Shown: one piece after another, positions 1 to 64,000 of the stretch
Numbering within the stretch: the stretch's first letter is position 1
Layout of the letters: each line of letters opens with the position of its first letter
Virus record (IMG/VR): IMGVR_UViG_3300013233_000773
Reading direction: 5' to 3' (one strand)
DNA length: 64,000 bases
DNA from: a virus
The notes under the pieces: model-generated
Told to the model about the DNA's origin: nothing
Database searches by the model: none
Seen by the model: the letters and a program-made list of their open reading frames with translations, nothing else
Translations under genes and position numbers: made by a program

Positions 1-2418
<2,418 letters not shown>

Positions 2419-2421
2419 TCG

Positions 2422-2432
2422 TTCAAACATAG
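2422..2432 (+). promoter_or_regulatory. Candidate late-promoter motif TTCAAACATAG
   Basis: AT-rich CAAAnATAG-type motif in a short intergenic gap about 25 nt before the ATG at 2457. Similar motifs precede several structural genes. Confidence 0.4.
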
Positions 2433-2456
2433 CGTGGAAATGTCTGGAGACCCGCC

Positions 2457-2888
2457 ATGATGGACCTAGAGTATCGCCTCGACGCCGTCCTCAAGGAAGA
2501 GACTGAAGAAGCGAACGCACAGGACCTGGCCCTCCTGGCAAAGGAAGTCCTAGCCCAGATACAGGACCTAGAGACCAAGCTACAGGGAGCCAGGACGCAG
2601 CTGGTGCACATCATAGAGAGGCTGAACGGAGAGCTCGGAACTGAGATCAGGAAGAGGCAGAACAAGATCGGAGTGAGCCACAGGGACGGCTCCTGCACCT
2701 GCGGGTACAGGAGCCGCGACCTCGTCTGCCGACCGGACCTGCAGGCTGGAAAGTGGAGCATTGGCGGGCGCATGGGACGAAGCTTCCTAAGACATCACCC
2801 AGAAGTAGTCCACCTTCACGGAGACGTCGGACCGCTTGCGGATGCCATCGTTGGGTTCTTCAAGAGATACTACAGGACATTGGCATGA
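2457..2888 (+). CDS. Hypothetical protein with N-terminal coiled coil
   Basis: 143-aa ORF with GGAGA RBS. Its stop overlaps the next ATG (ATGA coupling). Confidence 0.75.
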   Translation: MMDLEYRLDAVLKEETEEANAQDLALLAKEVLAQIQDLETKLQGARTQLVHIIERLNGELGTEIRKRQNKIGVSHRDGSCTCGYRSRDLVCRPDLQAGKWSIGGRMGRSFLRHHPEVVHLHGDVGPLADAIVGFFKRYYRTLA

Positions 2889-3208
2889 ACGAAGACCTCC
2901 CAGAAGTTCCACCGGAAGCAGTCGCGGCCATCGGCCAGATGATGACCACGACCGGGCAGCAGACGATCGCCAAGTTGGCCCCGGACGAGGGTATAAAGAA
3001 CACTCCATCACTGATCGAAGGCCTGAAGAACGGCAGGGTGCCAGGTACGGCAATAGTGGAATGGCGCGACGAGAAGGGGCCGCTCCAGGTGAACGTCATT
3101 GACTTCCTCATGCAGCCCATCCTACGCGCCACGGACCCAGCAAGCGGACAGACCGTGCGCGTAAAGTCCTCAGCAGTCCCCGACGGCACATGGAGATGCC
3201 TGCATTGA
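2885..3208 (+). CDS. Hypothetical protein (start MNEDLPEV)
   Basis: C-terminal part of track ORF 2753..3208. ATG 2885 overlaps the upstream TGA. Confidence 0.65.
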   Translation: MNEDLPEVPPEAVAAIGQMMTTTGQQTIAKLAPDEGIKNTPSLIEGLKNGRVPGTAIVEWRDEKGPLQVNVIDFLMQPILRATDPASGQTVRVKSSAVPDGTWRCLH

Positions 3209-4728
3209 GGCCGCTAGACCCAAACGAAGCCCTACAGTTGGCTGCGGAGAGGTTCGAAACCGCATGCAAGCAGCATGGTCTATTCTACGACCTCACCTCG
3301 GACGAGGCGAACGAACAGGGCTTCCTGCTTAAGGACAAGAACGGAGCAGAAGACGTCTACAGGGACGTCCTCGGACTCATCGACGGCCTCAACGTCCACC
3401 TGGACGTCGACCGCAACCGCAAGGATGGAGTCCTCTTCCTCTTCACTCCAGAAGCCATACAGGACGGATACTGGAAGAAGCCAAGGAAGAAAATAGACTA
3501 CAGTATCTTCGCCAACGATGATGACGCCAAGGCCGTAAGACAGGGACGCGCCATCGGCATGAAGAACCACCCCGCCATGAAGCACAGGTCCAGGAGGTCC
3601 AACGAAGAACTCATGGACCGCATAGACCTCGCCATGTCCGAAGGGCAGTACAAGTCCCCGACAACCAAGCACCTACGCTCCCAGAGCGGGTTCCGCAGTT
3701 CCTTCGGAAAGACGAAGTCCTTCGGAGGAATGACCGAAGGCGGCCCCTATACAGGAGCCGGATCCGGCAGCTCAATACCGCCTACCATCGAAAAGACCGG
3801 CAACCCCGGAGTCTCCGGCTACGCCAGGACCAACGACTGGCTCGGCAAGGGCAACGGCGAAGGACCCATCACGAGGCCCTACAACAAGCGTAGAAACGCC
3901 AGGAGCAACCCCAAGACAATAGGCGGGCCGACCGTCAAGGAACAGGGCCTCCTGAACGCCATAGACGCCGCCATAAACGAACGGACCATACCCAGACAGG
4001 TCGCAACCGTCGGACGGACCAACGACCCCCGACCACGGCGCAAGGGCAGCAAGAAAGTCCCCGGACCAGCCAAGTTCGGCGGAACAGAAGGCCCAGAAGA
4101 GCTGCTCGGCGAACCAGACAGGAATCCAAGGGCAGACAACAAGCTCGGGAAAGACCCAAAGGTCGTCCACAACGAGCCAAACCCCATGCTGACCACCAAG
4201 AGGCGGAACATGGCCAGACCACTCGGCGTGTTCGGACCGTCAGACCGCAGCAAGCCGGCCGGAGGCACCGCCTACGACCAGGAAGGAAGCAGGGGCAGCA
4301 ACGTTAGGGTGCAGCACCCACCGGACAGAAGCTTCGATGCCTCATCACCAAAGATCTCCGTCGGAAAGTCCAGAAACGACCCGCCAGCCAAGGACAGCAA
4401 CCTAGTCCAGCTGGGACGCCTTGAAAAGTACGACCCCGTCTACGAAAGCGTCTACCGTCCAGAGGACGGCTACGAGTTCATGCAGCTGCTGGTACGCGAA
4501 CTTGGCCTTCTCACCGCCCCAAGGAAAGTCGTGCTCCCCGACTCGGAGTTCGTCAAGGCCTGCGACGGAGACGTCCGCCTGGAGTTCACGGAGGGGACCG
4601 GAGACAAGAGAAGGTCCGGAACCCTCACCGTATATAGACGTGGCCGCAGGTTGTCCACGATGGACGTCGACCTGGAGGACGGAACGACCGTCGACGCAGC
4701 CACGAAGAAGATCCTGGAGAGACTCTAG
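3190..4728 (+). CDS. Hypothetical protein with basic, Gly/Pro-rich, probably disordered centre
   Basis: 512-aa ORF coupled to its neighbours. Codon pattern matches adjacent genes. Confidence 0.8.
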   Translation: MEMPALRPLDPNEALQLAAERFETACKQHGLFYDLTSDEANEQGFLLKDKNGAEDVYRDVLGLIDGLNVHLDVDRNRKDGVLFLFTPEAIQDGYWKKPRKKIDYSIFANDDDAKAVRQGRAIGMKNHPAMKHRSRRSNEELMDRIDLAMSEGQYKSPTTKHLRSQSGFRSSFGKTKSFGGMTEGGPYTGAGSGSSIPPTIEKTGNPGVSGYARTNDWLGKGNGEGPITRPYNKRRNARSNPKTIGGPTVKEQGLLNAIDAAINERTIPRQVATVGRTNDPRPRRKGSKKVPGPAKFGGTEGPEELLGEPDRNPRADNKLGKDPKVVHNEPNPMLTTKRRNMARPLGVFGPSDRSKPAGGTAYDQEGSRGSNVRVQHPPDRSFDASSPKISVGKSRNDPPAKDSNLVQLGRLEKYDPVYESVYRPEDGYEFMQLLVRELGLLTAPRKVVLPDSEFVKACDGDVRLEFTEGTGDKRRSGTLTVYRRGRRLSTMDVDLEDGTTVDAATKKILERL

Positions 4729-5354
4729 TGGCTGTCCCCGAAAAGGACAACAGGATAAGGCTCTTCCCCACGGAGGTAGACTTCGACCAAGAGGTCGGGG
4801 TGACCGGCCAGGCGCACGACGGATTCCCTGCGCCGGGACAGCAGCCAAGGTTCGACTGGATGCGGTCGTTCCTAATAGGTCTCCTGGCGAACCAGTCCTC
4901 CGACGCGGAGCCGTTCGAACACAGGACCGGAACCCTGTGGTTCAAGCGCGCCGGCGAGGACGCCATGAAGGTCTTCGACGGCAGCACATGGAACGACCTC
5001 TCGCAGCACGTCGTCCTGGAGGACGTGGATGGAAGGAGACTGTCACTGTCGGAGTGGTTCGACGAAGCTAGTCCCGTCCTTGACCGGATACAGCCCGAGG
5101 TGACCTTCAGCGGATCGGCAGTGCTGGCCACGACCGAGATAGCCGTTCCCGACGAGCTGACCAGCTCCATCGGACGCACCATGAGGCCCTTCGTGCACGT
5201 CAACGGGCTGCTCCTGGACCCACGAACCGTCAGCCTGTCGGGAACCGGTCCCTTCAAGGTAGTCCTGACGGAACCGATGTCCGCAGGGGACAGGTTCACG
5301 GTGATCATCGAGCCGGTGGCCGTCTTCGTCGAGGAAGACGTCATAGCCAGATAG
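4728..5354 (+). CDS. Putative virion structural protein
   Basis: 208-aa ORF with GTG start overlapping the upstream TAG. Beta-strand-like C-terminal region (FVHVNGLLL...VVLTEPMSAGDRFTV). Confidence 0.7.
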   Translation: MAVPEKDNRIRLFPTEVDFDQEVGVTGQAHDGFPAPGQQPRFDWMRSFLIGLLANQSSDAEPFEHRTGTLWFKRAGEDAMKVFDGSTWNDLSQHVVLEDVDGRRLSLSEWFDEASPVLDRIQPEVTFSGSAVLATTEIAVPDELTSSIGRTMRPFVHVNGLLLDPRTVSLSGTGPFKVVLTEPMSAGDRFTVIIEPVAVFVEEDVIAR

Positions 5355-5365
5355 GGAGGGGCAGG

Positions 5366-6502
5366 ATGAAAAGGATCACCACGCTGCAGGAAGCCTATGC
5401 GGCGTTCTTCCCACACGACGACCACCACCAGGGTGGTCCAGACAAGGGTGCACACGGCATCATCCAGTTCGTGATAAGGGACCGGAACGGCAACGTCCTG
5501 CGAAGACACTTCGAACCCAACATAGTGAAGATATTCGCCAAGGAGATGCTCGCGCACCGCCTACCCTCCAGCGAAGTCTGGGACCCACAAGCAGACAGCG
5601 GCACTGGAAACTGGATAGCGTCCGGGATAGACCCGACAGAGGAGTTCGCCGCACGGTACGTCCTGTTCGGCGCGTCCTTCGACACGGCAGGCCTCCCGCT
5701 TGACCAGGACGACAGCAGGTTCTACGTGGACGACCCGGTCACCGGCAAGAAGGTACCGGTCAGGCTCGGCCCCGGGGCTGAGTTCGACGGCGGACTGATC
5801 AACGCCATACCCTTCTCCGAGCCCGACAGATCCCTGAAGAAGGTTGAAGTCACCTCGTTCCAGGCCACCTTCCAGCCAGCCGGCAGCCCCCTCCAGCAGG
5901 ACGACGTCCGCGGCGTCAGGAACATCGTCCAGCTGCAGACCACCCTCAGGCTGGACGAGTATAACGGCTTCGGCCTGACCGACGCCGACTTCTTCACCAT
6001 CACCGAGGTCGCCCTGGCGGGCGGACGAAAGATCGGGCTGGTGGACCAGTGCGACTGCACCCCGAGGGAACTATTCCTGGAGGGCGCGGCTGGCACGGCC
6101 ACCGGGACCTCACCGACCAGCACCGGTGGGACCGGCGGCAGCCTAGTCCCGATCCCGGCCACGGCCAACGGAGGCGACGTCGTCACCCTGGACAATTCCT
6201 TCACCGACGTCGACCTGATCAAGATAGGAGATCAGGTCAGGCTGGCCGGACGCTCCGACGGACCCACCGAGGACTCATTCGGGCAGGTCACCCCCTTCTA
6301 CCTGGTCATAAACAAGCTGCCTGGGGGCCGCGACGTCCAACTGGACAGGGACGTGGTCGACGGAGCGAACGACCCCATCACTGGCTCCGTGGGCCTATTC
6401 CGCGACACTCTCCGGATCTTCTCCCACAGGATCCTGTCCGTGCCGCTAAAGAAGTCCTCAGACTTCGAGATAGACGTCATCTGGTCCATAATCTTCAATT
6501 GA
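5366..6502 (+). CDS. Putative baseplate/tail-fibre attachment protein
   Basis: 378 aa with GGAGGGG RBS. Motifs such as NIVKIFAKEMLA, FTITEVALAGG and FSHRILSVPLKKSSDFEIDVIWSIIF resemble myophage baseplate/tail-fibre-base proteins (recognition by eye). Confidence 0.55.
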   Translation: MKRITTLQEAYAAFFPHDDHHQGGPDKGAHGIIQFVIRDRNGNVLRRHFEPNIVKIFAKEMLAHRLPSSEVWDPQADSGTGNWIASGIDPTEEFAARYVLFGASFDTAGLPLDQDDSRFYVDDPVTGKKVPVRLGPGAEFDGGLINAIPFSEPDRSLKKVEVTSFQATFQPAGSPLQQDDVRGVRNIVQLQTTLRLDEYNGFGLTDADFFTITEVALAGGRKIGLVDQCDCTPRELFLEGAAGTATGTSPTSTGGTGGSLVPIPATANGGDVVTLDNSFTDVDLIKIGDQVRLAGRSDGPTEDSFGQVTPFYLVINKLPGGRDVQLDRDVVDGANDPITGSVGLFRDTLRIFSHRILSVPLKKSSDFEIDVIWSIIFN

Positions 6503-6532
6503 CGACATGGTCCATGCCGATATTGTGCAGAC

Positions 6533-7435
6533 ATGGATAGGCGCGAACGCGACCAACTAATATGGGAACATAAGTGGATCGCTGAATACCTCGTAAACAG
6601 GCTGCGTGCGCGTGGCCTGGGACGCGACATCTGGCAGGAGGCCATGCTCGGTCTCCTGATGGCTGCGGAACGGTATGACAAGAAAAGGGGTAAGTTCGTC
6701 AAGTACGCATTTCCCTACGTTCATGGGCACGTCATGAACGCCATAAACAAGACCATGACCGGACACATATGCAAGATTCCATACGAAAGGCTATGGTACT
6801 ACGTCCAGGTCAATAACTGCCGGACCATATTCGAAAGAGAAGGGCCGGAACAGCTAGCTGACTTCGACCACAGGCTACGGACCACGATGCCGAGGAACGT
6901 CTTTATAGGATGGCTCACGTACAAGGCAATGAAGGAAGAGCTGGACGAGCATCAGCACGAGGGTCGGCATGAAGGCAGGGCCTGCGACGTACTGGAGGCC
7001 ATCCTCAACGAGGAGCTCAGGGAGGCAACCAGGACAGCACTGGACGAGTTGGAGGGCAAGCATAAAGCACAGGCGCAGGTTCTACGGATGCGGTACGGCA
7101 TCGGATACGCAGAGATGTCCCTGCAGGCCATCTCCGAGAAGCTCGGATGCACCAGGCAGAACGTGCACATCCACCAAGGCAAGGCAGAAAAGGCCATGCG
7201 CCCCCTGCTCATAAAGCACCTGTCAAAGGTTTACGGGGACTGGTGGTGCGGTACTGATCCCCAGAAGGGAGGCGCGGATGACCGAAGAACAGCTAGTAGA
7301 GCACATCACAGAAGGACTCAAGGAGTCAATAAAGGAACAGGCAAGCAAAGAAGGCATATCCATACAGCACGCAAGGACGGAGCTGATGAAGGGACTACTC
7401 GAAATCTACGTTCCAAAAGGGAGCGTGCAGTCTGA
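6533..7435 (+). CDS. Sigma-70-family RNA polymerase sigma factor
   Basis: Region 2 (DIWQEAMLGLLMAAERYDKKRGKFVKYAFPYV) and region 4 HTH (VLRMRYGI...SLQAISEKLGCTRQNVH). The last ~50 aa overlap the next gene. Confidence 0.85.
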   Translation: MDRRERDQLIWEHKWIAEYLVNRLRARGLGRDIWQEAMLGLLMAAERYDKKRGKFVKYAFPYVHGHVMNAINKTMTGHICKIPYERLWYYVQVNNCRTIFEREGPEQLADFDHRLRTTMPRNVFIGWLTYKAMKEELDEHQHEGRHEGRACDVLEAILNEELREATRTALDELEGKHKAQAQVLRMRYGIGYAEMSLQAISEKLGCTRQNVHIHQGKAEKAMRPLLIKHLSKVYGDWWCGTDPQKGGADDRRTASRAHHRRTQGVNKGTGKQRRHIHTARKDGADEGTTRNLRSKRERAV

Positions 7436-7499
7436 CAGGATCGGATATTGCGGGAAATGCGACGCTGCGATATTGGACGGTGAATGCGGCTGCAGCTAG
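7278..7499 (+). CDS. Small hypothetical protein with C-terminal Cys cluster
   Basis: 73 aa with AAGGGAGG RBS before ATG 7278. Ends CGKCDAAILDGECGCS. Confidence 0.6.
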   Translation: MTEEQLVEHITEGLKESIKEQASKEGISIQHARTELMKGLLEIYVPKGSVQSDRIGYCGKCDAAILDGECGCS

Positions 7500-8137
7500 C
7501 GGGCATGCTTTCTTGGCCTCGTCATGACGCCGAACGAGATGTCCGGAAAGAGCCTGGACGAGACTCCACGCTTCTTCATCTTCTCCTGCTGCCGAAGGAC
7601 GTTCGACGGAACGCTCCTCACTACCCGATAGGGTTCAGGCAACCCCTCCCTGCCCGCCTCCGGTTCGCCAATGGACGACCTGCCTGCTGATATCCTCGGC
7701 ACCTCCTCTAGCCGCTTGACCAGCTCAGCCTGGTTCTCCTCGCTGCCCTCTTCCTCTGGCTCCTGTATCAGGTCCGCCATCGGGAGTGCGTCGACTATTG
7801 CATCCACAAGCTCCTGCATCGTTCCTCCATGACCACGGCGCGCCGTGACCGGACTAATCCTTAGCAACGCCTGCCTCACCACCTCCGGCCCAACCTGACC
7901 ACTCTGCCTAACGTCCTGCGGAATCCTCCTTACGAGATCCTGCAGGGCCCTCTGCACTATCCTACGCTGCCTTACGGTTAGCTCAAGGAGTAGACCAGAG
8001 AGGCTCTCGCACAGCCGCTCCTCAGTCACTAGGAGCCCGCAGCCGGAGAAAACCTCGGCTAGTTCGGCAAGCAGCAGGGAACGGTGCCCAAGGACCATAT
8101 CAAGGTCTTCAATCAAGCTCATGCCGTATCTTTGCAC
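7496..8137 (-). CDS. Hypothetical protein
   Basis: 213-aa ORF; likely start MSLIEDL. An internal GGAGG-ATG (MQELVDA) could be a second start. Confidence 0.6.
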   Translation of the reverse strand: MQRYGMSLIEDLDMVLGHRSLLLAELAEVFSGCGLLVTEERLCESLSGLLLELTVRQRRIVQRALQDLVRRIPQDVRQSGQVGPEVVRQALLRISPVTARRGHGGTMQELVDAIVDALPMADLIQEPEEEGSEENQAELVKRLEEVPRISAGRSSIGEPEAGREGLPEPYRVVRSVPSNVLRQQEKMKKRGVSSRLFPDISFGVMTRPRKHAR

Positions 8138-8331
8138 TCCTGCTGCCGGACCTCACCTCGTACCTACCAGGATCTATTGAATTACTGTCGCTGTACCTGT
8201 CGGAGCTATTCGAAAAGCCACTCCCCTGGTTCACGCGCAGGAGAACCCTCGTCGGGAACTTGAAGATCTCCATGATGGGACTGCGCAGCCTAGATAGATA
8301 CACGGTCACAGCTCCCTCGCATAGGCCATAA

Positions 8332-8865
8332 TTAGGCCTGACCATCGTTCCCGCGAAGATAGTCTGGCAACGATTGTCCAACAAACTTGCGTATAAACTC
8401 CTCCTGTACTGGCATGGACAGACCATACTTCCTGGCTTCAGCGATCGCACGCTCCACATTCCAGCCCTGTGAGATCCTGTAGCACGCCACGAACGTCCCC
8501 GTGCGCCCCCTGCCAGCCTCGCAGTGAACGAAGAAGCGTCCCGCATCATGATTGCGCAGGACCCGCAGAAACTGCCATACCTGCGACATGGTAGGAGCCG
8601 TGTTGTCGATGACCGGAATGCGCAGGTTCCCCATACTTAGTTCCCTACTAGCCTCTCGGTCAATGTCCCTCTCGGCAGCAAGGTTAATACACGTCCTGAC
8701 ACCCATCTTGGCCAACGCCCTGTAGTCAGCCATGTTCCTAGGCCGCGATCCACGAACTAGGTCGCTGGATACCTCGGCCACATAATGTCTGACAGGATAC
8801 CATAATCCGAGAAACTCAAGAAGCCCAATAAGCTTCCCTATAACGTTCTTGACGTAGTCAAACAT
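8332..8865 (-). CDS. Dual-specificity/tyrosine protein phosphatase (CX5R family)
   Basis: Catalytic loop VHCEAGRGRTG and general-acid loop PVIDNTAP. Hydrophobic N-terminus. Confidence 0.9.
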   Translation of the reverse strand: MFDYVKNVIGKLIGLLEFLGLWYPVRHYVAEVSSDLVRGSRPRNMADYRALAKMGVRTCINLAAERDIDREASRELSMGNLRIPVIDNTAPTMSQVWQFLRVLRNHDAGRFFVHCEAGRGRTGTFVACYRISQGWNVERAIAEARKYGLSMPVQEEFIRKFVGQSLPDYLRGNDGQA

Positions 8866-8904
8866 GGTCCATTGCTCCTTAACCTGGACTGAATAGGCTA
8901 AGTC

Positions 8905-10668
8905 CTACAGGCTGATCCAGGCGTTGCCGGTGAAGAACTTCAGCAGAGTACCATCGAACCAGAAGTCACTGAACTCAGGGTTTCGCCCAAGGAGGCAGGT
9001 CAGTCTTGGAAGGATGTGCGTCTCATAGTCCATGTTGTCCGCAGAGAGGCCCTCCGCGTCCACCACTAGCTTGACGATCGGATGCACCAGGCCGCCAACA
9101 TAGCCAACCGGCTCTATATGCGGATTCTCGCGCAACTCGTCCGGGAAGCCGGGCTTGGTGCGGAAGTCTATTGCATCGCCCAGGCCGTCGTCCTTCTCGG
9201 TCACGTAGCGGTTGTCGTCCGACGGATTTACCGGAACCTCGCGGCGCGCGGTGGAACCGGCCAGCGCACTGAACTGGTCCCTCGTGGGCGACCACCTCGG
9301 AGATCGGTCCACCGAGAGGAAGGACAGGATCCCGGCGTCCTGGGTGAAGGTAGCGAGCGGCGGCACGTCCAATATGGCAAGGAAGCTATTGAAGAAGTTG
9401 TCGACCTCGTCCGTGGTAGCTCCCCACAGGCTGCTCAGGACGACGTGACCCGACCCGAAGCCCTGCATGAACGACTCAGACTCGGTCCCTACGCGCCCAA
9501 GAAGATCGTCCGACGGCACTATGTCTACGACCGTGCCCGGTGCCATGCTCCGTTCCAGGGTGAGGGTTCCGAACTCCACGTCCTTCGGAACTCCTGCTGG
9601 ATCTATCGAGTGGGTAGAGAAAGTGATCTTCAGGCTGCTGGCAAGGTCATCCAGCCGCTCTATGCTGGAGAGCCAGACCGGGAAGTTCTGCCTGGTATCG
9701 TCGTCGCTCGCCTCATCCCTCTCGGGAGCGGTGATGCTCATCTCTGTGAAGAGGATCTTCGGAACGGTTATGCCGTTGACTGCCGTCCTGCTGGCCCCGA
9801 TCCGGAACGGGAAGTTAGTAGCCTCCAGCCACGAGTTGACGTTGGCGTTCTGGTCCGGGATGGCGTTCCAGGCACTGTCCACCAGAATTCCGGTCCCATG
9901 ATCGAGGGCGGCCTCGAGGAAGTCATCCGGCGTGGTGATGCCACCAGGACCAGTGCCTACCATCTCGTACACAGCCGGAACGTCGAAGATGCCGTCGCTG
10001 TCGCTGTCGGTGGCCCCGTCGGGCGGTGCGAGCTTCTTGAAGAAGTCCTGGACCGCAGCGTCCGCGAGGTTCTGCGTGCGGAAGGTGACGAAACCGTCCA
10101 CGGTGGTCGCCTCGCCCGGATCGATCGGGTTCGGCTCCTCTGCAGAGTCGGCTATCGTGATGCGATTGAGCTGATAGGTGAACACGCTGTCGATGAGGTA
10201 GTCGACGAAGAACATCGCCACCTCGGAGGCGGACCCCTTCTGTTGGGCGCTGAAGACAAGCCTGAGCTTTCCGGTTATCGCGTCCCCGGCACTGCCGCCA
10301 ATGTTGGTCCCGCTGATGCGCTTGATCTTCATGAGACGCAGCAGCTCCCACTTCGCGGGGAGGCTGACGTGCATGTCCCATATCCACGAGAGGGGCAGGA
10401 CGGTCTCCTCCGTGCCGGTCTTCACCTTTGGAGTGACCAGGAACGGGAAGAGGGACTGATGGCTGAGCCTCAGCTCGATCTGGTCGACCGCCTTGGCGAG
10501 GATCAGCTGCCGGACCACGATGTCGACGTCGGGCCTGTTCAGGACTTCGAAGAACACTGGGTCGAGCGCCGTGAGCCACCGTATATTCAGCGAGGCGTCC
10601 GTCGTGAACCTGTCGAAGAGGTTGCCTGGAGTTATCGTCGGTATCAGGCTGGCGTTTACGGTAGGCAT
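8905..10668 (-). CDS. Putative virion structural protein
   Basis: 587-aa acidic ORF with C-ending codon bias like the capsid and sheath genes. Preceded by a GTCAAACCTAAC motif. Confidence 0.75.
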   Translation of the reverse strand: MPTVNASLIPTITPGNLFDRFTTDASLNIRWLTALDPVFFEVLNRPDVDIVVRQLILAKAVDQIELRLSHQSLFPFLVTPKVKTGTEETVLPLSWIWDMHVSLPAKWELLRLMKIKRISGTNIGGSAGDAITGKLRLVFSAQQKGSASEVAMFFVDYLIDSVFTYQLNRITIADSAEEPNPIDPGEATTVDGFVTFRTQNLADAAVQDFFKKLAPPDGATDSDSDGIFDVPAVYEMVGTGPGGITTPDDFLEAALDHGTGILVDSAWNAIPDQNANVNSWLEATNFPFRIGASRTAVNGITVPKILFTEMSITAPERDEASDDDTRQNFPVWLSSIERLDDLASSLKITFSTHSIDPAGVPKDVEFGTLTLERSMAPGTVVDIVPSDDLLGRVGTESESFMQGFGSGHVVLSSLWGATTDEVDNFFNSFLAILDVPPLATFTQDAGILSFLSVDRSPRWSPTRDQFSALAGSTARREVPVNPSDDNRYVTEKDDGLGDAIDFRTKPGFPDELRENPHIEPVGYVGGLVHPIVKLVVDAEGLSADNMDYETHILPRLTCLLGRNPEFSDFWFDGTLLKFFTGNAWISL

Positions 10669-10717
10669 CTAGTGCTCTCCATGGAATGTCTCCGTTAGGT
10701 TTGACCGCGCACTCTGT

Positions 10718-11032
10718 CTAGTCAAGGTCCAGGGCACGCCTCCCAATGCCGTCCTCGGTACGCTGCTCCGCCTCGCCACGTTCTCTTCCGGCTTCCTGTT
10801 CTGCAACGTGCCCATGCCCGCGTTCGGGCAATAACTCCGAGAGCCGCTTGAGATCAGGTCGTCGTTCCTCCCTATCAGAGTTCAGACTTGGATGATCCAG
10901 ATCCTCCGCACGCAGCGCATCGTTCCTCACATACATGTCGGGCAGCGCATTGTTCCTCATCACATACATGTCGGGCATCTGAGGACCGGCATTGTCCGAC
11001 GCCGTCAATCTCCAGCCAATGGCGCTGGTCAT
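10718..11032 (-). CDS. Hypothetical protein with internal duplication
   Basis: 104 aa with GGAGGTGA RBS. Contains PDMYVMRNNALPDMYVRNDAL. Confidence 0.55.
   Translation of the reverse strand: MTSAIGWRLTASDNAGPQMPDMYVMRNNALPDMYVRNDALRAEDLDHPSLNSDREERRPDLKRLSELLPERGHGHVAEQEAGRERGEAEQRTEDGIGRRALDLD
10912..10977. repeat. Imperfect tandem duplication (30- and 33-bp units)
   Basis: gcagcgcatcgttcctcacatacatgtcgg is followed by gcagcgcattgttcctcatcacatacatgtcgg. Confidence 0.9.
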
Positions 11033-11035
11033 TGG

Positions 11036-11515
11036 TCACCTCCTGTAATGATCGCTGCACACTGGGCAGCCAGAACCATCCTTCACGAAGACGTTCAACG
11101 CCACAAGGTCACTTGACCGTACGAACGCAAAAGGACTCCCATCACGGCCATTGTATCCAACCTCCACCCTTATCTTTCCCGACACTATCCTCTCCTGCAG
11201 CATACAAGTCCTGATAAGGCAGAAGGAATGCAGGTCGCTGCCACCGCCATGATATCCGGCCAGAAGCATGTGAGTCAGCACCTCAGGCTCCGCTCTGATA
11301 CAGGCCCACGGTATGACCATCGACGGATGTCCTAAGACCGTCGTACCGAGCCTACTGCCATGCCTGACGAAGTTCTCGTGGCTGCCGACGACGATCCCGA
11401 CCGACCACCGGTGCCGGACCGAGTCCACGTCCTCGGTCATCAGCATAGCATCACCGCCGGACCTCTCTAGACCGACGAAGCCATCTATCCTCGCCAGTGC
11501 CTCTTCAATGGTCAT
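11036..11515 (-). CDS. Hypothetical protein
   Basis: 159-aa ORF coupled to the upstream LexA-like gene. Confidence 0.6.
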   Translation of the reverse strand: MTIEEALARIDGFVGLERSGGDAMLMTEDVDSVRHRWSVGIVVGSHENFVRHGSRLGTTVLGHPSMVIPWACIRAEPEVLTHMLLAGYHGGGSDLHSFCLIRTCMLQERIVSGKIRVEVGYNGRDGSPFAFVRSSDLVALNVFVKDGSGCPVCSDHYRR

Positions 11516-12446
11516 ACAGCACCTCGGACGGATTGAGCAACACAGGACTAGTTACCAGGACGGGGCCGAAAGACCTGACCACCCCCATACACGAACCGAC
11601 TATCTCTGTGCTATCCGGATCCATCGTCCCGCCGTCGCCGGACATGACAAGCGTCACTGCGCCCCCGCGCATCTGTACAGTAGCGACGCCCGCGCGACCC
11701 TCAGACTGCACAAGGATAGGCCGTCCAGACCTGACGTCATTGGGTTCGTCCAGCAGCAGCAGGTCTCCCCGCCTGACTCCGCGGTCAGGATCCACGTCGC
11801 TGCCCTCCACGCGCAGGGCGAACGGATCCAGCCCGCCAAGGTCCGCGTCCAGCCTGGTCATCCTAGCCCCTGGAGGCTCCCAGAATAAGCCCCCGGATGA
11901 CACGGACCCACGAACCAGGAGCTTCCTGCGCTCGCCGTGCAGGAAGCTCCTGTCCGCTATGACGTACACCTGTCCTCTATTCGACCTCGGAGTCCTGGAC
12001 AGCACTCCTGCGGACACCATCTCCTCCATCTCCTCGGCAACCTGCTTGTTGGACGAGCGCATCAGCAAAGCCACTGCTGAAGCCGTCGGTGCTACACCGT
12101 CCCTGCGGATGCAATCCCACACGATGTTCAGAATAACCGTCTGCCGGCCCGTCAGCACGGCCCCGCGCCTGAGATGCCGGTTGGGCATTGACCCCTTCAG
12201 CGCATCCAGGACCTCTCCTGCAGCAACGCCCAGGATGGACGCTATCTGAACGACCGGAATACCGTCCGAGGCCAGGCGCGAGACCACCACGTCAAGACCT
12301 GGACCCTCCTCAATAAGGCCCGCCATGGAGAGATGATATTCTATCACCTCCCTGCGCATACAGAGGCGGGACATTATTGTGCCGACCGGCATGCCGTCCC
12401 GGTGCATTGAGGCGATGGTGTCAGTCAGGTCCATACCTAGTTTCAA
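11505..12446 (-). CDS. lexA: LexA-like repressor with extra N-terminal HTH domains and a degenerate S24 peptidase domain
   Basis: LexA wHTH (LTGRQTVILNIVWDCIRRDGVAPTASAVA...SRTPRSNRG) plus S24 fold (FALRVEGSDV...GDLLLLDEPNDVRSG). Likely start is ATG 12434. Confidence 0.8.
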   Translation of the reverse strand: MKLGMDLTDTIASMHRDGMPVGTIMSRLCMRREVIEYHLSMAGLIEEGPGLDVVVSRLASDGIPVVQIASILGVAAGEVLDALKGSMPNRHLRRGAVLTGRQTVILNIVWDCIRRDGVAPTASAVALLMRSSNKQVAEEMEEMVSAGVLSRTPRSNRGQVYVIADRSFLHGERRKLLVRGSVSSGGLFWEPPGARMTRLDADLGGLDPFALRVEGSDVDPDRGVRRGDLLLLDEPNDVRSGRPILVQSEGRAGVATVQMRGGAVTLVMSGDGGTMDPDSTEIVGSCMGVVRSFGPVLVTSPVLLNPSEVLYDH

Positions 12447-12711
12447 TCCGCGCTCCCACCGGAGCCACGACGTCCGGCTCCTCCCTCAGCACGCACAGGA
12501 AGTACCGCGCCGACAGGCGACCGCCGTCCCTGGACCACTCGGTCACGCACACCATGGACGGACAGGCCGCGCCTATAAACCCGTACGTCATCTGGTCTAC
12601 GCGACGATCTCCGTCCGTCCCAGACATGGAGCAGGTAGCCAGCTCATGTCCATGCGCACCCAGCAGCGCAGAGAATGCATCAAGGGACGTCTCTATCAGG
12701 CCATACTTCAT
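12421..12711 (-). CDS. Hypothetical protein (start MKYGLIE)
   Basis: GGAGG RBS before ATG 12711. This start avoids overlap with the opposite-strand glycosyltransferase. Confidence 0.5.
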   Translation of the reverse strand: MKYGLIETSLDAFSALLGAHGHELATCSMSGTDGDRRVDQMTYGFIGAACPSMVCVTEWSRDGGRLSARYFLCVLREEPDVVAPVGARIETRYGPD

Positions 12712-12762
12712 ATGAACATCCTCCAGTCCTATGTATCGTAGATATGAAAGGAGGCCAGCACC

Positions 12763-13464
12763 ATGATCACGATAATGACCGTGAACCACGACACTCCAAA
12801 GTTCATCGAACTGTGCATCAGGGCGGTCCACCTCCGCACGAACATACCATACCGACACCTGATCATCGACAACGGCTCCCGCCCAGCAACGAAGACCCTG
12901 CTCCGGGAGTTCAAGGGAATGGGATGGATAGACCTGTTAGAGAGAAAGGCCGCCAAGGGAAGCTGGGGGCACGCCGAAGCTCTTGACCAGGTTCTGAAGA
13001 AGGAGTTCGGCCTGGTCTGCCTACTGGACTCAGACGCCTACCCAGCGGACCCAACATGGCTCCGCTTCCTCCACGACGGACTGATCAGGAACAAGGCCTC
13101 GGCCATAGGATTCCCGCACTTCCGGGACGCCACGCTGCTGCATCCAGCCTGTATGCTCTTCAGGCACAGCGACTTCGTCGCCGCAGGCAGGCCAAGCTTC
13201 AGGATCAAGGGCTCTCTCCGAACCAAGTTCTGGGACACCGGCATGATAGTCTGCAGGGAGATGCGCCGCAAGGGCAAGCTGGTCCCCTGCGACGAGAAGG
13301 AGCTCGGAAGGATGGTCAAACACAGATGGAGAGCAACAAGGGCCGAGGTCGCAACGCACCGCAGGCAGAACGTGCTCGACGAAACGCCGCTCATCAAGTA
13401 TGCCAGGAAAAGCAGAGACTGGTTCAAGGACCCATCCGCAATGGAAGCTCTCGACCATCATTAA
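12763..13464 (+). CDS. Glycosyltransferase family 2
   Basis: TVNHDT...IIDNGS, DXD-like LLDSDA, GAAAGGAGG RBS. Confidence 0.85.
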   Translation: MITIMTVNHDTPKFIELCIRAVHLRTNIPYRHLIIDNGSRPATKTLLREFKGMGWIDLLERKAAKGSWGHAEALDQVLKKEFGLVCLLDSDAYPADPTWLRFLHDGLIRNKASAIGFPHFRDATLLHPACMLFRHSDFVAAGRPSFRIKGSLRTKFWDTGMIVCREMRRKGKLVPCDEKELGRMVKHRWRATRAEVATHRRQNVLDETPLIKYARKSRDWFKDPSAMEALDHH

Positions 13465-14120
13465 CGCGGCAACGGACAGGGAGGCACATACAGGACCTCA
13501 CCAGGAACGTCGTCCCCACCCATCACGTAGTGCCTAACTTCGCACAGGTGATAATGATAGCATTTCACCTCATGGCACGGATTTATGACGTCATATTGTT
13601 TCGACAGCAGGAACGCTATCCTGTTGTCGCACCTCATCTTCCCCATGTAGAAGTCCGCCTTGACGTCAGGAAAGCCGCCACGCACGATCCAGGCGTCCTG
13701 GCTGTGCTGGTTGCTACACGGCACTGGGTCCATTAGACAACCGTCCCGATAATCCCACCGTGAGAGCGCAAGACAATAGTTGCGCCAGTTCCATCCCTTA
13801 AGCAGGACCATGGACCCAGCATCCAGGACGATATCGGAATTCGCCACGGCATTTACATCGCCACCATGCTCCCTGGTCAACCTGAAGTAGTCCCTGTACG
13901 TCGGGCGGCCTTCCATGACGACAGTATGTAGCCTCGACCAGTTAGCATACCCGAACTCGCTCTTCAGATGGTCCAGGCGTTTGGCGTCCTTGCCGTTCGC
14001 CAGGACCACCACCAGGTCAAGCTCTGGATTGCACAGGTTCTCCACCAGGCAATAGTCGAGCTCGGTCTGCCGCCTGGGCTTGGCATCCACGTAGTAGTTG
14101 ATGAATAGATTGGCCTTCAT
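13461..14120 (-). CDS. Putative GT-A-fold glycosyltransferase-like conserved protein
   Basis: ANSDI (DXD-like), ALSRWD, SQDAW and CDNRIA motifs. Family recognition is tentative. Confidence 0.55.
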   Translation of the reverse strand: MKANLFINYYVDAKPRRQTELDYCLVENLCNPELDLVVVLANGKDAKRLDHLKSEFGYANWSRLHTVVMEGRPTYRDYFRLTREHGGDVNAVANSDIVLDAGSMVLLKGWNWRNYCLALSRWDYRDGCLMDPVPCSNQHSQDAWIVRGGFPDVKADFYMGKMRCDNRIAFLLSKQYDVINPCHEVKCYHYHLCEVRHYVMGGDDVPGEVLYVPPCPLPR

Positions 14121-14132
14121 GCGATACCCTGC

Positions 14133-14390
14133 TCACTCCGCATCAGGAGGGATGATCCCGGCGGCCTCTATGTCCTCTAGACTATATACCTTCCTTCCAC
14201 CGGCCATGCCGACCGGCTTACAACGCTTCTCGATCTCCCTGACGTACTCCCTCCAGTCCTTCGGCTTAACGTCCTCTGGGCCATCCCACCAGTGCACGCA
14301 ATGGACGCCATCCTTCCTTTCCGGGCAGGGCGTCTCCTCCAGACCGGTATAGCCACAACCACAGCATCTGCCCATGACGGGATCGCCCAT
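14133..14390 (-). CDS. Small Cys/His-rich hypothetical protein
   Basis: CCGCG...CPERKDGVHCVHW. Start uncertain (the track starts at 14429). Confidence 0.55.
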   Translation of the reverse strand: MGDPVMGRCCGCGYTGLEETPCPERKDGVHCVHWWDGPEDVKPKDWREYVREIEKRCKPVGMAGGRKVYSLEDIEAAGIIPPDAE

Positions 14391-14407
14391 GGTTAGATCT
14401 CCAGTGT

Positions 14408-15268
14408 TCAGCGGCCAATCCTCAACCACAGCAAGAACCTGTACTTCGGAGGCTCCCTCACGCGCCTCAGACAGTTCAGTTCAGAATATTCGCGCTCCGA
14501 CATGGAACACCGCCTGGCCCTGTCGTAGACCGTCTTCTTGTGCACGGACGAACCATCCACGGCGACATAATGATAGCTGGGAGAGGTCATCCCGTCGGCC
14601 AACCAGTTGGCGGCAAGATAGATCGTCCCGGAGTGTCCCTGCGCAGGATCTGCGAACGACGTCAACAGCCTGACCTCAGGATTCTCCCGACCATACCTGG
14701 AGACAGCCCTGGACAACAACCACGACGCGAAGTTCTTCCGCTGATAGTCCGGGTGAAGGCAGAACCTCACTAGCTCCCGGACCTCGGACTGCTCAAGGCC
14801 ATGCCTGGACGCCATCTCCGCGCGCACCACCGGACCGACCGTCACCGCCCCGACCAGCGTTCCACCAAGGCGCGCACCGACCGTCCAGCCACGCCTGCCG
14901 GACCTACCCAGATAGTGGAAGGCCCCATAGAAGTCAAGGTACTCACTGGCCGGAACCGTCTCAAGACGGACCTCGTCGAACGAGAACTCCATCGGCGACA
15001 TGGCGAGCCCGATCCTCCGCTCCAACTCACCCAGGTCGTCGCCGACCACCATGAACCTGTCCCGGTAGCGGGCGAATCCCGCCATTATCTTCTCCCGCTC
15101 CTTCGGCTTCCTGGCAAGCCACTCGGACTTGGTCTCCACCACGAGGAACTCACCGTTCGACAACCAGATCCGGAAGTCAGGGACGAAGTGTCTCTCCCTT
15201 CCCCCCGAACTCATACGGCACGAGGTCAAAGTCCCTCTCCAGACGGACGACACGCCCGTCGGAGTCAC
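14408..15268 (-). CDS. C-terminal part of an HTH/TnsA-like endonuclease-Mom fusion (nuclease C-half plus Mom-like GNAT domain)
   Basis: RHFVPDFRIWLSNGEFLVVETK followed by FHYLGRSG...ELVRFCL...NFASWLLSRAV...SFADPAQGHSGTIYLAANW. Continues ORF 15177..16382 across a frameshift. Confidence 0.85.
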   Translation of the reverse strand: MTPTGVSSVWRGTLTSCRMSSGGRERHFVPDFRIWLSNGEFLVVETKSEWLARKPKEREKIMAGFARYRDRFMVVGDDLGELERRIGLAMSPMEFSFDEVRLETVPASEYLDFYGAFHYLGRSGRRGWTVGARLGGTLVGAVTVGPVVRAEMASRHGLEQSEVRELVRFCLHPDYQRKNFASWLLSRAVSRYGRENPEVRLLTSFADPAQGHSGTIYLAANWLADGMTSPSYHYVAVDGSSVHKKTVYDRARRCSMSEREYSELNCLRRVREPPKYRFLLWLRIGR

Positions 15269-16382
15269 ACGCCTCTATCAGCCGGAGCTCGTACGACGAG
15301 TCATGGTTAAGCTCGCCGAACCTCGTGGACACCGTACCGCGCCTTGACCGGACCAGTCCGCGCCTTCGCAGGTCCGAGATCAGCAGCGACTGTCTACGCC
15401 TCCTGTCCAGGTCTGACCACAGCTCCGACTGCTTCCTCCGGACGACCTCGACGTACTCCGGATGGTCCTCCCAGAACTTCCTTCCAAAGACGGCACCGAC
15501 CTCGGCGCAGTACCTCCTCGTCTCCTCGACGTGCCTGCGTCCATGAAACGGATTGCCACCGCCAGAGAACATCTCGGACACAGCATCCGGCCTCACGCCC
15601 TCCCCGACCAGGATCCGCTTGACTGCCTCGACGGTACAGCCGAACCTTGCCGCAACCCTGCTCATGGAGCCGACCGCACGATACGCACCGAGCACGGCCC
15701 CACGGTCGAGCCGCTGGTTCCTCCTCGAGATCGAAACCTTCTCTATCCCGTACTTTCTCAATCTATAGTCGACGAAGCCCACTCCCCTGCCGATGAACGA
15801 GGCTATCGCCGGCATGCCGTATCTGCAATATGCGTTCCTGAACCACTCCTCCGTGTCCTCATATGGCGGCAGGTCGGTCGGTACGGACTCACTGCGACGC
15901 TTGCGCACCATCCGGGGCTTCCGGACCGGCACTCCGCCCTCCACGAGGACCTTTCTCACGACATAGGTGGACACGCCATGCCTGCTGGCCACCACGTGCA
16001 TGCTGTCGCCGGACCCATACTCCCTGCAGATGACCGCGCGGTCAATGCCGTCCACGGCCACCTTCACTTCATGCTTCTTGAGCACGCGACCGACCGCAGC
16101 GACTGACCTGTCGGTATCCTCGGCTATCCTGGAGACCGTCAACCCACGCCCCCGGAGCGAGACCACCCTCCTCACGAACTCCGGATCGAACCTAGACCTC
16201 TGAGCACCTGACCTAGATCGAGACAGGCCAAGATGTCTGAACAGCTTCCCGACCGTGCGCCGCGGAACGCCAAGCAGGACACCTATCTCCGCCTGAGTCT
16301 TGCCCTCGCCGAACCACGCCCTCACGCGCTCCTTGTCGGACTTGGAGAACGTCTCGTGAACAGGAACCGGAACAGAACCCAT
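15177..16382 (-). CDS. N-terminal part of the same gene: multiple HTHs, NUMOD3-like motif and start of the TnsA-like nuclease
   Basis: Several HTH-like segments, NUMOD3-like GNPFHGRRHVEETR, then HDSSYELRLIEACD...VPYEFGG. Terminates just after a G6 run. Confidence 0.8.
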   Translation of the reverse strand: MGSVPVPVHETFSKSDKERVRAWFGEGKTQAEIGVLLGVPRRTVGKLFRHLGLSRSRSGAQRSRFDPEFVRRVVSLRGRGLTVSRIAEDTDRSVAAVGRVLKKHEVKVAVDGIDRAVICREYGSGDSMHVVASRHGVSTYVVRKVLVEGGVPVRKPRMVRKRRSESVPTDLPPYEDTEEWFRNAYCRYGMPAIASFIGRGVGFVDYRLRKYGIEKVSISRRNQRLDRGAVLGAYRAVGSMSRVAARFGCTVEAVKRILVGEGVRPDAVSEMFSGGGNPFHGRRHVEETRRYCAEVGAVFGRKFWEDHPEYVEVVRRKQSELWSDLDRRRRQSLLISDLRRRGLVRSRRGTVSTRFGELNHDSSYELRLIEACDSDGRVVRLERDFDLVPYEFGGKGETLRP

Positions 16383-16385
16383 GAA

Positions 16386-18086
16386 TTACCTTCTCCCGAG
16401 CACCTCTACGAAGAACTCAACCGGAGACCTCACCCTGTTCCTGGAGCGTAGCGGCACCACCCTGGCACGGAACCGGGAACACACGAAGTCCCTAAGCCTT
16501 CCATCAAGGTGCAGCACCGTCCTTCCGACCTCCAGGGCACGCCCTATCAGGCCCACGACGAACGACCCAGCCCACTCCTCAAAGCCACCATAATCCACGC
16601 CGTCCAGATAGTCCTCCTTGTTCCAGAACGGCGGAGAAGTGAACACGAATCCATCACCCGGCCACCCCGCATCCTCCCACCTAGAGTTCAACAGGACGGC
16701 GGAACTGCCTAGATAGTCACGGAGCCCAACGAGCCCAGGAAAGCAGATCCCCGGATCAGTGCCCCAGTAGTCCAGCCCCAGCACGTGTGACGCAAGTAAT
16801 CTGTTGCCCCAGCCGGCACAGGGATCGACCCACCGGCCCGACAGGTCTAGCGTCCTGACCGCAGCCATCACGGCAGGACACCCGAGCAGGGAAGCTCTGG
16901 ACATCCCGACGAACATCATTTCCCTCAATAGCCTCCTCGGACCTATCCTCGAACCAGGGTTTAGAAATAGGCGCTCAACGCCCTTGCGCACCAGGTCAGA
17001 GCGCAGGCCAGCAACTGGCGGTTGCCCGTTCAAGGAGACCCTCCAGACGTCCGGCTGAAAGCTACAGACAACCTCGTTGCCTGCGGAGTGCAGGTTCCTT
17101 ATGGACTGGCCGTCCATGAACTGCCCAAGATCAGTCCCACGCAGTCTCTCAAGGTCACCCTCCCTGTCGAACCATCCCGGAGCGGACCAGCCCTCCTCAA
17201 GTACGAGACCGGTAACGCGGTCAACGACCTCATGGACGTCGGTCCTATGCCGCACGTCGCCCTGCGGAATGCACAACTCAAAGTCATGCATCGACCTCCA
17301 CCGCAGGACCTCCCTGCCCCAGAACTCGTCATATCTGGCATGCTTCCTGTCCAGGAAGACGGTTGCTCCATCATAGAGCCAATCGAGCAGGACAGCCAGT
17401 CTACTTCCACCATTCCACTTCAGCTCGTGCACGGACCCACGGCGGCGGACCGCTCCGGACAGGCCGATTGCCGAATGGACCCGCTCGTCCATGGACCGCA
17501 GCGGGCCGGCATGGCGGCAGACGATGTTGACGTACCATGAGGACGTCTTGCCGGACCACCTGGACAGGCACCCGTCACCGTCAAAATAACCACGCAGGAA
17601 ATGACGGAACGAGCAGTCCGGGACATGTCCTATGATGGAAGGATCGCCATTCTCCTTGTACCGCTGCCAGCCAAGGCCGAGCAATCTCCTGGACATGCCG
17701 GTTGAGTTGAAGACGAGCCCCTTCCTTGGGTGTTCACGGTCATCCGCGACAAGCCTGCCCCGATGTCCTATGGCGGCCTGCAGTTTCTTGAGGTGACCGC
17801 CGTCGGATTCCTTCAGGAAGACGCGCACAGCACGCCTGGTTCCTGCCGACTTGGCCAGGCATCCGTCGGCAAGCAGGAATCCGAGCCAATAGGATGGCTT
17901 TTCTGCCTCAAGGTCGCCAAAGAAGTCTTCTCGGAGCCTGAACTTCCTTGTTCCGGTAGACCTTCCCTTGAGGCCGAGCCTGCGCCAGTAACGACGCACC
18001 GTGGTTATTCCACAGCCGAGCTCTACCGCCATTCTTCTCTGCGTGAAGCCGTCTGCATGGAGCTTTATGATGACATTTTCGTCCAT
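16386..18086 (-). CDS. HTH-LAGLIDADG endonuclease fused to an amino-DNA methyltransferase domain
   Basis: YWLGFLLADG and FLRGYFDGDG motifs; C-terminal SAM-binding DPCAGWG and catalytic-type FTSPPF. Confidence 0.85.
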   Translation of the reverse strand: MDENVIIKLHADGFTQRRMAVELGCGITTVRRYWRRLGLKGRSTGTRKFRLREDFFGDLEAEKPSYWLGFLLADGCLAKSAGTRRAVRVFLKESDGGHLKKLQAAIGHRGRLVADDREHPRKGLVFNSTGMSRRLLGLGWQRYKENGDPSIIGHVPDCSFRHFLRGYFDGDGCLSRWSGKTSSWYVNIVCRHAGPLRSMDERVHSAIGLSGAVRRRGSVHELKWNGGSRLAVLLDWLYDGATVFLDRKHARYDEFWGREVLRWRSMHDFELCIPQGDVRHRTDVHEVVDRVTGLVLEEGWSAPGWFDREGDLERLRGTDLGQFMDGQSIRNLHSAGNEVVCSFQPDVWRVSLNGQPPVAGLRSDLVRKGVERLFLNPGSRIGPRRLLREMMFVGMSRASLLGCPAVMAAVRTLDLSGRWVDPCAGWGNRLLASHVLGLDYWGTDPGICFPGLVGLRDYLGSSAVLLNSRWEDAGWPGDGFVFTSPPFWNKEDYLDGVDYGGFEEWAGSFVVGLIGRALEVGRTVLHLDGRLRDFVCSRFRARVVPLRSRNRVRSPVEFFVEVLGRR

Positions 18087-18089
18087 TGA

Positions 18090-18115
18090 TAGAAGTATCC
18101 AGTAGAAGTATCCAA
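18090..18115. repeat. 13-bp direct repeat TAGAAGTATCCA(G/A) x2
   Basis: Read directly, immediately upstream of the LAGLIDADG-MTase start codon. Confidence 0.85.
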
Positions 18116-18194
18116 CAGTATGTTTGTATCGGACAAGCTGTTCAAATAAACTATCTCAACACCAACTGGCGACTTAGATGAGATGTCTTCCTAT

Positions 18195-18233
18195 AAAAAG
18201 AGGCCCCGGAGGATGTGCTCTCCGGGGCCTCTT
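18195..18233 (-). terminator. Rho-independent terminator after the major capsid gene
   Basis: 14-bp perfect stem AAGAGGCCCCGGAG / CTCCGGGGCCTCTT with an 8-nt loop, running into a T5 tract on the minus strand. Confidence 0.9.
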
Positions 18234-18265
18234 ATGCCCGTGCCTATTATGACAAGGTGCGGAAA

Positions 18266-19816
18266 CTACAGGTTGGAGACTGTCACAACACCGTAGTAAA
18301 GTCCGCCGTCCTCGATGAGTTTCTTGCCGTATCGGGTCATGATGCCCTTGGAAGGCGTGAAACTGTTCGGATCGAGGACCGTGGGGGTGCTCAGGAGCGG
18401 TATGTACGGCGCGTAGAAGTACCCGCTGTCGAGCACCGAGTTGCCCTTGAAGCCGAGCAGGATCTTGCAGTTGGGGAAGAGCGGATCCTTGTAGAGCCGC
18501 AGCTTGCCCTGGATCGTTCCGGCGGAGGTGATGCCGATGTCGATCCCGTCCTGGGCGAGGGCGTCGGAACCACGGAAGTCATTCAACTGCTCGAACTTGG
18601 AGGCGATGTCGGCAGAGGTCACCATCCAGTTGGCCGGCCCGCGGAGGGTCGTCCTGTGGATGATGTTGGAGACTTCCAGCACCTTGTAGAGCAGGGCGAT
18701 GTTCCGATCGGTGAAGTTGACCGAAGCTCCTGCCGCCGTTCCGAAGTTGTGGGTGGTCCTGATCGAACTGGCGATGATCAGGTCGTTGATGATTTCGCGG
18801 TCGATCTCGGCGACCATCTCGTCGGCCATGAGGTCGGTGAGGGTCCCTTCCGCGTCGATGTTGTGGACGCTCTTGAGGTCCTGGGCCGCTTCGAGGGACC
18901 AGGAGGTCTTGAGCTTCCGGGTGATCGCGCTGACCGTGTCACTGTCGATCGAGAGCGTGATCTCGGGCTGGAAGGGGTTGTTCTCCAGGTCGAACTCGTA
19001 GTCAGCCCTGGCGATCGCTCCTGCCGGGAACGAGCCGGACGAGAGGGTGATCTTGAGGCTGGCATCGGTGTGGTCGAACTTGGTCGCTCCTGGAGTGGTC
19101 GTGTCGACTGTGACCGTGGGACAGGCCGTCGAGTCGCTGACCAGGACCTGGTCCGGGTCGCCGTTCGAGTCGAAGCTGATCTGCAGGCAGGGCTCTGGCG
19201 ACTCGCAATTGTCGGCATCGGAGAGGAAGACGTTGACGGTGAGGGTACCGCCGAGCACGGGCTTGTGGAGCAGGCCAGAGCTGGTGATGAGGGTACCGGC
19301 GGTGTCGATGGTGAGATCTTCGTCCTTGACGGTCTGGGAGCTGTAATAGGGGTCGAGCGCCCATCCGTTCTGCCGTGCGAACTGCTGGGCGGTGTTCTGC
19401 CTCATGATCTGGGTTCCGGCGACCGTCTGGCCCTTGCTGATGGCGTAGCGGTATCGGATGTAGAAGATGAGGCTGGCTGGGCTGCTCATGGGTTGGACGC
19501 CGACGAGGTTGTCCGCGATCAGCCGGGGGTAGGACTTCCGGATGAGGGGAAGGGCGAACCTGGTGAAGTCGGCGATGTTGCCGGTGGTGGTCGCTTCCTC
19601 GAAGAGGGGGGACCCTTTCCGGTCGCTGTGGGCGTGCTGGTTCTCGAGCATGGCGGCCATGAGGTCGAACTTGCCTGCCTTGACCTCGGCGCATTTCTTG
19701 AGCACGGGTGCCCATTTCTTGACGAGCTTGTTGCGGCGTGCTTCCATCATGAGGTGGGCGTCGCGCCGTTTGTTGTCCTCGGTAATGGTGCCGGCCCTGG
19801 GGGTTCCGCTTCGCAT
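18266..19816 (-). CDS. gp23: Major capsid protein (T4 gp23-like)
   Basis: LIADNLVGVQPMSSPASLIFYIRY, TRKLKTSWSLEAAQDLKSVHNIDAE, GYFYAPYIPL, KGIMTRYG. Confidence 0.97.
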   Translation of the reverse strand: MRSGTPRAGTITEDNKRRDAHLMMEARRNKLVKKWAPVLKKCAEVKAGKFDLMAAMLENQHAHSDRKGSPLFEEATTTGNIADFTRFALPLIRKSYPRLIADNLVGVQPMSSPASLIFYIRYRYAISKGQTVAGTQIMRQNTAQQFARQNGWALDPYYSSQTVKDEDLTIDTAGTLITSSGLLHKPVLGGTLTVNVFLSDADNCESPEPCLQISFDSNGDPDQVLVSDSTACPTVTVDTTTPGATKFDHTDASLKITLSSGSFPAGAIARADYEFDLENNPFQPEITLSIDSDTVSAITRKLKTSWSLEAAQDLKSVHNIDAEGTLTDLMADEMVAEIDREIINDLIIASSIRTTHNFGTAAGASVNFTDRNIALLYKVLEVSNIIHRTTLRGPANWMVTSADIASKFEQLNDFRGSDALAQDGIDIGITSAGTIQGKLRLYKDPLFPNCKILLGFKGNSVLDSGYFYAPYIPLLSTPTVLDPNSFTPSKGIMTRYGKKLIEDGGLYYGVVTVSNL

Positions 19817-19850
19817 CTTCGTTCTCCTGTCAGTGGTTGAGATCCTTGGC

Positions 19851-20600
19851 TTAGTCGACTATGACGGCTGGCTTGCCGTCGAGCGACTCGGCGATGGCCA
19901 TGACTTCGGGATGGTCGGACTTGGTCAGCTGTTCGTTGGTCCTTGCTGGCTTCCGCTCTTCGAGGGCCTTTCCACGCTTCCTGGTGGTCTTGGGGGTCGC
20001 GGCCTGTTCCTGGAGGACCTTGAGCTCCTTGACGGCGTTCTTGCCGCCGGTCCTCTTGGACTCCGTGACGGACCTTGCCCTGGGGGCCTTCTCGAGCTTG
20101 GCTTCCAGCTTGGTCTCAAGAATGCGTTGCCGTTCGATCAGCTTGCGGGCGATCTTGTTGGCGTGGCCGTTCTTGACGATCAGCTGCTGGCATCTTTCCT
20201 GTAGTTGTCCAACCTTGGCTCGAAGCTTCTTGGTCTCTTCCGCTGTCTGGAGGTCGGGCAGTTCCAAATTGACGCCTTCAAGGAGGCTCTTGACGCCTCT
20301 GAGCGTCTTGGATGCTTCGGACTCGCCAATCGCGGCCTGCTTCGATGCTTCTCGGTTGATGGTGTTCACTCTTGCTTCAAGGAAGACTTCGACGCGGCGG
20401 GCGAGGTCCTCCTTGTATCTCGTGGTCTCGGCCAGGCATGCTTGCTTGGCCTTCTGGAGGCGCTTGACGTAGTCCGCCTGGAACTGTTCGTGGATCGCCT
20501 CCTCGGAGGCCTTCTTCCAGGCCCTCATTTCGGAGACGAACCTGTTGGCCAGCTCGTCAGTGGCACCCATCTTCTTGAGAATCTCGAGCATCTTGTTCAT
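19851..20600 (-). CDS. Prohead scaffolding/core protein (gp22-like)
   Basis: Coiled-coil protein between the protease and capsid genes (T4 21-22-23 order). Confidence 0.7.
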   Translation of the reverse strand: MNKMLEILKKMGATDELANRFVSEMRAWKKASEEAIHEQFQADYVKRLQKAKQACLAETTRYKEDLARRVEVFLEARVNTINREASKQAAIGESEASKTLRGVKSLLEGVNLELPDLQTAEETKKLRAKVGQLQERCQQLIVKNGHANKIARKLIERQRILETKLEAKLEKAPRARSVTESKRTGGKNAVKELKVLQEQAATPKTTRKRGKALEERKPARTNEQLTKSDHPEVMAIAESLDGKPAVIVD

Positions 20601-20634
20601 GAATCCCTCTCCTGATGGTAACTTTGCCCAGAGA

Positions 20635-21795
20635 CTATCTGGCCAACATTTCCCTGAACTGCCTGAGGAGGACTTCCTCCGTGATCTTCTTGACGTCCCG
20701 GTGGGGCGTGCCCCTGGTCAATGACTCCATGACGCTCAGCTGTGCGGTACTGACGGAGGGCTCGGCGACTGCGTCGAAGGTCACGATCGCGTAGCCGTCC
20801 TGGACCTCGTATACCTCGTCGCCCTCCTTGACGGTCAGGTCCATGTCTCCGACGCCCCTGCTGCTGACGCCGACCTGGATCTTCCTGTCAAGGAGGCATT
20901 CTAGCATTGCTCCGCACGGCATCCTGTCGTCGTTGATGACCTCGGCCTCGCCGTAGACGACGTCGCCCTCCATCCAGAGCTTGGTCATGAGGTGGGAGAC
21001 GCGGTCCATGTGAATCTTGGCGTCACAGTTTCCAGTCCAGTACGAGTGGCCTTTGTGCTCCATGTAGAAGCTGCCATGCTCCGTGGTCAGGCAATAGATG
21101 CGGCCCTTGTGTTGCCGCTCCTCGATCTGTATGGCGTCTGGGCAAAGAGATATGCTCTCAACATCTCCACCGTCCTCGACGCTGCGTGGTATGGAATGTC
21201 CGGCGAAGTTGGCCCTGTCCTCATAGATGGTCCTAGCAGTTGCAATGACCTGGTGCATCGTTCCGCTGCGGTCAACGTCCATGATAATCTTGTGCGGGCC
21301 AGTGAAGACATCGTCTATCCTCCTTCCAACGAAGGAGTATACTGGCCCTTCATATTCCTCATTGATCACGGACGTAACCTTCGACTCGACCATATGCCCA
21401 TCGACCCGTGAAAACACAACAGTTCCTACTGTAACATCGCTGAATGCCTTCCAGCCCTTCACGGTCAGAACGCGGAAGTCATCGTCTATCCGGCATGGAT
21501 GGTCGAACTCGCCCATGACGCGGCGTTCCTTGATCGCCTTCTGCATGGACTTCACGGCGTTCTCGAGGACCTTCTTGGGGTAGACTCTGCCGTTCTGGTT
21601 CTTCTCGTTGGCCTTCTGGAATATGCCGGTGACGCGCATGACCGGCGTGCCGCGCCTGCCTGTCGGGGAGTCCTCCTTGAGGACTCCCTTCTTCATGTCG
21701 AGCAGCTTGAGCGGCCTGGTGTCCCTGATAAGGCTTAGGCCATCCGGGACGTGTCCCGAGATGGCCATTTCCCGTAGTTCCATGATGGTCGGCAT
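20635..21795 (-). CDS. gp21: Prohead core protease (T4 gp21-like) containing a mini-intein
   Basis: GIFQKANEKNQNGRVYP, GEFDHP, GVSSRGVG and TFDAVAEPS motifs. Interrupted right after GEFDHP. Confidence 0.93.
   Translation of the reverse strand: MPTIMELREMAISGHVPDGLSLIRDTRPLKLLDMKKGVLKEDSPTGRRGTPVMRVTGIFQKANEKNQNGRVYPKKVLENAVKSMQKAIKERRVMGEFDHPCRIDDDFRVLTVKGWKAFSDVTVGTVVFSRVDGHMVESKVTSVINEEYEGPVYSFVGRRIDDVFTGPHKIIMDVDRSGTMHQVIATARTIYEDRANFAGHSIPRSVEDGGDVESISLCPDAIQIEERQHKGRIYCLTTEHGSFYMEHKGHSYWTGNCDAKIHMDRVSHLMTKLWMEGDVVYGEAEVINDDRMPCGAMLECLLDRKIQVGVSSRGVGDMDLTVKEGDEVYEVQDGYAIVTFDAVAEPSVSTAQLSVMESLTRGTPHRDVKKITEEVLLRQFREMLAR
21028..21495 (-). mobile_element. Mini-intein (156 aa) in prohead protease
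   Basis: N-terminal CRIDDDFRVLTVKGWK, block B FTGPH, block F IYCLTTEHGSF, C-terminal WTGN followed by +1 Cys. No endonuclease domain. Confidence 0.9.
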
Positions 21796-21816
21796 CTGGT
21801 CGTTCGCTCCCAGCCT

Positions 21817-24800
21817 CTACTTGCTAGAACGTGCAGGTTTGCCCCGGGACCCAGCGAGGTCGTCCTCGGTCCACTTCGGCTTCGGCTTCATCGTTCCGCC
21901 GTCGCCGTCCTTGCGGGCAGCCTGTTCACTGTTGTAGTCGGGATCGGTCGGCTTTCCGATGTCGTTGTCCTCGGTGACGCACGTGCAGGGGTTCTTGCCA
22001 CATTTCTCGCAACCGCAGTCGCACTCACCCTTTGCCTTGCCGCACGTCTTGCACTTTTCGGTCGCCTCGCCGAGCTTGCCGAGCTTGCCGAGCTTGCCGA
22101 ATCCGAAATCCTCTTCCTCATCTTCGGCCTCCTCTTCCTCCTCCTCCTCGGCTGCCTCCTCGGCGTCCTCTTCAGCCTCCTCGGCGTCCTCCTCAGCCTC
22201 CTCGGCGTCCTCCTCAGCCTCCTCGGCGTCCTCCAGTTCAGAGGCCTCCTCAGCCTCCTCGGAGCCCATGCCACCCTGCTCCTCCTCGGCCTCCTCGGAG
22301 CCCATACCACCCTGCTCCTCCTCTGCCTCCTCGGAGCCCATGTAGTCCATGTCGTCCATATCGTTCATGTCAGGAGGCATCCCACCCTCGCCACCCTCGC
22401 CACCGGACGGCAGTTCGGATGTCAGAGCCGCGATCTTGGACACGATCTCGTCATAAGGCTCGCTCGTGTCGATGTTCATGTCGAGGCTCTTGCCGTCGTC
22501 GTTCACCGAGACGTTCACGCTCGCCTCGTTGACTGCGGCACCGCCCCTCTTACGGCCTTCTTCCGTCTTGTTTATGGTGGCCCGCCCCTTGACCGGCATC
22601 GCCAACCTGCGACGCCTGGTCGGATCCTTGTACTGATCCTCGTCGGTGGTCCCAAGGTTCTTGTCGGCAACGCCGGAGCCTTCCTGCTCAGGATTGTCGC
22701 TCTTGCCGCCGCCAGCCTTGCGCCCATCGCTCGACGACGAGCTGCGCCCCGTGATGCCAGTGCCGCCCTTGGAGCCCATCTTGTCCTTGGCGCCACCGGC
22801 CGAGCGTCCATCGCTCTTGTCCAGGCTCGGCGTCAGGACTCCACCGGAGTCGCCACCGTCCCGGTCCATGCCGACCGCGCTGCCCACCTCCTCGTAGACG
22901 TCATACCCGCATCCGGGGCAGACCGCGCCCTGGTCCGTCAGGCATTCGACGATGCTCGTTCTGGTTCCGCAGTCAGGGCAGACTATCGAGTCCGCGAGCA
23001 TTCCCTTCCGGCTTCCCTTGAGGACCGCACCGGGATGCCCGTCCGGGCTGACGTTCATGTTCTCCGGGCTGGACTGACTGCCCATGGCCTTGCCGCGGGA
23101 CCTTGCCTGGTCCTTGCCGCCCTCCTGTCCGCCAGGCTTGACCTGCTTCATCTTCTCGGGCCAGGTGGTGTGGTCCTCCTCGATTCCATAGTCCTTGTTG
23201 ATCCGGACCTCGCAGCTCACGTCATAGGCGTATGGTTCGGTCTGCACGCCTTCGAGGTTGACCTTGGAGTTCTCGGCGATGATGCCGGCGAACGCCCTGG
23301 CAAGGACGTCGTCCCTGAGCTGACGCGCCCTATCCCGCAGTGCCCCGAGCACCATCCGCGCCGTGCCTGGATCGTCCGCGAAGGCAGTCGCAGACTCCCT
23401 CTTCCAGGCCTTCAATTCCTTCCGTAGGAGGTTCCTGTCGAGCCTGGAGACGTCCTCACGGAGTCTCCGGACAAGGGATTCGGTCGGGCCGTAGCCGCAT
23501 TCGCAGACGTCACCCTCCATCATGGCTCCGCAGTCGGGACACTTACCCTTCTTGCCTGCATCCTCCATGGCGTAGCCACACTCGCACATGTCGCCTTCCA
23601 TCATGGCTCCGCACTTGGGGCACTTGCCCTTCTTGCCTGCATCCTCCATGGCGTAGCCACACTCGCACATGTCGCCTTCCATCATGGCTCCGCACTTGGG
23701 GCACTTGCCCTTCTTGCCTTCCCTGATGGTACGTCCGCGACGGCTTCGCGACTCGAGGGCCGAAAGGAGGTCGTTGCCTTCCTCTTCGCCCCCTTCGCCC
23801 CCTTCTTCTTCGCCGAACGGGAGGGCACCTTCCTCTCCTTCACCCTCCTCTTCACCCTCTCCCTCTTCGCCGCCGAGGTCCTGATCGCCGAAGGGCTCTG
23901 GTTCCTCGAGTTCCGGAATGCGGTCGTAGTCGGCGAGGCTGTCGATGTCGTTCAGGAGGTTCTCGGAAGTCGAGGCGACCAGTTCCTCAACCTCCATGAG
24001 GGTCGCGTCGTCGACGTCGTCCTTGGTGCCCTCGAGGCGGACGATGTATTCGTCTAGGGCGTCGGTGAGGTCCTTGTCGTTGCTGCCGGAGACTACGTCC
24101 CGCATGTTCTTGAGGGCGGTGAGGTACATCCTGGCCTTGGCGGACTTGGTGCTGACGTCCTCGGTGAAGACGACGTCAAGGAACCTGTCGTAGGCATCCT
24201 CGAAGTCCTTCGCCTCGTCCAGGAGCCGCACGTTCTCAACGAGCGGTGCGTGCTCTGCCATCCGGGCGACCTTCTTCCACTCGTTGACGATCACGTCCCG
24301 GTTGACGAAGCAGTTCGTCCTATACACGACCTTGGACACGTCCTCGATGAGCCTATCGTTGAAGCACAGCTTGGTGGCCAGGACGTTCTTGACGAGCTCT
24401 CTGGTAGAGTGCCTGTCAAGCAGGGAGAACTCCTGCTCCTCGGAAAGGAAGGCCGCAAGGTTCTTGACGGCGTCCTCTACCTTGCCCTCGCTGATCAGCG
24501 CGGCAACGTGCCCGAGACGCTTCTGGAAGCCGTCGGCCAGGTAGGCCTTCTCTGCGATCCTACACATGCTGCGGGCCACGACCCTGCGCCTGGTCAGCTC
24601 GCTCACTGGCAGCAGGAAGGGCTTGTCGTTGAAGGTCGCCTCGACGATGCGCCCGCGCTGCACCTTGACGGTATCGGACAGTGCATCGACGACGCGGCGG
24701 ACGATATCTCGCCTGGAGTCCTCGGAGACGATCGACTCCTCCACGGGCACACGCCGGGTGACGCCGTCCCTGGTGGTCACCAAACCGTTCGGCGGAACCA

Positions 24801-25215
24801 CTCGGGACCTGAACCGGTGCCGGGTTATCTTGCTGAAGCAGGAGTCGGCCTTGCGGACGTCCTCATCCTGGACGGCCTCGACCAGGTCCAGGACGTCCTC
24901 GTGGAAGTTGTGTGGCTTCTCGGACTCTACGATGCGGATGCGCCTCGGATCGGAGATCCTGACGCGGCCCTTGCCGAGGTGCTTAACGCCGGCAACGTAG
25001 TAGTTGCCGTCGTCCTGGTCCTCGAAGACGACCGAGCTCCTGTCGAGCGATGCGAGCCGCCAGCGGCGGTTGACCTTCTCGCCCATCTGCTGGATGCGTT
25101 CGCTGAATAGGGCCGTCTGGCTCTGAGCACCGGAGTTTATGGTCCTCAGAAACTTGCGGGCGTCCATCGTGACGACGTGCTCCGCACCATTCCTGCTCTT
25201 CGTGGATTGCCTCAT
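21817..25215 (-). CDS. Large acidic head-core/internal protein with Cys-rich and Glu-rich repeats
   Basis: 1132 aa between portal and protease. Globular N-terminal ~430 aa followed by low-complexity repeats and CxxC motifs. Confidence 0.8.
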   Translation of the reverse strand: MRQSTKSRNGAEHVVTMDARKFLRTINSGAQSQTALFSERIQQMGEKVNRRWRLASLDRSSVVFEDQDDGNYYVAGVKHLGKGRVRISDPRRIRIVESEKPHNFHEDVLDLVEAVQDEDVRKADSCFSKITRHRFRSRVVPPNGLVTTRDGVTRRVPVEESIVSEDSRRDIVRRVVDALSDTVKVQRGRIVEATFNDKPFLLPVSELTRRRVVARSMCRIAEKAYLADGFQKRLGHVAALISEGKVEDAVKNLAAFLSEEQEFSLLDRHSTRELVKNVLATKLCFNDRLIEDVSKVVYRTNCFVNRDVIVNEWKKVARMAEHAPLVENVRLLDEAKDFEDAYDRFLDVVFTEDVSTKSAKARMYLTALKNMRDVVSGSNDKDLTDALDEYIVRLEGTKDDVDDATLMEVEELVASTSENLLNDIDSLADYDRIPELEEPEPFGDQDLGGEEGEGEEEGEGEEGALPFGEEEGGEGGEEEGNDLLSALESRSRRGRTIREGKKGKCPKCGAMMEGDMCECGYAMEDAGKKGKCPKCGAMMEGDMCECGYAMEDAGKKGKCPDCGAMMEGDVCECGYGPTESLVRRLREDVSRLDRNLLRKELKAWKRESATAFADDPGTARMVLGALRDRARQLRDDVLARAFAGIIAENSKVNLEGVQTEPYAYDVSCEVRINKDYGIEEDHTTWPEKMKQVKPGGQEGGKDQARSRGKAMGSQSSPENMNVSPDGHPGAVLKGSRKGMLADSIVCPDCGTRTSIVECLTDQGAVCPGCGYDVYEEVGSAVGMDRDGGDSGGVLTPSLDKSDGRSAGGAKDKMGSKGGTGITGRSSSSSDGRKAGGGKSDNPEQEGSGVADKNLGTTDEDQYKDPTRRRRLAMPVKGRATINKTEEGRKRGGAAVNEASVNVSVNDDGKSLDMNIDTSEPYDEIVSKIAALTSELPSGGEGGEGGMPPDMNDMDDMDYMGSEEAEEEQGGMGSEEAEEEQGGMGSEEAEEASELEDAEEAEEDAEEAEEDAEEAEEDAEEAAEEEEEEEAEDEEEDFGFGKLGKLGKLGEATEKCKTCGKAKGECDCGCEKCGKNPCTCVTEDNDIGKPTDPDYNSEQAARKDGDGGTMKPKPKWTEDDLAGSRGKPARSSK
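22070..22340 (-). repeat. Cluster of short coding tandem repeats (GKL)n, (EEAEEDA)n and GGMGSEEAEEEQ
   Basis: 9-bp gccgagctt units, 21-bp cctcggcgtcctcctcag-like units and 36-bp GGMGSEEAEEEQ units are visible in sequence and translation. Confidence 0.9.
23491..23718 (-). repeat. 81-bp tandem repeat encoding GKKGKCPKCGAMMEGDMCECGYAMEDA (2 full + 1 partial)
   Basis: Read directly. Each unit has a CxxC...CxC zinc-ribbon-like pattern. Confidence 0.95.
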
Positions 25216-25302
25216 GTCAGGGCCGCTCCAATGACGGGTACCGGATTACCAATCGAACCTATTTTTGCCGACGGTGCACCGTTCTCGATGGCGGACGCCG
25301 GG

Positions 25303-26982
25303 CTAGTCTGGCATGGACTCCGCCGCCTCGCTGACGTACTCGGGCATCTCCTCGTCGACCGCCTCCAGAAGGACCTTAGTCTTCCTCTTGGATTCGTTCG
25401 TCAGGTCGCTGTCCACCACGCTCTCGAGGACATCACTCCCTACCTTCAGTCCATACAGCTCGTTCGAGTTCACGTAATGCTTCAGGGGCGGAGTGATCCT
25501 CTTCGAGTCGTCGTACTGTCCGAGCAGGGAGTCCGTGCTACTGGTCCTGCTGAAGTCCTCGATCAGGAGCCTGTCCTCGTCGTCCACGGCGTCCTCGGTG
25601 CTCAGTTTGGCGTTCCTACGGTCCTTCATCATGCGGATCTCGTCCGGAGTCATGTCCGTAAAGCGCTCCACTATCCACTCCTCTGGGAAGAAGCCAAGAT
25701 CCTTGAGGTTGCCCATGATCTCCGTACGGGTGTTCCACGTCTCGATACGGTACAGCTCATCTATCGCGGAGGAGGCAGTCATCGACAGATCGAACTTACT
25801 GATCTCGGAGACCGGATAGTTCCGCATGGCAAGGTGCACTATCACCAGCTTCTTCAGGCCCGCCACGACCTCCCTCTGGATCCACTGGATCGCCTTGGCG
25901 AACTCTGGAGAAACTGAGGCCAGGGACTTTCCGTCCATGTCCGCAGCCTCTCCGATGCCGACCCGGTTGAACGGAATCTTGAGCCCGGTAACCATCTTCT
26001 TCTTGAAGTACTCTATGTCCGCTATCTGGTCCAGGTTCTCGGCGCCAGGCAGGGTGTCAATCGTCGGGCCGGTGCCGTCCGCGCGCTTCGGAAGGAAGAA
26101 GTCGTCCTCCTGTATGAGCGGGTTCCAGCGCTCATTGACCTTACCGGTGGCCGGGTCGACGAACTTGTGCTTCTTCATCTGCCTGGCGATGAGCTCCATG
26201 TACTGCGGAACCTCCTTCGGAGGGATGTTCCCCACCGGGATCGAGAAGATCCTCTTCTCCGGAGCCCTCGTGATCCTGTAGACCAGTGCAGCGTCCTCCA
26301 TCAAGCGCAGGCGCTTATAGTCCTTGCGGCCACCGTCCAGAATGGACCGACCATAGGGAGCATAGACCGTCTCGAACGACGAGAGCCGCAGGTGCATGAC
26401 CTGCCAGGGATGCAGGAACCTGGGCTCGCTGCCGAAGGCATCCTGGAAGTAGAAGCCGACGAGGTCCCCGAACTTGGTCTGGACCCGCGTCACGTTGTAC
26501 ACGTTCAGGAACTTGAAGTCAGCCACCCCGTCGCGGGACTGCGTCGGAACGATCTCCGAAAGGAAATCCCCATACTTGCACAGGTACCTGATCAGAGGCC
26601 TAACCCGGCTGTCGATCAGTACCGTGTCGTATAGGAAGTCCTCGATCGCCTTCTGGAGAGGCCTGGACGCGGCCCGGACGATGACCGTGTGCTTGCGCTC
26701 GGAGTCTATCAGTGACGACTCGTCGCTGTAGATGTCGAGGGCAGCGGAGACCTCACCCACCTCGTCCATCATGTCATAGTCCTTGTAGCGTTCCAGGCGG
26801 TTTATCTGCAGGTTCGTCTGCTCAAGCAGGGCGGACTGCTTGGCGAAGTTCAGGAACTGCCCACCCTGCGTGATCCTCGACAGGTCACTCTGGTCCTGAT
26901 AGAGCGAATCGGAACGGTACAGGTTGGCCCTGCGCATATAGGCCCGGACCCTGTCCCATAGCTGCCACTTAGGTAAGGCCAT
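25303..26982 (-). CDS. gp20: Portal protein (T4 gp20-like)
   Basis: LRLMEDAALVYRITRAPEKRIFSIPVGNIP, EDDFFLPKR, IDTLPG, DIEYFKKKM. GGAGG RBS. Confidence 0.96.
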   Translation of the reverse strand: MALPKWQLWDRVRAYMRRANLYRSDSLYQDQSDLSRITQGGQFLNFAKQSALLEQTNLQINRLERYKDYDMMDEVGEVSAALDIYSDESSLIDSERKHTVIVRAASRPLQKAIEDFLYDTVLIDSRVRPLIRYLCKYGDFLSEIVPTQSRDGVADFKFLNVYNVTRVQTKFGDLVGFYFQDAFGSEPRFLHPWQVMHLRLSSFETVYAPYGRSILDGGRKDYKRLRLMEDAALVYRITRAPEKRIFSIPVGNIPPKEVPQYMELIARQMKKHKFVDPATGKVNERWNPLIQEDDFFLPKRADGTGPTIDTLPGAENLDQIADIEYFKKKMVTGLKIPFNRVGIGEAADMDGKSLASVSPEFAKAIQWIQREVVAGLKKLVIVHLAMRNYPVSEISKFDLSMTASSAIDELYRIETWNTRTEIMGNLKDLGFFPEEWIVERFTDMTPDEIRMMKDRRNAKLSTEDAVDDEDRLLIEDFSRTSSTDSLLGQYDDSKRITPPLKHYVNSNELYGLKVGSDVLESVVDSDLTNESKRKTKVLLEAVDEEMPEYVSEAAESMPD

Positions 26983-27002
26983 CCGCACACCTCCAGACAG
27001 GG

Positions 27003-28301
27003 TCAGTCTCTCACGAAGATATATTTTTTGAGAGGCGGCAGACGCACCTTCCTATAGCCGAACCTCCGCGCAAACTGCGCCTCGGTCATGTGGCTGGACC
27101 TAGCCCGGTTATAGAGCGTCTTCTTGTGCAGCTTCCACCCGTCCTCCCCCACGTAGAAGTAAGTCCCTGCAGTCTCGCCCATAAAGGACCAGTTTGAGGC
27201 GAGATATATCGTGCCGAGATGACCGTCCCCCGGACTGGCGTAGCTTATGACCGCACGGCACTTCTCCGGCAGCATCCTGACGAACCTCGACAGGGCACGG
27301 CTTGGCAGGTTGCGGCAGGACACCCCGCTCGATATGCAGAACCTAGTCAGCTCAAGGACCTCCCCATGTCCGAAACCGGTGCCCAGGCACGACTCGTTCC
27401 TGGTCGGATGGGCGAACACCGCTCCGCAGACCAGCTCGTCCCCGACGAACCCGCCAAGCTGCACACCGGCACGCCCCATCGAGCCGAGATAATGGTTCGA
27501 GGACATGAACGCACGCATGGCACCGAGGTCGACCACGCCGAACCGGACGTCGCGCAGCCTGACCTTCCTGACCGTCGAACCAAGGCCAAGCCACCTCTCC
27601 ACGGCACTCCTCACCCTTGCCGGATCATAGAGCTGATGCTCCCACACCACCCTAAGCTCGTAGCCCGGAAGGCCGGCTACGTAGGACGCCTTCGCCTCGT
27701 CCCTGCGGATCACGTACGGACGCGTGTGCCAGTAGTTGCCGTGCACCTCTATCAGGACGGTCTTCTCTCCACGGTCGACGGCCACGTCGAACGAGTACGG
27801 CCCCACGGCGACCTCCGTGCGGTACTCGACCCCCATCGACCCCAGTACGTCATGAAAGCGGACCTCCGTACCGGATACCCTTCCAGACTGCTGTGACCTG
27901 GCGACGGCATGGGCCCGGCGGTACTCCTCGCTCCTCCAGGCCCTGGCTGCAGCCTCCGAACACTTCCTGCGGCTAGACTGGTCGGACACGGCTATGGCAT
28001 GTCGTCTGCGGTACTCCGGATCGGACCAGAGCCTGGTCGAGGCGTCCTTTCTATGTCTGCGGTATTCTGTATCGGCCCATCGCCTCGAGGCGGCCGTGGA
28101 CAGACGCTGCCTGGTGCCGGAGCCTCTCGATGCGCACGATGGGCACCACCAGTCCATCTGTCCATCCCTTATCCTGGACTTGACGCGCACGGTGATGGCC
28201 CTGATCGTTCCACAGCCGTCGCAGCGGACCATGACCCTGGGCCTGTATGTTGACATGTCGGTGCCACCGAGTTCTCTTGCGGTCAGGTCCCAGTCTATCA
28301 T
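27003..28301 (-). mobile_element. Zn-ribbon/helical-repeat/Vsr(DUF559)-like endonuclease-Mom fusion between terminase and portal
   Basis: CDGC...CPSC; four W.D/S..YR repeats; GPYSFD...LIEVHGNYWH...RDEAK...VWE; then NHYLG...ELTRFC...SYASPGDGHLGTIYLASNW. Confidence 0.85.
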
Positions 28302-28308
28302 GGCATAT

Positions 28309-31300
28309 CTACCGCGATGGACGCCTAATGACCGGCCGGACGGCCTGGTCGAACTTGACCTGCTTGGCCTTTCTCTGCAGGAAGGGAACCTGCTCGGAGC
28401 TCATCGTGATGCCGCCCATGGACGCCGCGAACCTGCGCAGCTCGTCGCCTGGCATTGCGGTCTCGGCTCCTCCTCCGGGAATGAGCGGAAGCATCGCCTG
28501 CGCTCCGCCGGCCTGCAGCATCCTGCCCATGCGCGCAGTATCCCCTGCCGTAAGGAGGGGCTCGTCCTCTGACTTGTTTGCCTGCATCGGAACCAGCGAC
28601 GATGGGTCGGCGATGGAGGCGTTCTTGATTCCGACGCAGGCGAGGGCCAGCGCGATGGTCAGGTCGTCGTGATTACCAGGACCCTCTACGCACCCGGTGC
28701 GCTTCGATCCCAGATGGACATAGATGTGGAGCTGCTCCACGATCCGCTTACTCAAGACCGTCACTCCGTCCTCGCCGAGATAGTCCATTAGGGCCTTGTT
28801 TAACATGGGCTTGTGGACCGGACTGGTCGGGAAGCCAACTTTCCTGCTCGGCCGTCCGCTCGGCATAGGCATACGGAAGATGTTGGAGTAGGCGAAGTCG
28901 TTGTACAGGGAGGTGCAGATGGGCTGCCCTATGCCCGTGCGCTCGGGGACGCAGAAGGAGTTGTTGTACCACCTACCGATGTAGTCGATCATCATGACGA
29001 GGGTGGTCGGCAGGACGCGTATGAGCATCTCGGCCACCTGTTCCAAGGTGTTGCAGTCAACTACCACGATCGCCGAGTAGTCAGACGCCTCTCCGCTGGA
29101 GATGTCGACTCCGACAGAATAAGCGTGCCCGGAGGCTCCCGGCCTGATGATCCGACCGTTCTCCATGACGTCTGGCTCTGGCTTGACCGGCGGCTTCCAT
29201 ATGCGGAGCTGCCTCTGGAAGTCCAGAATGTGCCTGGCCCCGGTAGTCGGGTGGATATAGGGAACGGGCTCGGCGATGAAGTATTTGTCGCTGACTGCCG
29301 TGTCCAGGTGAACGAGCACGTCCCGGGGAACGACCGTCTGCCCGGTTCCTATGAACTCTGCGAGGACTTCCTGCCTAAACTTGTGGGACTCGCCCTTCTG
29401 TTGGAGGGCCCGGTACTGCTCCTCTAGCCATGGGCTCCAGTATGGACCCCATTTCTCCCTTTCTCCCTTGGTGACGCATTCCCTTATTCCGTCAGTGGGA
29501 CAGATCCTGTTCACCTCTCCGGTAAAGTCGTCTCGGTACTCGATCGCCCAGTCCATGTCCCACCACATGATCTCGATTGGGTTGAACTCGTTGCTCTTGC
29601 TTGCAGCATCCTCCCAGGTGGTGTGGTACCAGTTTCCCACGCCGTTGACGGTGGAGATGACCACGACGGAGCCGCCGTGGATCAAGGTATTGTGGCTCAC
29701 GAAGCCGTTTGCAATATAGGTGTTGTTCGTCGGCACGCTTAGGTCTGCCGTAAGCGTGCTATCGTTCTCTATGCTGACGATCTTGTCGAACACCAGGCCC
29801 TTATCCAGCAACCGCCCCAGCTTGGTAGTGCCGTCGCTTATCTCCAGTGCTCTTTGATAGGGGATCCGGCACGTCCTCCTATAGCCATAGATCCTCGCCC
29901 TCTGCTTCTTGTCCGTCGTTGTCCTCAATGCCGCGTCGCAAAGCTCTTCGACGACAGGATGTTCTATGCAGAGCCCATTTTCCTGTTTCGGATCCTGAAG
30001 TACGACACTGTTCTTTCCGTTGGACAGGAAACCGATCTTGTTCTGGAATCTCTGACAGTTCCGCCTGTCCAGGACGCCTATAACATAGCCCCCAGAGCTA
30101 CCTTCAAAGCCGCCAGATCTGGTCACAGAAGTATGTGTTAGAATTCCCAATGACAACAGGGAAGTGCGCACCTGATCGGCCAACGTTGCAGATGACGTTG
30201 ACAGGGAAATCCTGCCTCCCGTAATAGTGCCGTCGGCTTCGAACAACCCACGCAGGAAAGCACAGAGGATCTGGGGACCGCTCGCAAGGACTGGTGCCGG
30301 TATCTGTGCGTCGAAGGCATTCGTCTTGCTGTTCAGCCCCTGTCGGACGAGCCAGTCGACGAAGCTCGCGTTATTGACCCTTACCTCCAGCGTGTCATGT
30401 CCTGGCTCTATATAGGAGGAGACACCAACCTTGGCATACCTGTCGACCAGCTTCCTCGGTAGGTCCCCATAGCCGGGATCGCAGCTTAACTTGATCCTCT
30501 TTGGTCTCTTCTCAGACAACCAGCCATCGCCGACATAGTAGCCCAGAATCTCTGCTAGTTCCTCGGTCATCCTTTCAGGAGGAACGAAGTCACCGTGATG
30601 CGCGCAAGAAGGACAGACATAATGTCCGGAATCGTCTCTAAAGCGTCGAAGCGAGACAACCCTTCTGGTGAAGGATTTGTGACATCTCTTACAGGAGACG
30701 TCTATCTGGTCCTTGTCGCTGCATCCATCAAGACAGACAAGGGCCGGTTCCGGATCTGCAAGGCTGACTGGCTCACCCACGCAGGTGTTCAACATTAGAC
30801 ACGCCAGGTTACCGTTCTGAACGCAGCTCAGCCTCTTCCAGGCATAGTCCTCGTCCAAGACTTTGATCCGATGTCTTGAAGTAGCCTCGAACTCGTATCC
30901 GAGAGAAGTCCTGATCCTGATGGTCCTGCAGTATCCGTTGTTCCAGATCGCATTGCTCGACTGTGGCCCTGCATCGGTCGGAAGCACTATGTCCTGAGGG
31001 GCGTACGTCTTTGCGCCCGGGCTGCCTGCTTCCTCGAGCATCTTGTCGATGCGCTTCAGGCCGCGGCCGGTCGACACTACCGTGCCGTAGGCGCAGCAGG
31101 GCTGGGCGCCGGCCCACATGTCGTCCATGCTGGGCATGAAGGCGGCCTCGTCGATGATGTTCAGGGAGGCCGACTCGGACCGCATGGTGTCCTTGCTGGA
31201 GGTCAGGGACTTTATGACGGAGCCGTTAGAGAAGCCGACGGAGTGCTCGTTATAGAGATCCGGCGGATCGCCGTAGATGTCCTTGTATAGCCTTGGCAGG

Positions 31301-32046
31301 TGGTCGTAGACGAACTTGACGTTCTTCTTCAGGAACTCCTTGGCGTCCTCGTCGCGCTTGGAGACAATGAGCACCTTCTTGTTGGAGAAGAACATGGCGT
31401 ACCATAGCGCGAACGCGCCGGTCAGGGTCGATATCCCGCAGTTATGCACAACTGCGCCGTCCACGATATAGTTGTGCGAGGACGGAACGTTAAGGTCAAA
31501 TACCCTGTCCGTGCGGTCCAGCGGACGCACCGACTTCACGGCACCCTTGACGAACGAGAGCGTCTCCCTGGAGACTTCGACGAGCACGTCGTCCCGGACA
31601 AGCCCAGAGACACTCTTCCAGTCGCCCTCTGTCAGGAACTCGTGATCGGCGGTACAGACCGATCTGTGGCCGGTCTCCGTGCACACCTCCATGAGGTCAT
31701 CCGCCAGCCCGTTGTCATAGACCTCCTTTACCGGAGCGGTCGTCACTCGACCTTCCGTCACCGTATAAACCAAGTCTCCCGGCTGTAGAGTCTCGATTGC
31801 CTTTGGTCCACTTGGCGTCCACACCATGGTGCCGGCCACGAAGCATTGACGGCACTTCCTGTAGATGTTGTAGCGGTTCTTGAGGTACATCTGCAGGGAT
31901 CTGCGCTGATAATTGAACAGGTTAAACGGGATAATTCCGGCCTTTGGATGCTTGACCTTGCAGAAGTTGCTGACGAAGAATATTGGACTCTTCTGACAGC
32001 GCTTGAGGAGCCTGGGTACGAGAGCACCACCAGTCTTCCTGCTCAA
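28309..32046 (-). CDS. gp17: Terminase large subunit (gp17-like) with two inteins
   Basis: Spliced Walker A KCRQ^CGIST, Walker B NIIDEAAF, VISTVNG coupling motif, nuclease GVDISSG...D and HDDL. Confidence 0.96.
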   Translation of the reverse strand: MSRKTGGALVPRLLKRCQKSPIFFVSNFCKVKHPKAGIIPFNLFNYQRRSLQMYLKNRYNIYRKCRQCFVAGTMVWTPSGPKAIETLQPGDLVYTVTEGRVTTAPVKEVYDNGLADDLMEVCTETGHRSVCTADHEFLTEGDWKSVSGLVRDDVLVEVSRETLSFVKGAVKSVRPLDRTDRVFDLNVPSSHNYIVDGAVVHNCGISTLTGAFALWYAMFFSNKKVLIVSKRDEDAKEFLKKNVKFVYDHLPRLYKDIYGDPPDLYNEHSVGFSNGSVIKSLTSSKDTMRSESASLNIIDEAAFMPSMDDMWAGAQPCCAYGTVVSTGRGLKRIDKMLEEAGSPGAKTYAPQDIVLPTDAGPQSSNAIWNNGYCRTIRIRTSLGYEFEATSRHRIKVLDEDYAWKRLSCVQNGNLACLMLNTCVGEPVSLADPEPALVCLDGCSDKDQIDVSCKRCHKSFTRRVVSLRRFRDDSGHYVCPSCAHHGDFVPPERMTEELAEILGYYVGDGWLSEKRPKRIKLSCDPGYGDLPRKLVDRYAKVGVSSYIEPGHDTLEVRVNNASFVDWLVRQGLNSKTNAFDAQIPAPVLASGPQILCAFLRGLFEADGTITGGRISLSTSSATLADQVRTSLLSLGILTHTSVTRSGGFEGSSGGYVIGVLDRRNCQRFQNKIGFLSNGKNSVVLQDPKQENGLCIEHPVVEELCDAALRTTTDKKQRARIYGYRRTCRIPYQRALEISDGTTKLGRLLDKGLVFDKIVSIENDSTLTADLSVPTNNTYIANGFVSHNTLIHGGSVVVISTVNGVGNWYHTTWEDAASKSNEFNPIEIMWWDMDWAIEYRDDFTGEVNRICPTDGIRECVTKGEREKWGPYWSPWLEEQYRALQQKGESHKFRQEVLAEFIGTGQTVVPRDVLVHLDTAVSDKYFIAEPVPYIHPTTGARHILDFQRQLRIWKPPVKPEPDVMENGRIIRPGASGHAYSVGVDISSGEASDYSAIVVVDCNTLEQVAEMLIRVLPTTLVMMIDYIGRWYNNSFCVPERTGIGQPICTSLYNDFAYSNIFRMPMPSGRPSRKVGFPTSPVHKPMLNKALMDYLGEDGVTVLSKRIVEQLHIYVHLGSKRTGCVEGPGNHDDLTIALALACVGIKNASIADPSSLVPMQANKSEDEPLLTAGDTARMGRMLQAGGAQAMLPLIPGGGAETAMPGDELRRFAASMGGITMSSEQVPFLQRKAKQVKFDQAVRPVIRRPSR
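29689..31098 (-). mobile_element. Intein 2 in terminase (470 aa) with LAGLIDADG homing endonuclease
   Basis: N-terminal CCAYGTVV, block B ATSRH, LGYYVGDG and FLRGLFEADG, C-terminal FVSHN followed by +1 Thr. Removal restores AQP^TLIHGG. Confidence 0.93.
31441..31845 (-). mobile_element. Intein 1 in terminase (135-aa mini-intein)
   Basis: N-terminal CFVAGTMVWT, block B CTADH, block F VFDLNV, C-terminal VVHN followed by +1 Cys. Inserted inside Walker A. Confidence 0.95.
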
Positions 32047-32672
32047 GTCTCGTCCTCCGCCGGCGGCTGCCTCAACAGGGCCTCAAGGTCGAGACCATCC
32101 AGGGACGGGCCGCTGCTGTTGAGCGACAATATCACGTCGTTGGACTTGCTCGCAGACAGCAGCTTGGCTATGGAGTCAAGAGCACGCGAGGAGTTGCTGT
32201 TTATGTCTGCCTTGGTCTGTAGAAGCCTGGCCAGCGCATCCAGGAAGGGTCCCATTCCGCGGACCTCTCCGCCCTGCAGGCGCTGCCTGACATAATCGCC
32301 AAGCAAGGTAGCCATCGAGGACACCTCGCGGCGGTCCTCGGCCTGGTTGTGTACGATCTGCTCCACCGAACCGCTGAAGAGAGACAGCAAGTTCTTGACC
32401 CTTCTGGACATCTCGGCGTCGTCGCCGTCGCCGTCCATCAGCCTGGCAGGCTCCATGTCGTCCTGGGGTGCCGCTAGGTCGGGATCAGGCACCAGGGCCT
32501 GGGCAGTCTCCTCTGCAGGAGCTGAGTCCACCCTGCTGGCAGTGCTCGGAAGGATGCCGAGGGCCTCGCTGGCGTTCCTTGGACCGATCACTGCAGGGAC
32601 GCCCTCCGTGGGGGCTTCGGCCGGCCCTCCCCTGAGCATGTGGATTATGTCTGCGTCATTCTCTGCGGTCAT
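32043..32672 (-). CDS. Possible terminase small subunit
   Basis: Immediately upstream of and overlapping the TerL start; helical C-terminal half. Position-based inference only. Confidence 0.45.
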   Translation of the reverse strand: MTAENDADIIHMLRGGPAEAPTEGVPAVIGPRNASEALGILPSTASRVDSAPAEETAQALVPDPDLAAPQDDMEPARLMDGDGDDAEMSRRVKNLLSLFSGSVEQIVHNQAEDRREVSSMATLLGDYVRQRLQGGEVRGMGPFLDALARLLQTKADINSNSSRALDSIAKLLSASKSNDVILSLNSSGPSLDGLDLEALLRQPPAEDET

Positions 32673-33276
32673 CGATCATGCTCCTGACCTCCAGGAACCA
32701 GTCCAGGTCGAACGGTGCCCTCTGTCCAGAATATCTGCTTACAAGCCGGTCCTCCTGAAGCGACCAATGTGCCGGAGAGGCCGTTCTTCCGGATTCGTTG
32801 ACGAACTCGCCGCCGCGTTCACGCCAGCCTCCGAGCCGCACCGCTACGACGTGCGACACTAGGCTGTGGAGGCCGTCTAGGTCCCTTACTACGTCCAGGG
32901 CCTCTGACAGTCCAGCCCCGGACTTGCCTAGATTGTCGCGGACGAACTCGACAGCCTCCGTGGCATTTGCTTTATCCATGTGCGTCCGGTTCCCGGTCCT
33001 GCCTGGATCGTTGTTGGCGTTCTTCCTTGGCATTATCCGCCCGAGCATGAAGCGGTTCTTGACTCGCTTCTTTCTCGGGCGCACGGTCCTGTGGACGCGC
33101 TCCAGGGCTGACTTCGGCATCGACTCGTCTATGTCCTTGTCCTTCTGCATGACGGAGTCGTACAACTTCTTCATGGTCTCGTCCTTCAGGAGATCGTCCA
33201 GGTCCGTGCCAGTGGCGGACATATAGGACCATAGGATGTGCCGTAGAAGGTCAGTCGCTTCGTCCGGTATCGTCAT
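32656..33276 (-). CDS. Hypothetical protein
   Basis: 206-aa ORF coupled to its neighbours. Confidence 0.65.
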   Translation of the reverse strand: MTIPDEATDLLRHILWSYMSATGTDLDDLLKDETMKKLYDSVMQKDKDIDESMPKSALERVHRTVRPRKKRVKNRFMLGRIMPRKNANNDPGRTGNRTHMDKANATEAVEFVRDNLGKSGAGLSEALDVVRDLDGLHSLVSHVVAVRLGGWRERGGEFVNESGRTASPAHWSLQEDRLVSRYSGQRAPFDLDWFLEVRSMIDDRRE

Positions 33277-34192
33277 CGGCCCGCATCCTGTGCCCGATGG
33301 TCTCGTGTTTCTCGTTCAATGGGGAGTCGGTGAACTCGTGACTCCTGAGCCTGATCATGCCGAGCACGGAGTTGACGACGTGCCTTGGCAGGCCAGAACG
33401 CTCGACCAGCTTGCCAATGAATCCTTCGTGTGGCTTGTCGTCCTCTCTATAGAGCTCCTCCATTGCGTCCAGCACGCGGACGTGCTCCCTGTTATGTTTG
33501 AAGATGTCCCTGGCCTCCGAGACGAACCTCGAGAACACGTCCTGGCGGCCCGTGACGCGGTTGCCGACGTGCTCCTTGAGCATCGGTCCGTTCTTGCGGT
33601 CGCGGTTCTCCTTCTTGATGTGAGCCAATATGACCGTACGTGCGATCTGGGACCATAGGTTGAACAGCTTGGACTTCCCGCGGTAGTATATGTTGCCCGC
33701 CTCCACCACCTCGCCGGAGTCGTCGTACTCCGGCTTGACCAGCTTCACGCCACAGTGCGGACATGATCTTGTCCCGCTGATGAGTTCGCCCGCGAACAGG
33801 AAGTCGCTACAGAGCATGGAGTCTCCGGGACGTAGCTGGTTATAGCAGGACGCGCAATGGGGCCTGGCCTCGTACTTGTACAGCGCGCTCTCTATCTGTA
33901 TCCACGCAACCTGGAACAGGTCTCCTATGGAGGATTCGTCCTTGCCTGGATAGATCTGGCCGAGGTTGTGCGCCCTGATTATCTGCCGGATCAGCTCGGA
34001 CGCATGGACCATGATCTGGTCGCGCAGTGTCACGGAGGTGCAGGCCCCGGCCACGTAGCGATATAGGAGACGCTCGACTATCTCATTGTCGAAGTAGTAG
34101 TTCGGCCTATACTCTTCGTGACGATGTCCCTTGGAAAGGGATGCGGAACCTGGACTTGATGAACTCCTTGCCGCCAATCTCTGCTCCACCAA
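33251..34192 (-). CDS. Late-transcription sigma factor (T4 gp55-like) with zinc-finger insertion
   Basis: NYYFDNEIVE, DLFQVAWIQIESALYKY and SKLFNLWSQIARTVILAHIKKENR resemble gp55/sigma region 2. Located between the UvsW and terminase genes. Start uncertain. Confidence 0.6.
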   Translation of the reverse strand: MVEQRLAARSSSSPGSASLSKGHRHEEYRPNYYFDNEIVERLLYRYVAGACTSVTLRDQIMVHASELIRQIIRAHNLGQIYPGKDESSIGDLFQVAWIQIESALYKYEARPHCASCYNQLRPGDSMLCSDFLFAGELISGTRSCPHCGVKLVKPEYDDSGEVVEAGNIYYRGKSKLFNLWSQIARTVILAHIKKENRDRKNGPMLKEHVGNRVTGRQDVFSRFVSEARDIFKHNREHVRVLDAMEELYREDDKPHEGFIGKLVERSGLPRHVVNSVLGMIRLRSHEFTDSPLNEKHETIGHRMRADDDTGRSD

Positions 34193-35819
34193 TCACGACC
34201 CTAGTGTCATACCCCATGGAGACGATTGCCTTGAGGTTTTCCCTAGAATGCTTGTAGAGGTATTTATTGCCGAGCATGAAGAAGGAAAATATCCTGGCCC
34301 AACCCCTGGTATTCCTGCGCAGCGCCCGGCCCACCTTCTGCTCGAACTCGGACCACAGGCCGCCGCCTCCGATCAGGACGAGGTTCTCTGTGCCGCCAGA
34401 CAGGTCGAGGCCCCTACGCAGTATCTTGCTGCCGATGAGGCACGTCATCTCCCTCTTCTCGAACTTCTCTACGATGCTGCGCCTAGCCCTGCGGCTCGTC
34501 TTGCCATACACGAACCTGGAGCCCGGAATCATCTGCTCAAGGGCCAGGCCAAGCGGGGCTATAGGAGCCGTGTCAACAAGGATCAGGGTTCCCTCGCCGG
34601 GAAAGGCTGCAGGGATGGTGGCCACCAAGCGATGAAAGGCCTCGTTCTCTATTATCTCCTCACTGACGGCTATGTCGAAGGCCCGTGAGTCCTTCCTACC
34701 CTCCGGATCTCCGAAGCCTATCATCACGCACTTCACCGGAACTATGCGTCCTGCAGCCTGCACCTCCCTGCGGGACACCTCGTAAATGATGTTCCCCAGC
34801 TGCTCCCTAAGGAAGAGATTCTGGACTGGCTTCTTGCGGTCGAAGGGCGTACCACTGAAGCCATATTTGCGCCTCCCGTGAAAGTGCTTGACGAACATCT
34901 CCTGATATTGCTTGGATGTGGCTAGATCGGCCTCGTCGACGAGCAGAAGGTCGCACCGCCCGACCATCTCCTGTATCTTCCTGGCATTCTCTAGCCTCGT
35001 CGCATAGGCAGCCTTGATCCTCTTCTCCTTGACCAGGCTGCAGTACAGGCGGATGCGCTCGAGCCGACCGGGCTCCAGTTCGTCAACAAGGTCCGGACAC
35101 ACGGCGAACCTGTCCGCCTCGCCTGGAAAGATCCTGTCGAGACACTCCTCACCAGCCGTAGCCCATCTGCGGAAGGTCTTGACGGCCTCTTCGGTGTTCA
35201 CTCTCCATGACGACTGGGTTGGTCTTGATGGCGTAGTCATGGACTGGATGTTGCCGACGATCACCAGTTCGCCTTCCGGCAGGTGTCCCTGACAGAACAT
35301 ACCAACGCCGCCACGGACTACCCCGCGTAGCTGCAGCCTCTCCACTATCTGGTCGAGGACTACAAGCTGTTCCGTCACTATGACGGTAGGGCAGCGGTAC
35401 ATCTTAACGAGCCCGCAGATTATCTCGGTCTTTCCCGCGCCGGTAGTAGCGGACACGAGTCCGATGTCCTTGTCGCAACACCGCCTGAGGCACTCGACCT
35501 GGTACTTCTCTAGTATTATGCCGTTCAGGAAGGTCTTGGTTATGTGCTCGGGTTTCGGTGCCGGATATTCAGGCGCGGGGCGGTCGTCCACCACTTCAAG
35601 GGGAATGTGGTTCCTCCTGCAGCACTCCTGCAGGTCGTCCAGGAACCCGACCGAGAGCCTCTGCGTCCGTACGTTGAAGCGCCGGTACCAGCCGTCCCAT
35701 GGCCCACTCAGATAGCGTGCCCTTGGTGTCCTTGCGCTGAACTCCCGGACCAGGATGTCCTCTGCACCGACTATCTGCTCGAGGAGCATGTTGTGGCTGT
35801 CGACTATACGGGCGAGCAT
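34107..35819 (-). CDS. uvsW: SF2 DNA helicase (UvsW-like)
   Basis: SATTGAGKT, LVDEAD, GFSGTP, QKVGRALRR. Confidence 0.9.
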   Translation of the reverse strand: MLARIVDSHNMLLEQIVGAEDILVREFSARTPRARYLSGPWDGWYRRFNVRTQRLSVGFLDDLQECCRRNHIPLEVVDDRPAPEYPAPKPEHITKTFLNGIILEKYQVECLRRCCDKDIGLVSATTGAGKTEIICGLVKMYRCPTVIVTEQLVVLDQIVERLQLRGVVRGGVGMFCQGHLPEGELVIVGNIQSMTTPSRPTQSSWRVNTEEAVKTFRRWATAGEECLDRIFPGEADRFAVCPDLVDELEPGRLERIRLYCSLVKEKRIKAAYATRLENARKIQEMVGRCDLLLVDEADLATSKQYQEMFVKHFHGRRKYGFSGTPFDRKKPVQNLFLREQLGNIIYEVSRREVQAAGRIVPVKCVMIGFGDPEGRKDSRAFDIAVSEEIIENEAFHRLVATIPAAFPGEGTLILVDTAPIAPLGLALEQMIPGSRFVYGKTSRRARRSIVEKFEKREMTCLIGSKILRRGLDLSGGTENLVLIGGGGLWSEFEQKVGRALRRNTRGWARIFSFFMLGNKYLYKHSRENLKAIVSMGYDTRVVIGGAEIGGKEFIKSRFRIPFQGTSSRRV

Positions 35820-35854
35820 ACTCTTTAAATACTACAGGCCAATTCGGACCGTGT

Positions 35855-36181
35855 TTATCGCCTATTGGTCTTGCCGGACCCTGTCTTGCCGGACTTGCTG
35901 GACTTTGTCTTGCTGTGCTTGCCCTCCACCGGCTTCTGCAGGACGAGTCTCGTCGTGACGAGCATCATAGCGGCCGATCCAGGAATCTGAACCTTGTTCA
36001 TCTTATCAAGGATGAACGAGACGTGCTCGTCCGACAGTTCAAGGAGCGGATAACCGTCCTTGTCGTTCAACCTCGAAGCGATCTCCAGAACCGTGGTCGC
36101 CTCGCTGCCCGATATAGTGACCATCGTCAGGATACTTCCTATTCTGCTGCGGGCGTCCGAATCAAGCTCAAACTTTGGCAT
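35855..36181 (-). CDS. Hypothetical protein
   Basis: 108 aa, preceded by the GTACATATG motif and a GGAGA RBS. Confidence 0.7.
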   Translation of the reverse strand: MPKFELDSDARSRIGSILTMVTISGSEATTVLEIASRLNDKDGYPLLELSDEHVSFILDKMNKVQIPGSAAMMLVTTRLVLQKPVEGKHSKTKSSKSGKTGSGKTNRR

Positions 36182-36206
36182 CTGCTGGTCTCCGTCCGTG
36201 TTCCTG

Positions 36207-36215
36207 CATATGTAC
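36207..36215 (-). promoter_or_regulatory. GTACATATG motif (copy 1)
   Basis: The identical 9-mer occurs in three intergenic gaps (36207, 40308, 45380), 16-27 nt upstream of start codons. Confidence 0.45.
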
Positions 36216-36887
36216 TCATTGACCGAGCAGTCTAGCTATCTGCGCAAAGGCATCGGCCAGCTTCTTCTTGTCCGCAAGCTGGCCGGAATCCTCTAGCTCC
36301 TTTCTAGTCGGAAATTCCTTCTTGAGCTGATCCACCTCCTTCTTGAACTTCTTTCCCTTCTCCTTCTCGGCAGCCGCACGGCCCACTCTATCCACGTCAG
36401 TGTCCGCTCCCTTTCCCTCTGGTTCCTCCTTCAGCCTGCCTTCCGGCTGTGGGCTCTGCAGTTCAGTCGGCCTTGCGGGCTTCGGTGCCTCCGGCGGCTT
36501 CCTCTCCTCTGGTTGCAGATCCTTGTTCGTCTCAGGGACTTCCTTCGTACTTTTCCCATCTGCCTCCTGCGTCTCCTCGGCCCCCTTCCTGTCTTCCATC
36601 TCCTTGAAGGCCTTCTCGACCATCTTCTGAACCATTTCCTTGTCGATCGTCTGGGGCAAACCGTCCTTTGGCATCTCGCCCCGGACATCGTCTCCAGTGA
36701 CCGTAACGGACCCTGGATCGCCTGTTGCCTCGCCCAGGGGAGTACGGACGATAAGCTCGGTGCCGTCCGTCATCACCAGGCAGTCCTCCCCCACGATCAG
36801 GCTCTCCGACAGTTCCGGCGCCACCATGCGGAGGTTCCGCAAGAACTTCCTTAAGCCGCGCCTGCCAAGCTGCCTCTTCTCCATCAC
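36216..36887 (-). CDS. Hypothetical charged, low-complexity protein
   Basis: 223-aa ORF coupled to the upstream gene. Confidence 0.7.
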   Translation of the reverse strand: MMEKRQLGRRGLRKFLRNLRMVAPELSESLIVGEDCLVMTDGTELIVRTPLGEATGDPGSVTVTGDDVRGEMPKDGLPQTIDKEMVQKMVEKAFKEMEDRKGAEETQEADGKSTKEVPETNKDLQPEERKPPEAPKPARPTELQSPQPEGRLKEEPEGKGADTDVDRVGRAAAEKEKGKKFKKEVDQLKKEFPTRKELEDSGQLADKKKLADAFAQIARLLGQ

Positions 36888-37381
36888 GTCCCCCGCCTGG
36901 CGTAGAACTCTATGGGCCGCTTCCGCTCCCTACCGTCTAGGCAGATCTCCACAATCGAATCTGGAGGCACCTGGCCCAAGCCCTCCATTACCGTTTCGCC
37001 GCCCTGATAGAAGACCCTCGACATCCTTCCATCGTCCACTCTTCGCACCATCACGCCCGGCCGTACCATTCCGGCCATGAGAAACATCCTGGAGCCAGTG
37101 AACGCGGTCCTCGGCAGGAGGTGCCAGTGAGAGACCCGGATCACGTCGTCGTATCCTATCGGCTGCACAGTGTATTGGACGCGCTCGTCCAGCCCGTGAC
37201 CACCGACGTCATGGACCTCTACGACCTGGACAGCCGATCCACTGCCGGGATAATAGGTGGTCAGAAAGCCAGACAGGTCCGGTACGCATGCCTCGGCAAT
37301 GTCTCCTGGCTCCATAGCGAGATAGGTCGGCAGTGCTTCCTTATCGCACCGCCAGAAGCTCTCGGAGATCGTCTGCATCAT
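36884..37381 (-). CDS. Hypothetical protein
   Basis: 165-aa ORF with ATGA overlaps. Confidence 0.65.
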   Translation of the reverse strand: MMQTISESFWRCDKEALPTYLAMEPGDIAEACVPDLSGFLTTYYPGSGSAVQVVEVHDVGGHGLDERVQYTVQPIGYDDVIRVSHWHLLPRTAFTGSRMFLMAGMVRPGVMVRRVDDGRMSRVFYQGGETVMEGLGQVPPDSIVEICLDGRERKRPIEFYARRGT

Positions 37382-38226
37382 GACACCTGTAGTATGAAGT
37401 CTGGACTAACCCTGGTCTCTCCGTTCGGCAGGCAGACCCGTATCCTGTACTGGTAGCTCCCTACAAGCGGAATCCTGGTCGTGTCCAATAGGTACTGTAG
37501 GACAAAGGGATTGCTCCTGAACGTACCCTGGCGAAGCCCTATCTTCATGGGCTCGTCGTCTATTATGGTCTCGCAGTTATGCGTCTTGACCGTTACGAAT
37601 GCACGTAGTTGAGGTATTATCGGAGCGATCCTGTTGTAGTCGAAGTCGTACAGGGGCTGGGGCATGAGGCCGACCTCGATCGTCCGTATCTCCGGCTTGT
37701 GGAGCTTCAGGTCCAGCGGCTCGAAGCTGAACCTGATCGTGCTCAGGCCGGAGTCACACTCGAAGCCGTCCGGGAAGAGCCAGAATTCGTTGCAGCATCT
37801 TCTCCAGAGAGACTCGTCGTCAAGGATGGAGGTCCCTGTCACGCTGGTCACGCCGGTCACGCCTGTCGATCCGGCAGTGCCGGTCGGATCGGTCGGAAGG
37901 AAACTCCAGACGTCGAAGAAAATGTCTGGGACCACTATCCCGCTGGTCGGAACGTCCCAGAACAGATGGAAAACGCCAGGCTTTATGCCTCCGGAACCGT
38001 CATCCTCGCGCTCCAGTGGAGCCGGATATCCGGTGTCGAACGGCGAGAGTATGGGGAACTCGGCGACTAGGTTCTCCGGCTGAACTGCTGACTTGTAGAT
38101 CTGTATTAATCTAACAGCAAAGGGATCCTCCGGAACACCGTTCCTGAAGAAGGTATTGTTCAGGTCTATGGTCCGCCCGAGACGGCCACTGATCCTGGAC
38201 ATCACGTCAGGTATGGTGCCGGACAT
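37378..38226 (-). CDS. Putative virion structural protein with a Thr/Gly-rich insert
   Basis: 282 aa containing TGTAGSTGVTGVTSVTGTS. Confidence 0.7.
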   Translation of the reverse strand: MSGTIPDVMSRISGRLGRTIDLNNTFFRNGVPEDPFAVRLIQIYKSAVQPENLVAEFPILSPFDTGYPAPLEREDDGSGGIKPGVFHLFWDVPTSGIVVPDIFFDVWSFLPTDPTGTAGSTGVTGVTSVTGTSILDDESLWRRCCNEFWLFPDGFECDSGLSTIRFSFEPLDLKLHKPEIRTIEVGLMPQPLYDFDYNRIAPIIPQLRAFVTVKTHNCETIIDDEPMKIGLRQGTFRSNPFVLQYLLDTTRIPLVGSYQYRIRVCLPNGETRVSPDFILQVS

Positions 38227-38229
38227 TCC

Positions 38230-38448
38230 CTACTCCTCGACCGCATGCGGTCTGGCAGGCTTTGCGGGTCTGCGCCCGCGCCCGCGCCTAGACTTAGCCC
38301 TGGTCCCACCCCCGCTTCCGTCATCCTCCGCGCTACCCGTAGCTGGCTTCGTGTCGGACCCCTGAGTAGCACCCTTCGTGGAACCCTTACTGACTCCTTC
38401 CGGAAAGAGGGCTTCGTCCAGGACTTCCTCGAACGTCCTGTGGCCCAT
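38230..38448 (-). CDS. Small hypothetical protein
   Basis: 72 aa with GGAGG RBS. Confidence 0.55.
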   Translation of the reverse strand: MGHRTFEEVLDEALFPEGVSKGSTKGATQGSDTKPATGSAEDDGSGGGTRAKSRRGRGRRPAKPARPHAVEE

Positions 38449-38464
38449 GACGGCCCTCCATATG

Positions 38465-38869
38465 CTAGACGACCATTCCGCGGACCTGGAAGTCGCTCGT
38501 CACGAACAGTCCCTCAGCAGTGGTAAAGACGAACTGCGAATAGGGACGGAAGATCATGGGAACCCCGACCTCCTTTGACATGCCCGGATTCAGGACCCAT
38601 GCTGGCTGGTATATCAGATTGCCGGACAATGCCAATCTCTTAACGAGCCGAACGGTGTTCTGTGGGAGGCGAGACCTCGACCTGGTAAGATGAACTAGGG
38701 CTATGCGGTATGCCGGGATGACGAGCCTGCCGTCGATGCAATGCAGGACGAGCTGCTGGTCCTCGAACCACTTGGGCAGGGAGGCAGCCTGTGGGTCGCC
38801 GGGACCGTAGATCCTTACCTTCTCGTAGACCACGTCGCCGGACAGGGCGACCCTTTCAGCCTTGATCAT
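38465..38869 (-). CDS. Hypothetical protein
   Basis: 134-aa ORF in operon context. Confidence 0.65.
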   Translation of the reverse strand: MIKAERVALSGDVVYEKVRIYGPGDPQAASLPKWFEDQQLVLHCIDGRLVIPAYRIALVHLTRSRSRLPQNTVRLVKRLALSGNLIYQPAWVLNPGMSKEVGVPMIFRPYSQFVFTTAEGLFVTSDFQVRGMVV

Positions 38870-38872
38870 AGG

Positions 38873-39043
38873 TTATTTTTGTTTGCCGAGCATGTCCATG
38901 ACCATGTCGTTGATCCGCTTCACCTCGTCCGAGAGCCTCTTCTCCAGCCACTGATCGGCCTCGGCCTGGTCCTCCTCCGCCCGCCTGCGGTATTCGTCGG
39001 ATATCTCGCGCGCCCTTGACAGGTAATATTTCTTCTGTATCAT
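38873..39043 (-). CDS. Small hypothetical protein (56 aa; not in the ORF track)
   Basis: MIQKKYYLSRAREISDEYRRRAEEDQAEADQWLEKRLSDEVKRINDMVMDMLGKQK fills the gap exactly. AGGGG RBS. Confidence 0.6.
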   Translation of the reverse strand: MIQKKYYLSRAREISDEYRRRAEEDQAEADQWLEKRLSDEVKRINDMVMDMLGKQK

Positions 39044-39065
39044 CTAGATCATCCCCTAGCCAAGC

Positions 39066-39254
39066 TTAGCCAAGCCTGCCGGCACCAGGAGCCGGCAAGG
39101 CCCCCTTGGCTGCAGTGCCCGTGGACTCTTCCCTTTCCCTCTTGCGTTCCTTGATTATCCTGTTGAGCCACCAGCTACGCTCCTCGCCGGTCATGTGCTC
39201 TACCTCAGTAAGACTGAATCCGCCGTGGTACTTAAGTAGGAAGGACTGTTCCAT
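39066..39254 (-). CDS. gp51-like / tail-assembly-chaperone second ORF
   Basis: QSFLLKYHGGFSLTEVEHMTGEERSWWLNRI pattern. The frame stays open upstream into the end of the previous gene. Confidence 0.6.
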   Translation of the reverse strand: MEQSFLLKYHGGFSLTEVEHMTGEERSWWLNRIIKERKREREESTGTAAKGALPAPGAGRLG

Positions 39255-39261
39255 CAGGTGT

Positions 39262-40281
39262 TCATACTCGTTCTCTAGTTCCTGGTGACTCCTTTGGACG
39301 AAAAAAGTTTTCGGTAATCGGCAAGTCTATCTTGATCTGTTGCTCGCAGTGAGGGCACCTGATCTCGATGTCCGTGTCTATGCCGGGAGCATCGATGTTG
39401 ATCGTGTCGCGGACGATGGCGATGTCCTTCGAATGCATACGGGCGACCACGGCGGATATCTTCATCTGGTCCGTAACGCCATTGACGCTCACGATGGCCA
39501 TGTTGAGGTTCTCCTCGATCGTGGAGTCGAGGGACTGGTCGACACCAGGAACTGCAGCCCGCCGGATCTTCATCTTCTTCTCTATCCTGGTAATATCGCG
39601 CTGACGGAGAAACTTTACGTCCGCCCAGACGTCACGGCCGAGTAGCTTGGAGAAGTACGGCAGATCTACCCTAATCGGCTCCCTCTGGTACTTCGACGAG
39701 CGGACCTTGCCCCACAGCTTGTTCAGATCATATGACTGTGCACTCTGCTGCTTGCAAGCTTCATTACTGCAGGTGACCACGAACTCATAATCGTTGCCGT
39801 GCGTTATCCCGCGCAGATAGAACAGGAGGAACGCACGATCGCCGACCAACAGGTCCATGTGATCAAAGCCGTTCGGAAGCCTTACACAATGCTCGTACAT
39901 CTTCTCCAGGGCCTGACCAGTCTGTGCAAGCCTGGAGGTGGCCATGATCTTGTCTACCTCCAGCGTCATCGGTCGTACCCTGACCTTGCCTTCAGGAATC
40001 TTGCCGTCGTAGAATATTCCCTTGCTAGGCAGGATGCAATCCTCCCACGGCACGATCTCGTTCTGCGGTTTGCTGATGAGAAAGTCAACGACGTCTGTAG
40101 CAGACGCCCCCTTTGGGAGCTGCTCGTTCAACGGCATATCCTTCTTCGCCGGAGCCTCACTGGCCTTGGCCGGCCCTTCTGCCTTCGCTTGCTTGCCTTT
40201 CGGCGGCGCAGGGGCACGGGATGCACTGCCACCCGTCACCGAACCAAGACTGATCTCGCGTTCTGCCATGTCGTTCTCCAT
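39262..40281 (-). CDS. Baseplate hub / tail assembly chaperone (T4 gp26-like)
   Basis: LPSKGIFY, VRPMTLEVDKIM, DLLVGDRAFLLFYLRGITHGNDY, CxxC pairs, C-terminal LPITENFFRP. Confidence 0.7.
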   Translation of the reverse strand: MENDMAEREISLGSVTGGSASRAPAPPKGKQAKAEGPAKASEAPAKKDMPLNEQLPKGASATDVVDFLISKPQNEIVPWEDCILPSKGIFYDGKIPEGKVRVRPMTLEVDKIMATSRLAQTGQALEKMYEHCVRLPNGFDHMDLLVGDRAFLLFYLRGITHGNDYEFVVTCSNEACKQQSAQSYDLNKLWGKVRSSKYQREPIRVDLPYFSKLLGRDVWADVKFLRQRDITRIEKKMKIRRAAVPGVDQSLDSTIEENLNMAIVSVNGVTDQMKISAVVARMHSKDIAIVRDTINIDAPGIDTDIEIRCPHCEQQIKIDLPITENFFRPKESPGTRERV

Positions 40282-40307
40282 AGAAGGTTCAGGACAACCT
40301 GCATGAC

Positions 40308-40316
40308 CATATGTAC
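40308..40316 (-). promoter_or_regulatory. GTACATATG motif (copy 2)
   Basis: Same 9-mer as at 36207 and 45380, upstream of the gp26-like gene. Confidence 0.45.
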
Positions 40317-40326
40317 TCTCGAAGAA

Positions 40327-40980
40327 CTACCGGTCTTCGGGTTCCACGGTGAATGCGGCCGGCTTCGGAACTGGAGTAGGGCCACCGCCACCGCCACCGC
40401 CACCGCCACCGCCACCGCCACCGCCACCGCCACATCCGGCAGGCTTGCTCTTGTCGCCCATAGGCGGATCTATCTTGGCAAAGTCGTACGCCACTGAGAC
40501 CCTAAGGAGCTTGATCTCCGAACTCGTATAGGTGACATCCGCCTCGTCTATCTCCTCCGGCCACGCGCCATGCAGCTCTATCCTACGTAGTGAGCCGCCA
40601 CGTCCATCAAGGAGCTCCAGCTTGACGAGACCCTTGTATCCACCTCCCTCGGACGTAGAAAACTTATGGCCGGAAATGCCCTTGGATAGAGTATAGACCT
40701 TGTCCGACCAGGTCCGGATCTGGTCTCCAAGCTTCACCGTGTCATAGAACGCAATGGTCACGTTGTCCCACCGGACCGACTTGGCGAACTTGTACCACAG
40801 CAGCCCACCGAGAATCTCCTGGAACTCCATCCTCTGTTTAGGCAGGGTAACGTCGCGCGCCCAGAAGTCCTTGTTCAAGGGACCTGCAGCAGTTATCCGC
40901 CACCTATGCTGGAACAGCGGCTCCAGCGTGTTGGACGGAGTGTTCTTGGCGCCCTTTCCGCCTATCATGAAACCCGGCAT
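40327..40980 (-). CDS. gp19: Tail tube protein (gp19-like), copy 2, with poly-Gly tail
   Basis: Start MPGFMIGG with GGAGG RBS. KFAKSVRWDNVTIAFYD and IELHGAWPEEID...VSVAYD. Confidence 0.8.
   Translation of the reverse strand: MPGFMIGGKGAKNTPSNTLEPLFQHRWRITAAGPLNKDFWARDVTLPKQRMEFQEILGGLLWYKFAKSVRWDNVTIAFYDTVKLGDQIRTWSDKVYTLSKGISGHKFSTSEGGGYKGLVKLELLDGRGGSLRRIELHGAWPEEIDEADVTYTSSEIKLLRVSVAYDFAKIDPPMGDKSKPAGCGGGGGGGGGGGGGGGGGPTPVPKPAAFTVEPEDR
40382..40432. repeat. (CCACCG)8.5 hexanucleotide microsatellite encoding poly-Gly
   Basis: Perfect repeat read directly from the sequence. Confidence 0.97.
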
Positions 40981-41016
40981 GGATGCCTCCTGAATATCTT
41001 TGGACAAAGATAGGTC

Positions 41017-41253
41017 ATGACCATAGACCAGCTACAGAACGAAGTCCTCAACCTAGCGCACCACATTGAGGACGTCAAGAAGGCAGTCAACAAAATAAAA
41101 CCACGGGACAAGGAGCAATATGCAGACATCAAGCTGGCGATGTCCGGCATAGACGACATCATAGAGGGCATCGGCAGGATCAAGGACATGCTGCCCACAA
41201 AGCAAGCCTCTGAAATTGACAGAATAGCCGGTGAAATCGAAGAACAGCCCTAA
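41017..41253 (+). CDS. Small coiled-coil hypothetical protein on the opposite strand between the tail tube genes
   Basis: 78-aa ORF that fills the gap. Confidence 0.65.
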   Translation: MTIDQLQNEVLNLAHHIEDVKKAVNKIKPRDKEQYADIKLAMSGIDDIIEGIGRIKDMLPTKQASEIDRIAGEIEEQP

Positions 41254-41777
41254 GCCGCCCTGTTCGCCCTATCGTACCTCATCGAAACCTCGATCGTCAT
41301 GATCTCGGTGTCCGTATAGTCCAATTCCTTCCAGTTAACATCCTTTGGCCAGACCCCAAACAGCTCCCAGGACTCGGAGGTTGCACCAGTGCCATTCAGC
41401 ATCTGAAGCTTGGCGTTTTTCTTGTACTTATTTGGCGCGCTCACCGGAATATTGCCGGTATGGACCCCGACCACGCCGTTCAACCAGTCCCACATTGCCT
41501 TCGAAACATCAGGATTCTGCTCTCCATCGTACCACACCAGGCTGATCGGCTCCCAGCCGTGCTTGCCGGCGAAGTAAGCCTTTTCCTGATTGTGGTGCAT
41601 CTCCGGCTCTTCGAACGAAAATTGCGGTCGACTGGCCTCTCGAAGTATCAAGAGAACGTTCGAAGCCAACGTGCCACCGGCCGTACCGATCGTCTCGAAC
41701 GTCCAACGATGCTTTCTGCGGGTCTCGGTCAGGTTGCTCGGACCATCACCAACTCCGCCAATCGTAAAGCCAGGCAT
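41250..41777 (-). CDS. gp19: Tail tube protein (gp19-like), copy 1
   Basis: Start MPGFTIGG with GGAGG RBS. RKHRW, YFAGKHGWEPISLVWYD, WELFGVWPKDVNWKELDY, MRYDRA. Confidence 0.85.
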   Translation of the reverse strand: MPGFTIGGVGDGPSNLTETRRKHRWTFETIGTAGGTLASNVLLILREASRPQFSFEEPEMHHNQEKAYFAGKHGWEPISLVWYDGEQNPDVSKAMWDWLNGVVGVHTGNIPVSAPNKYKKNAKLQMLNGTGATSESWELFGVWPKDVNWKELDYTDTEIMTIEVSMRYDRANRAA

Positions 41778-41800
41778 GTCAACGTCCTCCTTAGTCCACG

Positions 41801-41822
41801 GATATCTTTGACCGTATTTGAC
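41801..41822 (-). promoter_or_regulatory. Tandem candidate late-promoter motifs GTCAAATACGG / GTCAAAGATATC
   Basis: Located 24-45 nt upstream of tail tube copy 1. Confidence 0.4.
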
Positions 41823-41827
41823 GGAAC

Positions 41828-42610
41828 ATGAAAGACTGGAAGAAAGTCCCGCGAAAACAGGCCAGACAGATAGACGAGAAATGGAACGAACTAAAGGCGT
41901 TCGATTGGGACACCGACAAGCTAAAGCCACCGCCGCAGCCGACACCGGACGAATACCTCACCGTGCACGACGCGGCAAGGGAGCACCCAAAAGGAGAACC
42001 GGCCAAGGAGCGCGTCAGGAGAATGCTGTGCCAGCTGCGCAGGACGACGCTAGCATGCAGCATGTGCCACCTGGGGCGCAGGCTACACCAGCGCGACCAT
42101 TACCTGTTCGATCCGCATGTCTTCCACGGAGGCCAGCCCGCCAGATGGGTTGTCGTCGGACAGAATCCAGGACTGGATGAGTGTCTACAGCACGAACCGT
42201 TCGTCGGACCATCCGGCAAGTTCTTCAACGAACAGATCGAGAGACATGGCCTGTCAAGGAATAACTTCTACATCACCAACGCGGTCAAGTGCTGCACGAG
42301 GGATAACGCAACCCCGTCCGCCGAGAACATCGCAAGGTGCGCCCCCATACTGCAGATGGAACTTACCATATTGAACCCGATACTGGTCATAACCCTAGGG
42401 GCGATTGCGCTGAAGGTTCTTTGCCCTGGAGCCAGGCTGGACACAGACCTTGGCAGGATAATTGAGTCTGAACGGTTCGGGGTCAAGGTTTTCTCAACCT
42501 ACCACCCATCACCAAGGAACATGGTAATAGAGTCCAGGAAACAGGCATTCGTGCGGAACATAAGAACCATATGCAGGATATATAGGGCCATGGCCAGTGA
42601 AGACCAATGA
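41828..42610 (+). CDS. Uracil-DNA glycosylase family 4 (4Fe-4S)
   Basis: CSMCHL, VVGQNPG, PFVGPSG, ITNAVKC, ITLGAIA, TYHPS. Confidence 0.92.
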   Translation: MKDWKKVPRKQARQIDEKWNELKAFDWDTDKLKPPPQPTPDEYLTVHDAAREHPKGEPAKERVRRMLCQLRRTTLACSMCHLGRRLHQRDHYLFDPHVFHGGQPARWVVVGQNPGLDECLQHEPFVGPSGKFFNEQIERHGLSRNNFYITNAVKCCTRDNATPSAENIARCAPILQMELTILNPILVITLGAIALKVLCPGARLDTDLGRIIESERFGVKVFSTYHPSPRNMVIESRKQAFVRNIRTICRIYRAMASEDQ

Positions 42611-42748
42611 AGGCCATGGCTCGATCTCGAGCCTGCCCCAGCTGATGAGGCCGGGTGGCCGTCATAAAGCTTCCAAAGAGAACTTGGATAGAGAACATCA
42701 ATATTAAACTGCGGCTGCATAGCCTCCCGTGGTTCGCGACCATAGGTG

Positions 42749-43126
42749 CTATCGATACTTCGGCTTGACCACCGCCTCCATGACCGGACGCGGACTGCGG
42801 ATCACGCCGTCGGAGGCAACCTTGCCCTTGCCCTTGCGCGGAGAAGGGACTCTGGAGCCCTTGGCCTTCAGGCCCTTTTTGTGGCCCTTCATGAGGTTCA
42901 CCCTCGCCACACGCTTCTTCTTCTCGGCTGGACCCTTGGCGGCGTCGATGTAGCTCTGCAACTCAGCCTCTGTTGCGCTCATGGCAGGCTTGCCGAGGTC
43001 AGCATCGAGCTTGCCCTGCTTCTCGGTGACCTTCTTCCCGCCGATCGTGCTTGTCTTCGTATCGTACTTCTCGGTGATACCGAAGCCGGCAAAGCCCTGC
43101 CCAAAGACGACTCGTGGAGCCTTCAT
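42749..43126 (-). CDS. Basic hypothetical protein, possibly an internal head protein
   Basis: 125 aa with GGAGG RBS. Preceded by a perfect GTCAAATATAGG motif. Confidence 0.7.
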   Translation of the reverse strand: MKAPRVVFGQGFAGFGITEKYDTKTSTIGGKKVTEKQGKLDADLGKPAMSATEAELQSYIDAAKGPAEKKKRVARVNLMKGHKKGLKAKGSRVPSPRKGKGKVASDGVIRSPRPVMEAVVKPKYR

Positions 43127-43160
43127 CTCTCTTCCTCCCTTGTGCCAGTAAACCTACCGG

Positions 43161-43173
43161 CCTATATTTGACG
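43161..43173 (-). promoter_or_regulatory. Candidate late promoter CGTCAAATATAGG
   Basis: Identical 13-mer to the one upstream of the tail sheath gene (55436-55448). Confidence 0.55.
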
Positions 43174-43815
43174 ACGGGAGCCAACAGGCACTCTGCACGC
43201 CTCCTGACGGTCCCCGCCCGGAGACCACTCCCTCCAGGACCGGAGAACGTCCGGATGATAGCGCTCGATCCTATTGCCCACGGCCCTCGAATGCTTGGTC
43301 AGCTTAGGCTGAAGATGGACCGAATCGATCCCACGGAAATGAAGACAGTCGGCGATCATGGACCTATGACACTTCCACCACAGGACCTCACAACACATGA
43401 TCCCGACGTTCCTGGTCCGCCCGGCCTCCACAAGCTCATCCACACCACCGAGAAACTCCGGCAGCGTCATGAACCACTGAAAATCCCACAGGCCCTGACT
43501 ATACCAGCTCGGCGACGCAGGATCCGCCTCCTTCTTCCCAGCAATCCGTTGCTTCGGAAACCTCCGCCCGGCATAAGCCTCGAGGTCGACCTCACGGTCC
43601 CTGAACTGTTCCTTGAGCGGCAGATGCTTCTCACGCCAGCCGCCAAGCTCAGGAACCCACCGATAGGAAGGGAGCCAGTTCTCGAGGAACTCCTTGTTGA
43701 ACTGCGGCCACTTCGAACCCGGATGCGACCGGACGTCCCACACCTCGTCAATGTTCGCTATCAGCGACTCGAACGACTCCTGGTCAAGCTTCGAATGCCC
43801 TATCGTAAAGATCAT
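43162..43815 (-). CDS. DUF488-family protein
   Basis: IFTIGHS, DVRSHP, ELGG, IMCCEVLWWKCHR. GAAAGGAG RBS before ATG 43815. Confidence 0.85.
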   Translation of the reverse strand: MIFTIGHSKLDQESFESLIANIDEVWDVRSHPGSKWPQFNKEFLENWLPSYRWVPELGGWREKHLPLKEQFRDREVDLEAYAGRRFPKQRIAGKKEADPASPSWYSQGLWDFQWFMTLPEFLGGVDELVEAGRTRNVGIMCCEVLWWKCHRSMIADCLHFRGIDSVHLQPKLTKHSRAVGNRIERYHPDVLRSWREWSPGGDRQEACRVPVGSRRQI

Positions 43816-43874
43816 GAATCCTCTCCTTTCGACCACTCCATATCGCAGCACCGGCCATGTGCAAGTCCATAAAG

Positions 43875-43947
43875 CGTCCTCGCCAGGACTCGAACCTGGA
43901 ACCTGCGGATTAGGAATCCACCGCTCTATCCATTGAGCTACGAGGAC
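43875..43947 (-). tRNA. tRNA-Arg (anticodon CCT)
   Basis: GTCCTCG/CGAGGAC acceptor stem, D-arm TAGCTCAATGGATAGAGC, anticodon arm GTGGA-TTCCTAA-TCCGC, T-arm CCAGG-TTCGAGT-CCTGG. CCA is not encoded. Confidence 0.95.
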
Positions 43948-45059
43948 ACTGAACCCACCATAGCAGCCCGCCTACGCACTACCGAACACACGTGAGCCAC
44001 CTGCTCATCGGTCAACCTGGGCGAAGACGGTAACACCACACACTCCCTGTTCAACCTAGAACTGTTGGCCTCCCCCAGGGGATTGACGAACTTCAGAAGA
44101 TGAGCATGCGCCGACATTGGATAGAACATCGGACGTACCTCAATCCCGGCCTCCGAATAGTACCGCTCCGCAGACACAAAGTCATCCCCCAGCACTCTGA
44201 TGCCTACAAGCCAGCACAAAGAATGCAAGGACCGTTCCTGCATGGCCACGCCAGGGATCCCGGTCAGGCCCCTACGATATCCATCATAGACCCTCTTCTT
44301 AGCGGCAAGGATCCCGTCAAGCCTCCCAAGCTGGGAATAGAGAAGCGCAGCGTGCAGGTTCGACATCCGATAGTTGTAGCCCAGGCAGCCGTGCACGAAC
44401 CTAAGCGGTGACTGGGCCTGGGCGTGCAACAGGTAGAGATGCAGCATCAGCTCAGGGTCTCCCGACAGCACAGCCCCACCCTCCCCGCACGTGACTGTCT
44501 TGTTGCCATAGAAGGACACCGAAGACGCCAGACACGCTGTCCCAGTGAGACCGCCATGGGGACCATAACGTCCGAGGAAGCCCTCGCAGTTGTCCTCCAC
44601 TATGACGTAGCCCGGCAGCCTAGACGCCAGAGCCGGCACGTCCACCGGATTGCCGAGGGCGTGGACGACGAGGACCGCAGCCTCCTCTGGGCCAAGTCCT
44701 GAAGCAACCTGGACGACCTCGTCAAGGTCGAAGTTCCAGGTGTCCAGGTCAGAACGCACAGGGATCAGGTCGAACTCCGGACCATACCTGAAGGCGTTGT
44801 ATGCCGCAACGTACGCATTGTCCGGCACGATCATCTTCCGGACGGACGGTCTAGCCCACGCCACTGCGTGTGCGAGAAGATGCGTCGCCGCAGTGCCGGA
44901 GCTGACAAGCAGGACATTCCTCACGGAGCTACGGGCACGCAGACGCTCTGCTGCCAGCTCCTTGTAGGCACCGAGCGAGGATACCCATCCGGACCTGACG
45001 GCGTCCGTTACCGCCAGGACATCCTCTTCAGTGACGTCTGGTTCGTAGACCGGTATCAT
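43938..45059 (-). CDS. DegT/DnrJ/EryC1/StrS sugar aminotransferase (perosamine-synthase-like)
   Basis: VSSGTAA, VVHALGN, IVEDNCE, SFYGNKTVTCGEGG, GYNYRM, LPSSP. Confidence 0.93.
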   Translation of the reverse strand: MIPVYEPDVTEEDVLAVTDAVRSGWVSSLGAYKELAAERLRARSSVRNVLLVSSGTAATHLLAHAVAWARPSVRKMIVPDNAYVAAYNAFRYGPEFDLIPVRSDLDTWNFDLDEVVQVASGLGPEEAAVLVVHALGNPVDVPALASRLPGYVIVEDNCEGFLGRYGPHGGLTGTACLASSVSFYGNKTVTCGEGGAVLSGDPELMLHLYLLHAQAQSPLRFVHGCLGYNYRMSNLHAALLYSQLGRLDGILAAKKRVYDGYRRGLTGIPGVAMQERSLHSLCWLVGIRVLGDDFVSAERYYSEAGIEVRPMFYPMSAHAHLLKFVNPLGEANSSRLNRECVVLPSSPRLTDEQVAHVCSVVRRRAAMVGSVSS

Positions 45060-45364
45060 CAGTATGTCTTGTGCTTCCTCTGAACGTGCCGTCCGTCGTC
45101 CAGGTCCCGCCCAGCCACCGCGTCCCGGACGATCTCGAGCACCTTCTCGTCCAGCTCGTCGATCAGGGCACTGCGCTGGACGTTCAGGTCACAGCACTTC
45201 TTTACGCTCTCATAGAGGTCACGCAGCCCGTCACTGCTGCCGAACCTATTCCTGAACTCGTCGAACGACATCCTGCGGACCTCGTATAGGAACTCCTGGT
45301 TGTTCCACATCTTCATGTCGACGGTCACCAGCTTGTCGACCAGACCGCCAAGCGTGTCGGCCAT
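45059..45364 (-). CDS. Small helical protein, DUF4254-like
   Basis: TLGGLVDKL...DLNVQRSALIDELD. GGAGG RBS. Confidence 0.6.
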   Translation of the reverse strand: MADTLGGLVDKLVTVDMKMWNNQEFLYEVRRMSFDEFRNRFGSSDGLRDLYESVKKCCDLNVQRSALIDELDEKVLEIVRDAVAGRDLDDGRHVQRKHKTY

Positions 45365-45379
45365 TCTTCACCTCCTAAG

Positions 45380-45388
45380 CATATGTAC
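45380..45388 (-). promoter_or_regulatory. GTACATATG motif (copy 3)
   Basis: Same 9-mer, directly upstream of the RBS of the 45364 gene. Confidence 0.4.
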
Positions 45389-45399
45389 ATCGCAGGAGA

Positions 45400-46110
45400 T
45401 CAGGACAGGTCCTGAAGAATGTCACTGCTCACCAGGGTAAACTGCCTGCTCCCAAGCTCCACATAGGCCCCGCCATGCGGCGGGCACCAGAACGCACGCA
45501 CCTTCCTCTCGACCAGCTCCACTGAATCGCCAGGAGCCACGCGACGGTGCTCCTCCATCGCCCTCCGACCGTAGTATCTTCCCCTGGCCTGCGGCCGACA
45601 CGGCAGGCGTCCACCGGGACGCTCCATAGCCATGCCCATCACGCCAGCCAGGAGCGAAGGTAGGTGCCCGCGCGCAAGGTCGCGCAACCCCTTTGCGGTG
45701 ATCCTCTCCGGATCCGGGACGTCGAACCTCCTCGTCATTATCACCGGCCCAGTGTCGAATCCCTCGTCCACATAGTGAGCCGTGCAGCCCCATCGCGTCT
45801 CTCCGTTCAGGATGCCGAAGTTATAGACCGCGAGCCCACGGTATTCGGGGAGCGGTGCGGGGTGAAGGTTAACCGTGCCCATGGGCAGTTCAATGAACTG
45901 CTCCGGAATACGCCGGTGATAGCAATAGGACACGGCCACGTCGCCCTCCGGTCTCTCGGGCAGCACGTCGTCCTCGGTCACCGCCTGCACCGAGTAGCCC
46001 AGGGACTCCAGGACGTCCGAGGCCTCACTGGCCAGTCTCCCCGGAGCAAGCAGAGTCACCATCATGGAGCCATCTCCTGCGCGCGTCAGCTGCCTATGTA
46101 TCCACAGCAT
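45400..46110 (-). CDS. Formyltransferase (sugar N-formyltransferase / Fmt-like)
   Basis: NLHPAPLPEYRG, GCTAHYVDEGFDTGPVI. Confidence 0.9.
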   Translation of the reverse strand: MLWIHRQLTRAGDGSMMVTLLAPGRLASEASDVLESLGYSVQAVTEDDVLPERPEGDVAVSYCYHRRIPEQFIELPMGTVNLHPAPLPEYRGLAVYNFGILNGETRWGCTAHYVDEGFDTGPVIMTRRFDVPDPERITAKGLRDLARGHLPSLLAGVMGMAMERPGGRLPCRPQARGRYYGRRAMEEHRRVAPGDSVELVERKVRAFWCPPHGGAYVELGSRQFTLVSSDILQDLS

Positions 46111-46158
46111 TTACCTCGGCACCATTTCCGATATGGCAGGACCGAAAGGAGAACGACG

Positions 46159-47061
46159 ATGCCGGTCACCGTCAAGGCTTCCCGCAGCAAGCTCATAGTA
46201 CCGTCCGGGTTCAACAACTATGACCTGTGCCTCAACCCATACGTCGGGTGCGGATTCGGATGCACCTACTGCTACGTCAGGTTCTTCGTCAAGGACAAGA
46301 ACCACGGCTGGGGAGGATTCGTCCGGACCAGGGACCACGTCCACGACAAGCTCGAAAAGGAGCTCACCAAGGCCAACGGACACGAAGGCAAGAGGATCGT
46401 CATCGGAACCATGACCGACCCCTACCAGCCGCAGGAACGCCGCTCCAGGCTCACACGGTCGGCCCTCAAGACGATCCTGGAGCACGGACGCTTCTCCAAG
46501 GTCGGCATCTTCACGAGGTCACCCATAGTCCTGGACGACATCGACCTGATCGCCCGCCTCCCAAAGGCCAGAGTCCACTACACCATCACCCCCTTCCGGA
46601 ACGACGTGCTGAGGCTGCTTGAACCGGTGCCCATACGCACCGAAAGACGGTTCGACGCCGTCAAGAAGCTCATCGACGCCGGAATCAGGGTACACCTGAA
46701 CGTGAGCCCGATCCTTCCAACGTGGAGCGAACCATTTATCGTCCCGTTCACCATGAAGATCTCCGGACTGGGCGTCTCGGAGTTCTTCGTCGACCCAATG
46801 CAGCCATACAGGGAAAGCTTCAACGCGGTATTCGACGCAGTAAGCCACCTAGAGGAATGGCCGACCATACGGGACTTGATGCTGGACAAGGACCGGTACA
46901 ACGAATGGAAGGACGGACAGGGACGGGCCTGGACGGACGCATGGCGGCGTCACGGTGACGAGGACACCCTGGCCATATGGTGCGACCACCAGCGCAAGAT
47001 CTGGCGCAACATGTCGACCGGCCAGCAGATGGACCACAGGCTATATGGGGACGACCTCTAA
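46159..47061 (+). CDS. Radical SAM protein, spore-photoproduct-lyase-like family
   Basis: LNPYVGCGFGCTYCY (CX3CX2C), IGTMTDPYQP. GAAAGGAG RBS before ATG 46159. Confidence 0.88.
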   Translation: MPVTVKASRSKLIVPSGFNNYDLCLNPYVGCGFGCTYCYVRFFVKDKNHGWGGFVRTRDHVHDKLEKELTKANGHEGKRIVIGTMTDPYQPQERRSRLTRSALKTILEHGRFSKVGIFTRSPIVLDDIDLIARLPKARVHYTITPFRNDVLRLLEPVPIRTERRFDAVKKLIDAGIRVHLNVSPILPTWSEPFIVPFTMKISGLGVSEFFVDPMQPYRESFNAVFDAVSHLEEWPTIRDLMLDKDRYNEWKDGQGRAWTDAWRRHGDEDTLAIWCDHQRKIWRNMSTGQQMDHRLYGDDL

Positions 47062-47151
47062 CGCCTGAAACGTACATAGATCCGGAAACGATTACGGACT
47101 GAAACAAAACTAAGACAGATCTCCTCCCTGCCCAAACCCCCCACGGGCAGA

Positions 47152-47181
47152 GCGCCGGGCGGCCTTGCGACCGCCCGGCGC
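47152..47181. terminator. GC-rich hairpin between convergent transcription units
   Basis: GCGCCGGGCGG / CCGCCCGGCGC 11-bp stem with a GCAA loop core on the minus strand. No clear U-tract. Confidence 0.5.
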
Positions 47182-47600
47182 AGATATGTTGCCGACCCGC
47201 CACGCGAAACGACACAGATGCCAGGAAGACACGAAGAGATAGAAGGAGACGCCACCAAGCCGGACCGCTACGACCCCGGTGCCATGGTCATCCTCCCGCA
47301 CGTATGCAACGACGAATGTCGCTGCTGGACGGTCTGAGCCCAGCACTATGTTCTGCGATGGTGCGGGGAAGGAGCGAGGCCTTCTCCGCCTATTGCATGA
47401 TATGGAGACCGGACCTGATCAAGGACGTGGACGTGCCACGGAGATACGCTGACCAAGCACCGGCGAGAGACGGTGCGTTAAGGAACGTTCCTCCCCTGGT
47501 TGAGCTCTTCCATAGGGAGACGTCCGAACATCTGCACCAAACGGCGACACGATGGTCTGGAACGCTTGATACACGTCACTTCCAGAGGACCCCTCGTACG

Positions 47601-48605
47601 TCAAAGGCCATAACCAATGCCGATAGTCTTGAACGCAACAAACGTGTTACTGCTATTAGAGGACATCGCCTCGAACTGACCATCTGCGCCGATCCTCACG
47701 ACTCCAAAGTTCCACCCCGCAGTAGCCCCCGCACGCGTGATCCTCAAGTCCCATGCTCCAGACCCATTTGGAGCCACCACCGCATTGTTCACGTCGCCTA
47801 CGTTTCCGGTTATCCTACATGTCGCCATGAAGGCAGTCTCCCACGGCTTCCTGCCTGCATTGACGTCCCACGGGGTTGTATGCGCAGCACCATTCGTGCT
47901 GACCGTACGGACCGTCGCGACCGTGTTAAAGTCAGCAGTGCTGTTGTTTGTTCCAACGTTCCCGAACGCAGTCATGGACGGCCTCGCCACGAAAGACAGC
48001 CTTCGCAACGCCGAATCAGTAGGAACGGCCATCGGGCGCGACAGAAAATAGTCGACCCCGCTCCCGGACATCTCCATACCGATGCTGAATTGCGTCGCGT
48101 CCAAAGGAATGGACCTGGACACGATCAGCCGCTCCCAGTTGGTATTCGCTTCATGATCCAGACTGCTGGTTGTGCCTCCGCCAGTCCCATTGCTCGTTAT
48201 GAACAGCCTCACGGCATTCGATGCCACAATGGACATCTTAACCTCAGCAGAGAAAGTGAGCGTCAGACCAAGCGTTCCAAACAGCATGGAGTCAATCGTG
48301 CTCGACTCACCCTTGACGTATGGAATCTCCACGATAGGATCACTGGACCCGACACTGATCACGGACACCTTCAACGACATCCCGGCTCCACCCGGAACCG
48401 TAGTCGAATCCCCGGACACGAGAATGTTCGGAGACCCAGGCCCGACCGTAGACCGCCACCCCACGACCTCATGATTCTTTGAGGACGAAGCGACGTTGTT
48501 CCGCTGGATCGTGGTCGTATGCGTGCCCATGAGCACGCCTAGTCCAGGATTTATGACAATATTGCTCTGAGGCCTAACGGCGCCCTGTCCAAACACTATA
48601 GCCAT
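47601..48605 (-). CDS. Putative virion protein with carbohydrate-binding-like beta domain
   Basis: 334 aa, Ser/Thr/Gly-rich. WERLIVSRSIP resembles CBM-like jelly-roll strands (tentative). Confidence 0.6.
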   Translation of the reverse strand: MAIVFGQGAVRPQSNIVINPGLGVLMGTHTTTIQRNNVASSSKNHEVVGWRSTVGPGSPNILVSGDSTTVPGGAGMSLKVSVISVGSSDPIVEIPYVKGESSTIDSMLFGTLGLTLTFSAEVKMSIVASNAVRLFITSNGTGGGTTSSLDHEANTNWERLIVSRSIPLDATQFSIGMEMSGSGVDYFLSRPMAVPTDSALRRLSFVARPSMTAFGNVGTNNSTADFNTVATVRTVSTNGAAHTTPWDVNAGRKPWETAFMATCRITGNVGDVNNAVVAPNGSGAWDLRITRAGATAGWNFGVVRIGADGQFEAMSSNSSNTFVAFKTIGIGYGL

Positions 48606-48620
48606 ACAGTATGTTTGATA

Positions 48621-51600
48621 TTACAGGTCCAACAGGAACCTCCTCTTCCGACCGCCAAACACCCTCCGGAAACCACCGGCCTCCGCATACTCCCGCTCAG
48701 TCAACGACATCTTCCTGGCATGCTGATACAGCGTCTTCTTATGCAGAACATAGCCCTCACCATCCACATACCAATAGTCCGGCTGCACGAACCCATCCAA
48801 GCGCCAGTTCGAAGCAGAATAGATCGTCCCCACATGATTATACGTCTCATCGCTGAACGAAACAAGACGCCGCACCACAGGACGCAGCTCACGGACCAGC
48901 CGCACCGCCCTAGACAGGAACCACGAAGCAAGGTTCTTCCTACGGAACGCAGGACGGATACAGAACCTAGAAAGCTCAAGCACCTCCCGCACCGACATCC
49001 CCATCCTCGAAGCAACCTCCCTACGGACCACTGGCGCAAACACCGCAACCGCAGCCAAGTCCCCGCCACGGAAACACCCCACCTTCACCCCACCCCGCCC
49101 GATGCACCCAGCATAGTGATGCCTCGCCACGAACGCAGAAGCCTCCACCATCCCGATCTCCCGCACCGACAGCTCATCGAACGAAAAGTCAACCGCATCC
49201 TCCACGGCAAGGCCCGTCCAATACCGCACCAGGTCAAGGACCCTACCGCGAGCATGGAACTCATGCTCCCACACATGCTTCACCCGATACTGCGGAAAGT
49301 ACCTCGCCACGTACGTCGCCTTCGCACGGTCCCTCGCGGCCACCGAGCGCAGACCATGCCAATAGTCGCCCTGAACCTCCACCAGAAGACCATGCTCCGG
49401 CAGGAAAAAGTCGAACACATAGAACCCCACGCGAAACTGCTGAACATACTCGATCCCCAGCTCATCCAGGAACGAAGAAAAGAGCACCTCCACGCTCGAC
49501 ATCCTACCGGACTGCGAAGAACGGATCACCGCCATCCGCTCCCGGAACTCAGGATCAGCCCATGCCCTCCTCGATATGGCTGACATCTTCGCCCGGAACT
49601 CGTCCGAGGAGAAGACCTCCATCATCCGCTCCCGGAATTCAGGATCCTCCCACGCCCTACGGGCAGACTCCGAAGCCTTCGCCCGGAACTCATCCGAAGA
49701 GAAGACCTCCATCATGCGCCTACGGAATTCAGGATCCGCCCACATCTCCCTGGAAGATTCAGCACACTTCGCACGAAACTCATCCGAGGAGAAGACCTCC
49801 ATCATCTTAGAACGGAACTCAGGGTCTTCCCACCTCCTCCTGATTGCTTCTGTCATCCGCTCACGGGATTCTGGATTGACCCATTTCTGTCTAGCGACCT
49901 CAATCATCCTGGAACGGAACTCGGGATCCGTCCACTTCTCGCCGACCAGCCCTGACATCTTCTCCCGAAACTCGTCAGAGGAGAAGACCTCTGCCATCCG
50001 CCTGCGGAATTCAGGATCCGCCCATCTCCCTCTGACCAGCCCGGACATCTTCTCCCGAAACTCATCCGACGAGAAGACCTCCATCATCCTAGAACGGAAC
50101 CCTGGATCCTCCCACATCTCCCTAGAAGATTCAGCACACTTCGCACGAAACTCATCCGAGGAGAAGACCTCCATCATCTTAGAACGGAACTCAGGGTCTT
50201 CCCACCTCCTCCTGATTGCTTCTGTCATCCGCTCACGGGATTCAAGATCCTCCCACGCCCTACGGGCAGACTCCGAAGCCTTCGCCCGGAACTCGTCCGA
50301 AGAGAAGACCTCCATCATCCGCTCCCGGAATTCAGGATCCGCCCACGCCCTACGGGCAGACTCCGAAGCCTTCGCCCGGAACTCATCCGAAGAGAAGACC
50401 TCCATCATCCGCTCCCGGAATTCAGGATCCGCCCACCTCTCCCTGGAAGATTCAGCACACTTCGCACGAAACTCGTCAGAGGAAAAGACTTCCACCATCT
50501 TAGAACGGAACTCAGGGTCTTCCCACCTCTCCCTGACGAGTCCAGACATCTTCTCCCTAAACTCGTCAGAGGAAAAGACCTCCACCATCCTAGAACGGAA
50601 CTCAGGGTCCTCCCACCTCTCCTTGGAAGCTGCGGACGCCGCCTTTCTCCGAACAGGATCGTCCCATGTCCTTGCTGAAGCCCTGCCTACGGACTGCCTG
50701 TATTCCTCGGAAGCGAAGATCTCGAGCATCCTGGACCTGAAACCATCGTCCGCCCACAGCCGCCTAGATGTCTCCGACATCCTGCGCACGACCTCAGGAT
50801 CGGAATAACGGGCAGCAAGCGAACTTACTACCCTCTCGCGGAACCCATCCTCCCTCCAGAGGTTCCTGATGGTCTCGGACATCCGGGCCCTCCTGTCCGG
50901 ATCTGACCAGACATCACGGGACACCAGCCGCATCCTCTCCCTGAACGCCTCCGACGAGAAGACAGCCATCATCTTCTCCCGAAACTCCGGATCCGCCCAC
51001 CTCTCCCTAGAGATCCTAGACATCTTCTCCCGGAACTCGTCCGATGAGAAGACCTCCATCATCCTAGAACGGAACTCAGGATCCTCCCACAGGTTCCTTG
51101 ACCTTTCAGACATCATCCTGCGGAACTCATCCGAGGAAAAGACCTCCATCATCTTAGAACGGAACTCAGGGTCTTCCCATCTCTTCCTGACCAGCTCAGA
51201 CATTTTCGCCCTGTTCGCAGGATCAGACCAATGCCTAGAGACTGCACTCGACACCCGTTCACGGTATCCAGGATCCTTCCAAGCATTGCTTGCCGCCGAA
51301 GACAGTCTCCTACGACGCTCTGGGTCCGCCCACAGCTGCTCCATTCTGTCACGAAAGGCAACGGTCCACGCACGACGACCGAATTCGGACATTAGGCTCC
51401 TATGCTCGTCGCTGGCCATCCGCTTCTCGGCAGCAGCACGGCGCTCCGGGGTCCACGCACACCGCCCGCACTCGGCCATTCGCCGCCTGAATTCCTCTGA
51501 GCTGCGCAATTCAGAGACACGCTCACGGAACTCAGAATCCCTCCACATCTCCACCGAACGCGCCGACGCCCTCCTGATATACTCCGGATCATGCCACAGC

Positions 51601-52439
51601 TCTGCCATCCGCTCCCGGAACTCAGGAGTCCACGCACGCCGCCCATCCTCCGCAGCACGGGCCGTCTTCATCTCCCTGAACCCAGGCTTCAACCACGCCT
51701 CCCGACCAGCCGCAGACGCCTTCTCCCTGAACTCAGAAGAATCCCACACCGCACGCATCCGCTCACGGAACGCAGGATCCGCCCACATCCTCCTGGAACG
51801 CTCTGACATCCTCCCAAGGAACCCAGGATCCCCCCACAGCTCCGCCATCCGCTCCCGAAACTCAGGAGTCCACGCGCGCTTCCCGAACTCGCTCATCCGA
51901 CGCCTGAACTCATCATCCACCATCCGCTCGCGCCACCACCCCCTAGCCTCGCGCCAGAACTCCTCCGAAGCAGACCTAAGCTGCCTCCGGAACTCGTCGG
52001 TATAGATCCCGTCGAACTTCCCGTCACGATGAGCATGTGAAAGGCCACAGGCATTGCAGCGGAACCTTCCATCGTTCCTGCGGCGGTTCGCACGCACGTT
52101 CCTCAGCCTGGCCCGCACCTCCTTGCCGCAGAAGTCGCACTTCTCCGACACCATCGAACTGGACGGAGTCCCATGCCTCTCACGGGCCCTGGCACGGATC
52201 TTCTCCCGGTACTCGTCCGTATGCACATACCCGTTCACCACGCACCGCCGGCACACAAACTGACCATCGTTCCTCTTCTGGTTGTTCAGATAGGAACCAT
52301 ACTTGACCTCCTGCTCCACACCACACCGGTCACAGGAGACCATCACCCTGTCGGAACGCCTATGCTTGCCCTTAGTCAAGACCATGACAAAGCCCCACAA
52401 CAGCCCTCGATTACATATCCGACACGGCAACATTGACAA
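48621..52439 (-). mobile_element. Giant Zn-ribbon/helical-repeat/Vsr(DUF559)-like endonuclease-Mom fusion
   Basis: Two CxxC...CxxC ribbons; about 35 W.DP.FR repeats; GFYVFDF...LVEVQGDYWH...RDRAK...VWE; Mom-like HHY...ELSRFC...NLASWFLS...SFSDETYNHVGTIYSASNW. Confidence 0.9.
49520..51960 (-). repeat. Coding repeat array of 51-bp (17-aa) and 90-bp (30-aa) units
   Basis: For example, WEDPEFRSKMMEVFSSDEFRAKCAESSREM and WADPEFRERMMEVFSSDEFRAKASESARRA recur, some as exact copies. Boundaries approximate. Confidence 0.93.
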
Positions 52440-52453
52440 CCAAGTACAGATAC

Positions 52454-52487
52454 GCAGATGGCCCAGGATTACTCCTGGGCCATCTGC
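52454..52487 (-). terminator. Perfect 15-bp hairpin after the tail sheath gene
   Basis: GCAGATGGCCCAGGA / TCCTGGGCCATCTGC with a GTAA (GNRA) loop on the minus strand. Weak U-tract. Confidence 0.7.
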
Positions 52488-52510
52488 ACTGAACCATCGA
52501 TGGTCAAGTC

Positions 52511-55378
52511 CTACTGGACAGTACTGGTGACTACACCGCCAGCCTGCAGAACCTCATCCGAGGAGAACGAAGCGTCAGTCCTGAGAACAACCAGATTGAG
52601 CTGTATGAACTCCGCTGTCCTTGTGGGCTTCAGGAAGAAAGCAACGTGAAGCTCATTCCGATCGATGCGCTCAGGCGTATTGTTCCGTTCGTCGCTCACC
52701 ACCAGGAATCCGTTCAGCCCTCTCCTGGCCTGTATGTCGGCAAGGAAGGATTCGCTGACGTTCACCACGCGTGCCCGGGTGATCTCGTCGTTTGGCTCGA
52801 AGACGAACTGCCGGAGGAAGTTGATCGCGTTCTTCTTGATGAAGATCAGGAGCATCCTGACGTTCACCCGGTCTAGGGCAGACTGCTTGCGCTGGAGCGT
52901 CCGCTGTCCAAAGACCGTTATCCCGTCCTGTGGGAAGTTGACGATCGGATTGACCGCGTTCCCAAAGCCGTACATCAGGTCGCGCTCGCCCTGGGTGAGG
53001 TCGACCTCAGTGTCGAGCGGGGTGAGGAGCCTGCCCCTGGTGGTGCCGGCTGGGGCGAACCAGATCTCTGCATCGCGCTCGGTCCTAGCATAGACGCTAC
53101 TGACCTGCCCACTGGGCGGGACGAAGATGGTCTCGCCGCTGAACTGGTCGAAGATCTTGAGCCAGGGATGGTAGAGTGCTCCGTAGCTGGAGTCGATGGA
53201 GTTGGCCAGGTCGCTGAAGAGTATGCCATTGTGCCAGTCGACGACCTGCTGGGCGCGGAGTCCGAATGGGCTGTCGACGATGAAGAGGCAGTCTCCGCGC
53301 CGTTCACACATCTGGAGGGCCTGCCCGATGACGGCTCCGGAGGTGACTCCGGGGATGACCAGGAGGGTGATGTCGAAGACCTCGGGATTCTGGAAGGCGA
53401 AGATTCCGGTCTCGAGGTTGGGGTTGCCTATGATGGCCCTGTCCAGCTCCGAAGAGAAAGCGGGGTCGGTTGGGATGCCGTTGGCCGCGCCGGTGAAGCC
53501 GCTCCTGTTGAACTCTCCGGGCACTCGGACCTCGAAGGAGGCGAGGTCGTTGACCGGGTCGTTGGCGAGGAAGGCTGGTCTCGGGATCCATTGGATGAAG
53601 GCGTTGCCGTTGGGGCCTCCGAACCTGGATCCGGCGTTGATCACGTTGCCGACGTAGCGTTCCTCTCTGGGGTCGAAGGAGACATCGTCCACGGCGTCGA
53701 CGGTGAGGTTGTTCTTGTCCTCGATGACGATGCGGAACCTTCCCGCAGCGTCGGTGCCGCCTCCTGTCTGGGTGAAGACCTGGAGGGTGACCTTGAAGTC
53801 GTCGATCCAGGTGCCTGCGCTCTTCGAGACGAACCAGCCCACTACGTTTTCATAGTAGATCGAGTCGGCGAGGCATTCGTCGCTGGAGGGGTCGACCTCG
53901 CAGGAGAGTGGCGAGGAGGGAGTGATGGTTCCGGACTCCGGGAGCAGGACGCGGGGGTCGTTGAAGACCTGGAACTCCCTGGTGTAGGGGAAGAGGATAC
54001 CGAGCTCCTCGGCGAAACGGAGTGTCTTGAAGTGGGATCCGTCGGCCTGCATCTTGATGCGGTCGAAGCGGTTGTCGGAGGTGGTCTCGATGACGATCTG
54101 GACTTCGCCACCGGGGATGATGACGGTGAAGGCGTTCCAGAACCTGGTTCCGCCGTCGATTCCACCAAGGTGTATGGCGGAGGCTATCGCGGTGGAGGAC
54201 TGGGCGAGCCCGACGGGGACGCTGAACTCGATCTCGGTGGTAGACTGCTGCCCGATGACCTCGACGTTGACCCTGTTGTTGCTGGTGGTGATGTCGTAGG
54301 GGCCTGCGGTGGTGGTGAGCAGGTGGCTGCGGGGGATGTCGAAGGCCCACAGAACCTGTCCGACCTCGAGAGCGAAGGCCTCGGTCCCGGTCAACTGGAT
54401 GCTCTCTCCGGCGATCCTCGTGGTGAAGCAGACGGTCCCGTCCGCTTCTGCGACGGCGAGGTATGGGTCGGAGTCCGGGACGAGGGCGTTGACCGCGTCT
54501 GCGAAGGTGGTCGCGTCGGTGAAGGAGGACCCGTCGGCGAGGGAGTAGGTGGTTGCTCCTGCTCCGGCGACGAGGTCTGCCTCGACGGCGAACGAGAGGT
54601 TGTCCGGTCGTACGGTGAAGGTGAAGGTGTCGTTGGCGGCGATGGGGACGGTCCCCGTGACGACGACCTTGAACAGGAGCCCCTGTCCGGCGTCGATCAC
54701 TTCAGACTCGCCTGGGGTGGCGGACTCGACTAGGACGTCGGTGAGGACGGTGGCTCCGTCGGAGTTGCGGATGACGTCGAAGGTGGCTCCGTCAAGGAGG
54801 GAGCCGCCGGTGGTGGGGACGTCGCTGGTGATCAGGACGGTGAAGCTGTCGTCAATCGGTCCGGTGTAGCCGGCGAGGTCCACGAAGGTGAGGGTGGCTG
54901 AGGCCGGTCCGTCGGTTGGGGTGATCTCGACGTCGTTGTAGTCGATGTCGGTGACGAGGGCGGCGTGGAACTCGAGGGGATCGTCTGCGGTGATTACCCT
55001 GGTGCAGATCTTGCCGTTGTCGATGCCGGAGAAGACGGCTATACGCCCCCAGCCCTTGCCGCGGGCTCCGCTGTTGTCGATGCAGACGCTGGAGAGTTCC
55101 TCTGGCTGTCCGTCCTCGCACTCTACGCCGACCCGCATGATCCAGGCGCGGTTTCCCTCCTCGAAGTAGGAGAGGGCGGCGTATCCGAGGAAGGACTCGG
55201 GAAAGGGTTCGCCGAAGACGTCGATGTACTGCTGGGCGTTGCTGACGAAGGTCGGCTCCTGAACCGGACCCTTCTTTGCAGTGCCGATGAAGGCCGGTGT
55301 GAGCGCTCCGGTGGCCGCTGGGACGATGCTGAGGTCGATCTCGCGGGGGAACACTCCGGGCGAAAGGAAGACGGGCAT
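52511..55378 (-). CDS. gp18: Tail sheath protein (gp18-like)
   Basis: MPVFLSPGVFPREID, FIGTAKKGP, SSYGALYHPW, VFVPPSG, WFAPAG, NPIV, FGQRTL, DRVNVR, FVFEPND. Confidence 0.97.
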   Translation of the reverse strand: MPVFLSPGVFPREIDLSIVPAATGALTPAFIGTAKKGPVQEPTFVSNAQQYIDVFGEPFPESFLGYAALSYFEEGNRAWIMRVGVECEDGQPEELSSVCIDNSGARGKGWGRIAVFSGIDNGKICTRVITADDPLEFHAALVTDIDYNDVEITPTDGPASATLTFVDLAGYTGPIDDSFTVLITSDVPTTGGSLLDGATFDVIRNSDGATVLTDVLVESATPGESEVIDAGQGLLFKVVVTGTVPIAANDTFTFTVRPDNLSFAVEADLVAGAGATTYSLADGSSFTDATTFADAVNALVPDSDPYLAVAEADGTVCFTTRIAGESIQLTGTEAFALEVGQVLWAFDIPRSHLLTTTAGPYDITTSNNRVNVEVIGQQSTTEIEFSVPVGLAQSSTAIASAIHLGGIDGGTRFWNAFTVIIPGGEVQIVIETTSDNRFDRIKMQADGSHFKTLRFAEELGILFPYTREFQVFNDPRVLLPESGTITPSSPLSCEVDPSSDECLADSIYYENVVGWFVSKSAGTWIDDFKVTLQVFTQTGGGTDAAGRFRIVIEDKNNLTVDAVDDVSFDPREERYVGNVINAGSRFGGPNGNAFIQWIPRPAFLANDPVNDLASFEVRVPGEFNRSGFTGAANGIPTDPAFSSELDRAIIGNPNLETGIFAFQNPEVFDITLLVIPGVTSGAVIGQALQMCERRGDCLFIVDSPFGLRAQQVVDWHNGILFSDLANSIDSSYGALYHPWLKIFDQFSGETIFVPPSGQVSSVYARTERDAEIWFAPAGTTRGRLLTPLDTEVDLTQGERDLMYGFGNAVNPIVNFPQDGITVFGQRTLQRKQSALDRVNVRMLLIFIKKNAINFLRQFVFEPNDEITRARVVNVSESFLADIQARRGLNGFLVVSDERNNTPERIDRNELHVAFFLKPTRTAEFIQLNLVVLRTDASFSSDEVLQAGGVVTSTVQ

Positions 55379-55435
55379 TTGTTTATCTCCTCGTTCCGGC
55401 ATTTGGCATTCAGCGTCTGCTGTCCGCCGAGACAT

Positions 55436-55448
55436 CCTATATTTGACG
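55436..55448 (-). promoter_or_regulatory. Candidate late promoter CGTCAAATATAGG
   Basis: Intergenic, about 58 nt upstream of the sheath ATG. Identical to 43161-43173. Confidence 0.55.
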
Positions 55449-55541
55449 CGGCGGGCGCGCCACGGAACGGGAGAACGGACACCTCGGAGCGTGCCCTAAG
55501 GTGCCAATGTCTGGTACGGAAGGATTGTCCGTGGAGACCGT

Positions 55542-55832
55542 CTATTCCTGCTTGCTCCTGCCTACTATACGTATGCGCCCCTGCTTCTGGAGCCTGGTGA
55601 TCTGGGAGCTCCAGATCCTGTCGGCGTCGAACAGATGATCCTGGCCGGGGCCAAGCCGGACGTCCTGTGCTCCGACGTAGAAGTCGGTGCGGTCGCCGTC
55701 CTGCTTCCTGGGCGGCTTGAGGTGAATGGGGACCAGCTGCTTGGAGACGTTCAGTATGCGAATCGTCTCCTTCTTCCTCGGTGCTCTGCGGGCCTTGATC
55801 TCGTCGACGGTCGGCGGTCTCTTCCTGGCCAT
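55542..55832 (-). CDS. Small basic hypothetical protein
   Basis: 96 aa with AGAGG RBS. Confidence 0.7.
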   Translation of the reverse strand: MARKRPPTVDEIKARRAPRKKETIRILNVSKQLVPIHLKPPRKQDGDRTDFYVGAQDVRLGPGQDHLFDADRIWSSQITRLQKQGRIRIVGRSKQE

Positions 55833-55835
55833 CCT

Positions 55836-56714
55836 CTAGGCTCCTGTCCTCACGGAGACGACTGGAAGGTCGGACCTACCGGAGACGGTCTCCAGCAGCG
55901 CACCCGAGGTCTCCTTCAGACTAGTTACTGTTCCGAGGATCGAGGGAACGACCTTCTCGGGCAGGGGCAGCCAGGCCTCCATCGAGACGCTGAAGTCCAT
56001 GCGCTTGTTGGCGCGCTGGTCCGCCGGCACCTCGTCGTCCACGGCGACCGTCTCGCCGTTATACTTGAGGAAGACCGAGCCGCGAAGGTGCTCGTCCTCC
56101 ACCATGAACTCAGCGGCGGGATGGAACCTCCGGCGGACCTGATAGTTGACGTACTCGAGGTCCCTCTTGTGCTCGCCCCATACGGACAGGGTATAGTTCA
56201 CCAGGGCGGCCACCGGCCTGAAGGCCAGGGCGATCCTGCTGCAGTCGGAGTCGAGGAACCTCCTGGACATCCAGTGGAAGTGGGCAGGGCTGAACTTCTC
56301 CGGGTTGTGTGCGTCGTCGACCCTCTTTATGGACATGACGGGCAGGGTCACCCTTCCTAACCTGAGGTCCTGCGCCCAGACCAGGTATGGCCTATCCCCA
56401 CCGGCAACCCGTACCTGCATGATCCTGGTCCCGTCCCTGGTGGGGACGGGCATTCCGGCGAAGTAGTTCTTGAGCCCCCTGTCCATGGTCCGGTAGCCGA
56501 CCGGCAGAATCTCCCGGACCTCCTGGGAGACGTCCACGTTCTGACGCTCGAACCATATGTCGTCCCTGGGGAGGGCCTCCTTGCCCAGGTCTCCGCGCTG
56601 CAGGATGGCTGGCCTCTGCTCCGGCCTTTCCTTTCCGTCGCGGGGGTCGAGGCGCTGGTCGGTCTCCCTCTGTGGGGTTCCGTTGTGCTGGAAGTTGAAG
56701 TCGTGTATGGGCAT
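55836..56714 (-). CDS. gp15: Tail terminator / sheath stabiliser (gp15-like)
   Basis: VTLPVMSIKR...P...NYTLSVW pattern and position between the neck and sheath genes. Confidence 0.65.
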   Translation of the reverse strand: MPIHDFNFQHNGTPQRETDQRLDPRDGKERPEQRPAILQRGDLGKEALPRDDIWFERQNVDVSQEVREILPVGYRTMDRGLKNYFAGMPVPTRDGTRIMQVRVAGGDRPYLVWAQDLRLGRVTLPVMSIKRVDDAHNPEKFSPAHFHWMSRRFLDSDCSRIALAFRPVAALVNYTLSVWGEHKRDLEYVNYQVRRRFHPAAEFMVEDEHLRGSVFLKYNGETVAVDDEVPADQRANKRMDFSVSMEAWLPLPEKVVPSILGTVTSLKETSGALLETVSGRSDLPVVSVRTGA

Positions 56715-56716
56715 TC

Positions 56717-57034
56717 CTACTCGCTTCCGCCGATGATCAGGTCGACCACGTGCTCAGGGTCGGACACCTTGGCGACTGCCTTCTCGACGGCGTGCGTCTC
56801 GTCCTCTATCTGCCTGGCGAGCGCGCCGTCCGGATCGTCCTGGGTCAGGGGGACCCCTGCAACGAATCCGTTCGGGCGGTAGGCCGTCCGTACGGGGAGC
56901 CTGTTGCCGGACTCCTTGACGACCTCGGAGGCGAACTCATCGGCTACCCCAGTGATGATGGCCCTCTTGAGGCGGCGGATATGCTCCCTGCCGAGGTCGA
57001 ACATCTGCTGGGCGTTGTTGAGCTCGATGGCCAT
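56717..57034 (-). CDS. Hypothetical protein
   Basis: 105 aa coupled to the gp14-like gene. Confidence 0.7.
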   Translation of the reverse strand: MAIELNNAQQMFDLGREHIRRLKRAIITGVADEFASEVVKESGNRLPVRTAYRPNGFVAGVPLTQDDPDGALARQIEDETHAVEKAVAKVSDPEHVVDLIIGGSE

Positions 57035-57648
57035 CAGCTGTTCTCCTTGCGGAACTCGACGTCGACGGTGAGGTCTCCGGTCAGGTTCTCGACGACGCAG
57101 GACCAGTACAGCCAGCGGTACTTGAAGCTACCCGTGTCCGAGGGCCTGAGGACCCGGTACCGGTCGATCCTGTTCGACGGACCCTCGCGGAGGTCGGTCT
57201 CCTGCACGGCGAGGAGAGTATTGTGCGGGACTATCAGGACGTCTCCCTCGGAGACCATCCTCTTTCCGAAGGTGCGGAACACGAGCGACCTGGAGAAGTG
57301 GACTATGGTCTGGTTTGGTGTGTCCAGGCCCCACTTGGTGAGCTGGGACTCAGCGGGCTTGGGCACGAAGTAGCCCTTGATCTTGACGCCGTTCTCGTAG
57401 GTCGGGTCGGCGTCCTCGTCCCAGACCTCGTCGGCGTTGCCGCGGTTGCGCGTCCTGCGGTAGACGGTAATCATGGCACCGGAGATGTTGCAGATCTCCT
57501 CCGAAAGGAGCTCGGCGTAGGCCAGCTCCGGCTGTCCATGGTCGAAGACGGACAGCGGTGTGAAGACCTGCTCGGCCTCGGTGCGCAGGTCGTCCCCGGC
57601 CTGGGCGGACACGAACTTCTGTCTGTAGTCGAAGTCGTGCAGGGGCAT
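57034..57648 (-). CDS. gp14: Head completion / neck protein (gp14-like)
   Basis: EEICNISGAMITVY...EVWDEDAD...KWGLD...EGDVLIVP. True start inferred at MPLHDF (57648). Confidence 0.7.
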   Translation of the reverse strand: MPLHDFDYRQKFVSAQAGDDLRTEAEQVFTPLSVFDHGQPELAYAELLSEEICNISGAMITVYRRTRNRGNADEVWDEDADPTYENGVKIKGYFVPKPAESQLTKWGLDTPNQTIVHFSRSLVFRTFGKRMVSEGDVLIVPHNTLLAVQETDLREGPSNRIDRYRVLRPSDTGSFKYRWLYWSCVVENLTGDLTVDVEFRKENS

Positions 57649-57764
57649 CTCGTTCAAGCGTCTCCAGTCTGCTACCCATGTAGGTTTGAGGCCGCACGGA
57701 ACGGACCATCGCGCTCCGGGCAGCCGGGTCGACCAGAAACCGTCCTTGGCGGACATCAGCGACA

Positions 57765-58196
57765 TCACTTGCTCAAGTACGCACGGACACTGACCATGGC
57801 GTCCTGAAGCCGTTTCTCCCGCCCGTACTGGAACGTCCCGTCCGGTCGCCGGGAGGACCACAGGACGGTGCGTTCCTTGAACTCCAGTCTGAACTCTCGC
57901 CCGTCCGGTGCGCTCCACCACAGATGCACCGACCCGTCCCCGCATGGGCTCATGAACGGGAAGGGGAGCCCCAGCCTGCGGCTCTCGTTGCACAGGCTCC
58001 ATGCACGTTGCCATTCGAAGGGCGGGATGGCCACTCCGCCTTCGTCGTCCCAATTGTCCCGCTGCGTATCGCGGGCAAGGTGCCGTAGACGGTTCCCTAC
58101 GGCAAGGAATCCATGACCATCCCAACTCCCTGCGCTTCCATCCACCTGGAAGGAGCAAAGCCACTTGGACGACACCGCGACAGTGAAGTGCAGCAT
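57765..58196 (-). CDS. Hypothetical protein (NWDDEGG...PCGDGSVHLWW type)
   Basis: C-terminal part of track ORF 57765..58856. The upstream part is antisense to a real gene. Start uncertain. Confidence 0.55.
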   Translation of the reverse strand: MLHFTVAVSSKWLCSFQVDGSAGSWDGHGFLAVGNRLRHLARDTQRDNWDDEGGVAIPPFEWQRAWSLCNESRRLGLPFPFMSPCGDGSVHLWWSAPDGREFRLEFKERTVLWSSRRPDGTFQYGREKRLQDAMVSVRAYLSK

Positions 58197-58407
58197 TCCA
58201 CGCGCTTGACCCCTTCTATAGAAAAAGGTGGTAGCCGTCTGAGCGTGGTCTCTGCAAACGTCCTCTTCCGTGGCCACCTGTAGATGACGTGCCAAGCTCC
58301 CGTTCATGCCATCTCCTTTCAGCGACTGTGCCGTAAAGCCATGCGGGACAAACCATCTTTCCGGAACCCGGCGTACGATATCGTTGGGCCGGACTGAGAA
58401 AAGGAAA

Positions 58408-59037
58408 ATGAGCATCGTCCGTGACAGCCTATACTTCAGGAGGCTCAGGCGCGAGCTGGAGCATGCCGGTGCGGACGAGATCAGGCAACTGGTCGATGAC
58501 CTGGCCGGCCTGCACGGCACGGAGAATCTGAGCAGCAAGCCCGTCCTCACCGGCCCGGAACAGTTCCTGCGGGCCTTCATTGACGGCTGGTTGCCTAGGG
58601 CAGGTCCAAGGATCGCCAGGGTCAAGTCTGGAATCCTGCTCCGCATGGCGATCATGGACTGCATATCCACGACGTCCTGGTTGTTCTGGGAACACTGGAA
58701 CGGAAAGGGCATCCTGTCAAGGAAGAACGTCGCGTTCTCCATGCTCGTCGACGGCCAGTGCCTGCACAAGGTACCCCGCAGACTGCGGGACGAGGACATC
58801 GAGGCCCTGGCTAGGATGTCGTCCATGCTGAAGACCTGGAAGGTACTAGTGCGCACTGCACGGACTCATGGCAAGTGGGAGGAGTGCGTCTGCATGGTGC
58901 CCTTCGACTGCGAGAAGGCATTATGGATCCTATCTAGCCACGAGATGTTCAGGAAGCAGTCTGGAGGTGATACGCCCGGACCATGGCCCGTGTGCGTCGA
59001 TCCAGTACAGGGAACGGCATCATGGGGTTATTCATAG
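58408..59037 (+). CDS. Hypothetical protein
   Basis: AAGGA RBS before MSIVRDSL. Confidence 0.65.
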   Translation: MSIVRDSLYFRRLRRELEHAGADEIRQLVDDLAGLHGTENLSSKPVLTGPEQFLRAFIDGWLPRAGPRIARVKSGILLRMAIMDCISTTSWLFWEHWNGKGILSRKNVAFSMLVDGQCLHKVPRRLRDEDIEALARMSSMLKTWKVLVRTARTHGKWEECVCMVPFDCEKALWILSSHEMFRKQSGGDTPGPWPVCVDPVQGTASWGYS

Positions 59038-59900
59038 AAGAGCTTCATCGTATCGGACGTGCCGGACAGGATCCTGCCGATCTCGGCGTCCGTCAGCCTA
59101 CGCTTCCAGCAGTCGACGACCTCGCGGCTATTGCGGACGAACTCGTTCCTGCCGTCCGGCTCCGCCGGATTGTGCGGACCAGACGTCTCGAGGATGCGCG
59201 CCTCCACCGCTGGCGTGAACTCTAGCTTGATACGACCATATATCTTCCTGTACTCCTCGACAGGGTTCAGGGAAAGATCCTCGTGCCTGACGAACGTCCA
59301 CTCAGGATGCTTCCTCCTGTATCCGTCTACCACGTGATAGATGCAGTTGTACAGCAATATGCCCTGCGAGACTATGTCCTGCTTGCTGGAAGCGTGCCTC
59401 CTTATGTCGTCCTCGAACTTCTTCAGGAGGTGTTCCATCAGCAGCGGTTGCCTGATGAAGCCTGTAAAGTCATGCTGCCAGCCCTTCACCTTCAAGCTAG
59501 AGCAGAACGCCGCAGGGTGCCTGATCATGACCAGCACGTCCATCCCGAACGTCCTGGACAGCCAATCAGCCGAGAATATGGCTATGGGATCCTTCATGAT
59601 GGGCGTGAGGCCCCTTGCCATGACCGGAGCCAGGGTCCTACGGATGAACTCCTTGTACTTGTGCTCGTTGTCCCTGCAGACGTACTGGAACCAGTTCTCG
59701 AAGGGGTTCATGACGGCACTTGGTCGGCGGCCTGGCCGGTGGGTCCTCGCCCGTGACCGCCTATCCGACATGCCGAGCTTGAACGGCTCCTGAACATAGG
59801 ACGTCCCAGGAGCGACTGCCAGCATCCTGCCTGCCCACGTGGTGCCAGACCTGTGTGCACCGGTGACCAGGATAGGTCTTGTGCCTCTCACCGACGCCAT
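59028..59900 (-). CDS. Sulfotransferase (PAPS-dependent, P-loop)
   Basis: ILVTGAHRSGTTW, YVQEPF, IMKDP, MIRHPAAFCSS, VRHEDL. Confidence 0.85.
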   Translation of the reverse strand: MASVRGTRPILVTGAHRSGTTWAGRMLAVAPGTSYVQEPFKLGMSDRRSRARTHRPGRRPSAVMNPFENWFQYVCRDNEHKYKEFIRRTLAPVMARGLTPIMKDPIAIFSADWLSRTFGMDVLVMIRHPAAFCSSLKVKGWQHDFTGFIRQPLLMEHLLKKFEDDIRRHASSKQDIVSQGILLYNCIYHVVDGYRRKHPEWTFVRHEDLSLNPVEEYRKIYGRIKLEFTPAVEARILETSGPHNPAEPDGRNEFVRNSREVVDCWKRRLTDAEIGRILSGTSDTMKLFYE

Positions 59901-59907
59901 AGGAATG

Positions 59908-60432
59908 TCAATCCAGGACCGGTGCCTCGTTGAATACCGTATCTATCGTGCGCCGCCCACGGACGTCCAATATCTCCAGGGCGTCCCCGTTCGGACGCAG
60001 GGAGGGGTCCTTGGTCGTATGGAACTCGTCACGCTGCGTCACGCACCCCGAGAAATCGAAGCCGGAACAGACGTCGCCGTCCGAGAACCCGCTGCGATCG
60101 TTCTGGGGCCTGGTCCTCGCGTTATCCTTCATGATGCGGTAGAAGTCAGCAATGCTGCTCCCAGGGCACTTGTCGCCGTCCGGTGGAGGACCGGCCGGCA
60201 GCTCCAGGAACCTACCCGTGCCGTTCGTCCCGGCAGGGAAGAAGGCCCGGACGACCCTGGCCCCGGGAATAAGGCGTAGGACGTCCTCGACCGGAATGAC
60301 GGAGGACTTGCAGTCGATGTTCTGGAGCAGGGTAGTACCGGTGAGCGAGCTTATTGGCTCACAACCAGGCACTGACACTACGTTCCCCAGCCTGATCTCT
60401 AGCTTGTTTCCGACGTGTATCGCGGGACCCAA
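59908..60432 (-). CDS. Hypothetical protein (TTG start inferred)
   Basis: C-terminal part of track ORF 59908..60762, starting just after the gp13-like stop with a GAGG RBS. Confidence 0.55.
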   Translation of the reverse strand: MGPAIHVGNKLEIRLGNVVSVPGCEPISSLTGTTLLQNIDCKSSVIPVEDVLRLIPGARVVRAFFPAGTNGTGRFLELPAGPPPDGDKCPGSSIADFYRIMKDNARTRPQNDRSGFSDGDVCSGFDFSGCVTQRDEFHTTKDPSLRPNGDALEILDVRGRRTIDTVFNEAPVLD

Positions 60433-60443
60433 CCTCGTTCCTC

Positions 60444-61112
60444 CTACCAGAGGTGAACTCCGAGGGGCTCGCCGAGCAGGATGGCGTCCTGGGCGGCCTT
60501 CTCCTTCTCGGTCTGTCCCTCCGTGCGGAGGGCGTCTCCGTTCAGGCTGAGATTGCCTCCGTCCGGAGCCGGGATGTTGCCGTACTTGCTTCGGATGTTG
60601 CCGAGCATGATCTTGGCCTCGGCGACCAGGGCGCGCTTGAGGATCTCCCTGGCGGAGGGAGAGCGGAACCTCTGGACTGTCGGGATGTACTCGATCACCA
60701 CTGGGAAGCTGCCACGCGGGGTTGGGAACAGGCGGATCTTGTTGTCTCCCTTGACCTCCCACTGCCCCTCGGTCCCAAGGATGCGCTGGCTGAACTTCCG
60801 ATAGTGTTGCAGCAAATGGAAGTCGGTGAGTATGTATTGTATACCGGTGACGTTCCCCACATTAAAAGATATATTGTGAACAACGGAGATGTTTCCTACG
60901 TCCAGGCCAGCATACTCCTGCACTCCACCAAGGGCCCGGCATGCCCTGCGCCAAGCGGGACCATGCGTCACGTCGCCGGAGACGAGGTGCGCGAGCTCGT
61001 GCCGCAGGACGCCCACGAGACGGTCCAGGCCAAGCCTGGCGGACATGAAGACCGTCCAGTCACGCATGTCCGCCATGCCATGGGAATTCAGGTCAGTCAG
61101 GACGATACGCAT
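60444..61112 (-). CDS. Neck protein gp13-like C-terminal half fused to an N-terminal SprT-like HExxH segment
   Basis: C-part: ILTDFHLLQHYRKFSQRILGTEGQW...IRLFPTP...AKIMLGNIRSKY...LNGDAL. N-part: LRHELAH...HGPAWRRAC. Confidence 0.75.
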   Translation of the reverse strand: MRIVLTDLNSHGMADMRDWTVFMSARLGLDRLVGVLRHELAHLVSGDVTHGPAWRRACRALGGVQEYAGLDVGNISVVHNISFNVGNVTGIQYILTDFHLLQHYRKFSQRILGTEGQWEVKGDNKIRLFPTPRGSFPVVIEYIPTVQRFRSPSAREILKRALVAEAKIMLGNIRSKYGNIPAPDGGNLSLNGDALRTEGQTEKEKAAQDAILLGEPLGVHLW

Positions 61113-61155
61113 GCCAACATCCTCCTGAATAGGTTTGTCCGGAAGGAGAGCACAG

Positions 61156-62961
61156 ATGGCCAGGCAGATTGTGCAGATCGACCTAGACGAACTACGGAAC
61201 GACTACCTGTCCGGAGCATCCATGCGCAGCCTCGCCAGGAAGCACCGGACCACCAGGCCGACCATAGCCAAGAAGCTGCGCAGCATGGGCGTCAAGATCC
61301 TATCGTCAAGGGAACGGGTGACCTCCGACCCAGAGGCACACAGAAGGGCGTCCGCAAGGAGGGGGCATAAAAGCACGACGGCCATGCCCGTAAAGGAACG
61401 GCTCGCAGCAACGACGAACGAATGGGACAAACAAGGATTGCTTAGGAAGCTCTATGTCGACGAGAAAAGGAGTTGCGCGGAGATAGCGAAGAGATTAGGG
61501 TGCCACCGGGAGACGATCAGGTCCCGCCTCCACCGGCACGGTATACCTGTTAGAAGCATCGGCGAGGCAAGCCGCACTGCAGCTGCAAGGCCAGACACCA
61601 GGGCCAGGAGATCAAGGGCGTCCTCGTCCAACTGGCTCGACGAGGACTACAGGAAGAGGGTGTCCGGTAAGCTGCGTGGTAAGAGCGTCAAGATGCCTCC
61701 GGAGCACTCGAACAACGTCTCTGCGGCAATGACTAGGCACTTCTCGGACCCAGACAACGTGCGCAGGCATGCAGAGAAGATAAGGAGGTCATGGAATAAG
61801 CCGACTGAAGCAATGCTGAAGCACCTGGGGAACCTGCACGACGGACTCCGCAACGATGGCGAGATGCGCAGAAAGCTGCTAAGGACGCAGTCTGACAGGT
61901 TCCGTGAAGAGAAGCGCGAGCAGGCCTTCAAGCACTGGGCAGACGAAGATTTCCTTAAGAAAGGCCTGCCGACGATGAAGAGAAAGTGCTCCGAGGCCGC
62001 GCGGAGGGCGTGGAAGGACCAGGTCTACCGCAGAAAGGTCCTAGACAGCATCTCAAGGAACTCCACCAGCCGCCTGGAGAGGGTGACAACTGGAATCCTG
62101 GACGACCTTGGGATCGCCCATTGCAAGAGACGATTCGGCCGCCAGATGTTCGAGTTCGACGTGTGCATAGGAGCCGACGAGCTTCGTCAGGACCGCGGTC
62201 TACTGATAGAGGTCAACGGCCTCTACGTCCACAGCCGGAGCAAGCAGATAGAGCGGGACACAAGGAGACATCGGTTCTGGGAAAAGCATCTCTCCGACGA
62301 GTGGAGGTTCGAAACCGTCTGGGAGCACGACATGAGCGCATACAGGGTCTTTTTCAACAGGATGGTCTCCATGCTCGGAATCAGGCCGGAACGAAGGAGC
62401 GTAAGACTTAGGGATCTTGAGTTGACGCAGATCGAGCACGGGGAGGCGTCGTCCTTCTATGACAAGTATCACTACCTCGGTCGACACAGGCGCGGCGTCC
62501 ACCTCGGTGCCATGCTCGACGGGTCGCTGGTGGCCTGCTGCGCCTTCGCCGCGCCAACGAGGATGGAGACTGCAGCCCGCCTTGGTCTGGAGTATGGCGA
62601 GGTCCGTGAGCTGTCCAGGTTCTGCATCTCTCCCCTGGTCCATGATCCAAACATGGCATCGTTCGTCCTGTCTAGGTGCAGGAAACTGTATTCGTCCGGA
62701 CATCCAGAGGTGCGGGCCTTCGTAACGTTCGCAGACGGCGAGATGGGGCACCTCGGGACGATGTACCTGGCCTCGAACTGGAAGCTGGACGGGACCACGG
62801 CCCCGTCCTATTTCTACGAGATGGATAGCCTGCGATGGCACAAGAAGACCGTCTGGGACCATGCCAGGAGCGTCGGGGCCAGCGAGAGGGAGTTCGCCGA
62901 GGCAGTCGGGATGACCAGGGTGCAGACCGGCAGAAAGAGGAGGTTCGTCCTGTTCACATGA
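61156..62961 (+). mobile_element. HTH/helical-repeat/Vsr(DUF559)-like endonuclease-Mom fusion
   Basis: Two HTHs; W.D...R repeats; FEFDVCI...LIEVNGLYVH...RD...VWE; then YHYLG...ELSRFC...NMASFVLS...TFADGEMGHLGTMYLASNW. GAAGGAG RBS. Confidence 0.85.
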
Positions 62962-63725
62962 GCGAGGTGAGCCCGGAGAGAATCAGACGGTTCCTGGCCG
63001 AGAAGAGGACTCCGGTCGACGTCGGCCGGCTCGGCGCGGACTCCCTGTGCATAGTGGTGCCGGTCTATGGCCACGCCAGGTTCATCGGCAGGGCCATCGA
63101 GAGCATATCCCGGCAGAGCGTTCCTCCGGACGAGGTGATCTTCGTAGATGACCGCTCGGGCGACGGATCACGTAGGGTAATCACTAGGAGCGTCTCGGGG
63201 CTGCGCAGCAGGCATCGGACCATCGTGAACGCGAGAAACATGGGCCAGGCAGCCAGCCTAAACGCGGGGATCGGAGCTTCGGACAGCGACCTGGTCATGG
63301 TTCTGAACGATGACGATTATCTGTTCCCGTATGCGGTCGAGGCCATGCTGGAGCTGTTCGCGCGCCATCCGAGGGTCGCATTGATGGGGGCGACGTGCCG
63401 TCCGTTCAGGAACGACGCCGTTCTCCGGTCGGCGGAGAGGACGGTGGACCTGGACCGCCTGCGCCTGACGTTCAGGAGCCCGGTGGACGCGAGTGGATAC
63501 AGGCGGTACAACGATGTCAGCATGACCCACTCCGGAAGCACCTTCTACAGGGCGGCGTGGAGGTCGGTTGGAGGATATAGGCCACGCAGGGGGAGAATAG
63601 TTCCGTTCTCGGACCGTGACTTTCAGATCCGGGTGAACCTCCTGTACGAGGTGGCGGTGTCGTACGGCGTGCCGTTCTCGTTCTGGCGCACGGACAGCAG
63701 CGTGGACAGGGGCCTCAACTCGTGA
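62958..63725 (+). CDS. Glycosyltransferase family 2
   Basis: IVVPVYG, FVDDRSGD, NMGQAASLNAG, LNDDD. The ATG overlaps the upstream stop. Confidence 0.9.
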   Translation: MSEVSPERIRRFLAEKRTPVDVGRLGADSLCIVVPVYGHARFIGRAIESISRQSVPPDEVIFVDDRSGDGSRRVITRSVSGLRSRHRTIVNARNMGQAASLNAGIGASDSDLVMVLNDDDYLFPYAVEAMLELFARHPRVALMGATCRPFRNDAVLRSAERTVDLDRLRLTFRSPVDASGYRRYNDVSMTHSGSTFYRAAWRSVGGYRPRRGRIVPFSDRDFQIRVNLLYEVAVSYGVPFSFWRTDSSVDRGLNS

Positions 63726-63726
63726 G

Positions 63727-63987
63727 TCACCGACGCATCTGCCTCTTTATGAAGTCTATTATGACGTCTTCCGGAACGGTCATCTTGACGGAATCCATCG
63801 CGTGCCGGACGACCCGCCAGCGCAGACCTTCGTCCAATATCTTCGGGGCAGCCAGGAGCAGTGCCTTGTCTTTGAGTAGGTCGTTCAGGGCCTCCGTGGG
63901 CTCCATGTCCGGCCTTCTGCGTGCCCTGCGGTAGGCGTTGATGAGGTCGTTCAGCTCTTCAGCGTTGAGCCTGGCCAGGATGGACAT
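63727..63987 (-). CDS. Hypothetical protein
   Basis: 86 aa with AAGGAG RBS. Confidence 0.65.
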   Translation of the reverse strand: MSILARLNAEELNDLINAYRRARRRPDMEPTEALNDLLKDKALLLAAPKILDEGLRWRVVRHAMDSVKMTVPEDVIIDFIKRQMRR

Positions 63988-64000
63988 CGATTAGCTCCTT

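Follow-up and report, generated by a model that had tools for sequence, protein, structure and literature searches.

What does a LexA-like protein do for a phage once the residues of its self-cleavage machinery have been replaced? The question is raised by a single gene within a 64-kb window (the whole stretch of DNA analysed here), which comes from the genome of a T4-like huge phage that has not been cultured: the major capsid protein gene of the window (18266–19816) matches T4-type capsid proteins, and its relatives, at 72–82% identity, lie on IMG/VR contigs as long as 395 kb. The LexA-derived protein itself has a single database record, from a 147-kb JGI contig. The ORF reported at 11505–12446 by a first-pass annotation of this DNA does exist; it lies on the minus strand, as do the other ORFs of its run and the domains and residues described below, and encodes 313 aa from a TTG start at 12446, with GGGAG 6 nt upstream. 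Gene callers prefer an alternative start, the ATG at 12434, which gives a product of 309 aa.

The LexA-like gene is the second in a tight run of four orphan ORFs (12711–12421, the LexA-like gene, 11515–11036 and 11032–10718) that is divergent from a GT2 glycosyltransferase gene. It overlaps both of its neighbours, each of which has a ribosome-binding site. The stop codon of the upstream ORF (12421–12711; 96 aa, GGAGG 8 nt before the ATG) overlaps the LexA-like start, and the ATG of the downstream ORF (11036–11515; 159 aa) overlaps the LexA-like stop, with probable translational coupling of these last two. The fourth ORF (10718–11032; 104 aa) contains a short internal tandem repeat of about 30–33 nt at 10912–10977. 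Elsewhere in the window are a dual-specificity/PTP-type phosphatase gene, located among virion genes (8332–8865; PF22784, E 3.5e-22), and a sigma-70 factor gene (6533–7435). A capsid gene 71% identical to that of this phage is found at positions 1668–3200 of an 18-kb contig (L146) in a Promethearchaeota MAG; since the phage encodes a sigma-70 factor, this contig is probably mis-binned. Searches with the aminotransferase, capsid and RecA gave no host assignment. In a related 247-kb phage record (L001), cas3- and cse1-like genes (type I-E CRISPR, by-eye reading) occupy positions 12983–17033, directly downstream of the orthologue of window positions 8905–10668.

Residues 95–293 are LexA-like according to profile, solved-structure and fold searches alike, which bears out the LexA kinship proposed in the first-pass annotation. 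The match to TIGR00498 has an E-value of 1.6e-11 but reaches only 44.2 bits against a cut-off of 110.95, and the matches to PF01726 (residues 98–158) and PF00717 (residues 207–267) are both slightly below cut-off. By sequence and by fold, the top solved-structure matches are all LexA: the winged helix aligns to 1lea with Z 10.4 and rmsd 2.1, and for the C-domain the VIA Z is 11.5, with rmsd 3.0 over 115 residues. Identity to LexA is about 25%, and the AlphaFold model of the whole protein has a mean pLDDT of 80. The two-domain LexA layout is present—an N-terminal winged helix and a C-terminal S24 fold—with an N-terminal addition of 88 residues. A homodimer prediction for the S24 domain scored 0.26, against a mark of 0.42, and is not used as evidence.

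The register of the phage protein was set against E. coli K-12 LexA, with A83-A84-G85 corresponding to S183-S184-G185, S119 to D217 and K156 to A255. The register previously drawn by eye proved correct at the cleavage site, the Ser loop and the Lys segment. Of the further claim that all three autocleavage determinants are degenerate, the substitutions Ala84→Ser, Ser119→Asp and Lys156→Ala stand, but the scissile-bond Gly85 is retained. The former scissile bond is thus Ser184-Gly185 (11892–11897), at a position where 85/85 intact LexAs carry Ala; T154, also invariant in these 85 proteins, is replaced by G253. Both members of the Ser-Lys dyad are gone, with Asp217 (11796–11798) at the position of the catalytic serine and Ala255 (11682–11684) at that of the lysine, and further substitutions give V218 for M120, M268 for P169 and G270 for N171. 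The S24 domain (residues 172–293; 11568–11933), delimited by profile, alignment and fold comparison, retains G80, F111, L113, V115, G117, G128, D129, G142, G190, G194 and R197. It has no lysine, the last one in the protein being K175; hence no alternative general base is available, and a shift of register cannot rebuild the dyad. Ser216 was considered as a shifted nucleophile and ruled out for want of a lysine partner. With Ala84, Ser119 and Lys156 replaced and the S24 domain free of lysine, the sequence makes self-cleavage very unlikely, and the earlier description of a non-cleavable LexA-derived protein in a phage is apt.

The same annotation saw two extra HTH-like domains, and AlphaFold does place two three-helix units before the winged helix (pLDDT about 62–83). 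Unit 1 (residues about 5–45; 12312–12434) has an Atlas feature similarity of 0.82 to HTH_23/HTH_7-type clusters, which is a lead only; no relatives were found when residues 5–95 alone were searched among shorter proteins. Unit 2 (residues about 49–88; 12183–12302) matches PF02796 (E 0.004) and is a weak repeat of unit 1 (7/18 identical). Kinship of these units with the HTH repeats of the window's homing endonucleases was also considered, and rejected when no match was obtained.

The LexA-type winged helix (residues 95–165; 11952–12164), identified by profile, alignment and the 1lea fold match, retains L4, T5, R7, Q8, P26, T27, G54 and the wing residue R64. Among these, T5, R7, Q8, T27 and R64 are positions that we take to contact the DNA backbone and minor groove in the LexA–DNA structure. 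Retention of the winged helix, as claimed from the by-eye alignment, therefore holds for the fold; it does not hold for E30A, H46E, L47M, L50M and K53A, nor for helix 3, which is acidic. The residues found here at the helix II/III signature (A, E, M and A at E30, H46, L50 and K53) occur in 0, 0, 1 and 4% of intact LexAs (n=85). Recognition helix 3 has a net charge of −3, the lowest of 94 LexA-like sequences, and shares at most 5/15 residues with any of the other 93, whereas intact LexAs have their recognition-helix nearest neighbour at 6–15/15. Across the N-domain, 6/11 conserved positions are kept, as against 9–11/11 in eight dead LexAs among the nearest matches. Since the base-contacting residues of LexA are located in helix III (PMC3091678; PMC13416735), its rewriting alongside retained backbone and wing residues is more suggestive of a changed DNA-binding specificity than of lost binding. 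The turn before helix 3 is one residue short and resembles that of Planctomycetota LexAs, which is only a hint of origin. The protein has thus kept the LexA fold, with a dead autoprotease, a rewritten recognition helix and two HTH units fused in front. No other protein with this HTH-HTH-wHTH-dead S24 layout turned up in the databases searched, and by its defining residues the protein falls outside the LexA family.

Near the LexA-like gene there is no convincing palindrome, no known SOS box and no enrichment of such boxes, and no operator was identified. The motif GTTC-N4-GAAC occurs at four sites (0.9 expected), all within ORFs, and neither a divergent cro/operator region nor a LexA-controlled antirepressor was found in the 64-kb window. 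The gene does contain, at the linker between winged helix and S24 domain, a perfect 14-bp inverted repeat with a 9-nt spacer (11916–11952) and no U-tract; 0/600 synonymous codon shuffles reach 14 bp. It may act as an RNA hairpin or as an operator within the gene, or may have arisen by template switching. There are three perfect inverted repeats of that size in the 64 kb, and the other two are intergenic. Perfect intergenic hairpins lie at 18198–18233, after the capsid gene and followed by a terminator-like T-run, and at 52454–52487, after gene 52511–55435 (15 bp, without T-run). The motif GGA-N5-TCC is found 58 times in window positions 1–64000, where 33 are expected and 30 resamples give at most 45; the excess may be a codon effect.

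A full HMMER scan of 1.84 billion cluster representatives returned no homologue besides the protein itself, the next matches being LexAs at 27–35% identity, and neither did a word-index search nor searches of viral and metagenome contigs and of cultured phages. The LexA profile has no match in 30 related phage records, five of which are at least 90% complete; searches with PF01726 and the neighbouring genes were likewise empty in 22–30 related records, most of them fragments. One relative, 91% complete, has the flanking structural genes in common with this phage (58% identity) and carries other cargo at the locus, with no LexA-like match. The LexA-like gene is, then, a lineage-specific accessory. 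Two related phages encode stand-alone S24/S26-like proteins of 97–110 aa with a G-x-S-M serine motif (L086 1417–1710; L087 1405–1737), which are unrelated to the LexA-like gene (tblastn). In a quick tree with low support, the phage protein joins by a branch of 3.3 changes per column, longer than any other, and its donor is not placed. The reading frame nevertheless contains no stop or frameshift, and 19/38 conserved positions are kept, compared with about 25% identity overall; at such a distance, these two observations argue for selection on the fold. The losses follow a pattern: those of the catalytic and cleavage-loop residues (A84, P87, A90, S119, M120, T154, K156, P169 and N171) are seen, and the structural residues are kept. 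In a codon-adaptation test of the gene, antisense controls scored equally high.

Loss of LexA cleavage is not very unusual. A dyad residue (S119 or K156) is absent from 8/24 of the nearest clusters (50% identity), and A84, S119 and K156 are all absent from 5/24, in a sample enriched by the query; a further 56/56 high-scoring Planctomycetota LexAs are intact. The dead paralogues (P0005, P0009, P0012, P0014, P0017, P0020, P0023 and P0025) are uncharacterised; three of their loci lie among ordinary chromosomal genes and one near an integrase. P0023 forms a long branch nested among intact Planctomycetota LexAs, which indicates an independent loss there, and dead LexAs appear to arise repeatedly. 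Like the phage protein, the paralogues have lost one or both dyad residues, in most cases along with the Ala-Gly site, and the GSD loop of P0023 is the same as that of the phage protein. They differ from it in being about 200 aa long, in their well-conserved DNA-binding domain and in their location on a chromosome or integrase-bearing element. At only 26–35% identity to the phage protein, their losses and its own are probably independent. The set from P0005 to P0025, with L003, L004 and L005, is mostly chromosomal and has well-kept DNA-binding domains; it is these paralogues, rather than the phage protein, that look like candidate natural non-inducible SOS-box binders.

The partner of LexA in cleavage, RecA, was not seen in the 64-kb window, and a bacterial-type RecA is encoded in 13/22 related phage records, including 4/5 near-complete ones (among others G002, G005, G007, G008 and G009; L266 1507–2505; L267 1468–2526). 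These RecAs match PF00154 at E about 1e-100 to 1e-120, are about 65% identical to bacterial RecAs and have an intact MFG loop, the element that keys into LexA (bioRxiv 10.1101/2023.10.30.564768). The LexA pocket for RecA F203 consists of V79, V82, F111, L113, V146 and V153 (bioRxiv 10.1101/2023.10.30.564768; PMC9926225); the phage protein has R179, V182, F209, L211, L245 and A252, of which 5/6 are hydrophobic. A reading of V79R as loss of the pocket was dropped, Arg being found at this position in 4/85 intact LexAs. The acidic patch D150-D151-E152, in which charge reversals impair RecA-mediated cleavage (PMC9926225), has become E-G-R instead of D-D/G-E, and an E152R-type reversal is seen in 2% of intact LexAs. 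If the phage does carry a RecA, a captured LexA would, in the course of replication, meet abundant activated RecA, which would be a simple reason for cleavage to be lost, whatever the job of the protein.

We tentatively lean towards a history in which one T4-like huge-phage lineage acquired LexA long ago and made of it a DNA-binding regulator that acts on phage promoters and does not respond to damage. Dimerisation would then be the sole task of the dead S24 domain, by analogy with Synechocystis LexA or phage 186 CI, and the winged helix would still hold DNA by the backbone and wing residues that it has kept but read a new sequence; HTH unit 1 perhaps helps in that reading, and the extra HTH units may extend the site. 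Binding as an oligomer is what we infer from the kept wing, helix-1 and C-terminal strand residues. Cleavage would have been a liability, in that the abundant single-stranded DNA and RecA of phage replication would destroy a cleavable repressor; the RecA of the relatives could favour its loss. Counted for such a regulator are (i) an intact fold at about 25% identity on the longest branch, with patterned losses, (ii) the precedent of Synechocystis LexA and the repeated appearance of dead LexAs, and (iii) the kept T5, R7, Q8, T27 and R64, the RecA genes of relatives and the overlaps with neighbours bearing ribosome-binding sites. Counted against it are the lack of an operator near the gene, its singleton status and the lack of RecA in the window, together with a net acidic charge, uncommon in elements that read DNA, on helix 3 and on both HTH units.

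The first-pass annotation had inferred a non-cleavable super-repressor that could silence host SOS or resident prophage induction. Like the products of lexA(Ind-) alleles, it would occupy SOS boxes of the host, so that SOS genes and the prophage antirepressors under LexA control stay off. The protein does appear non-cleavable, lexA3 abolishes induction of Gifsy prophages (PMC3121763), and, with no host assigned, the host LexA may be of an unsampled type. Such a role, however, presupposes recognition of the host SOS box by the DNA-binding domain, and the base-reading helix III has been rewritten: it is the most acidic of 94, matches no sampled LexA (best 5/15) and sits in a domain whose E30A and H46E occur in 0/85 intact LexAs. 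A mimic of the host repressor should conserve this helix above all, as other dead LexAs do, and the gene is not conserved across the phage clade; we consider host SOS silencing poorly supported and very unlikely. Even less probable, by a little, is that the protein maintains immunity in a temperate or pseudolysogenic state until an antirepressor inactivates it, as happens in phages 186, N15 and Gifsy. Non-cleaved repressors are well known (PMC3121763), the C-domain aligns to 186 CI (Z 10.4), and IMG/VR classes three related records as 'provirus'; yet the gene lies mid-run among coupled ORFs within the virion gene region, the window contains no cro-like divergent gene, operator array or integrase, and near-complete relatives have no such gene.

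Two further explanations are unlikely to a similar degree, though less so than a host or phage repressor. In one, akin to the sequestering of RecA filaments that the first-pass annotation also raised, the dead S24 domain is a pseudo-substrate that binds activated RecA filaments or host LexA subunits and stays uncut, the DNA-binding parts being vestigial. The F203 pocket is largely kept, the acidity of the recognition helix is compatible with a loss of DNA binding, RecA with an intact MFG loop is encoded by many relatives, and gp7 (PMC4551915), Hex (PMC3564112) and AriS (PMC9043618) are precedents for phage proteins that block RecA-mediated cleavage. The pocket residues, however, also belong to the fold core, so that their retention is not specific; the charge at E152 of the acidic patch is reversed, a decoy would have no use for the added HTH units or for the wing and helix-1 residues that are kept, and blocked filaments would hinder the recombination of the phage itself. 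That such a decoy, on RecA filaments or paired with host LexA, goes on to steer SOS and prophage induction during infection is somewhat more doubtful again. The other explanation is that a lexA gene, once captured, now drifts as a relic in an accessory region under weak selection or none, and that its frame has stayed open by chance. The protein is a singleton among 1.84 billion cluster representatives and was not found in any related phage record searched, its neighbours are also orphans, and both the dyad and the DNA-reading residues are lost. Against drift, a neutral sequence at 3.3 changes per column would be expected to gain stops or frameshifts and to lose invariant Gly, Pro and Arg residues, whereas 19/38 conserved positions are kept at about 25% identity and the AlphaFold model folds well.

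Uncleavable LexA-like proteins are already known. A re-specified regulator of phage promoters would add, with modest interest, to the cases in which a LexA/S24 scaffold has lost its damage sensor and found another use, and the phage concerned is T4-like and huge, not temperate. An SOS-controlling decoy would be nature's parallel to engineered LexA decoys, in a lytic huge phage whose clade often encodes RecA; a protein that blocked cleavage through RecA in this way would be a naturally occurring SOS inhibitor, of relevance to curbing SOS-driven mutagenesis. As the protein is a singleton and no host was assigned, its reach is limited under either reading.

Among known systems, the E. coli LexA Ind- mutants (lexA3/G85D, S119A and K156A) share the two-domain fold and are altered at the same positions, but have a wild-type DNA-binding domain, where the phage protein has a rewritten helix III, about 25% identity and 88 extra N-terminal residues. 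It is because that wild-type domain still binds host boxes that lexA(Ind-) alleles suppress SOS and are dominant. The phage proteins gp7 (GIL01), Hex (434) and AriS (Listeria phi10403S) dampen RecA-mediated cleavage or SOS (PMC4551915, PMC3564112, PMC9043618); they are described, respectively, as a small LexA-binding protein, an overlapping-frame product and an ANT/KilAC-domain protein and, unlike the protein studied here, are not LexA homologues. In keeping the S24 fold and losing the autoproteolytic residues, the phage protein resembles non-cleavable S24-fold regulators. The repressors of phages 186, N15 and Gifsy (186 CI, N15 CB, GfoR/GftR) are not cleaved, that is, not inactivated by RecA-mediated self-cleavage (PMC3121763), and the 186 CI C-domain has the same fold as the phage S24 domain (2fkd, Z 10.4); these belong to temperate phages, with Cro/CI-type HTHs, operators and LexA-controlled antirepressors, whereas the phage protein has a LexA winged helix. 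LexA of Synechocystis sp. PCC 6803 (Sll1626) likewise combines a winged helix with S24, carries Gly-Gly in place of Ala-Gly (A84G) and Asp in place of Ser119, and functions as a repressor of genes outside the SOS response (PMC1524924, PMC3091678); it differs in being chromosomal, keeping the lysine, having a cyanobacterial-type recognition helix and lacking extra HTH units. By analogy, the phage protein would most plausibly work like Synechocystis LexA or the non-cleaved phage repressors.

Follow-up and report, generated by a model that had tools for sequence, protein, structure and literature searches.

The 64,000-nucleotide viral stretch analysed here (hereafter the window) contains exactly four open reading frames that end in a Mom-family GNAT domain, and no fragments of such a domain were detected in a six-frame hmmsearch with a Mom-domain profile. 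With a probability of roughly 0.6, we regard these four genes as free-standing Hef-like homing endonuclease genes of an uncultured T4-like huge phage, in which the Mom domain likely serves to mask a target site.

A preliminary description had claimed that the four genes share one C-terminal domain, placed behind a nuclease and N-terminal DNA-binding modules. Indeed, the last ~190 residues of the four copies matched the Pfam family PF25680 (Mom) with E-values of 2.5e-21, 2.7e-25, 5.1e-21 and 4.5e-22 and scores of 75.7-89.7 bits, the curated cut-off being 27.1 bits, and all four matched PHROG 1384 ('Mom-like DNA modification protein') with E-values of 1e-24 to 3e-31. The N-terminal modules were also found, as HTH arrays, zinc ribbons and short helical repeats. 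In copy 3 the helical modules measure 13/17 residues each and the DNA contains 90-bp tandem repeats that are up to 95% alike; a motif pattern has 42 matches in this protein, the family median being 2 and the second-highest count 13. Copy 4, which is encoded by the strand opposite to that of its neighbours, may start at TTG 61135 (608 aa) or at ATG 61156 (601 aa).

Table 1. The four nuclease-Mom genes, their parts and genes close to them in the window.
Feature	Position	Strand	Content or annotation
Copy 1	14408..16382	-	Two frames; HTH array, NUMOD-like helices, PD-(D/E)xK (plausibly TnsA-like) nuclease, Mom domain
Copy 1, Mom domain	~14417-14992	-	
LAGLIDADG-methyltransferase gene, 566 aa	16386..18086	-	HTH, LAGLIDADG-type endonuclease, N4/N6 DNA methyltransferase
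Major capsid protein (gp23-like)	18266..19816	-	PHROG 138, E 8e-82; upstream of the LAGLIDADG-methylase gene and copy 1
Portal gene	25303..26988	-	PHROG 213, E 1.5e-60; flanks copy 2
Copy 2, 432 aa	27003..28301	-	Zinc ribbon, five helical modules, EDxHD/Vsr-like nuclease, Mom domain
Copy 2, zinc ribbon	~28128-28244		
Copy 2, helical modules	~27888-28121		
Copy 2, nuclease	~27588-27884		
Copy 2, Mom domain	~27012-27566		
Terminase large subunit, 1245 aa	28309..32046	-	Contains intein sequence with LAGLIDADG domain; flanks copy 2
Copy 3, ~1272 aa	48621..52439	-	Two zinc ribbons, ~55 helical modules, EDxHD nuclease, Mom domain
Copy 3, helical modules	~49491-51995		
Copy 3, nuclease	~49215-49490		
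Copy 3, Mom domain	~48630-49199		
Tail sheath gene	52511..55435	-	PHROG 23, E 5e-78; flanks copy 3
Copy 4	61135..62961	+	HTH modules, helical modules, EDxHD nuclease, Mom domain
Copy 4, HTH modules	~61177-61554		
Copy 4, nuclease	~62059-62364		
Copy 4, Mom domain	~62398-62955		

The four C-terminal domains genuinely belong to the Mom family of GNAT domains. For both models the best structural match was the solved Mu Mom chain 8bv8 (Foldseek E 1e-10; VIA Z 15.0), the AlphaFold model of copy 2 having a pLDDT of 85, and the Mu Mom motifs cited in the preliminary description are present in the solved chain and align in the order claimed. Residues invariant in the Mom family are kept (in Mu numbering H58, Y59, E108, R111, S124, Y159 and H183, plus D149 and H154), with the exception of D149, which is Ser in copy 2. 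Within the Mom clade of the window, H58 is conserved in 190 of 191 proteins, R111 in 187, S/T124 in 190 and Y159 in 190. The window domains do not conserve R151, an essential residue of Mu Mom; it is also missing from other stand-alone Mom-like proteins, which marks Mu as the outlier. The two predicted catalytic centres are conserved across the family, the Mom and nuclease residue sets both being kept in 140 of about 190 proteins.

In copies 2, 3 and 4 the domain directly preceding the Mom domain is a Vsr-like/EDxHD nuclease, as had been proposed. Pfam Vsr and MTES_1575 matches to these three nucleases stayed below threshold; the family profile matched the catalytic domain of I-Bth0305I (3r3p) with an E-value of 5.4e-14 and all five EDxHD positions aligned, and the copy 2 model superposes on 3r3p with a TM-score of 0.81. 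D172, E185, H192, D201 and E221 are invariant in the copy 2 family. The nuclease of copy 1 had been called TnsA-like. It carries invariant E...PD...ExK residues of the PD-(D/E)xK type, but matches to Pfam PD-(D/E)xK families, including TnsA_N, were all sub-threshold, so the TnsA-like assignment is plausible rather than proven. The claim that one modifier has been paired with at least two nuclease folds is thus borne out by EDxHD and PD-(D/E)xK in the window, and a LAGLIDADG-type nuclease may be added from two relatives (P0025 and P0101), in which the Mom domain stands beside weak LAGLIDADG_3 matches.

It should be noted that copy 1, previously described as a single gene, actually consists of two overlapping frames, 15177-16382 and 14408-15268, between which a G-run near 15195-15210, within the nuclease, shifts the frame by one base. 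Intact orthologues (P0026-P0037) have 651-663 aa and are positioned directly after the major capsid gene; copy 1 is 57% and 67% identical to them on the two sides of the shift. Comparison with these orthologues revealed no further lesions beyond the G-run shift. Copy 1 has either been recently inactivated by the frameshift in its nuclease or been mis-assembled.

Copy 2 is wedged between the genes for the terminase large subunit and the portal, and copy 3 immediately follows the tail sheath gene, both borders of which are insertion hot spots for the nuclease-Mom family in related phages (80 loci). The major capsid protein is ~70% identical to that of relatives. A second nuclease-plus-DNA-modifier fusion is located between the capsid gene and copy 1. 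Its product matches PHROG 4645 ('endonuclease', E 6e-33) and, weakly, Pfam LAGLIDADG_3, while its C-terminal half shows a TM-score of 0.85 to phage N4-cytosine methyltransferases in the ESM Atlas and also matches a cluster named 'LAGLIDADG/DNA methylase'. The logic of joining a nuclease to a modifier thus recurs in this gene, here with a modifier whose chemistry is known.

Members of the nuclease-Mom family behave as mobile genes at two sites in relatives, where clean presence/absence differences agree with the homing-type mobility that had been suggested. Surveys of 80 related loci at the sheath gene and 80 at the portal gene found a nuclease-Mom gene immediately downstream of the former in 13 and adjoining the latter in ~16. 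At the portal site, contigs L102 and L103 share 99.97% identity along 6,746 bp that begin 14 bp ahead of the portal start; upstream of this breakpoint L102 carries a nuclease-Mom gene and L103 the terminase 3' end. The L102 gene belongs to a lineage different from that of copy 2. At the sheath site, the sheath gene of L018 is separated from the following gene by a 2.25 kb insert that contains a nuclease-Mom gene, whereas the collinear and ~80% identical L017 has 46 bp there.

The four copies represent old lineages, a different one for each copy, and every lineage is bound to a single insertion site. In the Mom-domain tree they fall into four different groups, two of them in starred site clades (terminase-portal, 99/99; after-capsid, 100/99), and the tree also contains clades of sheath-upstream (98/94) and sheath-downstream (99/94) genes. 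Site labels change 15 times on this tree, as compared to 34 times when the labels are shuffled. Orthologues of copy 2 at the same site are 42-51% identical to it, and its divergence (46-51% identity) keeps pace with that of the flanking terminase (45-51%) and portal (58-62%) genes. The orthologues of copy 1 have likewise diverged in step with their flanks, and the GC3 of both copies matches that of the rest of the genome. It may therefore be that copies 1 and 2 were domesticated long ago and are not mobile at present.

The possibility that the architecture is shared with Hef-like proteins had been raised as a caveat, and such a link was indeed found. A Vibrio phage homologue matches copy 2 over part of both the nuclease and the Mom regions and has relatives in 416 phage records, many of them annotated 'Hef-like homing endonuclease' or 'nuclease/acetyltransferase'. 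Among these relatives is a gene of Acj9 that lies between nrdA and nrdB, where U5 hef has also been reported (PMC2988022), and the alignment of its product with copy 3 covers both C-terminal domains (E 5e-11). The implied novelty of the fusions does not hold, since Iyer et al. 2021 (PMC7824862) already described fusions of Mom domains with restriction-fold nucleases in jumbo phages, with as many as five per genome, and predicted for them a role in protecting self and cutting others. The presence/absence differences, the site-specific lineages and the Hef link seen here have no counterpart in that study.

In the homing reading, the N-terminal zinc ribbons, HTH arrays and NUMOD-like helices would read a long DNA site near the insertion point of the gene, and the EDxHD nuclease (PD-(D/E)xK in copy 1) would cut the gene-less allele of a co-infecting relative, whereupon recombinational repair would copy the gene into the cut genome. 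The Mom domain would most likely be a working acyl- or aminoacyl-transferase whose substrate is adenine in the DNA to which the protein itself is bound. We infer a protective role for it, most probably the masking of the carrier's own site, or of phage DNA more widely, from cleavage. Sandegren et al. are said to have found in 2005 that Hef also cuts the DNA of its own phage in vitro, which would speak against a built-in immunity to self-cleavage, unless unmodified DNA served as the substrate.

Alternatively, the genes may form a restriction-modification-like weapon without homing, in which Mom hypermodifies adenines genome-wide against host restriction and the fused nucleases degrade unmodified DNA of the host or of superinfecting phages. 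This is the published prediction for the architecture (PMC7824862), and it would fit the several copies per genome with differing DNA-binding modules, the ability of Mu Mom to block many restriction enzymes (PMC7261163) and the long residence of copies 1 and 2. We nevertheless consider it rather unlikely, because the patchy occurrence among close relatives, including the 99.97% identical plus/minus pair, is unexpected for a core self/non-self system, and the lineages are bound to particular intergenic sites by essential genes. Moreover, the long sequence-reading arrays suggest one or few sites instead of short frequent motifs, and the nuclease is of the EDxHD homing type.

It is also doubtful that the Mom domain leaves DNA unmodified and acts as a DNA-binding, base-flipping or dimerisation module, or acylates tRNA or protein. 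The Hef-like proteins of cultured phages have lost several Mom residues, and yet U5 Hef is reported to cut (PMC2988022), so that a canonical Mom centre may be dispensable for nuclease function. Mu Mom forms a dimer that has a DNA-binding cleft (PMC13219725), and a single-site Vsr-type nuclease needs a partner for a double-strand break, I-Bth0305I being a dimer (PMC3239194). However, the near-invariance of the Mu-catalytic residues in ~190 diverse proteins is hard to square with a purely structural role. Lastly, the four genes might be decaying, functionless remnants of past invasions. Homing genes often degenerate once fixed and copy 1 is frameshifted, but copies 2-4 are intact with the conserved residues of both domains kept, apart from the D149 substitution in copy 2, copy 1 is otherwise without lesion relative to its 57-67% identical orthologues, and orthologues are still intact at identities down to ~42%. 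We thus regard decay as highly improbable.

Among known systems, the fusions of Iyer et al. 2021 (Viruses 13:63, PMC7824862) combine Mom-family GNAT domains with restriction-endonuclease-fold nucleases as in the window, and phage PA5oct has five of them, compared to four here; they were treated as restriction-like systems, whereas we read the window genes as homing genes. I-Bth0305I (3r3p; Taylor et al. 2011, PMC3239194) is the EDxHD prototype. The window nuclease is 24-25% identical to it, with the E, D, N/H, H and D positions aligned, and both have an N-terminal NUMOD/HTH-type DNA-binding region. Unlike the window genes, I-Bth0305I is intron-encoded; its solved construct extends no further than the nuclease domain, ending at residue 266, and it has no described Mom domain. 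Mu Mom (8bv8; PMC7261163; PMC13219725) shares with the window domains the GNAT fold and the Mom-specific C-terminal helical insertion, but it is a stand-alone enzyme of 231-241 aa from a temperate phage and is controlled by Com, whereas the window domains are parts of fusions. At the position of R151 in Mu Mom the residue varies among the window domains and most other family members, and at that of R154 they invariably have His. Glycyl-tRNA-dependent chemistry has been shown only for Mu Mom and the homologues called active in Nat Commun 2026 (PMC13219725).

A matching layout is found in Hef and the Hef-like proteins of T4-related and jumbo phages (U5 Hef, Acj9 gp227, LIMEstone F-LimIII/VII/VIII/X and those of CP220-type Campylobacter phages), which share with the window genes the three-part order of N-terminal DNA-binding modules, Vsr-like EDxHD nuclease and C-terminal Mom-related domain. 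Their genes also sit between conserved genes, nrdA/nrdB or gp23/gp24, and are also multi-copy, with 10-12 per genome in Campylobacter phages. The window domains are much nearer to bona fide Mom, since in Pfam they score 76-90 bits while Acj9, RPN226, Meroveus and K469 give no hit or one of no more than 18.7 bits, and they keep Y59, D149, H154 and N163 (D149 with the copy 2 exception), which the classical Hef-like proteins of cultured T4-like phages have lost. Unlike the Hef-like proteins, one window copy has a PD-(D/E)xK-type nuclease instead of EDxHD, and another has ~55 helical modules.

All four genes that the preliminary description had listed as ending in a shared Mom-type domain do carry such a C-terminal domain, with scores of 76.7, 89.7, 75.7 and 79.1 bits against Pfam PF25680 (curated cut-off 27.1 bits) and E-values of 1e-24 to 3e-31 against PHROG 1384. 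A six-frame profile search of the window returned exactly these four Mom copies and no Mom-domain fragments. When the AlphaFold model of copy 2 (pLDDT 85) was searched with Foldseek as a check of the proposed fold, the top PDB match was the Mom protein of phage Mu (8bv8; E 1e-10, TMt 0.66). The same structure was the top match for the model of a copy-1 orthologue (VIA Z 15.0, 166 residues aligned), and the profile of the copy-2 family matched it with an E-value of 5.5e-11. In the copy-2 model, the helices 393-402 and 407-413, which follow the conserved His, correspond to the Mom helical insertion after H183 (Mu Mom numbering, as for all Mom residues mentioned here).

The activity of Mu Mom requires H58, Y59, R111, S124, D149, R151 and Y159 as well as the helical insertion (PMC13219725). 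H58, Y59, R111, S124 and Y159 are present in all four window copies, D149 is present in three and replaced by Ser in copy 2, and R151 is present in none. The view that the loss of R151 marks an inactive Mom domain was rejected, because the stand-alone Mom-like proteins of the phages SerPounce, LP-026, VSiP and Warren also lack R151; these proteins have the invariant His at position 154 in common with the window. Mu therefore appears to be the outlier rather than the window.

In the family as a whole, H58, Y59, R111, S/T124, H154 and Y159 are each retained in at least 187 of 191 proteins, and both residue sets, that of Mom and that of the nuclease, are retained in 140 of about 190. At the level of sequence, this conservation argues for two active centres per protein. 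When the nuclease-Mom part of copy 2 was modelled as a homodimer, the score was 0.00 against a mark of 0.32, which weighs neither for nor against. An excess of nuclease-dead but Mom-intact proteins was sought by cross-tabulating intact and mutated catalytic sets; the counts among the EDxHD-type proteins (5 vs 4) show no asymmetry and are uninformative, as the sample had been picked by Mom similarity.

A Vsr-like EDxHD nuclease had been claimed for three copies, and this is borne out for copies 2, 3 and 4 only, by homology to I-Bth0305I (3r3p). The profile of the copy-2 family matched 3r3p with an E-value of 5.4e-14 and with the five EDxHD positions aligned, these being E, D, N, H and D, of which the first D and the H are Ala in the mutant protein that was crystallised. 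The model of the copy-2 nuclease matched the catalytic domain of I-Bth0305I with a TM of 0.81-0.82 at 24-25% identity, and D172, E185, H192, D201 and E221 (copy-2 numbering) are invariant in the copy-2 family.

Copy 1 indeed pairs Mom with a different nuclease fold, as had been proposed: its E...PD...ExK motif together with its core identify this domain as PD-(D/E)xK. Among 17 orthologues, E41, P76, D77, E91 and K93 do not vary, and the secondary structure of residues 39-113 in a model of the copy-1 type fits an alpha-beta-beta-beta-alpha-beta core. TnsA_N was matched a single time and below threshold (PF08722, 22.1 bits vs a cut-off of 26.5) in one family protein, P0043; other weak Pfam matches of the copy-1-type nuclease were to DUF790, VRR_NUC and RE_endonuc. 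Fold searches with the model of a copy-1 orthologue returned lists filled by GNAT matches and never reached the nuclease domain. In the window as assembled, copy 1 occupies two overlapping frames, its reading frame being interrupted by an apparent shift of one base at a G-run of the nuclease domain; each half is otherwise intact. Intact orthologues are 651-663 aa long and 57% and 67% identical on either side of the shift.

The N-terminal region of copy 3 comprises about 55 helical modules of 13 or 17 residues each, which are encoded by 90-bp tandem repeats that are up to 95% alike. By a simple motif count copy 3 reached 42, where the median of the family is 2 and the runner-up has 13. This array represents either a real and recent expansion of the DNA-binding module that is usual in the family, or an assembly problem. 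Matches to GerD, Nif11 and other Pfam families within the array were treated as repeat artefacts. Downstream of copy 3 lies a 334-aa ORF that has no relative among 80 sheath loci and is therefore unusable as a synteny anchor.

The window, which belongs to a contig listed at 147 kb, has a G+C content of about 60%, and its virion genes, a prohead protease gene among them, are of the T4 type. Megablast searches with 20 kb of the window gave no match to cultured phages, and the nearest capsid relative, with 39% identity, is that of an uncultured phage of 595 kb. In relatives, one or two inteins are present in the terminase, and inteins are also found in the portal protein (loci L001 and L004). The methyltransferase half of the fusion protein encoded between the capsid gene and copy 1 contains DPCAGWG and SPPF motifs and has Atlas structure matches with a TM of 0.85. 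This gene is a second nuclease-plus-modifier fusion beside copy 1. No tRNA-Gly gene is located within the window. In the Microbacterium phage Warren (L016:975-2234), a stand-alone Mom-like 'acetyltransferase' gene overlaps a gene with a ParB-like nuclease domain and is followed by a tRNA-Gly gene, an adjacency that is suggestive because Mu Mom uses glycyl-tRNA.

Coordinates of the nuclease-Mom genes and of other features of the window
Feature	Position	Strand	Remarks
Copy 1	14408-16382	-	PD-(D/E)xK nuclease
Apparent one-base shift in copy 1	~15195-15210	-	within G-run
HTH + LAGLIDADG-type endonuclease + N4/N6 DNA methyltransferase fusion	16386-18086	-	566 aa; between capsid gene and copy 1
Capsid protein	18266-19816		gp23-like
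Portal	25303-26988		
Copy 2	27003-28301	-	EDxHD nuclease
Terminase large subunit	28309-32046	-	1245 aa; intein splicing, Hint and LAGLIDADG domains
tRNA-Arg (CCT)	43874-43947	-	single
Copy 3	48621-52439	-	EDxHD nuclease
N-terminal module array of copy 3	49491-51995	-	
Tail sheath	52511-55435		
Copy 4	61135/61156-62961	+	EDxHD nuclease

A Vibrio phage protein annotated as 'homing endonuclease' matches copy 2 over parts of the nuclease and the Mom domain. With this protein, which is that of Vibrio phage K469, as the query, relatives were found in 416 phage records, many of them annotated as 'Hef-like homing endonuclease' or 'nuclease/acetyltransferase', and Campylobacter phages carry 10-12 family copies per genome. 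The nuclease and Mom region of copy 3 matches gp227 of phage Acj9 with an E-value of 5e-11 and with both domains aligned; this Hef-like gene sits between nrdA and nrdB, and nrdB is the reported target of U5 hef (PMC2988022). Hef-type enzymes were assigned to the EDxHD family by Taylor et al. 2011 (PMC3239194). Iyer et al. described five momylating enzymes in PA5oct and proposed that the DNA of the phage is shielded by momylation and other DNA is attacked by the nuclease (PMC7824862). Given this proposal and the Hef-like annotations, both the architecture and the cut-and-protect hypothesis were already in print (Iyer et al., PMC7824862), and the novelty implied by the preliminary description has to be withdrawn. 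The four genes are, judged by their sequences, new members of a known family; the observation as such is confirmed and the published interpretation appears reasonable. A metagenome search with the Mom domain yielded 2,123 clusters (50% identity) at E<=1e-3 and 321 at E<=1e-30, and an EDxHD nuclease was located just upstream of Mom in 135 of the top 150 clusters. In two family proteins from relatives, P0025 and P0101, the Mom domain is combined with weak LAGLIDADG_3 matches.

In the Mom-domain tree, copy 2 falls into a terminase-portal clade (99/99) and copy 1 into an after-capsid clade (100/99). The nearest relatives of copy 3 are sheath-downstream genes and copy 4 lies on its own, neither of the two copies being within a strongly supported clade; sheath-upstream genes (98/94) and sheath-downstream genes (99/94) each have a clade of their own. 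Site labels change 15 times on the tree compared to a mean of 34 when shuffled, a clustering that is inflated by relatedness alone. The window's four copies are old paralogues and do not stem from recent duplication. In related huge phages, orthologues of copies 1 and 2 are found at the corresponding positions, namely after the capsid gene and between the terminase and portal genes. Copies 1 and 2 have diverged about as far as their neighbour genes, the identities to related huge phages being 46-51% for copy 2, 45-51% for the terminase, 58-62% for the portal and about 70% for the capsid protein, and their third-position G+C agrees with that of the remaining genome. Copies 1 and 2 may thus be long-fixed residents. 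A very divergent Mom-like clade (tree branch length 4.3) is found beside sheath genes (L064:5445-7061 (-), L067, L095 and L096); an EDxHD nuclease is detectable in most of its members, though not in L064.

Loci of relatives were surveyed around 80 sheath genes and 80 portal genes. Of the 80 sheath loci, 13 have a nuclease-Mom gene as the direct downstream neighbour of the sheath gene, and about 5 have one directly upstream of it, after a conserved 96-aa gene; the remaining sheath loci have no nuclease-Mom gene at either sheath border. Two of these loci, L017 and L018, are collinear with a DNA identity of about 80%. Exactly at the junction of the sheath gene with the gene after it, L018 contains an insert of 2.25 kb, and L017 has 46 bp at this position. 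The insert encodes a nuclease-Mom protein of 522 aa and also includes a 173-aa ORF (L018:11612-12133 (+)). The latter shows a weak XopH/PRK12361-type similarity (E ~2e-10, far below the cut-off) and may be a passenger gene.

About 16 of the 80 portal loci have a family gene as the immediate upstream neighbour of the portal gene; most of the others have the terminase gene there, abutting the portal gene. L102 and L103, two metagenomic contigs that stem from different samples, are 99.97% identical, with 2 differences in 6,746 bp. Their identity begins 14 bp ahead of the portal start codon, and upstream of this point they diverge completely: L102 has a nuclease-Mom gene there (1-1010) and L103 the 3' end of the terminase gene (1-1184). 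One of the two differences falls on this junction, within the ribosome-binding region of the portal gene. The L102 gene and copy 2 belong to different lineages, so that more than one lineage has invaded the terminase-portal site. The earlier suggestion that the four genes may be homing devices is thereby extended by presence/absence differences at the window's insertion sites in relatives, the current mobility being that of the relatives' genes and not of the window copies.

As far as can be judged from sequence comparisons, the best-supported reading is that the copies are Hef-like free-standing homing endonucleases. What we observed directly are the domain identities, the conserved catalytic residues, the insertion differences among relatives and the site-specific lineages. 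The N-terminal arrays would bring the nuclease to a site in the vicinity of the gene, the break would be repaired by copying the gene, and the Mom domain would modify adenine in the bound DNA. If it worked as is typical of the Mom family, it would act on N6 of adenine in dsDNA after replication and would draw on glycyl-tRNA. A protective role of this modification is less certain than these steps, and we would put its chance at roughly one in three. Free-standing homing endonucleases must spare their own genome even though their insertion leaves the target site undisrupted. Hef is reported to cut the DNA of its own phage in vitro (Sandegren et al. 2005). Hundreds of these nucleases carry a Mom domain that is conserved and, to judge by its sequence, active, which suggests self-avoidance by site-directed DNA hypermodification. 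It is conceivable, with a tentative probability of about 0.3, that Mom provides homing endonucleases with an epigenetic self-immunity, as part of a single-chain, site-specific cut-and-protect device that would occur on EDxHD, PD-(D/E)xK and LAGLIDADG nucleases. Mom, tethered by the same DNA-reading array as the nuclease, would place a bulky tRNA-derived adduct on the adenine(s) of the carrier's own target site; the sequence that the nuclease recognises, an essential one, could then stay unchanged, and only unmodified rivals that have no such gene would be cut. This device would have been assembled independently on the three nuclease types, with Mom being swapped for a methyltransferase in the neighbour gene. 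The protective chemistry of DNA methyltransferases is well known, and the endonuclease-methyltransferase fusion beside copy 1, in which a homing-type nuclease is likewise joined to a DNA modifier, may by analogy lend indirect support to protection by Mom.

The model of Iyer et al. would instead make these proteins a genome-wide restriction-like system, a less likely though conceivable reading that fits poorly with the patchy distribution of the genes and with their long DNA-reading arrays. It is also less likely that the Mom domain is non-catalytic or has a role unrelated to DNA, since its catalytic residues are near-invariant. The question of what Mom does in these proteins has become more tractable now that the glycyl-tRNA-dependent chemistry and the structure of Mom were solved in 2026 (PMC13219725). 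If Mom does confer self-immunity on homing endonucleases, DNA hypermodification would be linked to the spread of selfish genes, and compact enzymes to mark and cut chosen sites would come into view; if it does not, the four genes would be ordinary members of a widespread and catalogued family of phage selfish genes. The Mom domains of the window are unusually near to canonical Mom when compared to the Hef-like proteins of cultured T4-like phages, which score at most 18.7 bits against the Pfam Mom family and have lost Y59, D149, H154 and N163.

Follow-up and report, generated by a model that had tools for sequence, protein, structure and literature searches.

Results

A nuclease-methyltransferase gene behind the major capsid gene

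Why would a phage carry, directly behind its major capsid gene, a single gene that joins a LAGLIDADG endonuclease to what looks like an amino-DNA methyltransferase? On the usual view, a homing endonuclease leaves the genome that carries it uncut because its insertion, or a polymorphism, destroys the target, and restriction enzymes spare theirs by methylation. We approached the question through the whole 64-kb stretch of DNA that contains the gene (hereafter the window), predicted structures and the corresponding loci of related phages. All features described below lie on the minus strand.

The gene (16386..18086) sits in the phage virion operon and begins 179 nt past the stop codon of the major capsid gene (18266..19816; PHROG 138, E 8e-82). 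Between them stands an intrinsic terminator of the capsid gene (18192-18233), a hairpin (14-bp stem; dG -30.3 kcal/mol; z -5.2) with a U-run behind it, which a simple terminator scan missed and folding confirmed. On its other side lies a TnsA-like/Mom gene (14408..16382) that consists of a multi-HTH region, a TnsA-like nuclease and Mom (Pfam Mom PF25680, E 4.5e-22). Since this neighbour starts only 3 nt after the stop codon of the gene under study, the tandem island of ~3.7 kb behind the capsid terminator, which had been proposed in a sequence-only reading of this DNA, is as described. The TnsA-like/Mom gene is frameshifted near 15165-15193, and an intact 660-aa orthologue in locus L128 aligns to it in two frames. 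Counting four nuclease-Mom genes and the LAGLIDADG-methyltransferase gene, the window holds five nuclease-modifier genes.

The product of the gene, 566 aa long, is confirmed to be intact, with a helix-turn-helix (HTH), a two-motif LAGLIDADG nuclease and a 312-aa methyltransferase module in one chain (AF2 pLDDT 91.7 for the whole protein), and its start codon matches the N-termini of 30 homologues. The HTH occupies aa 1-42 (17961..18086); Pfam HTH_28/HTH_23 match it weakly at aa 6-42 (E about 0.01), and the full-length AlphaFold model places three helices at aa 3-37. The monomeric double-motif nuclease domain follows at aa 55-254 (17325..17924), with YWLGFLLADG at aa 66-75 (17862-17891) and FLRGYFDGDG at aa 163-172 (17571-17600). 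The methyltransferase module begins with a conserved N-terminal subdomain (aa 255-385; 16932..17324), modelled at high confidence, and continues into a class I (Rossmann) amino-methyltransferase core (aa 386-566; 16389..16931; AF2 pLDDT 95.6, pTM 0.92) that contains motif I, DPCAGWG (aa 421-427; 16806-16826), the acidic residue of motif II, D444 (within 16752-16772), and motif IV, SPPF (aa 484-487; 16626-16637). The HTH, the two LAGLIDADG motifs, DPCAGWG and SPPF had all been named from the letters of the DNA; re-translation of the window recovered the four motifs in this reading frame, and modelling recovered the HTH.

The nuclease half

Profile and fold searches agree on the N-terminal half. 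Pfam finds LAGLIDADG_3 (PF14528), PHROG 4645 'endonuclease' spans aa 3-254 (E 6e-33), and a family profile matches I-DmoI/E-DreI (E 1e-7). In the full-length model a short disordered linker after the HTH leads into two alpha-beta-beta-alpha-beta-beta-alpha units, which Foldseek matches to the monomeric LAGLIDADG enzymes I-AniI, I-OnuI, I-Tsp061I and E-DreI (E 4e-8 to 7e-7, target-normalised TM up to 0.63). Of 30 homologues, at least 90% retain the metal-binding aspartates D74 and D171; P0020, a homologue in which both of these acidic residues are gone, still has the methyltransferase motifs. Because the profile and fold matches coincide with the retention of both metal-binding aspartates, we infer that the nuclease is probably active, and on the model the HTH and LAGLIDADG part would supply long-site DNA recognition and cleavage.

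Two groups of known proteins resemble this half. They are the free-standing HTH-LAGLIDADG phage endonucleases (PHROG 4645, for example g328 of Yersinia phage phiR1-37) and the solved monomeric enzymes I-DmoI, I-AniI and I-OnuI; shared features are the HTH with the two-motif LAGLIDADG fold, the conserved metal-binding aspartates and a free-standing gene beside a conserved phage gene. In both groups the protein ends after the nuclease, at about 200-300 aa, whereas the 566-aa protein continues.

The methyltransferase half

With aa 255-566 as query, neither the Pfam and NCBIfam models nor the sequences of the PDB gave a match, even at E = 10, so that a methyltransferase call made from motifs required independent support. 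An exhaustive phmmer search returned 326 relatives, and 39 of 70 distant ones match PF01555, the N6/N4 DNA methylase family. Among the relatives, P0032 (27% identity over a 247-aa alignment) carries PF01555, P0033 matches PF02384 as well as PF01555, and one shows a weak match to a cap guanine-N2 methyltransferase family; the window protein itself stays below the curated-model threshold for PF01555 or PF02384, its link to these families running via relatives only. PF01555 enzymes share with the module an SPPF-type motif IV and a DPxxGxG motif I, but in them motif IV comes before motif I (beta order), whereas in the module motif I comes first (a gamma-like order); therefore Pfam matches only fragments in the relatives.

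A model of the 312-aa module built from a 72-sequence alignment has a seven-stranded class I methyltransferase core after the conserved subdomain of about 130 aa, with DPCAGWG after strand 1, D444 at the end of strand 2 and SPPF after strand 4; the polypeptide ends with the last Rossmann strands, about 80 aa past motif IV. VIA-align places TrmN on top (Z 15.7, rmsd 2.4 A over 161 residues), followed by Trm14, Trm11, TGS1, METTL5, RlmL, RsmC and PrmC, many with Z above 12; these closest solved structures all belong to enzymes that methylate amino groups and carry a (D/N/S)PP(F/Y/W) motif. Foldseek likewise matches Trm11 and adds METTL16 and type I HsdM (E 1.5e-6). Over its whole 312 aa the module matches giant-virus methyltransferases in BFVD at a query-normalised TM of about 0.7; these Pithovirus, Satyrvirus and salmon gill poxvirus proteins are annotated as N4-cytosine or type I methyltransferases and, as far as the match table shows, have no nuclease fused to them, in contrast to the 566-aa protein. 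In 30 homologues DPCAGWG and TSPPF are invariant and D444, within 'TDP', is conserved in at least 90%; given this and the similar conservation of the LAGLIDADG acidic residues, the motifs are not chance occurrences.

Taken with the PF01555-matching relatives, the predicted fold and its structural matches support the proposed identity as an amino-DNA methyltransferase, and both halves of the protein are thus borne out by evidence from fold and profile. The SPPF motif suggests methylation of the exocyclic amino group of a base. It is typical of N4-C enzymes; N4-cytosine is accordingly the favoured target base here, with N6-adenine possible. Since the nearest solved structures are RNA m2G and m6A methyltransferases, the choice of DNA as substrate rests on context, namely the tethered DNA-binding domains, the interchange with Mom described below and the SPPF motif. 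The subdomain at aa 255-385 accompanies the Rossmann part whatever the nuclease partner, and it may contact DNA.

A conserved fusion

About 30 full-length homologues, 556-629 aa in length, have the same domain order and an unbroken junction, with 37-45% identity in the C-terminal half. Both halves are thus kept in one protein, contrary to what a fusion artefact would have produced. The module is fused also to LAGLIDADG_2, LAGLIDADG_3, Endonuclease VII and TnsA-like nucleases, and in the LAGLIDADG_2 fusions the HTH stands at a different position. From the existence of the LAGLIDADG_2, Endonuclease VII and TnsA-like fusions it follows that unrelated homing-type nucleases have been joined to the module more than once, and these sequence comparisons indicate that the fusion is selected.

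A tblastn search of 50,697 deposited phage records found 57 that match the nuclease half and none whose match extends over the C-terminal 312 aa; prokaryote genomes, one for each of 185,579 species, yielded no relative, and a literature search found no description of a LAGLIDADG-methyltransferase fusion. The design is conserved and, as far as these searches show, undescribed. Both halves are known folds, and what appears to be new is the combination of LAGLIDADG with a methyltransferase.

A cassette hotspot at the capsid stop codon

In 13 of 13 full-length IMG/VR loci the gene is the immediate 3' neighbour of the capsid gene; across these loci capsid identity is 64-80% versus 34-43% for the LAGLIDADG-methyltransferase gene. 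We collected and profile-scanned 80 capsid loci and used for the counts the 58 with at least 2.3 kb downstream, accepting methyltransferase profile hits only if they reached profile positions above 440. At these 58 loci the site holds a LAGLIDADG-methyltransferase gene (17), another methyltransferase fusion (14), another Mom fusion (5), a LAGLIDADG-Mom gene (1) or none of these (21). In L118 and L155 the LAGLIDADG lineage of the window gene is fused to Mom, and in L154 and L156 Pfam finds TnsA-like_N together with the methyltransferase module; with the latter two, all four combinations of a LAGLIDADG or TnsA-like nuclease with a methyltransferase or Mom occur. The gene had been proposed to be a second version of the nuclease-plus-modifier design of the Mom fusions, and the presence of the four combinations at the capsid site in related phages speaks strongly for it. 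The nuclease-Mom genes (Hef-like) share with it the hotspot and the design, that is, multiple HTHs, a homing-type nuclease and a C-terminal DNA modifier; they differ in the modifier, which is a GNAT-fold Mom in them and a SAM-dependent methyltransferase in the 566-aa protein.

Several observations bear on mobility. On the capsid tree the LAGLIDADG-methyltransferase genes are scattered, with at least 9 changes, at least 6 of them forced by supported branches. Nucleotide homology of sister phages stops at the capsid stop codon (L081/L082 and other pairs), which is the 5' edge of a variable cassette hotspot. One locus (L123) has the window's layout of capsid, LAGLIDADG-methyltransferase and TnsA-Mom genes, another (L148) has the capsid gene followed by TnsA-Mom, and the difference between the two is exactly the LAGLIDADG-methyltransferase cassette. 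Likewise, both flanks are common to L155, with its LAGLIDADG-Mom gene, and L144, with an unrelated 394-aa gene, as expected from a cassette swap. We conclude that the gene is a free-standing homing-endonuclease cassette, repeatedly gained or lost in a clade of large uncultivated phages. Comparison with phages lacking the island had been suggested as a way of defining the insertion site: cassette-free and swapped relatives exist, homology among sister phages has its edge at the capsid stop codon, and the relatives found have a capsid-gene nucleotide identity to the window of 79% at most.

A proposed coupling of nuclease and modifier

In a tree, the methyltransferase modules group according to the nuclease to which they are joined (support 98/95 for the LAGLIDADG clade and 98/93 for the TnsA clade), which argues that the fusions arose a few times and that the halves then diverged together. 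In an unrooted tree the Mom-fused LAGLIDADG domains group with one LAGLIDADG-methyltransferase gene (97 SH-aLRT), which indicates a single exchange of modifier on a shared nuclease lineage. Every complete gene of the window's LAGLIDADG lineage carries a modifier, either methyltransferase or Mom. Loss of the nuclease is seen (in P0020 and in L120, which retains the methyltransferase module alone), and loss of the modifier is not. This asymmetry, and the five nuclease-modifier genes of the window, would suit a modifier whose role is protection from the nuclease to which it is fused; the redundancy fits one modifier per nuclease.

Our preferred reading, to which we give about an even chance of being right, is that of a mobile homing-endonuclease cassette in which nuclease and fused methyltransferase are coupled, the latter most likely protecting the carrier genome. 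The two activities would be linked in the manner of a one-chain restriction-modification enzyme, with the methyltransferase marking the nuclease's site in the carrier genome, which the nuclease would then spare; unmarked genomes of co-infecting relatives would be cut near the capsid gene, and their repair from the carrier would copy the cassette. Such protection would need a kinetic asymmetry, because the fused enzyme would also methylate naive targets.

A candidate target site

A tandem of two copies of TGGATACTTCTA (18090..18114) ends 3 nt before the start codon of the gene. The two copies are the sole matches in the window, versus 0.07 expected, and in related loci the 260 nt preceding the gene are 12-fold enriched for the core of TGGATACTTCTA, which stands there in direct or inverted pairs. 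We regard the repeats as a candidate operator, promoter or target-site mimic. Within the capsid gene, about 150 nt ahead of its stop codon, the invariant YFY of 'SGYFYAPYIP' is likewise encoded by a 9-mer, TACTTCTAC. We scanned 900 nt of capsid-gene sequence for columns associated with a LAGLIDADG cassette. The best column, 8 nt beyond TACTTCTAC, is the third base of a Tyr codon: of 18 carriers 13 have TAT, and of 45 non-carriers 38 have TAC (Fisher p 3e-5; GC3-adjusted p 8e-6). A GC3 bias behind this association was considered and rejected (GC3 0.681 versus 0.679). Phylogenetically independent pairs split about 6:0 at this column (p about 0.03), which was chosen post hoc, and the association of the capsid site with the cassette is accordingly a weak, post hoc hypothesis.

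Extended to a specific site, the preferred reading becomes considerably more tentative. The gene would then encode a one-chain mobile 'homing restriction-modification' LAGLIDADG enzyme, whose cut site in competing phages would be the strongly conserved stretch that encodes GYFYAPY, close to the capsid gene's 3' end, when unmethylated; in the carrier genome the fused methyltransferase would methylate that very site. The paired TACTTCTA motifs before the gene would form an operator that mimics the target, as in the autorepression of I-TevI, whose operator likewise mimics its target. The cassettes that combine LAGLIDADG or TnsA-like nucleases with methyltransferase or Mom would then make up a general class of self-immunising homing elements. 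We consider this full version unlikely.

Alternative explanations

The strongest competitor of the preferred reading, possible although clearly less probable than it, is that the nuclease drives mobility and the methyltransferase travels as independent cargo, with a short specificity of its own that benefits the phage, for example as anti-restriction or as an epigenetic mark unrelated to the nuclease target, the fusion merely keeping both together. The module is indeed self-contained, with its own conserved N-terminal subdomain, and since it stands alone in L120 it can work without a nuclease; its structural relatives over the whole module are stand-alone giant-virus methyltransferases, and Mom of Mu is an anti-restriction modifier. 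Against cargo, five nuclease-modifier genes in 64 kb would be an odd redundancy for a genome-wide function, the modules co-diverge with their nuclease partners, and fusion, which goes beyond linkage, arose repeatedly with unrelated nuclease folds.

A further alternative, which we find improbable, is domestication: a non-cutting LAGLIDADG domain and the HTH would serve as a sequence reader for a site-specific methyltransferase that has no classical target-recognition domain and acts, for instance, in regulating late genes or packaging. LAGLIDADG folds have been reused as pure DNA or RNA binders, for example in maturases and WhiA (review PMC3384342). Homologue P0020, without the acidic pair, would suit such a role, as would the conserved position of the cassette beside the capsid gene. 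Retention of both metal-binding aspartates in at least 90% of homologues argues for a nuclease that cuts, however, and the partners of the module are always nuclease folds typical of homing endonucleases, never generic DNA binders; sporadic presence and absence also suits a selfish element better than a regulator.

It is also conceivable, but very improbable, that the C-terminal module is inactive or that it methylates RNA or a small molecule instead of DNA. The top solved neighbours are tRNA or rRNA m2G and m6A enzymes (TrmN, Trm14, Trm11, RsmC, METTL5) and the match of one relative to the cap guanine-N2 family points the same way, but motifs I, II and IV are invariant, sequence relatives match the DNA methylase family PF01555, and the domains to which the module is joined always bind or cut DNA, while the DNA modifier Mom can take its place. 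Finally, the chance that an assembly or gene-calling error joined two genes is negligible: the one apparent stand-alone methyltransferase, P0038 (310 aa), shares a 90% cluster with a 567-aa protein and is probably a cut gene call, and against an artefact stand both the origin of the full-length homologues from different samples, without a stop or frameshift at the junction, and the single confident model that spans it.

Discussion

The closest functional parallel to the cassette that we propose is found in the single-chain restriction-modification enzymes (Type IIG/IIC/IIL, such as MmeI, BpuSI and Eco57I), in which, as in the 566-aa protein, nuclease and methyltransferase are part of one polypeptide. 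These enzymes combine an N-terminal PD-(D/E)XK nuclease with a gamma-order amino-methyltransferase and a C-terminal target-recognition domain, recognise short sites and let cutting and protection share one DNA-reading apparatus. The protein described here has LAGLIDADG in place of PD-(D/E)XK and no C-terminal target-recognition domain; and whereas the Type IIG/IIC enzymes serve cellular defence, its gene, placed among the virion genes of a phage operon, behaves like a mobile cassette. A 2012 review of the kinship between homing and restriction enzymes does not list LAGLIDADG among the restriction enzymes (PMC3384342). The present fusion would add LAGLIDADG to the nuclease folds that are paired with a modification enzyme.

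On the practical side, the family offers natural meganuclease scaffolds with a matched methyltransferase, which may be methylation-sensitive rare cutters, and a compact amino-methyltransferase module of gamma order, which goes unrecognised by current profile libraries. At one phage hotspot at least four pairings of nuclease and modifier occur, LAGLIDADG-methyltransferase among them. If the preferred reading is true, a conserved, mobile LAGLIDADG-methyltransferase fusion would bridge the self-sparing strategies of homing and restriction. The finding suggests a further, unexplored level at which large environmental phages compete.

Sequences flanking the cassette

Upstream of the gene for the LAGLIDADG nuclease–methyltransferase fusion (the cassette), the window carries a paired motif, two copies of TGGATACTTCTA at 18090-18114 on the minus strand, with the core [AT]AC[TA]T[CT]TA. 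The paired core was found again shortly 5' of the cassette in diverged phages, at 7881-7986, 7931-7960 and 7927-7982 of the capsid loci L001, L003 and L004, respectively, and the capsid codons for GYFY are similar to it.

The adjoining multi-HTH/TnsA-like/Mom gene (14408-16382, minus strand) is divided by a frameshift near 15165-15193 into two overlapping ORFs. When the intact 660-aa orthologue of the related locus L128 was aligned with the window, the match ran in frame -3 as far as 15165 and resumed at 15193 in frame -1. The break might reflect sequencing error, programmed frameshifting or a gene that has become a pseudogene. On its far side, the island is flanked by a GT2 glycosyltransferase gene (12763-13464, plus strand) and, convergent with it, an ORF of 219 aa (13461-14120, minus strand), for which a family search gave no match. 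Counterparts of neither were found among the 13 related loci.

Upstream genes with insertions or repeats

The prohead-protease-like gene (20635-21795, minus strand) contains an insertion of ~155 aa, at roughly aa 102-256, that most relatives lack, their matches joining aa ~100 straight to aa ~258. With a Cys at its start and an end reading '...TGN' followed by Cys, the insertion looks, from its sequence, like a mini-intein. Upstream of this gene lies that of a very acidic protein of 1132 aa (21817-25215, minus strand), partly conserved among related phages, which has long E/A-rich runs and three near-identical zinc-ribbon-like repeats (GKKGKCP.CGAMMEGD.CECGY). An ORF of 1245 aa (28309-32046, minus strand) gave a partial, weak match to the LAGLIDADG profile at about aa 560-630 (E 1e-3), possibly either an intein or what remains of a nuclease.

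Methyltransferase variants in related phages

Some relatives have, immediately 3' of the LAGLIDADG-methyltransferase gene, a second, different multi-HTH-methyltransferase fusion (L003, 9697-11907; L007, 9619-11781, L007 and L082 being one contig), whose module falls in a separate, deeply branching clade. At L120, the methyltransferase module of the cassette is present as a stand-alone copy (7573-8598) that immediately follows the capsid gene. Because it is nested inside the LAGLIDADG-associated clade, this module was probably derived by loss of the nuclease.

Follow-up and report, generated by a model that had tools for sequence, protein, structure and literature searches.

Our analysis of a 64,000-nucleotide stretch of viral DNA (IMG/VR virus record IMGVR_UViG_3300013233_000773; hereafter the window) suggests, with a probability of about 0.6, that the gene directly following the tail-sheath gene is free-standing and encodes a homing endonuclease of the Hef/EDxHD (Vsr-like) type with a C-terminal Mom-like GNAT domain, and that its long repeat array serves as a DNA-contact or tether region. 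The layout of repeat, nuclease and Mom domain is common to 418 representatives (E ≤ 1e-30), whose median length is 517 aa. The copy described here contains 32 W-units; the median among 153 family members is 4 and the next-highest count 17, and orthologues at the same post-sheath site measure 483-586 aa. These figures confirm that the array is expanded, as had been proposed in a sequence-only reading of the window.

The maximal open frame encodes 1272 aa and initiates at a TTG codon at 52439 (Table 1). The coding sequence probably comprises positions 48621-52385 on the minus strand, with a product of 1254 aa; the ATG at 52385 (residue 19) was taken as the start because the ESM Atlas record and the N-termini of orthologues agree on it. 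Two zinc ribbons precede the array, as the sequence-only reading had stated, and a zinc-ribbon N-terminus is common to the sheath-site orthologues L033, L022 and L019. Upstream, a stem-loop is located within the 71 nt that separate the stop codon of the sheath gene from the nuclease-Mom gene. The 334-aa gene downstream was assigned to no family and had no homologue among 80 related loci, and no near-identical DNA was found among cultured phages.

Table 1. Positions of the nuclease-Mom gene, its domains and repeat units, and the adjoining stem-loop in the window.
Feature	Coordinates	Strand	Basis or value
Maximal ORF, 1272 aa from TTG	48621..52439	-	
Zinc ribbon 1, CxxC...CxxC, residues 36-66	52242..52334	-	sequence; weak Pfam zinc-ribbon matches
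Zinc ribbon 2, CxxC...CxxC, residues 101-131	52047..52139	-	sequence; weak Pfam zinc-ribbon matches
Proximal array, more degenerate, basic, residues 162-420	51180..51956	-	net +16, pI 10.9
Expanded array, mainly 30-aa units, residues 421-965	49545..51179	-	net -9, pI 5.5
Tandem 90-nt unit pair, residues 669-698 + 699-728	50256..50435	-	
Unit 746-775, twin of unit 870-899 (49743-49832)	50115..50204	-	
Vsr-like (EDxHD family) PD-(D/E)xK nuclease, residues 966-1080	49200..49544	-	
Mom-like GNAT domain, residues 1081-1272	48624..49199	-	Pfam PF25680 + 8bv8
15-bp stem-loop, without U tract	52454..52487	-	-40 kcal/mol, z -6.8

The family profile matches I-Bth0305I (3r3p) with an E value of 6.8e-12 over 91 of 105 residues, and the Pfam models Vsr, MTES_1575 and DUF559 match the same domain weakly. 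Residues E170, D196, H213 and D222 of I-Bth0305I, the catalytic roles of which have been described (PMC3239194), align with the E of an 'LDE' motif, D1010, H1028 and D1037, the D, H and D being invariant or nearly so in 91 family members. The C-terminal domain matches the Pfam Mom model PF25680 with 89.7 bits (cut-off 27.1; E = 3e-25), the family profile matches Mu Mom (8bv8) with an E value of 3.6e-13, and 8bv8 is also the best Foldseek match of this domain (E = 2e-11). Six of the seven residues linked to Mu Mom activity (H58, Y59, R111, S124, D149, R151 and Y159) are conserved. The position of R151, which is on the published list of essential Mu Mom residues (PMC13219725), is occupied by Thr both here and in the family consensus; therefore, the chemistry of the Mom-like domain may differ from that of Mu Mom, which transfers a glycyl group to N6 of adenine in dsDNA in a tRNA-dependent reaction. 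The 3r3p and 8bv8 profile matches and the alignment of catalytic residues bear out the nuclease-Mom fusion that had been read from the sequence. Such a fusion is not new as such. The same nuclease and Mom pair is found in the REase-Mom fusions published for jumbo phages, which occur in several copies per genome (Iyer et al., 2021; PMC7824862), in PHROGs 559 and 3339 ('HNH/homing endonuclease') and in PHROG 22215. However, the published REase-Mom account (PMC7824862) does not describe the repeat array, and the present copy is about 2.4 times as long as the family median.

The closest characterized relatives of the nuclease point to homing. The tested members of the EDxHD family, I-Bth0305I and Hef (the latter from phage U5), are homing enzymes, and EDxHD homing genes are either free-standing or borne by introns or inteins in phages (PMC3239194, PMC2988022). 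Like the array protein, both combine a homologous C-terminal nuclease with an N-terminal DNA-binding region, which is predicted in our case. I-Bth0305I carries a pair of NUMOD2/HTH motifs but lacks a Mom domain; the protein studied here combines zinc ribbons with about 49 NUMOD3-like helices and has a Mom-like domain as well.

The genomic position was compared among related IMG/VR loci. A gene of this family was found directly after the sheath gene in 11 of 63 loci and was missing there in the other 52; in one gene-less locus (L017), the distance from sheath to tube is within 0.8 kb. Directly before the sheath gene, a gene of this family was present in 4 of 67 related loci. Occurrence that varies at one fixed intergenic site is a classic homing footprint. 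Two of the four paralogues in the window, at 27003-28301 (minus strand) and 61135-62961 (plus strand), carry 3-5 units ahead of the same nuclease-Mom pair, which agrees with the handful of units that had been noted for them. The sole other very long family match (P0074, 1326 aa) owes its length to an unrelated N-terminal fibre-like part and not to an array.

Residues 162-965 are divided into 37 Trp-initiated segments, of which 15 are 30 aa and 11 are 17 aa long, the others ranging from 12 to 34 aa. This count, close to the roughly 35 Trp-initiated units of chiefly 17 or 30 aa given in the sequence-only reading, corresponds to about 49 single-helix modules. TRF detected arrays with a 90-nt period at 49580-50629 and 50931-51203, plus a 372-nt period. 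Each 30-aa unit is made up of a 12-residue and a 16-residue helix, and these strictly alternate in the AF2 models of the array (pLDDT 95 and 92). The hydrophobic stripe of each helix is narrow. Per-position entropy within the 30-aa units peaks at positions 21, 23-27 and 29-30, i.e., after FR.K, where the variation had been said to concentrate. Within these variable last 10 residues, K22 and R28 are retained, and the variants form four or five types in which several residues change together. The expanded part has a net charge of -9 (pI 5.5) versus +13 to +41 for the arrays of relatives. This net acidic charge is odd for a DNA-binding region and counts against the explanation favoured here, as does the length of the array, since about 49 modules would span a length of DNA much greater than that of any known homing site.

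The age of the copies was assessed by comparing the units with each other. The pairs 669/699 and 746/870 are the sole near-identical ones, with identical protein and 99% identical DNA. The tandem pair of residues 669-698 and 699-728 is a recent duplication, while unit 746-775 belongs to a duplicated 372-nt block. The earlier claim of exact duplicates produced by recent slippage thus holds for these two pairs, but recent slippage does not account for most units: the 30-aa units have a median pairwise DNA identity of about 70% and are almost saturated at synonymous sites (between-unit pS 0.54-0.61; dS about 1). Between units, dN/dS amounts to 0.07-0.11 over codons 1-20 and to 0.69-0.70 over codons 21-30. 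Most array units date from old duplications, with purifying selection acting on their framework, and the copies appear to be selectively maintained. Among IMG/VR and metagenome contigs, searches for relatives of the C-terminal half gave distant matches only, none of them close enough for copy-number variation to be read.

Judged by its sequence, the array repeat is best classed as a NUMOD3-like nuclease-associated module, in line with the NUMOD-like character proposed before. Units of the type W.DPE(F/Y)R also accompany GIY-YIG, HNH and intein endonucleases: they are found in gyrA, portal and other inteins with HNH, in GIY-YIG proteins of Ralstonia phage RSF1 and of T4-like phages, and in the intron-encoded HNH enzyme I-LimI. 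In a T4 Seg ORF, a 'W.TPEYREKF' unit adjoins a canonical NUMOD3 and is covered by both models. An hhalign comparison with T4 NUMOD3 aligned the two in register with a score of 9.4 (P = 0.005), above all of 100 column shuffles (3.2 ± 0.8, maximum 6.6). The nearest predicted shapes are NUMOD3-bearing as well, namely a NUMOD3/GIY-YIG viral cluster of the Atlas (TM 0.50) and a 'nuclease associated modular domain' protein of AFDB (E = 6e-3), both being matches of prediction against prediction. The Pfam NUMOD3 model (PF07460) matched neither pieces of the array nor relatives, even with a limit of E ≤ 10. NUMOD3, a short DNA-binding motif of helical form in the endonucleases I-TevI, Seg and Mob, resembles the array in forming tandem helix modules of about 16-17 aa on unrelated nucleases, and both seem to follow a polar-(P/E)-E-x-(K/R)-x-K-(I/M)-S pattern. 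However, the array units differ in their conserved Trp/Phe staples and 13+17 pairing, and NUMOD3 is very basic and usually present in 2-4 copies, in contrast to the approximately 49 modules found here.

Two other readings of the array start from its resemblance to known helical proteins. GerD models cover many partial stretches of it with scores far over threshold (Pfam PF17898, 179.7 bits versus 29.5; NCBIfam NF040801, 162.9 versus 100), the family profile matches GerD (4o8w) with an E value of 6.7e-4, and GerD is the best, though weak, Foldseek match of the array model in the PDB (E = 0.22). The GerD core shares the DPE(F/M)-helix motif and the 13+17 rhythm, and the narrow hydrophobic stripe of each helix would also suit a self-associating rope, in which the array acts as an oligomerisation or scaffold rod and not as a DNA-binding surface. 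We consider this unlikely. GerD is a trimeric rope of about 115 aa in a Bacillota lipoprotein, whereas the array belongs to a phage nuclease with far more units, the N-terminus of which shows no lipoprotein signal. Moreover, like the DNA-binding NUMODs, the module occurs with nucleases of four kinds (EDxHD, HNH inteins, the intron-encoded HNH I-LimI, and GIY-YIG), the arrays of relatives are strongly basic, and the AF2 monomer is already confident. A three-copy complex prediction for residues 609-728 (score 0.00, fold pLDDT 46) weighs neither way, and the top VIA rows for the array model are long filament proteins with rmsd values above 100 Å. The 'GerD' label that automatic annotation gives to these phage proteins is misleading. 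A modular reader comparable to TALEs, in which each 30-aa helix pair would recognize one or a few bp through residues 21-30 so that the array spells a long target, is quite improbable. It would fit the tandem helical units, the concentration of variation in one segment that keeps K22 and R28, the roughly 7 to 9 times faster evolution of codons 21-30 relative to the framework, and a weak local match to the helical, DNA-tracking STPR repeat 5d23 (Z 4.5, rmsd 3.9 Å, 64 residues). However, TALE repeats form a superhelix of two-helix units of 33-35 aa, which carry a hypervariable di-residue and have near-identical DNA copies, whereas the array consists of 30-aa or 13/17-aa units in which 8 of the last 10 positions vary as a few correlated types without a two-residue code, and its DNA is highly diverged (dS about 1). 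The dN/dS of 0.7 in the variable segment does not exceed 1, the region is net acidic, a target read in this way would have to exceed 100 bp by a wide margin, and Foldseek and VIA searches of the array model against the PDB found no TALE, PUF, PPR or other solenoid. The TALE analogy drawn in the sequence-only reading is accordingly not supported. Because the expanded part is slightly acidic, a spacer fits better than a base-reading surface, and a tether or ruler role appears likelier than a TALE-like code.

The remaining alternatives concern the gene as a whole. Given the repetitive region and its two 99% identical unit pairs, one might suspect that the array was expanded by the assembly, or that it is slippage junk without function in a selfish gene that is decaying. 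We regard this as very improbable: no exact repeat in the array reaches 120 nt, the frame is open over 3.8 kb, and most units differ at about 30% of their bases, nearly all synonymously, with a framework dN/dS as low as that given above. Old, diverged units under purifying selection are evidence against both an assembly artefact and purely recent slippage. A more serious possibility, although still a minority one, is a conflict system resembling restriction-modification, in which Mom would mark the phage's own adenines, the nuclease would attack unmarked host or competitor DNA, and the array would set the place of action. This is the published reading of the jumbo-phage fusions, and it is consistent with the conservation of most Mom catalytic residues and with four paralogues in the window whose predicted N-terminal DNA-binding parts differ. 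It is challenged by the homing activity of the tested relatives of the nuclease and by the presence or absence of the gene at one fixed intergenic site among related loci, but it is compatible with homing.

The homing explanation, which we favour, can be put as follows. In a T4-like phage, the gene would occupy a variable slot that directly follows the tail-sheath gene, and the N-terminal half of its product would be a region for DNA contact and tethering. Its array would be a chain of NUMOD3-like single helices, alternately of 12 and 16 residues, joined at one-residue, aromatic-stapled corners, which probably reached about 49 modules by in-frame duplication of 30-aa units and of multi-unit blocks; most of these duplications would be old, with the framework of every unit kept by selection. 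The protein may be anchored on DNA by its zinc ribbons together with the basic modules of the proximal array, while the long, roughly neutral distal rod could act as an extended tether or ruler, keeping the Mom domain and a dimerising nuclease either some distance away or spread along an extended piece of DNA. Genomes without the gene would be cut by the nuclease and would acquire it during repair, and the Mom domain would modify adenines of the phage's own DNA for self-protection or as a general anti-restriction measure.

Homing endonucleases usually touch DNA through a few small modules. With about 49 modules, the array would be the longest of the NUMOD type among the sequences searched, and the purifying selection on these modules suggests that array length itself can be functional, be it for tethering, as a ruler or for tracking DNA over a long range. 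A further-reaching view, which we hold to be rather unlikely, is that the W.DPEFR helix pair represents a new extensible repeat for tracking nucleic acids, either as a unit-by-unit DNA reader distinct from TALEs or with the number of units setting the distance from anchor to action, and that the approximately 49 units were selected for this purpose. The repeat is widespread but has no Pfam family of its own, being at present auto-labelled 'GerD'. The family provides a natural length series on one catalytic chassis (3-5, about 8, about 20 and about 49 modules), which could serve to probe how the modules set distance as well as specificity, both in cutting and in the Mom-type modification of adenines.

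The 1272-aa nuclease-Mom fusion P0001 is encoded directly after the tail sheath gene. Its anatomy had been described correctly in the sequence-only reading, as zinc ribbons, repeat array, nuclease and Mom domain were all found. The open frame of 1272 codons begins with TTG, and the ATG at residue 19 is the likely start because the ESM Atlas record begins there and the N-termini of orthologues align from this position. Cutting the array at Trp yielded 37 segments, of which 15 measure 30 aa, 11 measure 17 aa and others are irregular; counted as single helices, the array has about 49 modules. Tandem Repeats Finder reported 90-nt periods and one 372-nt period in the gene. Two antisense open frames opposite the array, of 410 and 378 aa, are themselves repetitive; they mirror the repeats and are not real genes.

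Positions and properties of the features discussed
Feature	Position	Strand	Remark
Nuclease-Mom paralogue	14408-16382		
Nuclease-Mom paralogue	27003-28301		
Nuclease-Mom paralogue	61135-62961		sigma-70 region 4-like HTH matches
Tube homologue	41250-41945		
Accessory genes	41945-52510		about 10.5 kb
Radical-SAM-like gene	45664-47061	+	phrog_13321
334-aa ORF	47601-48605	-	
P0001 open frame	48621-52439	-	likely start ATG at 52385
Antisense frame, 410 aa	49576-50808	+	
Antisense frame, 378 aa	50869-52005	+	
Stem-loop	52454-52487	-	perfect, 15 bp
Tail sheath gene	52511-55435	-	
Zinc ribbon 1	residues 36-66		CxxC...CxxC
Zinc ribbon 2	residues 101-131		CxxC...CxxC
Repeat region	residues 162-965		
Proximal part	residues 162-420		net charge +16, pI 10.9
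Expanded part	residues 421-965		net charge -9, pI 5.5
Relatives' N-terminal regions			net charge +13 to +41, pI 9.1-10.0
Nuclease	about residues 966-1080		
Mom domain	residues 1081-1272		
30-aa unit, framework	codons 1-20		dN/dS 0.07-0.11 (indicative)
30-aa unit, variable segment	codons 21-30		dN/dS 0.69-0.70 (indicative)

A profile of 91 family members matched the catalytic domain of I-Bth0305I (3r3p) with an E-value of 6.8e-12 and Mom of phage Mu (8bv8) with 3.6e-13. The catalytic residues of I-Bth0305I are E170, D196, H213 and D222, with N208 replacing Vsr H64 (PMC3239194). These four align to the E in 'LDE', D1010, H1028 and D1037 of P0001, Q1023 stands at the N208 position, and across the family the D, H and D positions vary little or not at all. 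Phage 'Hef' enzymes have been assigned to the same EDxHD family as I-Bth0305I (PMC3239194), and another paper cites Hef of phage U5 as a functional homing endonuclease (PMC2988022). The best PDB match of the AF2 model of residues 853-1272 (pLDDT 95) was Mu Mom. Six of the seven residues reported to be important for Mu Mom activity (PMC13219725) are kept in P0001, and the essential R151 aligns to Thr in P0001, as it does in the family consensus. Jumbo phages were previously noted to carry several REase-Mom fusions per genome (PMC7824862), and PHROGs 559 and 3339, named 'HNH/homing endonuclease', cover the pair. The catalytic half is an already known combination. Three more paralogues lie in the window; the DNA-binding part at their N-terminus differs and is either HTH or zinc ribbon, and one paralogue is split into two frames.

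Using the sheath, 80 related IMG/VR loci were retrieved (50-75% sheath identity). For 63 loci the downstream sequence covered 2 kb or more; a nuclease-Mom gene directly followed the sheath gene in 11 of them and was absent there in 52. It directly preceded the sheath gene in 4 of 67. The downstream copies encode 483-586 aa. Those of loci L033, L022 and L019 share the two-zinc-ribbon N-terminus of P0001, including the stretch leading to the first repeats, and are its orthologues by position, each with some 6-8 modules. In the gene-less locus L017 no more than 0.8 kb holds sheath and tube together; in the window, accessory genes separate the two. Among these are a radical-SAM-like gene, also present in L033, and a 334-aa ORF with no family match and no homologue across the 80 related loci. 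The 71-nt spacer between sheath stop codon and endonuclease start contains a perfect stem-loop without a U tract and folds at -40 kcal/mol (z -6.8). Hairpins limit read-through or translation of T4 homing genes, and by analogy this stem-loop may limit either in the selfish gene.

In the AF2 model of residues 853-1272 and in that of residues 592-965 (pLDDT 92), helices of 12 and 16 residues alternate strictly with single-residue separators, and the breaks coincide with the D of DPEF and with the S that precedes DEF. W.(D/N)PE(F/Y)R units are also found elsewhere. Inteins in gyrA, T4-type portal and other genes have them after their HNH motif, and they recur in a GIY-YIG nuclease (Ralstonia phage RSF1), a Seg-like gene (T4-like phages) and the intron-encoded HNH enzyme I-LimI of Dickeya phage LIMEstone1. 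A module shared among unrelated nucleases is the defining trait of NUMODs. The inteins compared (P0006-P0015; from gyrA, a gyrB-type topoisomerase subunit, T4-type portal and another phage protein) combine HNH with 6-12 W.DPEFR units; one carrier, a gyrase A from Chloroflexota, is 1721 aa long.

Direct comparison of the array with NUMOD3 gave a mixed picture. The Pfam NUMOD3 model did not match the array. In the T4 Seg ORF (GIY-YIG; about 71.36-71.45 kb of the phage T4 record L010, minus strand), one 'W.TPEYREKF' directly precedes a canonical NUMOD3 'HTPETINKMKES' and is covered by both the Pfam model and the module HMM built here; by its motifs, this ORF joins both types inside one classical enzyme. 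In hhalign, 'DPEFR.RMSE' fell on 'S.ETK.KIS' with a score of 9.4 (column-shuffled controls 3.2 ± 0.8, maximum 6.6). The nearest predicted shapes were viral NUMOD3/GIY-YIG proteins (TM 0.50 over 284 residues, prediction against prediction) and a 'nuclease associated modular domain' protein. The occurrence with unrelated nucleases, the hhalign register, the T4 Seg overlap and the predicted shapes support the earlier description of the array as NUMOD-like.

Searches of solved structures with the array returned no resembling fold, GerD being the weak best match, and no TALE, PUF, PPR or HEAT solenoid. The proposed TALE analogy is not supported, and a TALE-like code in the array is unlikely. Pfam GerD (PF17898) and NCBIfam spore_GerD scored far above their cut-offs on residues 162-965 and on the compared proteins P0002-P0004. 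GerD membership was rejected, since these matches reflect a common DPE(F/M)-helix motif and the same 13+17 rhythm; they may mislead annotation, or the GerD core and this NUMOD-like module may be genuine distant kin. That the array forms an oligomeric rope like GerD is a minority reading. Precomputed annotations already name relatives 'GerD'.

Exhaustive HMMER searching with residues 870-1272 as query gave 418 representatives at E ≤ 1e-30; at the looser threshold of E ≤ 1e-3 there were 8247. Among 153 family sequences (median length 517 aa, median 4 Trp-initiated units), one pattern counted 32 units in P0001 and at most 17 elsewhere, the latter in proteins 748-764 aa long. When 5.8 billion proteins were searched by words within the size range of 700-2226 aa, no second long array emerged, the best matches having 705-764 aa. 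The metagenomic protein P0074 (1326 aa) joins a fibre-like, beta-rich N-terminal part of 950 aa to a complete zinc-ribbon/repeat/nuclease/Mom unit; it represents a true fusion or else two genes merged in the gene call.

Pairwise DNA identity of the 30-aa units is mostly 60-85%, reaching 99% only for units 669/699 and 746/870 and 92-96% for a few more, and no exact repeat is as long as 120 nt. Both of these pairs are identical in protein, as claimed, and variation is indeed concentrated after FR.K. Synonymous differences are near saturation (pS 0.54-0.61, dS about 1), although pairwise dN/dS and pS values are not independent and are indicative only. Together with the low framework dN/dS, they indicate that most copies are old and retained by purifying selection, which argues against functionless slippage junk and makes an assembly artefact unlikely. 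The suggested recent slippage therefore holds for two events on an array that is old. The 30-aa composite unit also occurs in P0002 and P0005 and is ancestral in the family. Compared with the relatives, the charge of the expanded part was unexpected.

We propose that the zinc ribbons, together with the proximal modules of basic charge, would anchor the protein on DNA, with the neutral distal rod as a tether or ruler; gene-less genomes would be cleaved, and adenine modification would serve self-protection. The published R-M-like reading is possible and can coexist with this homing and tether reading. The domain identities, family membership, patchy one-site distribution, repeat architecture, expansion and selection on units are established. 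The gene represents a selfish element of known type joined to an accessory module of known type, in a variant that is quantitatively extreme and appears to be selectively maintained.
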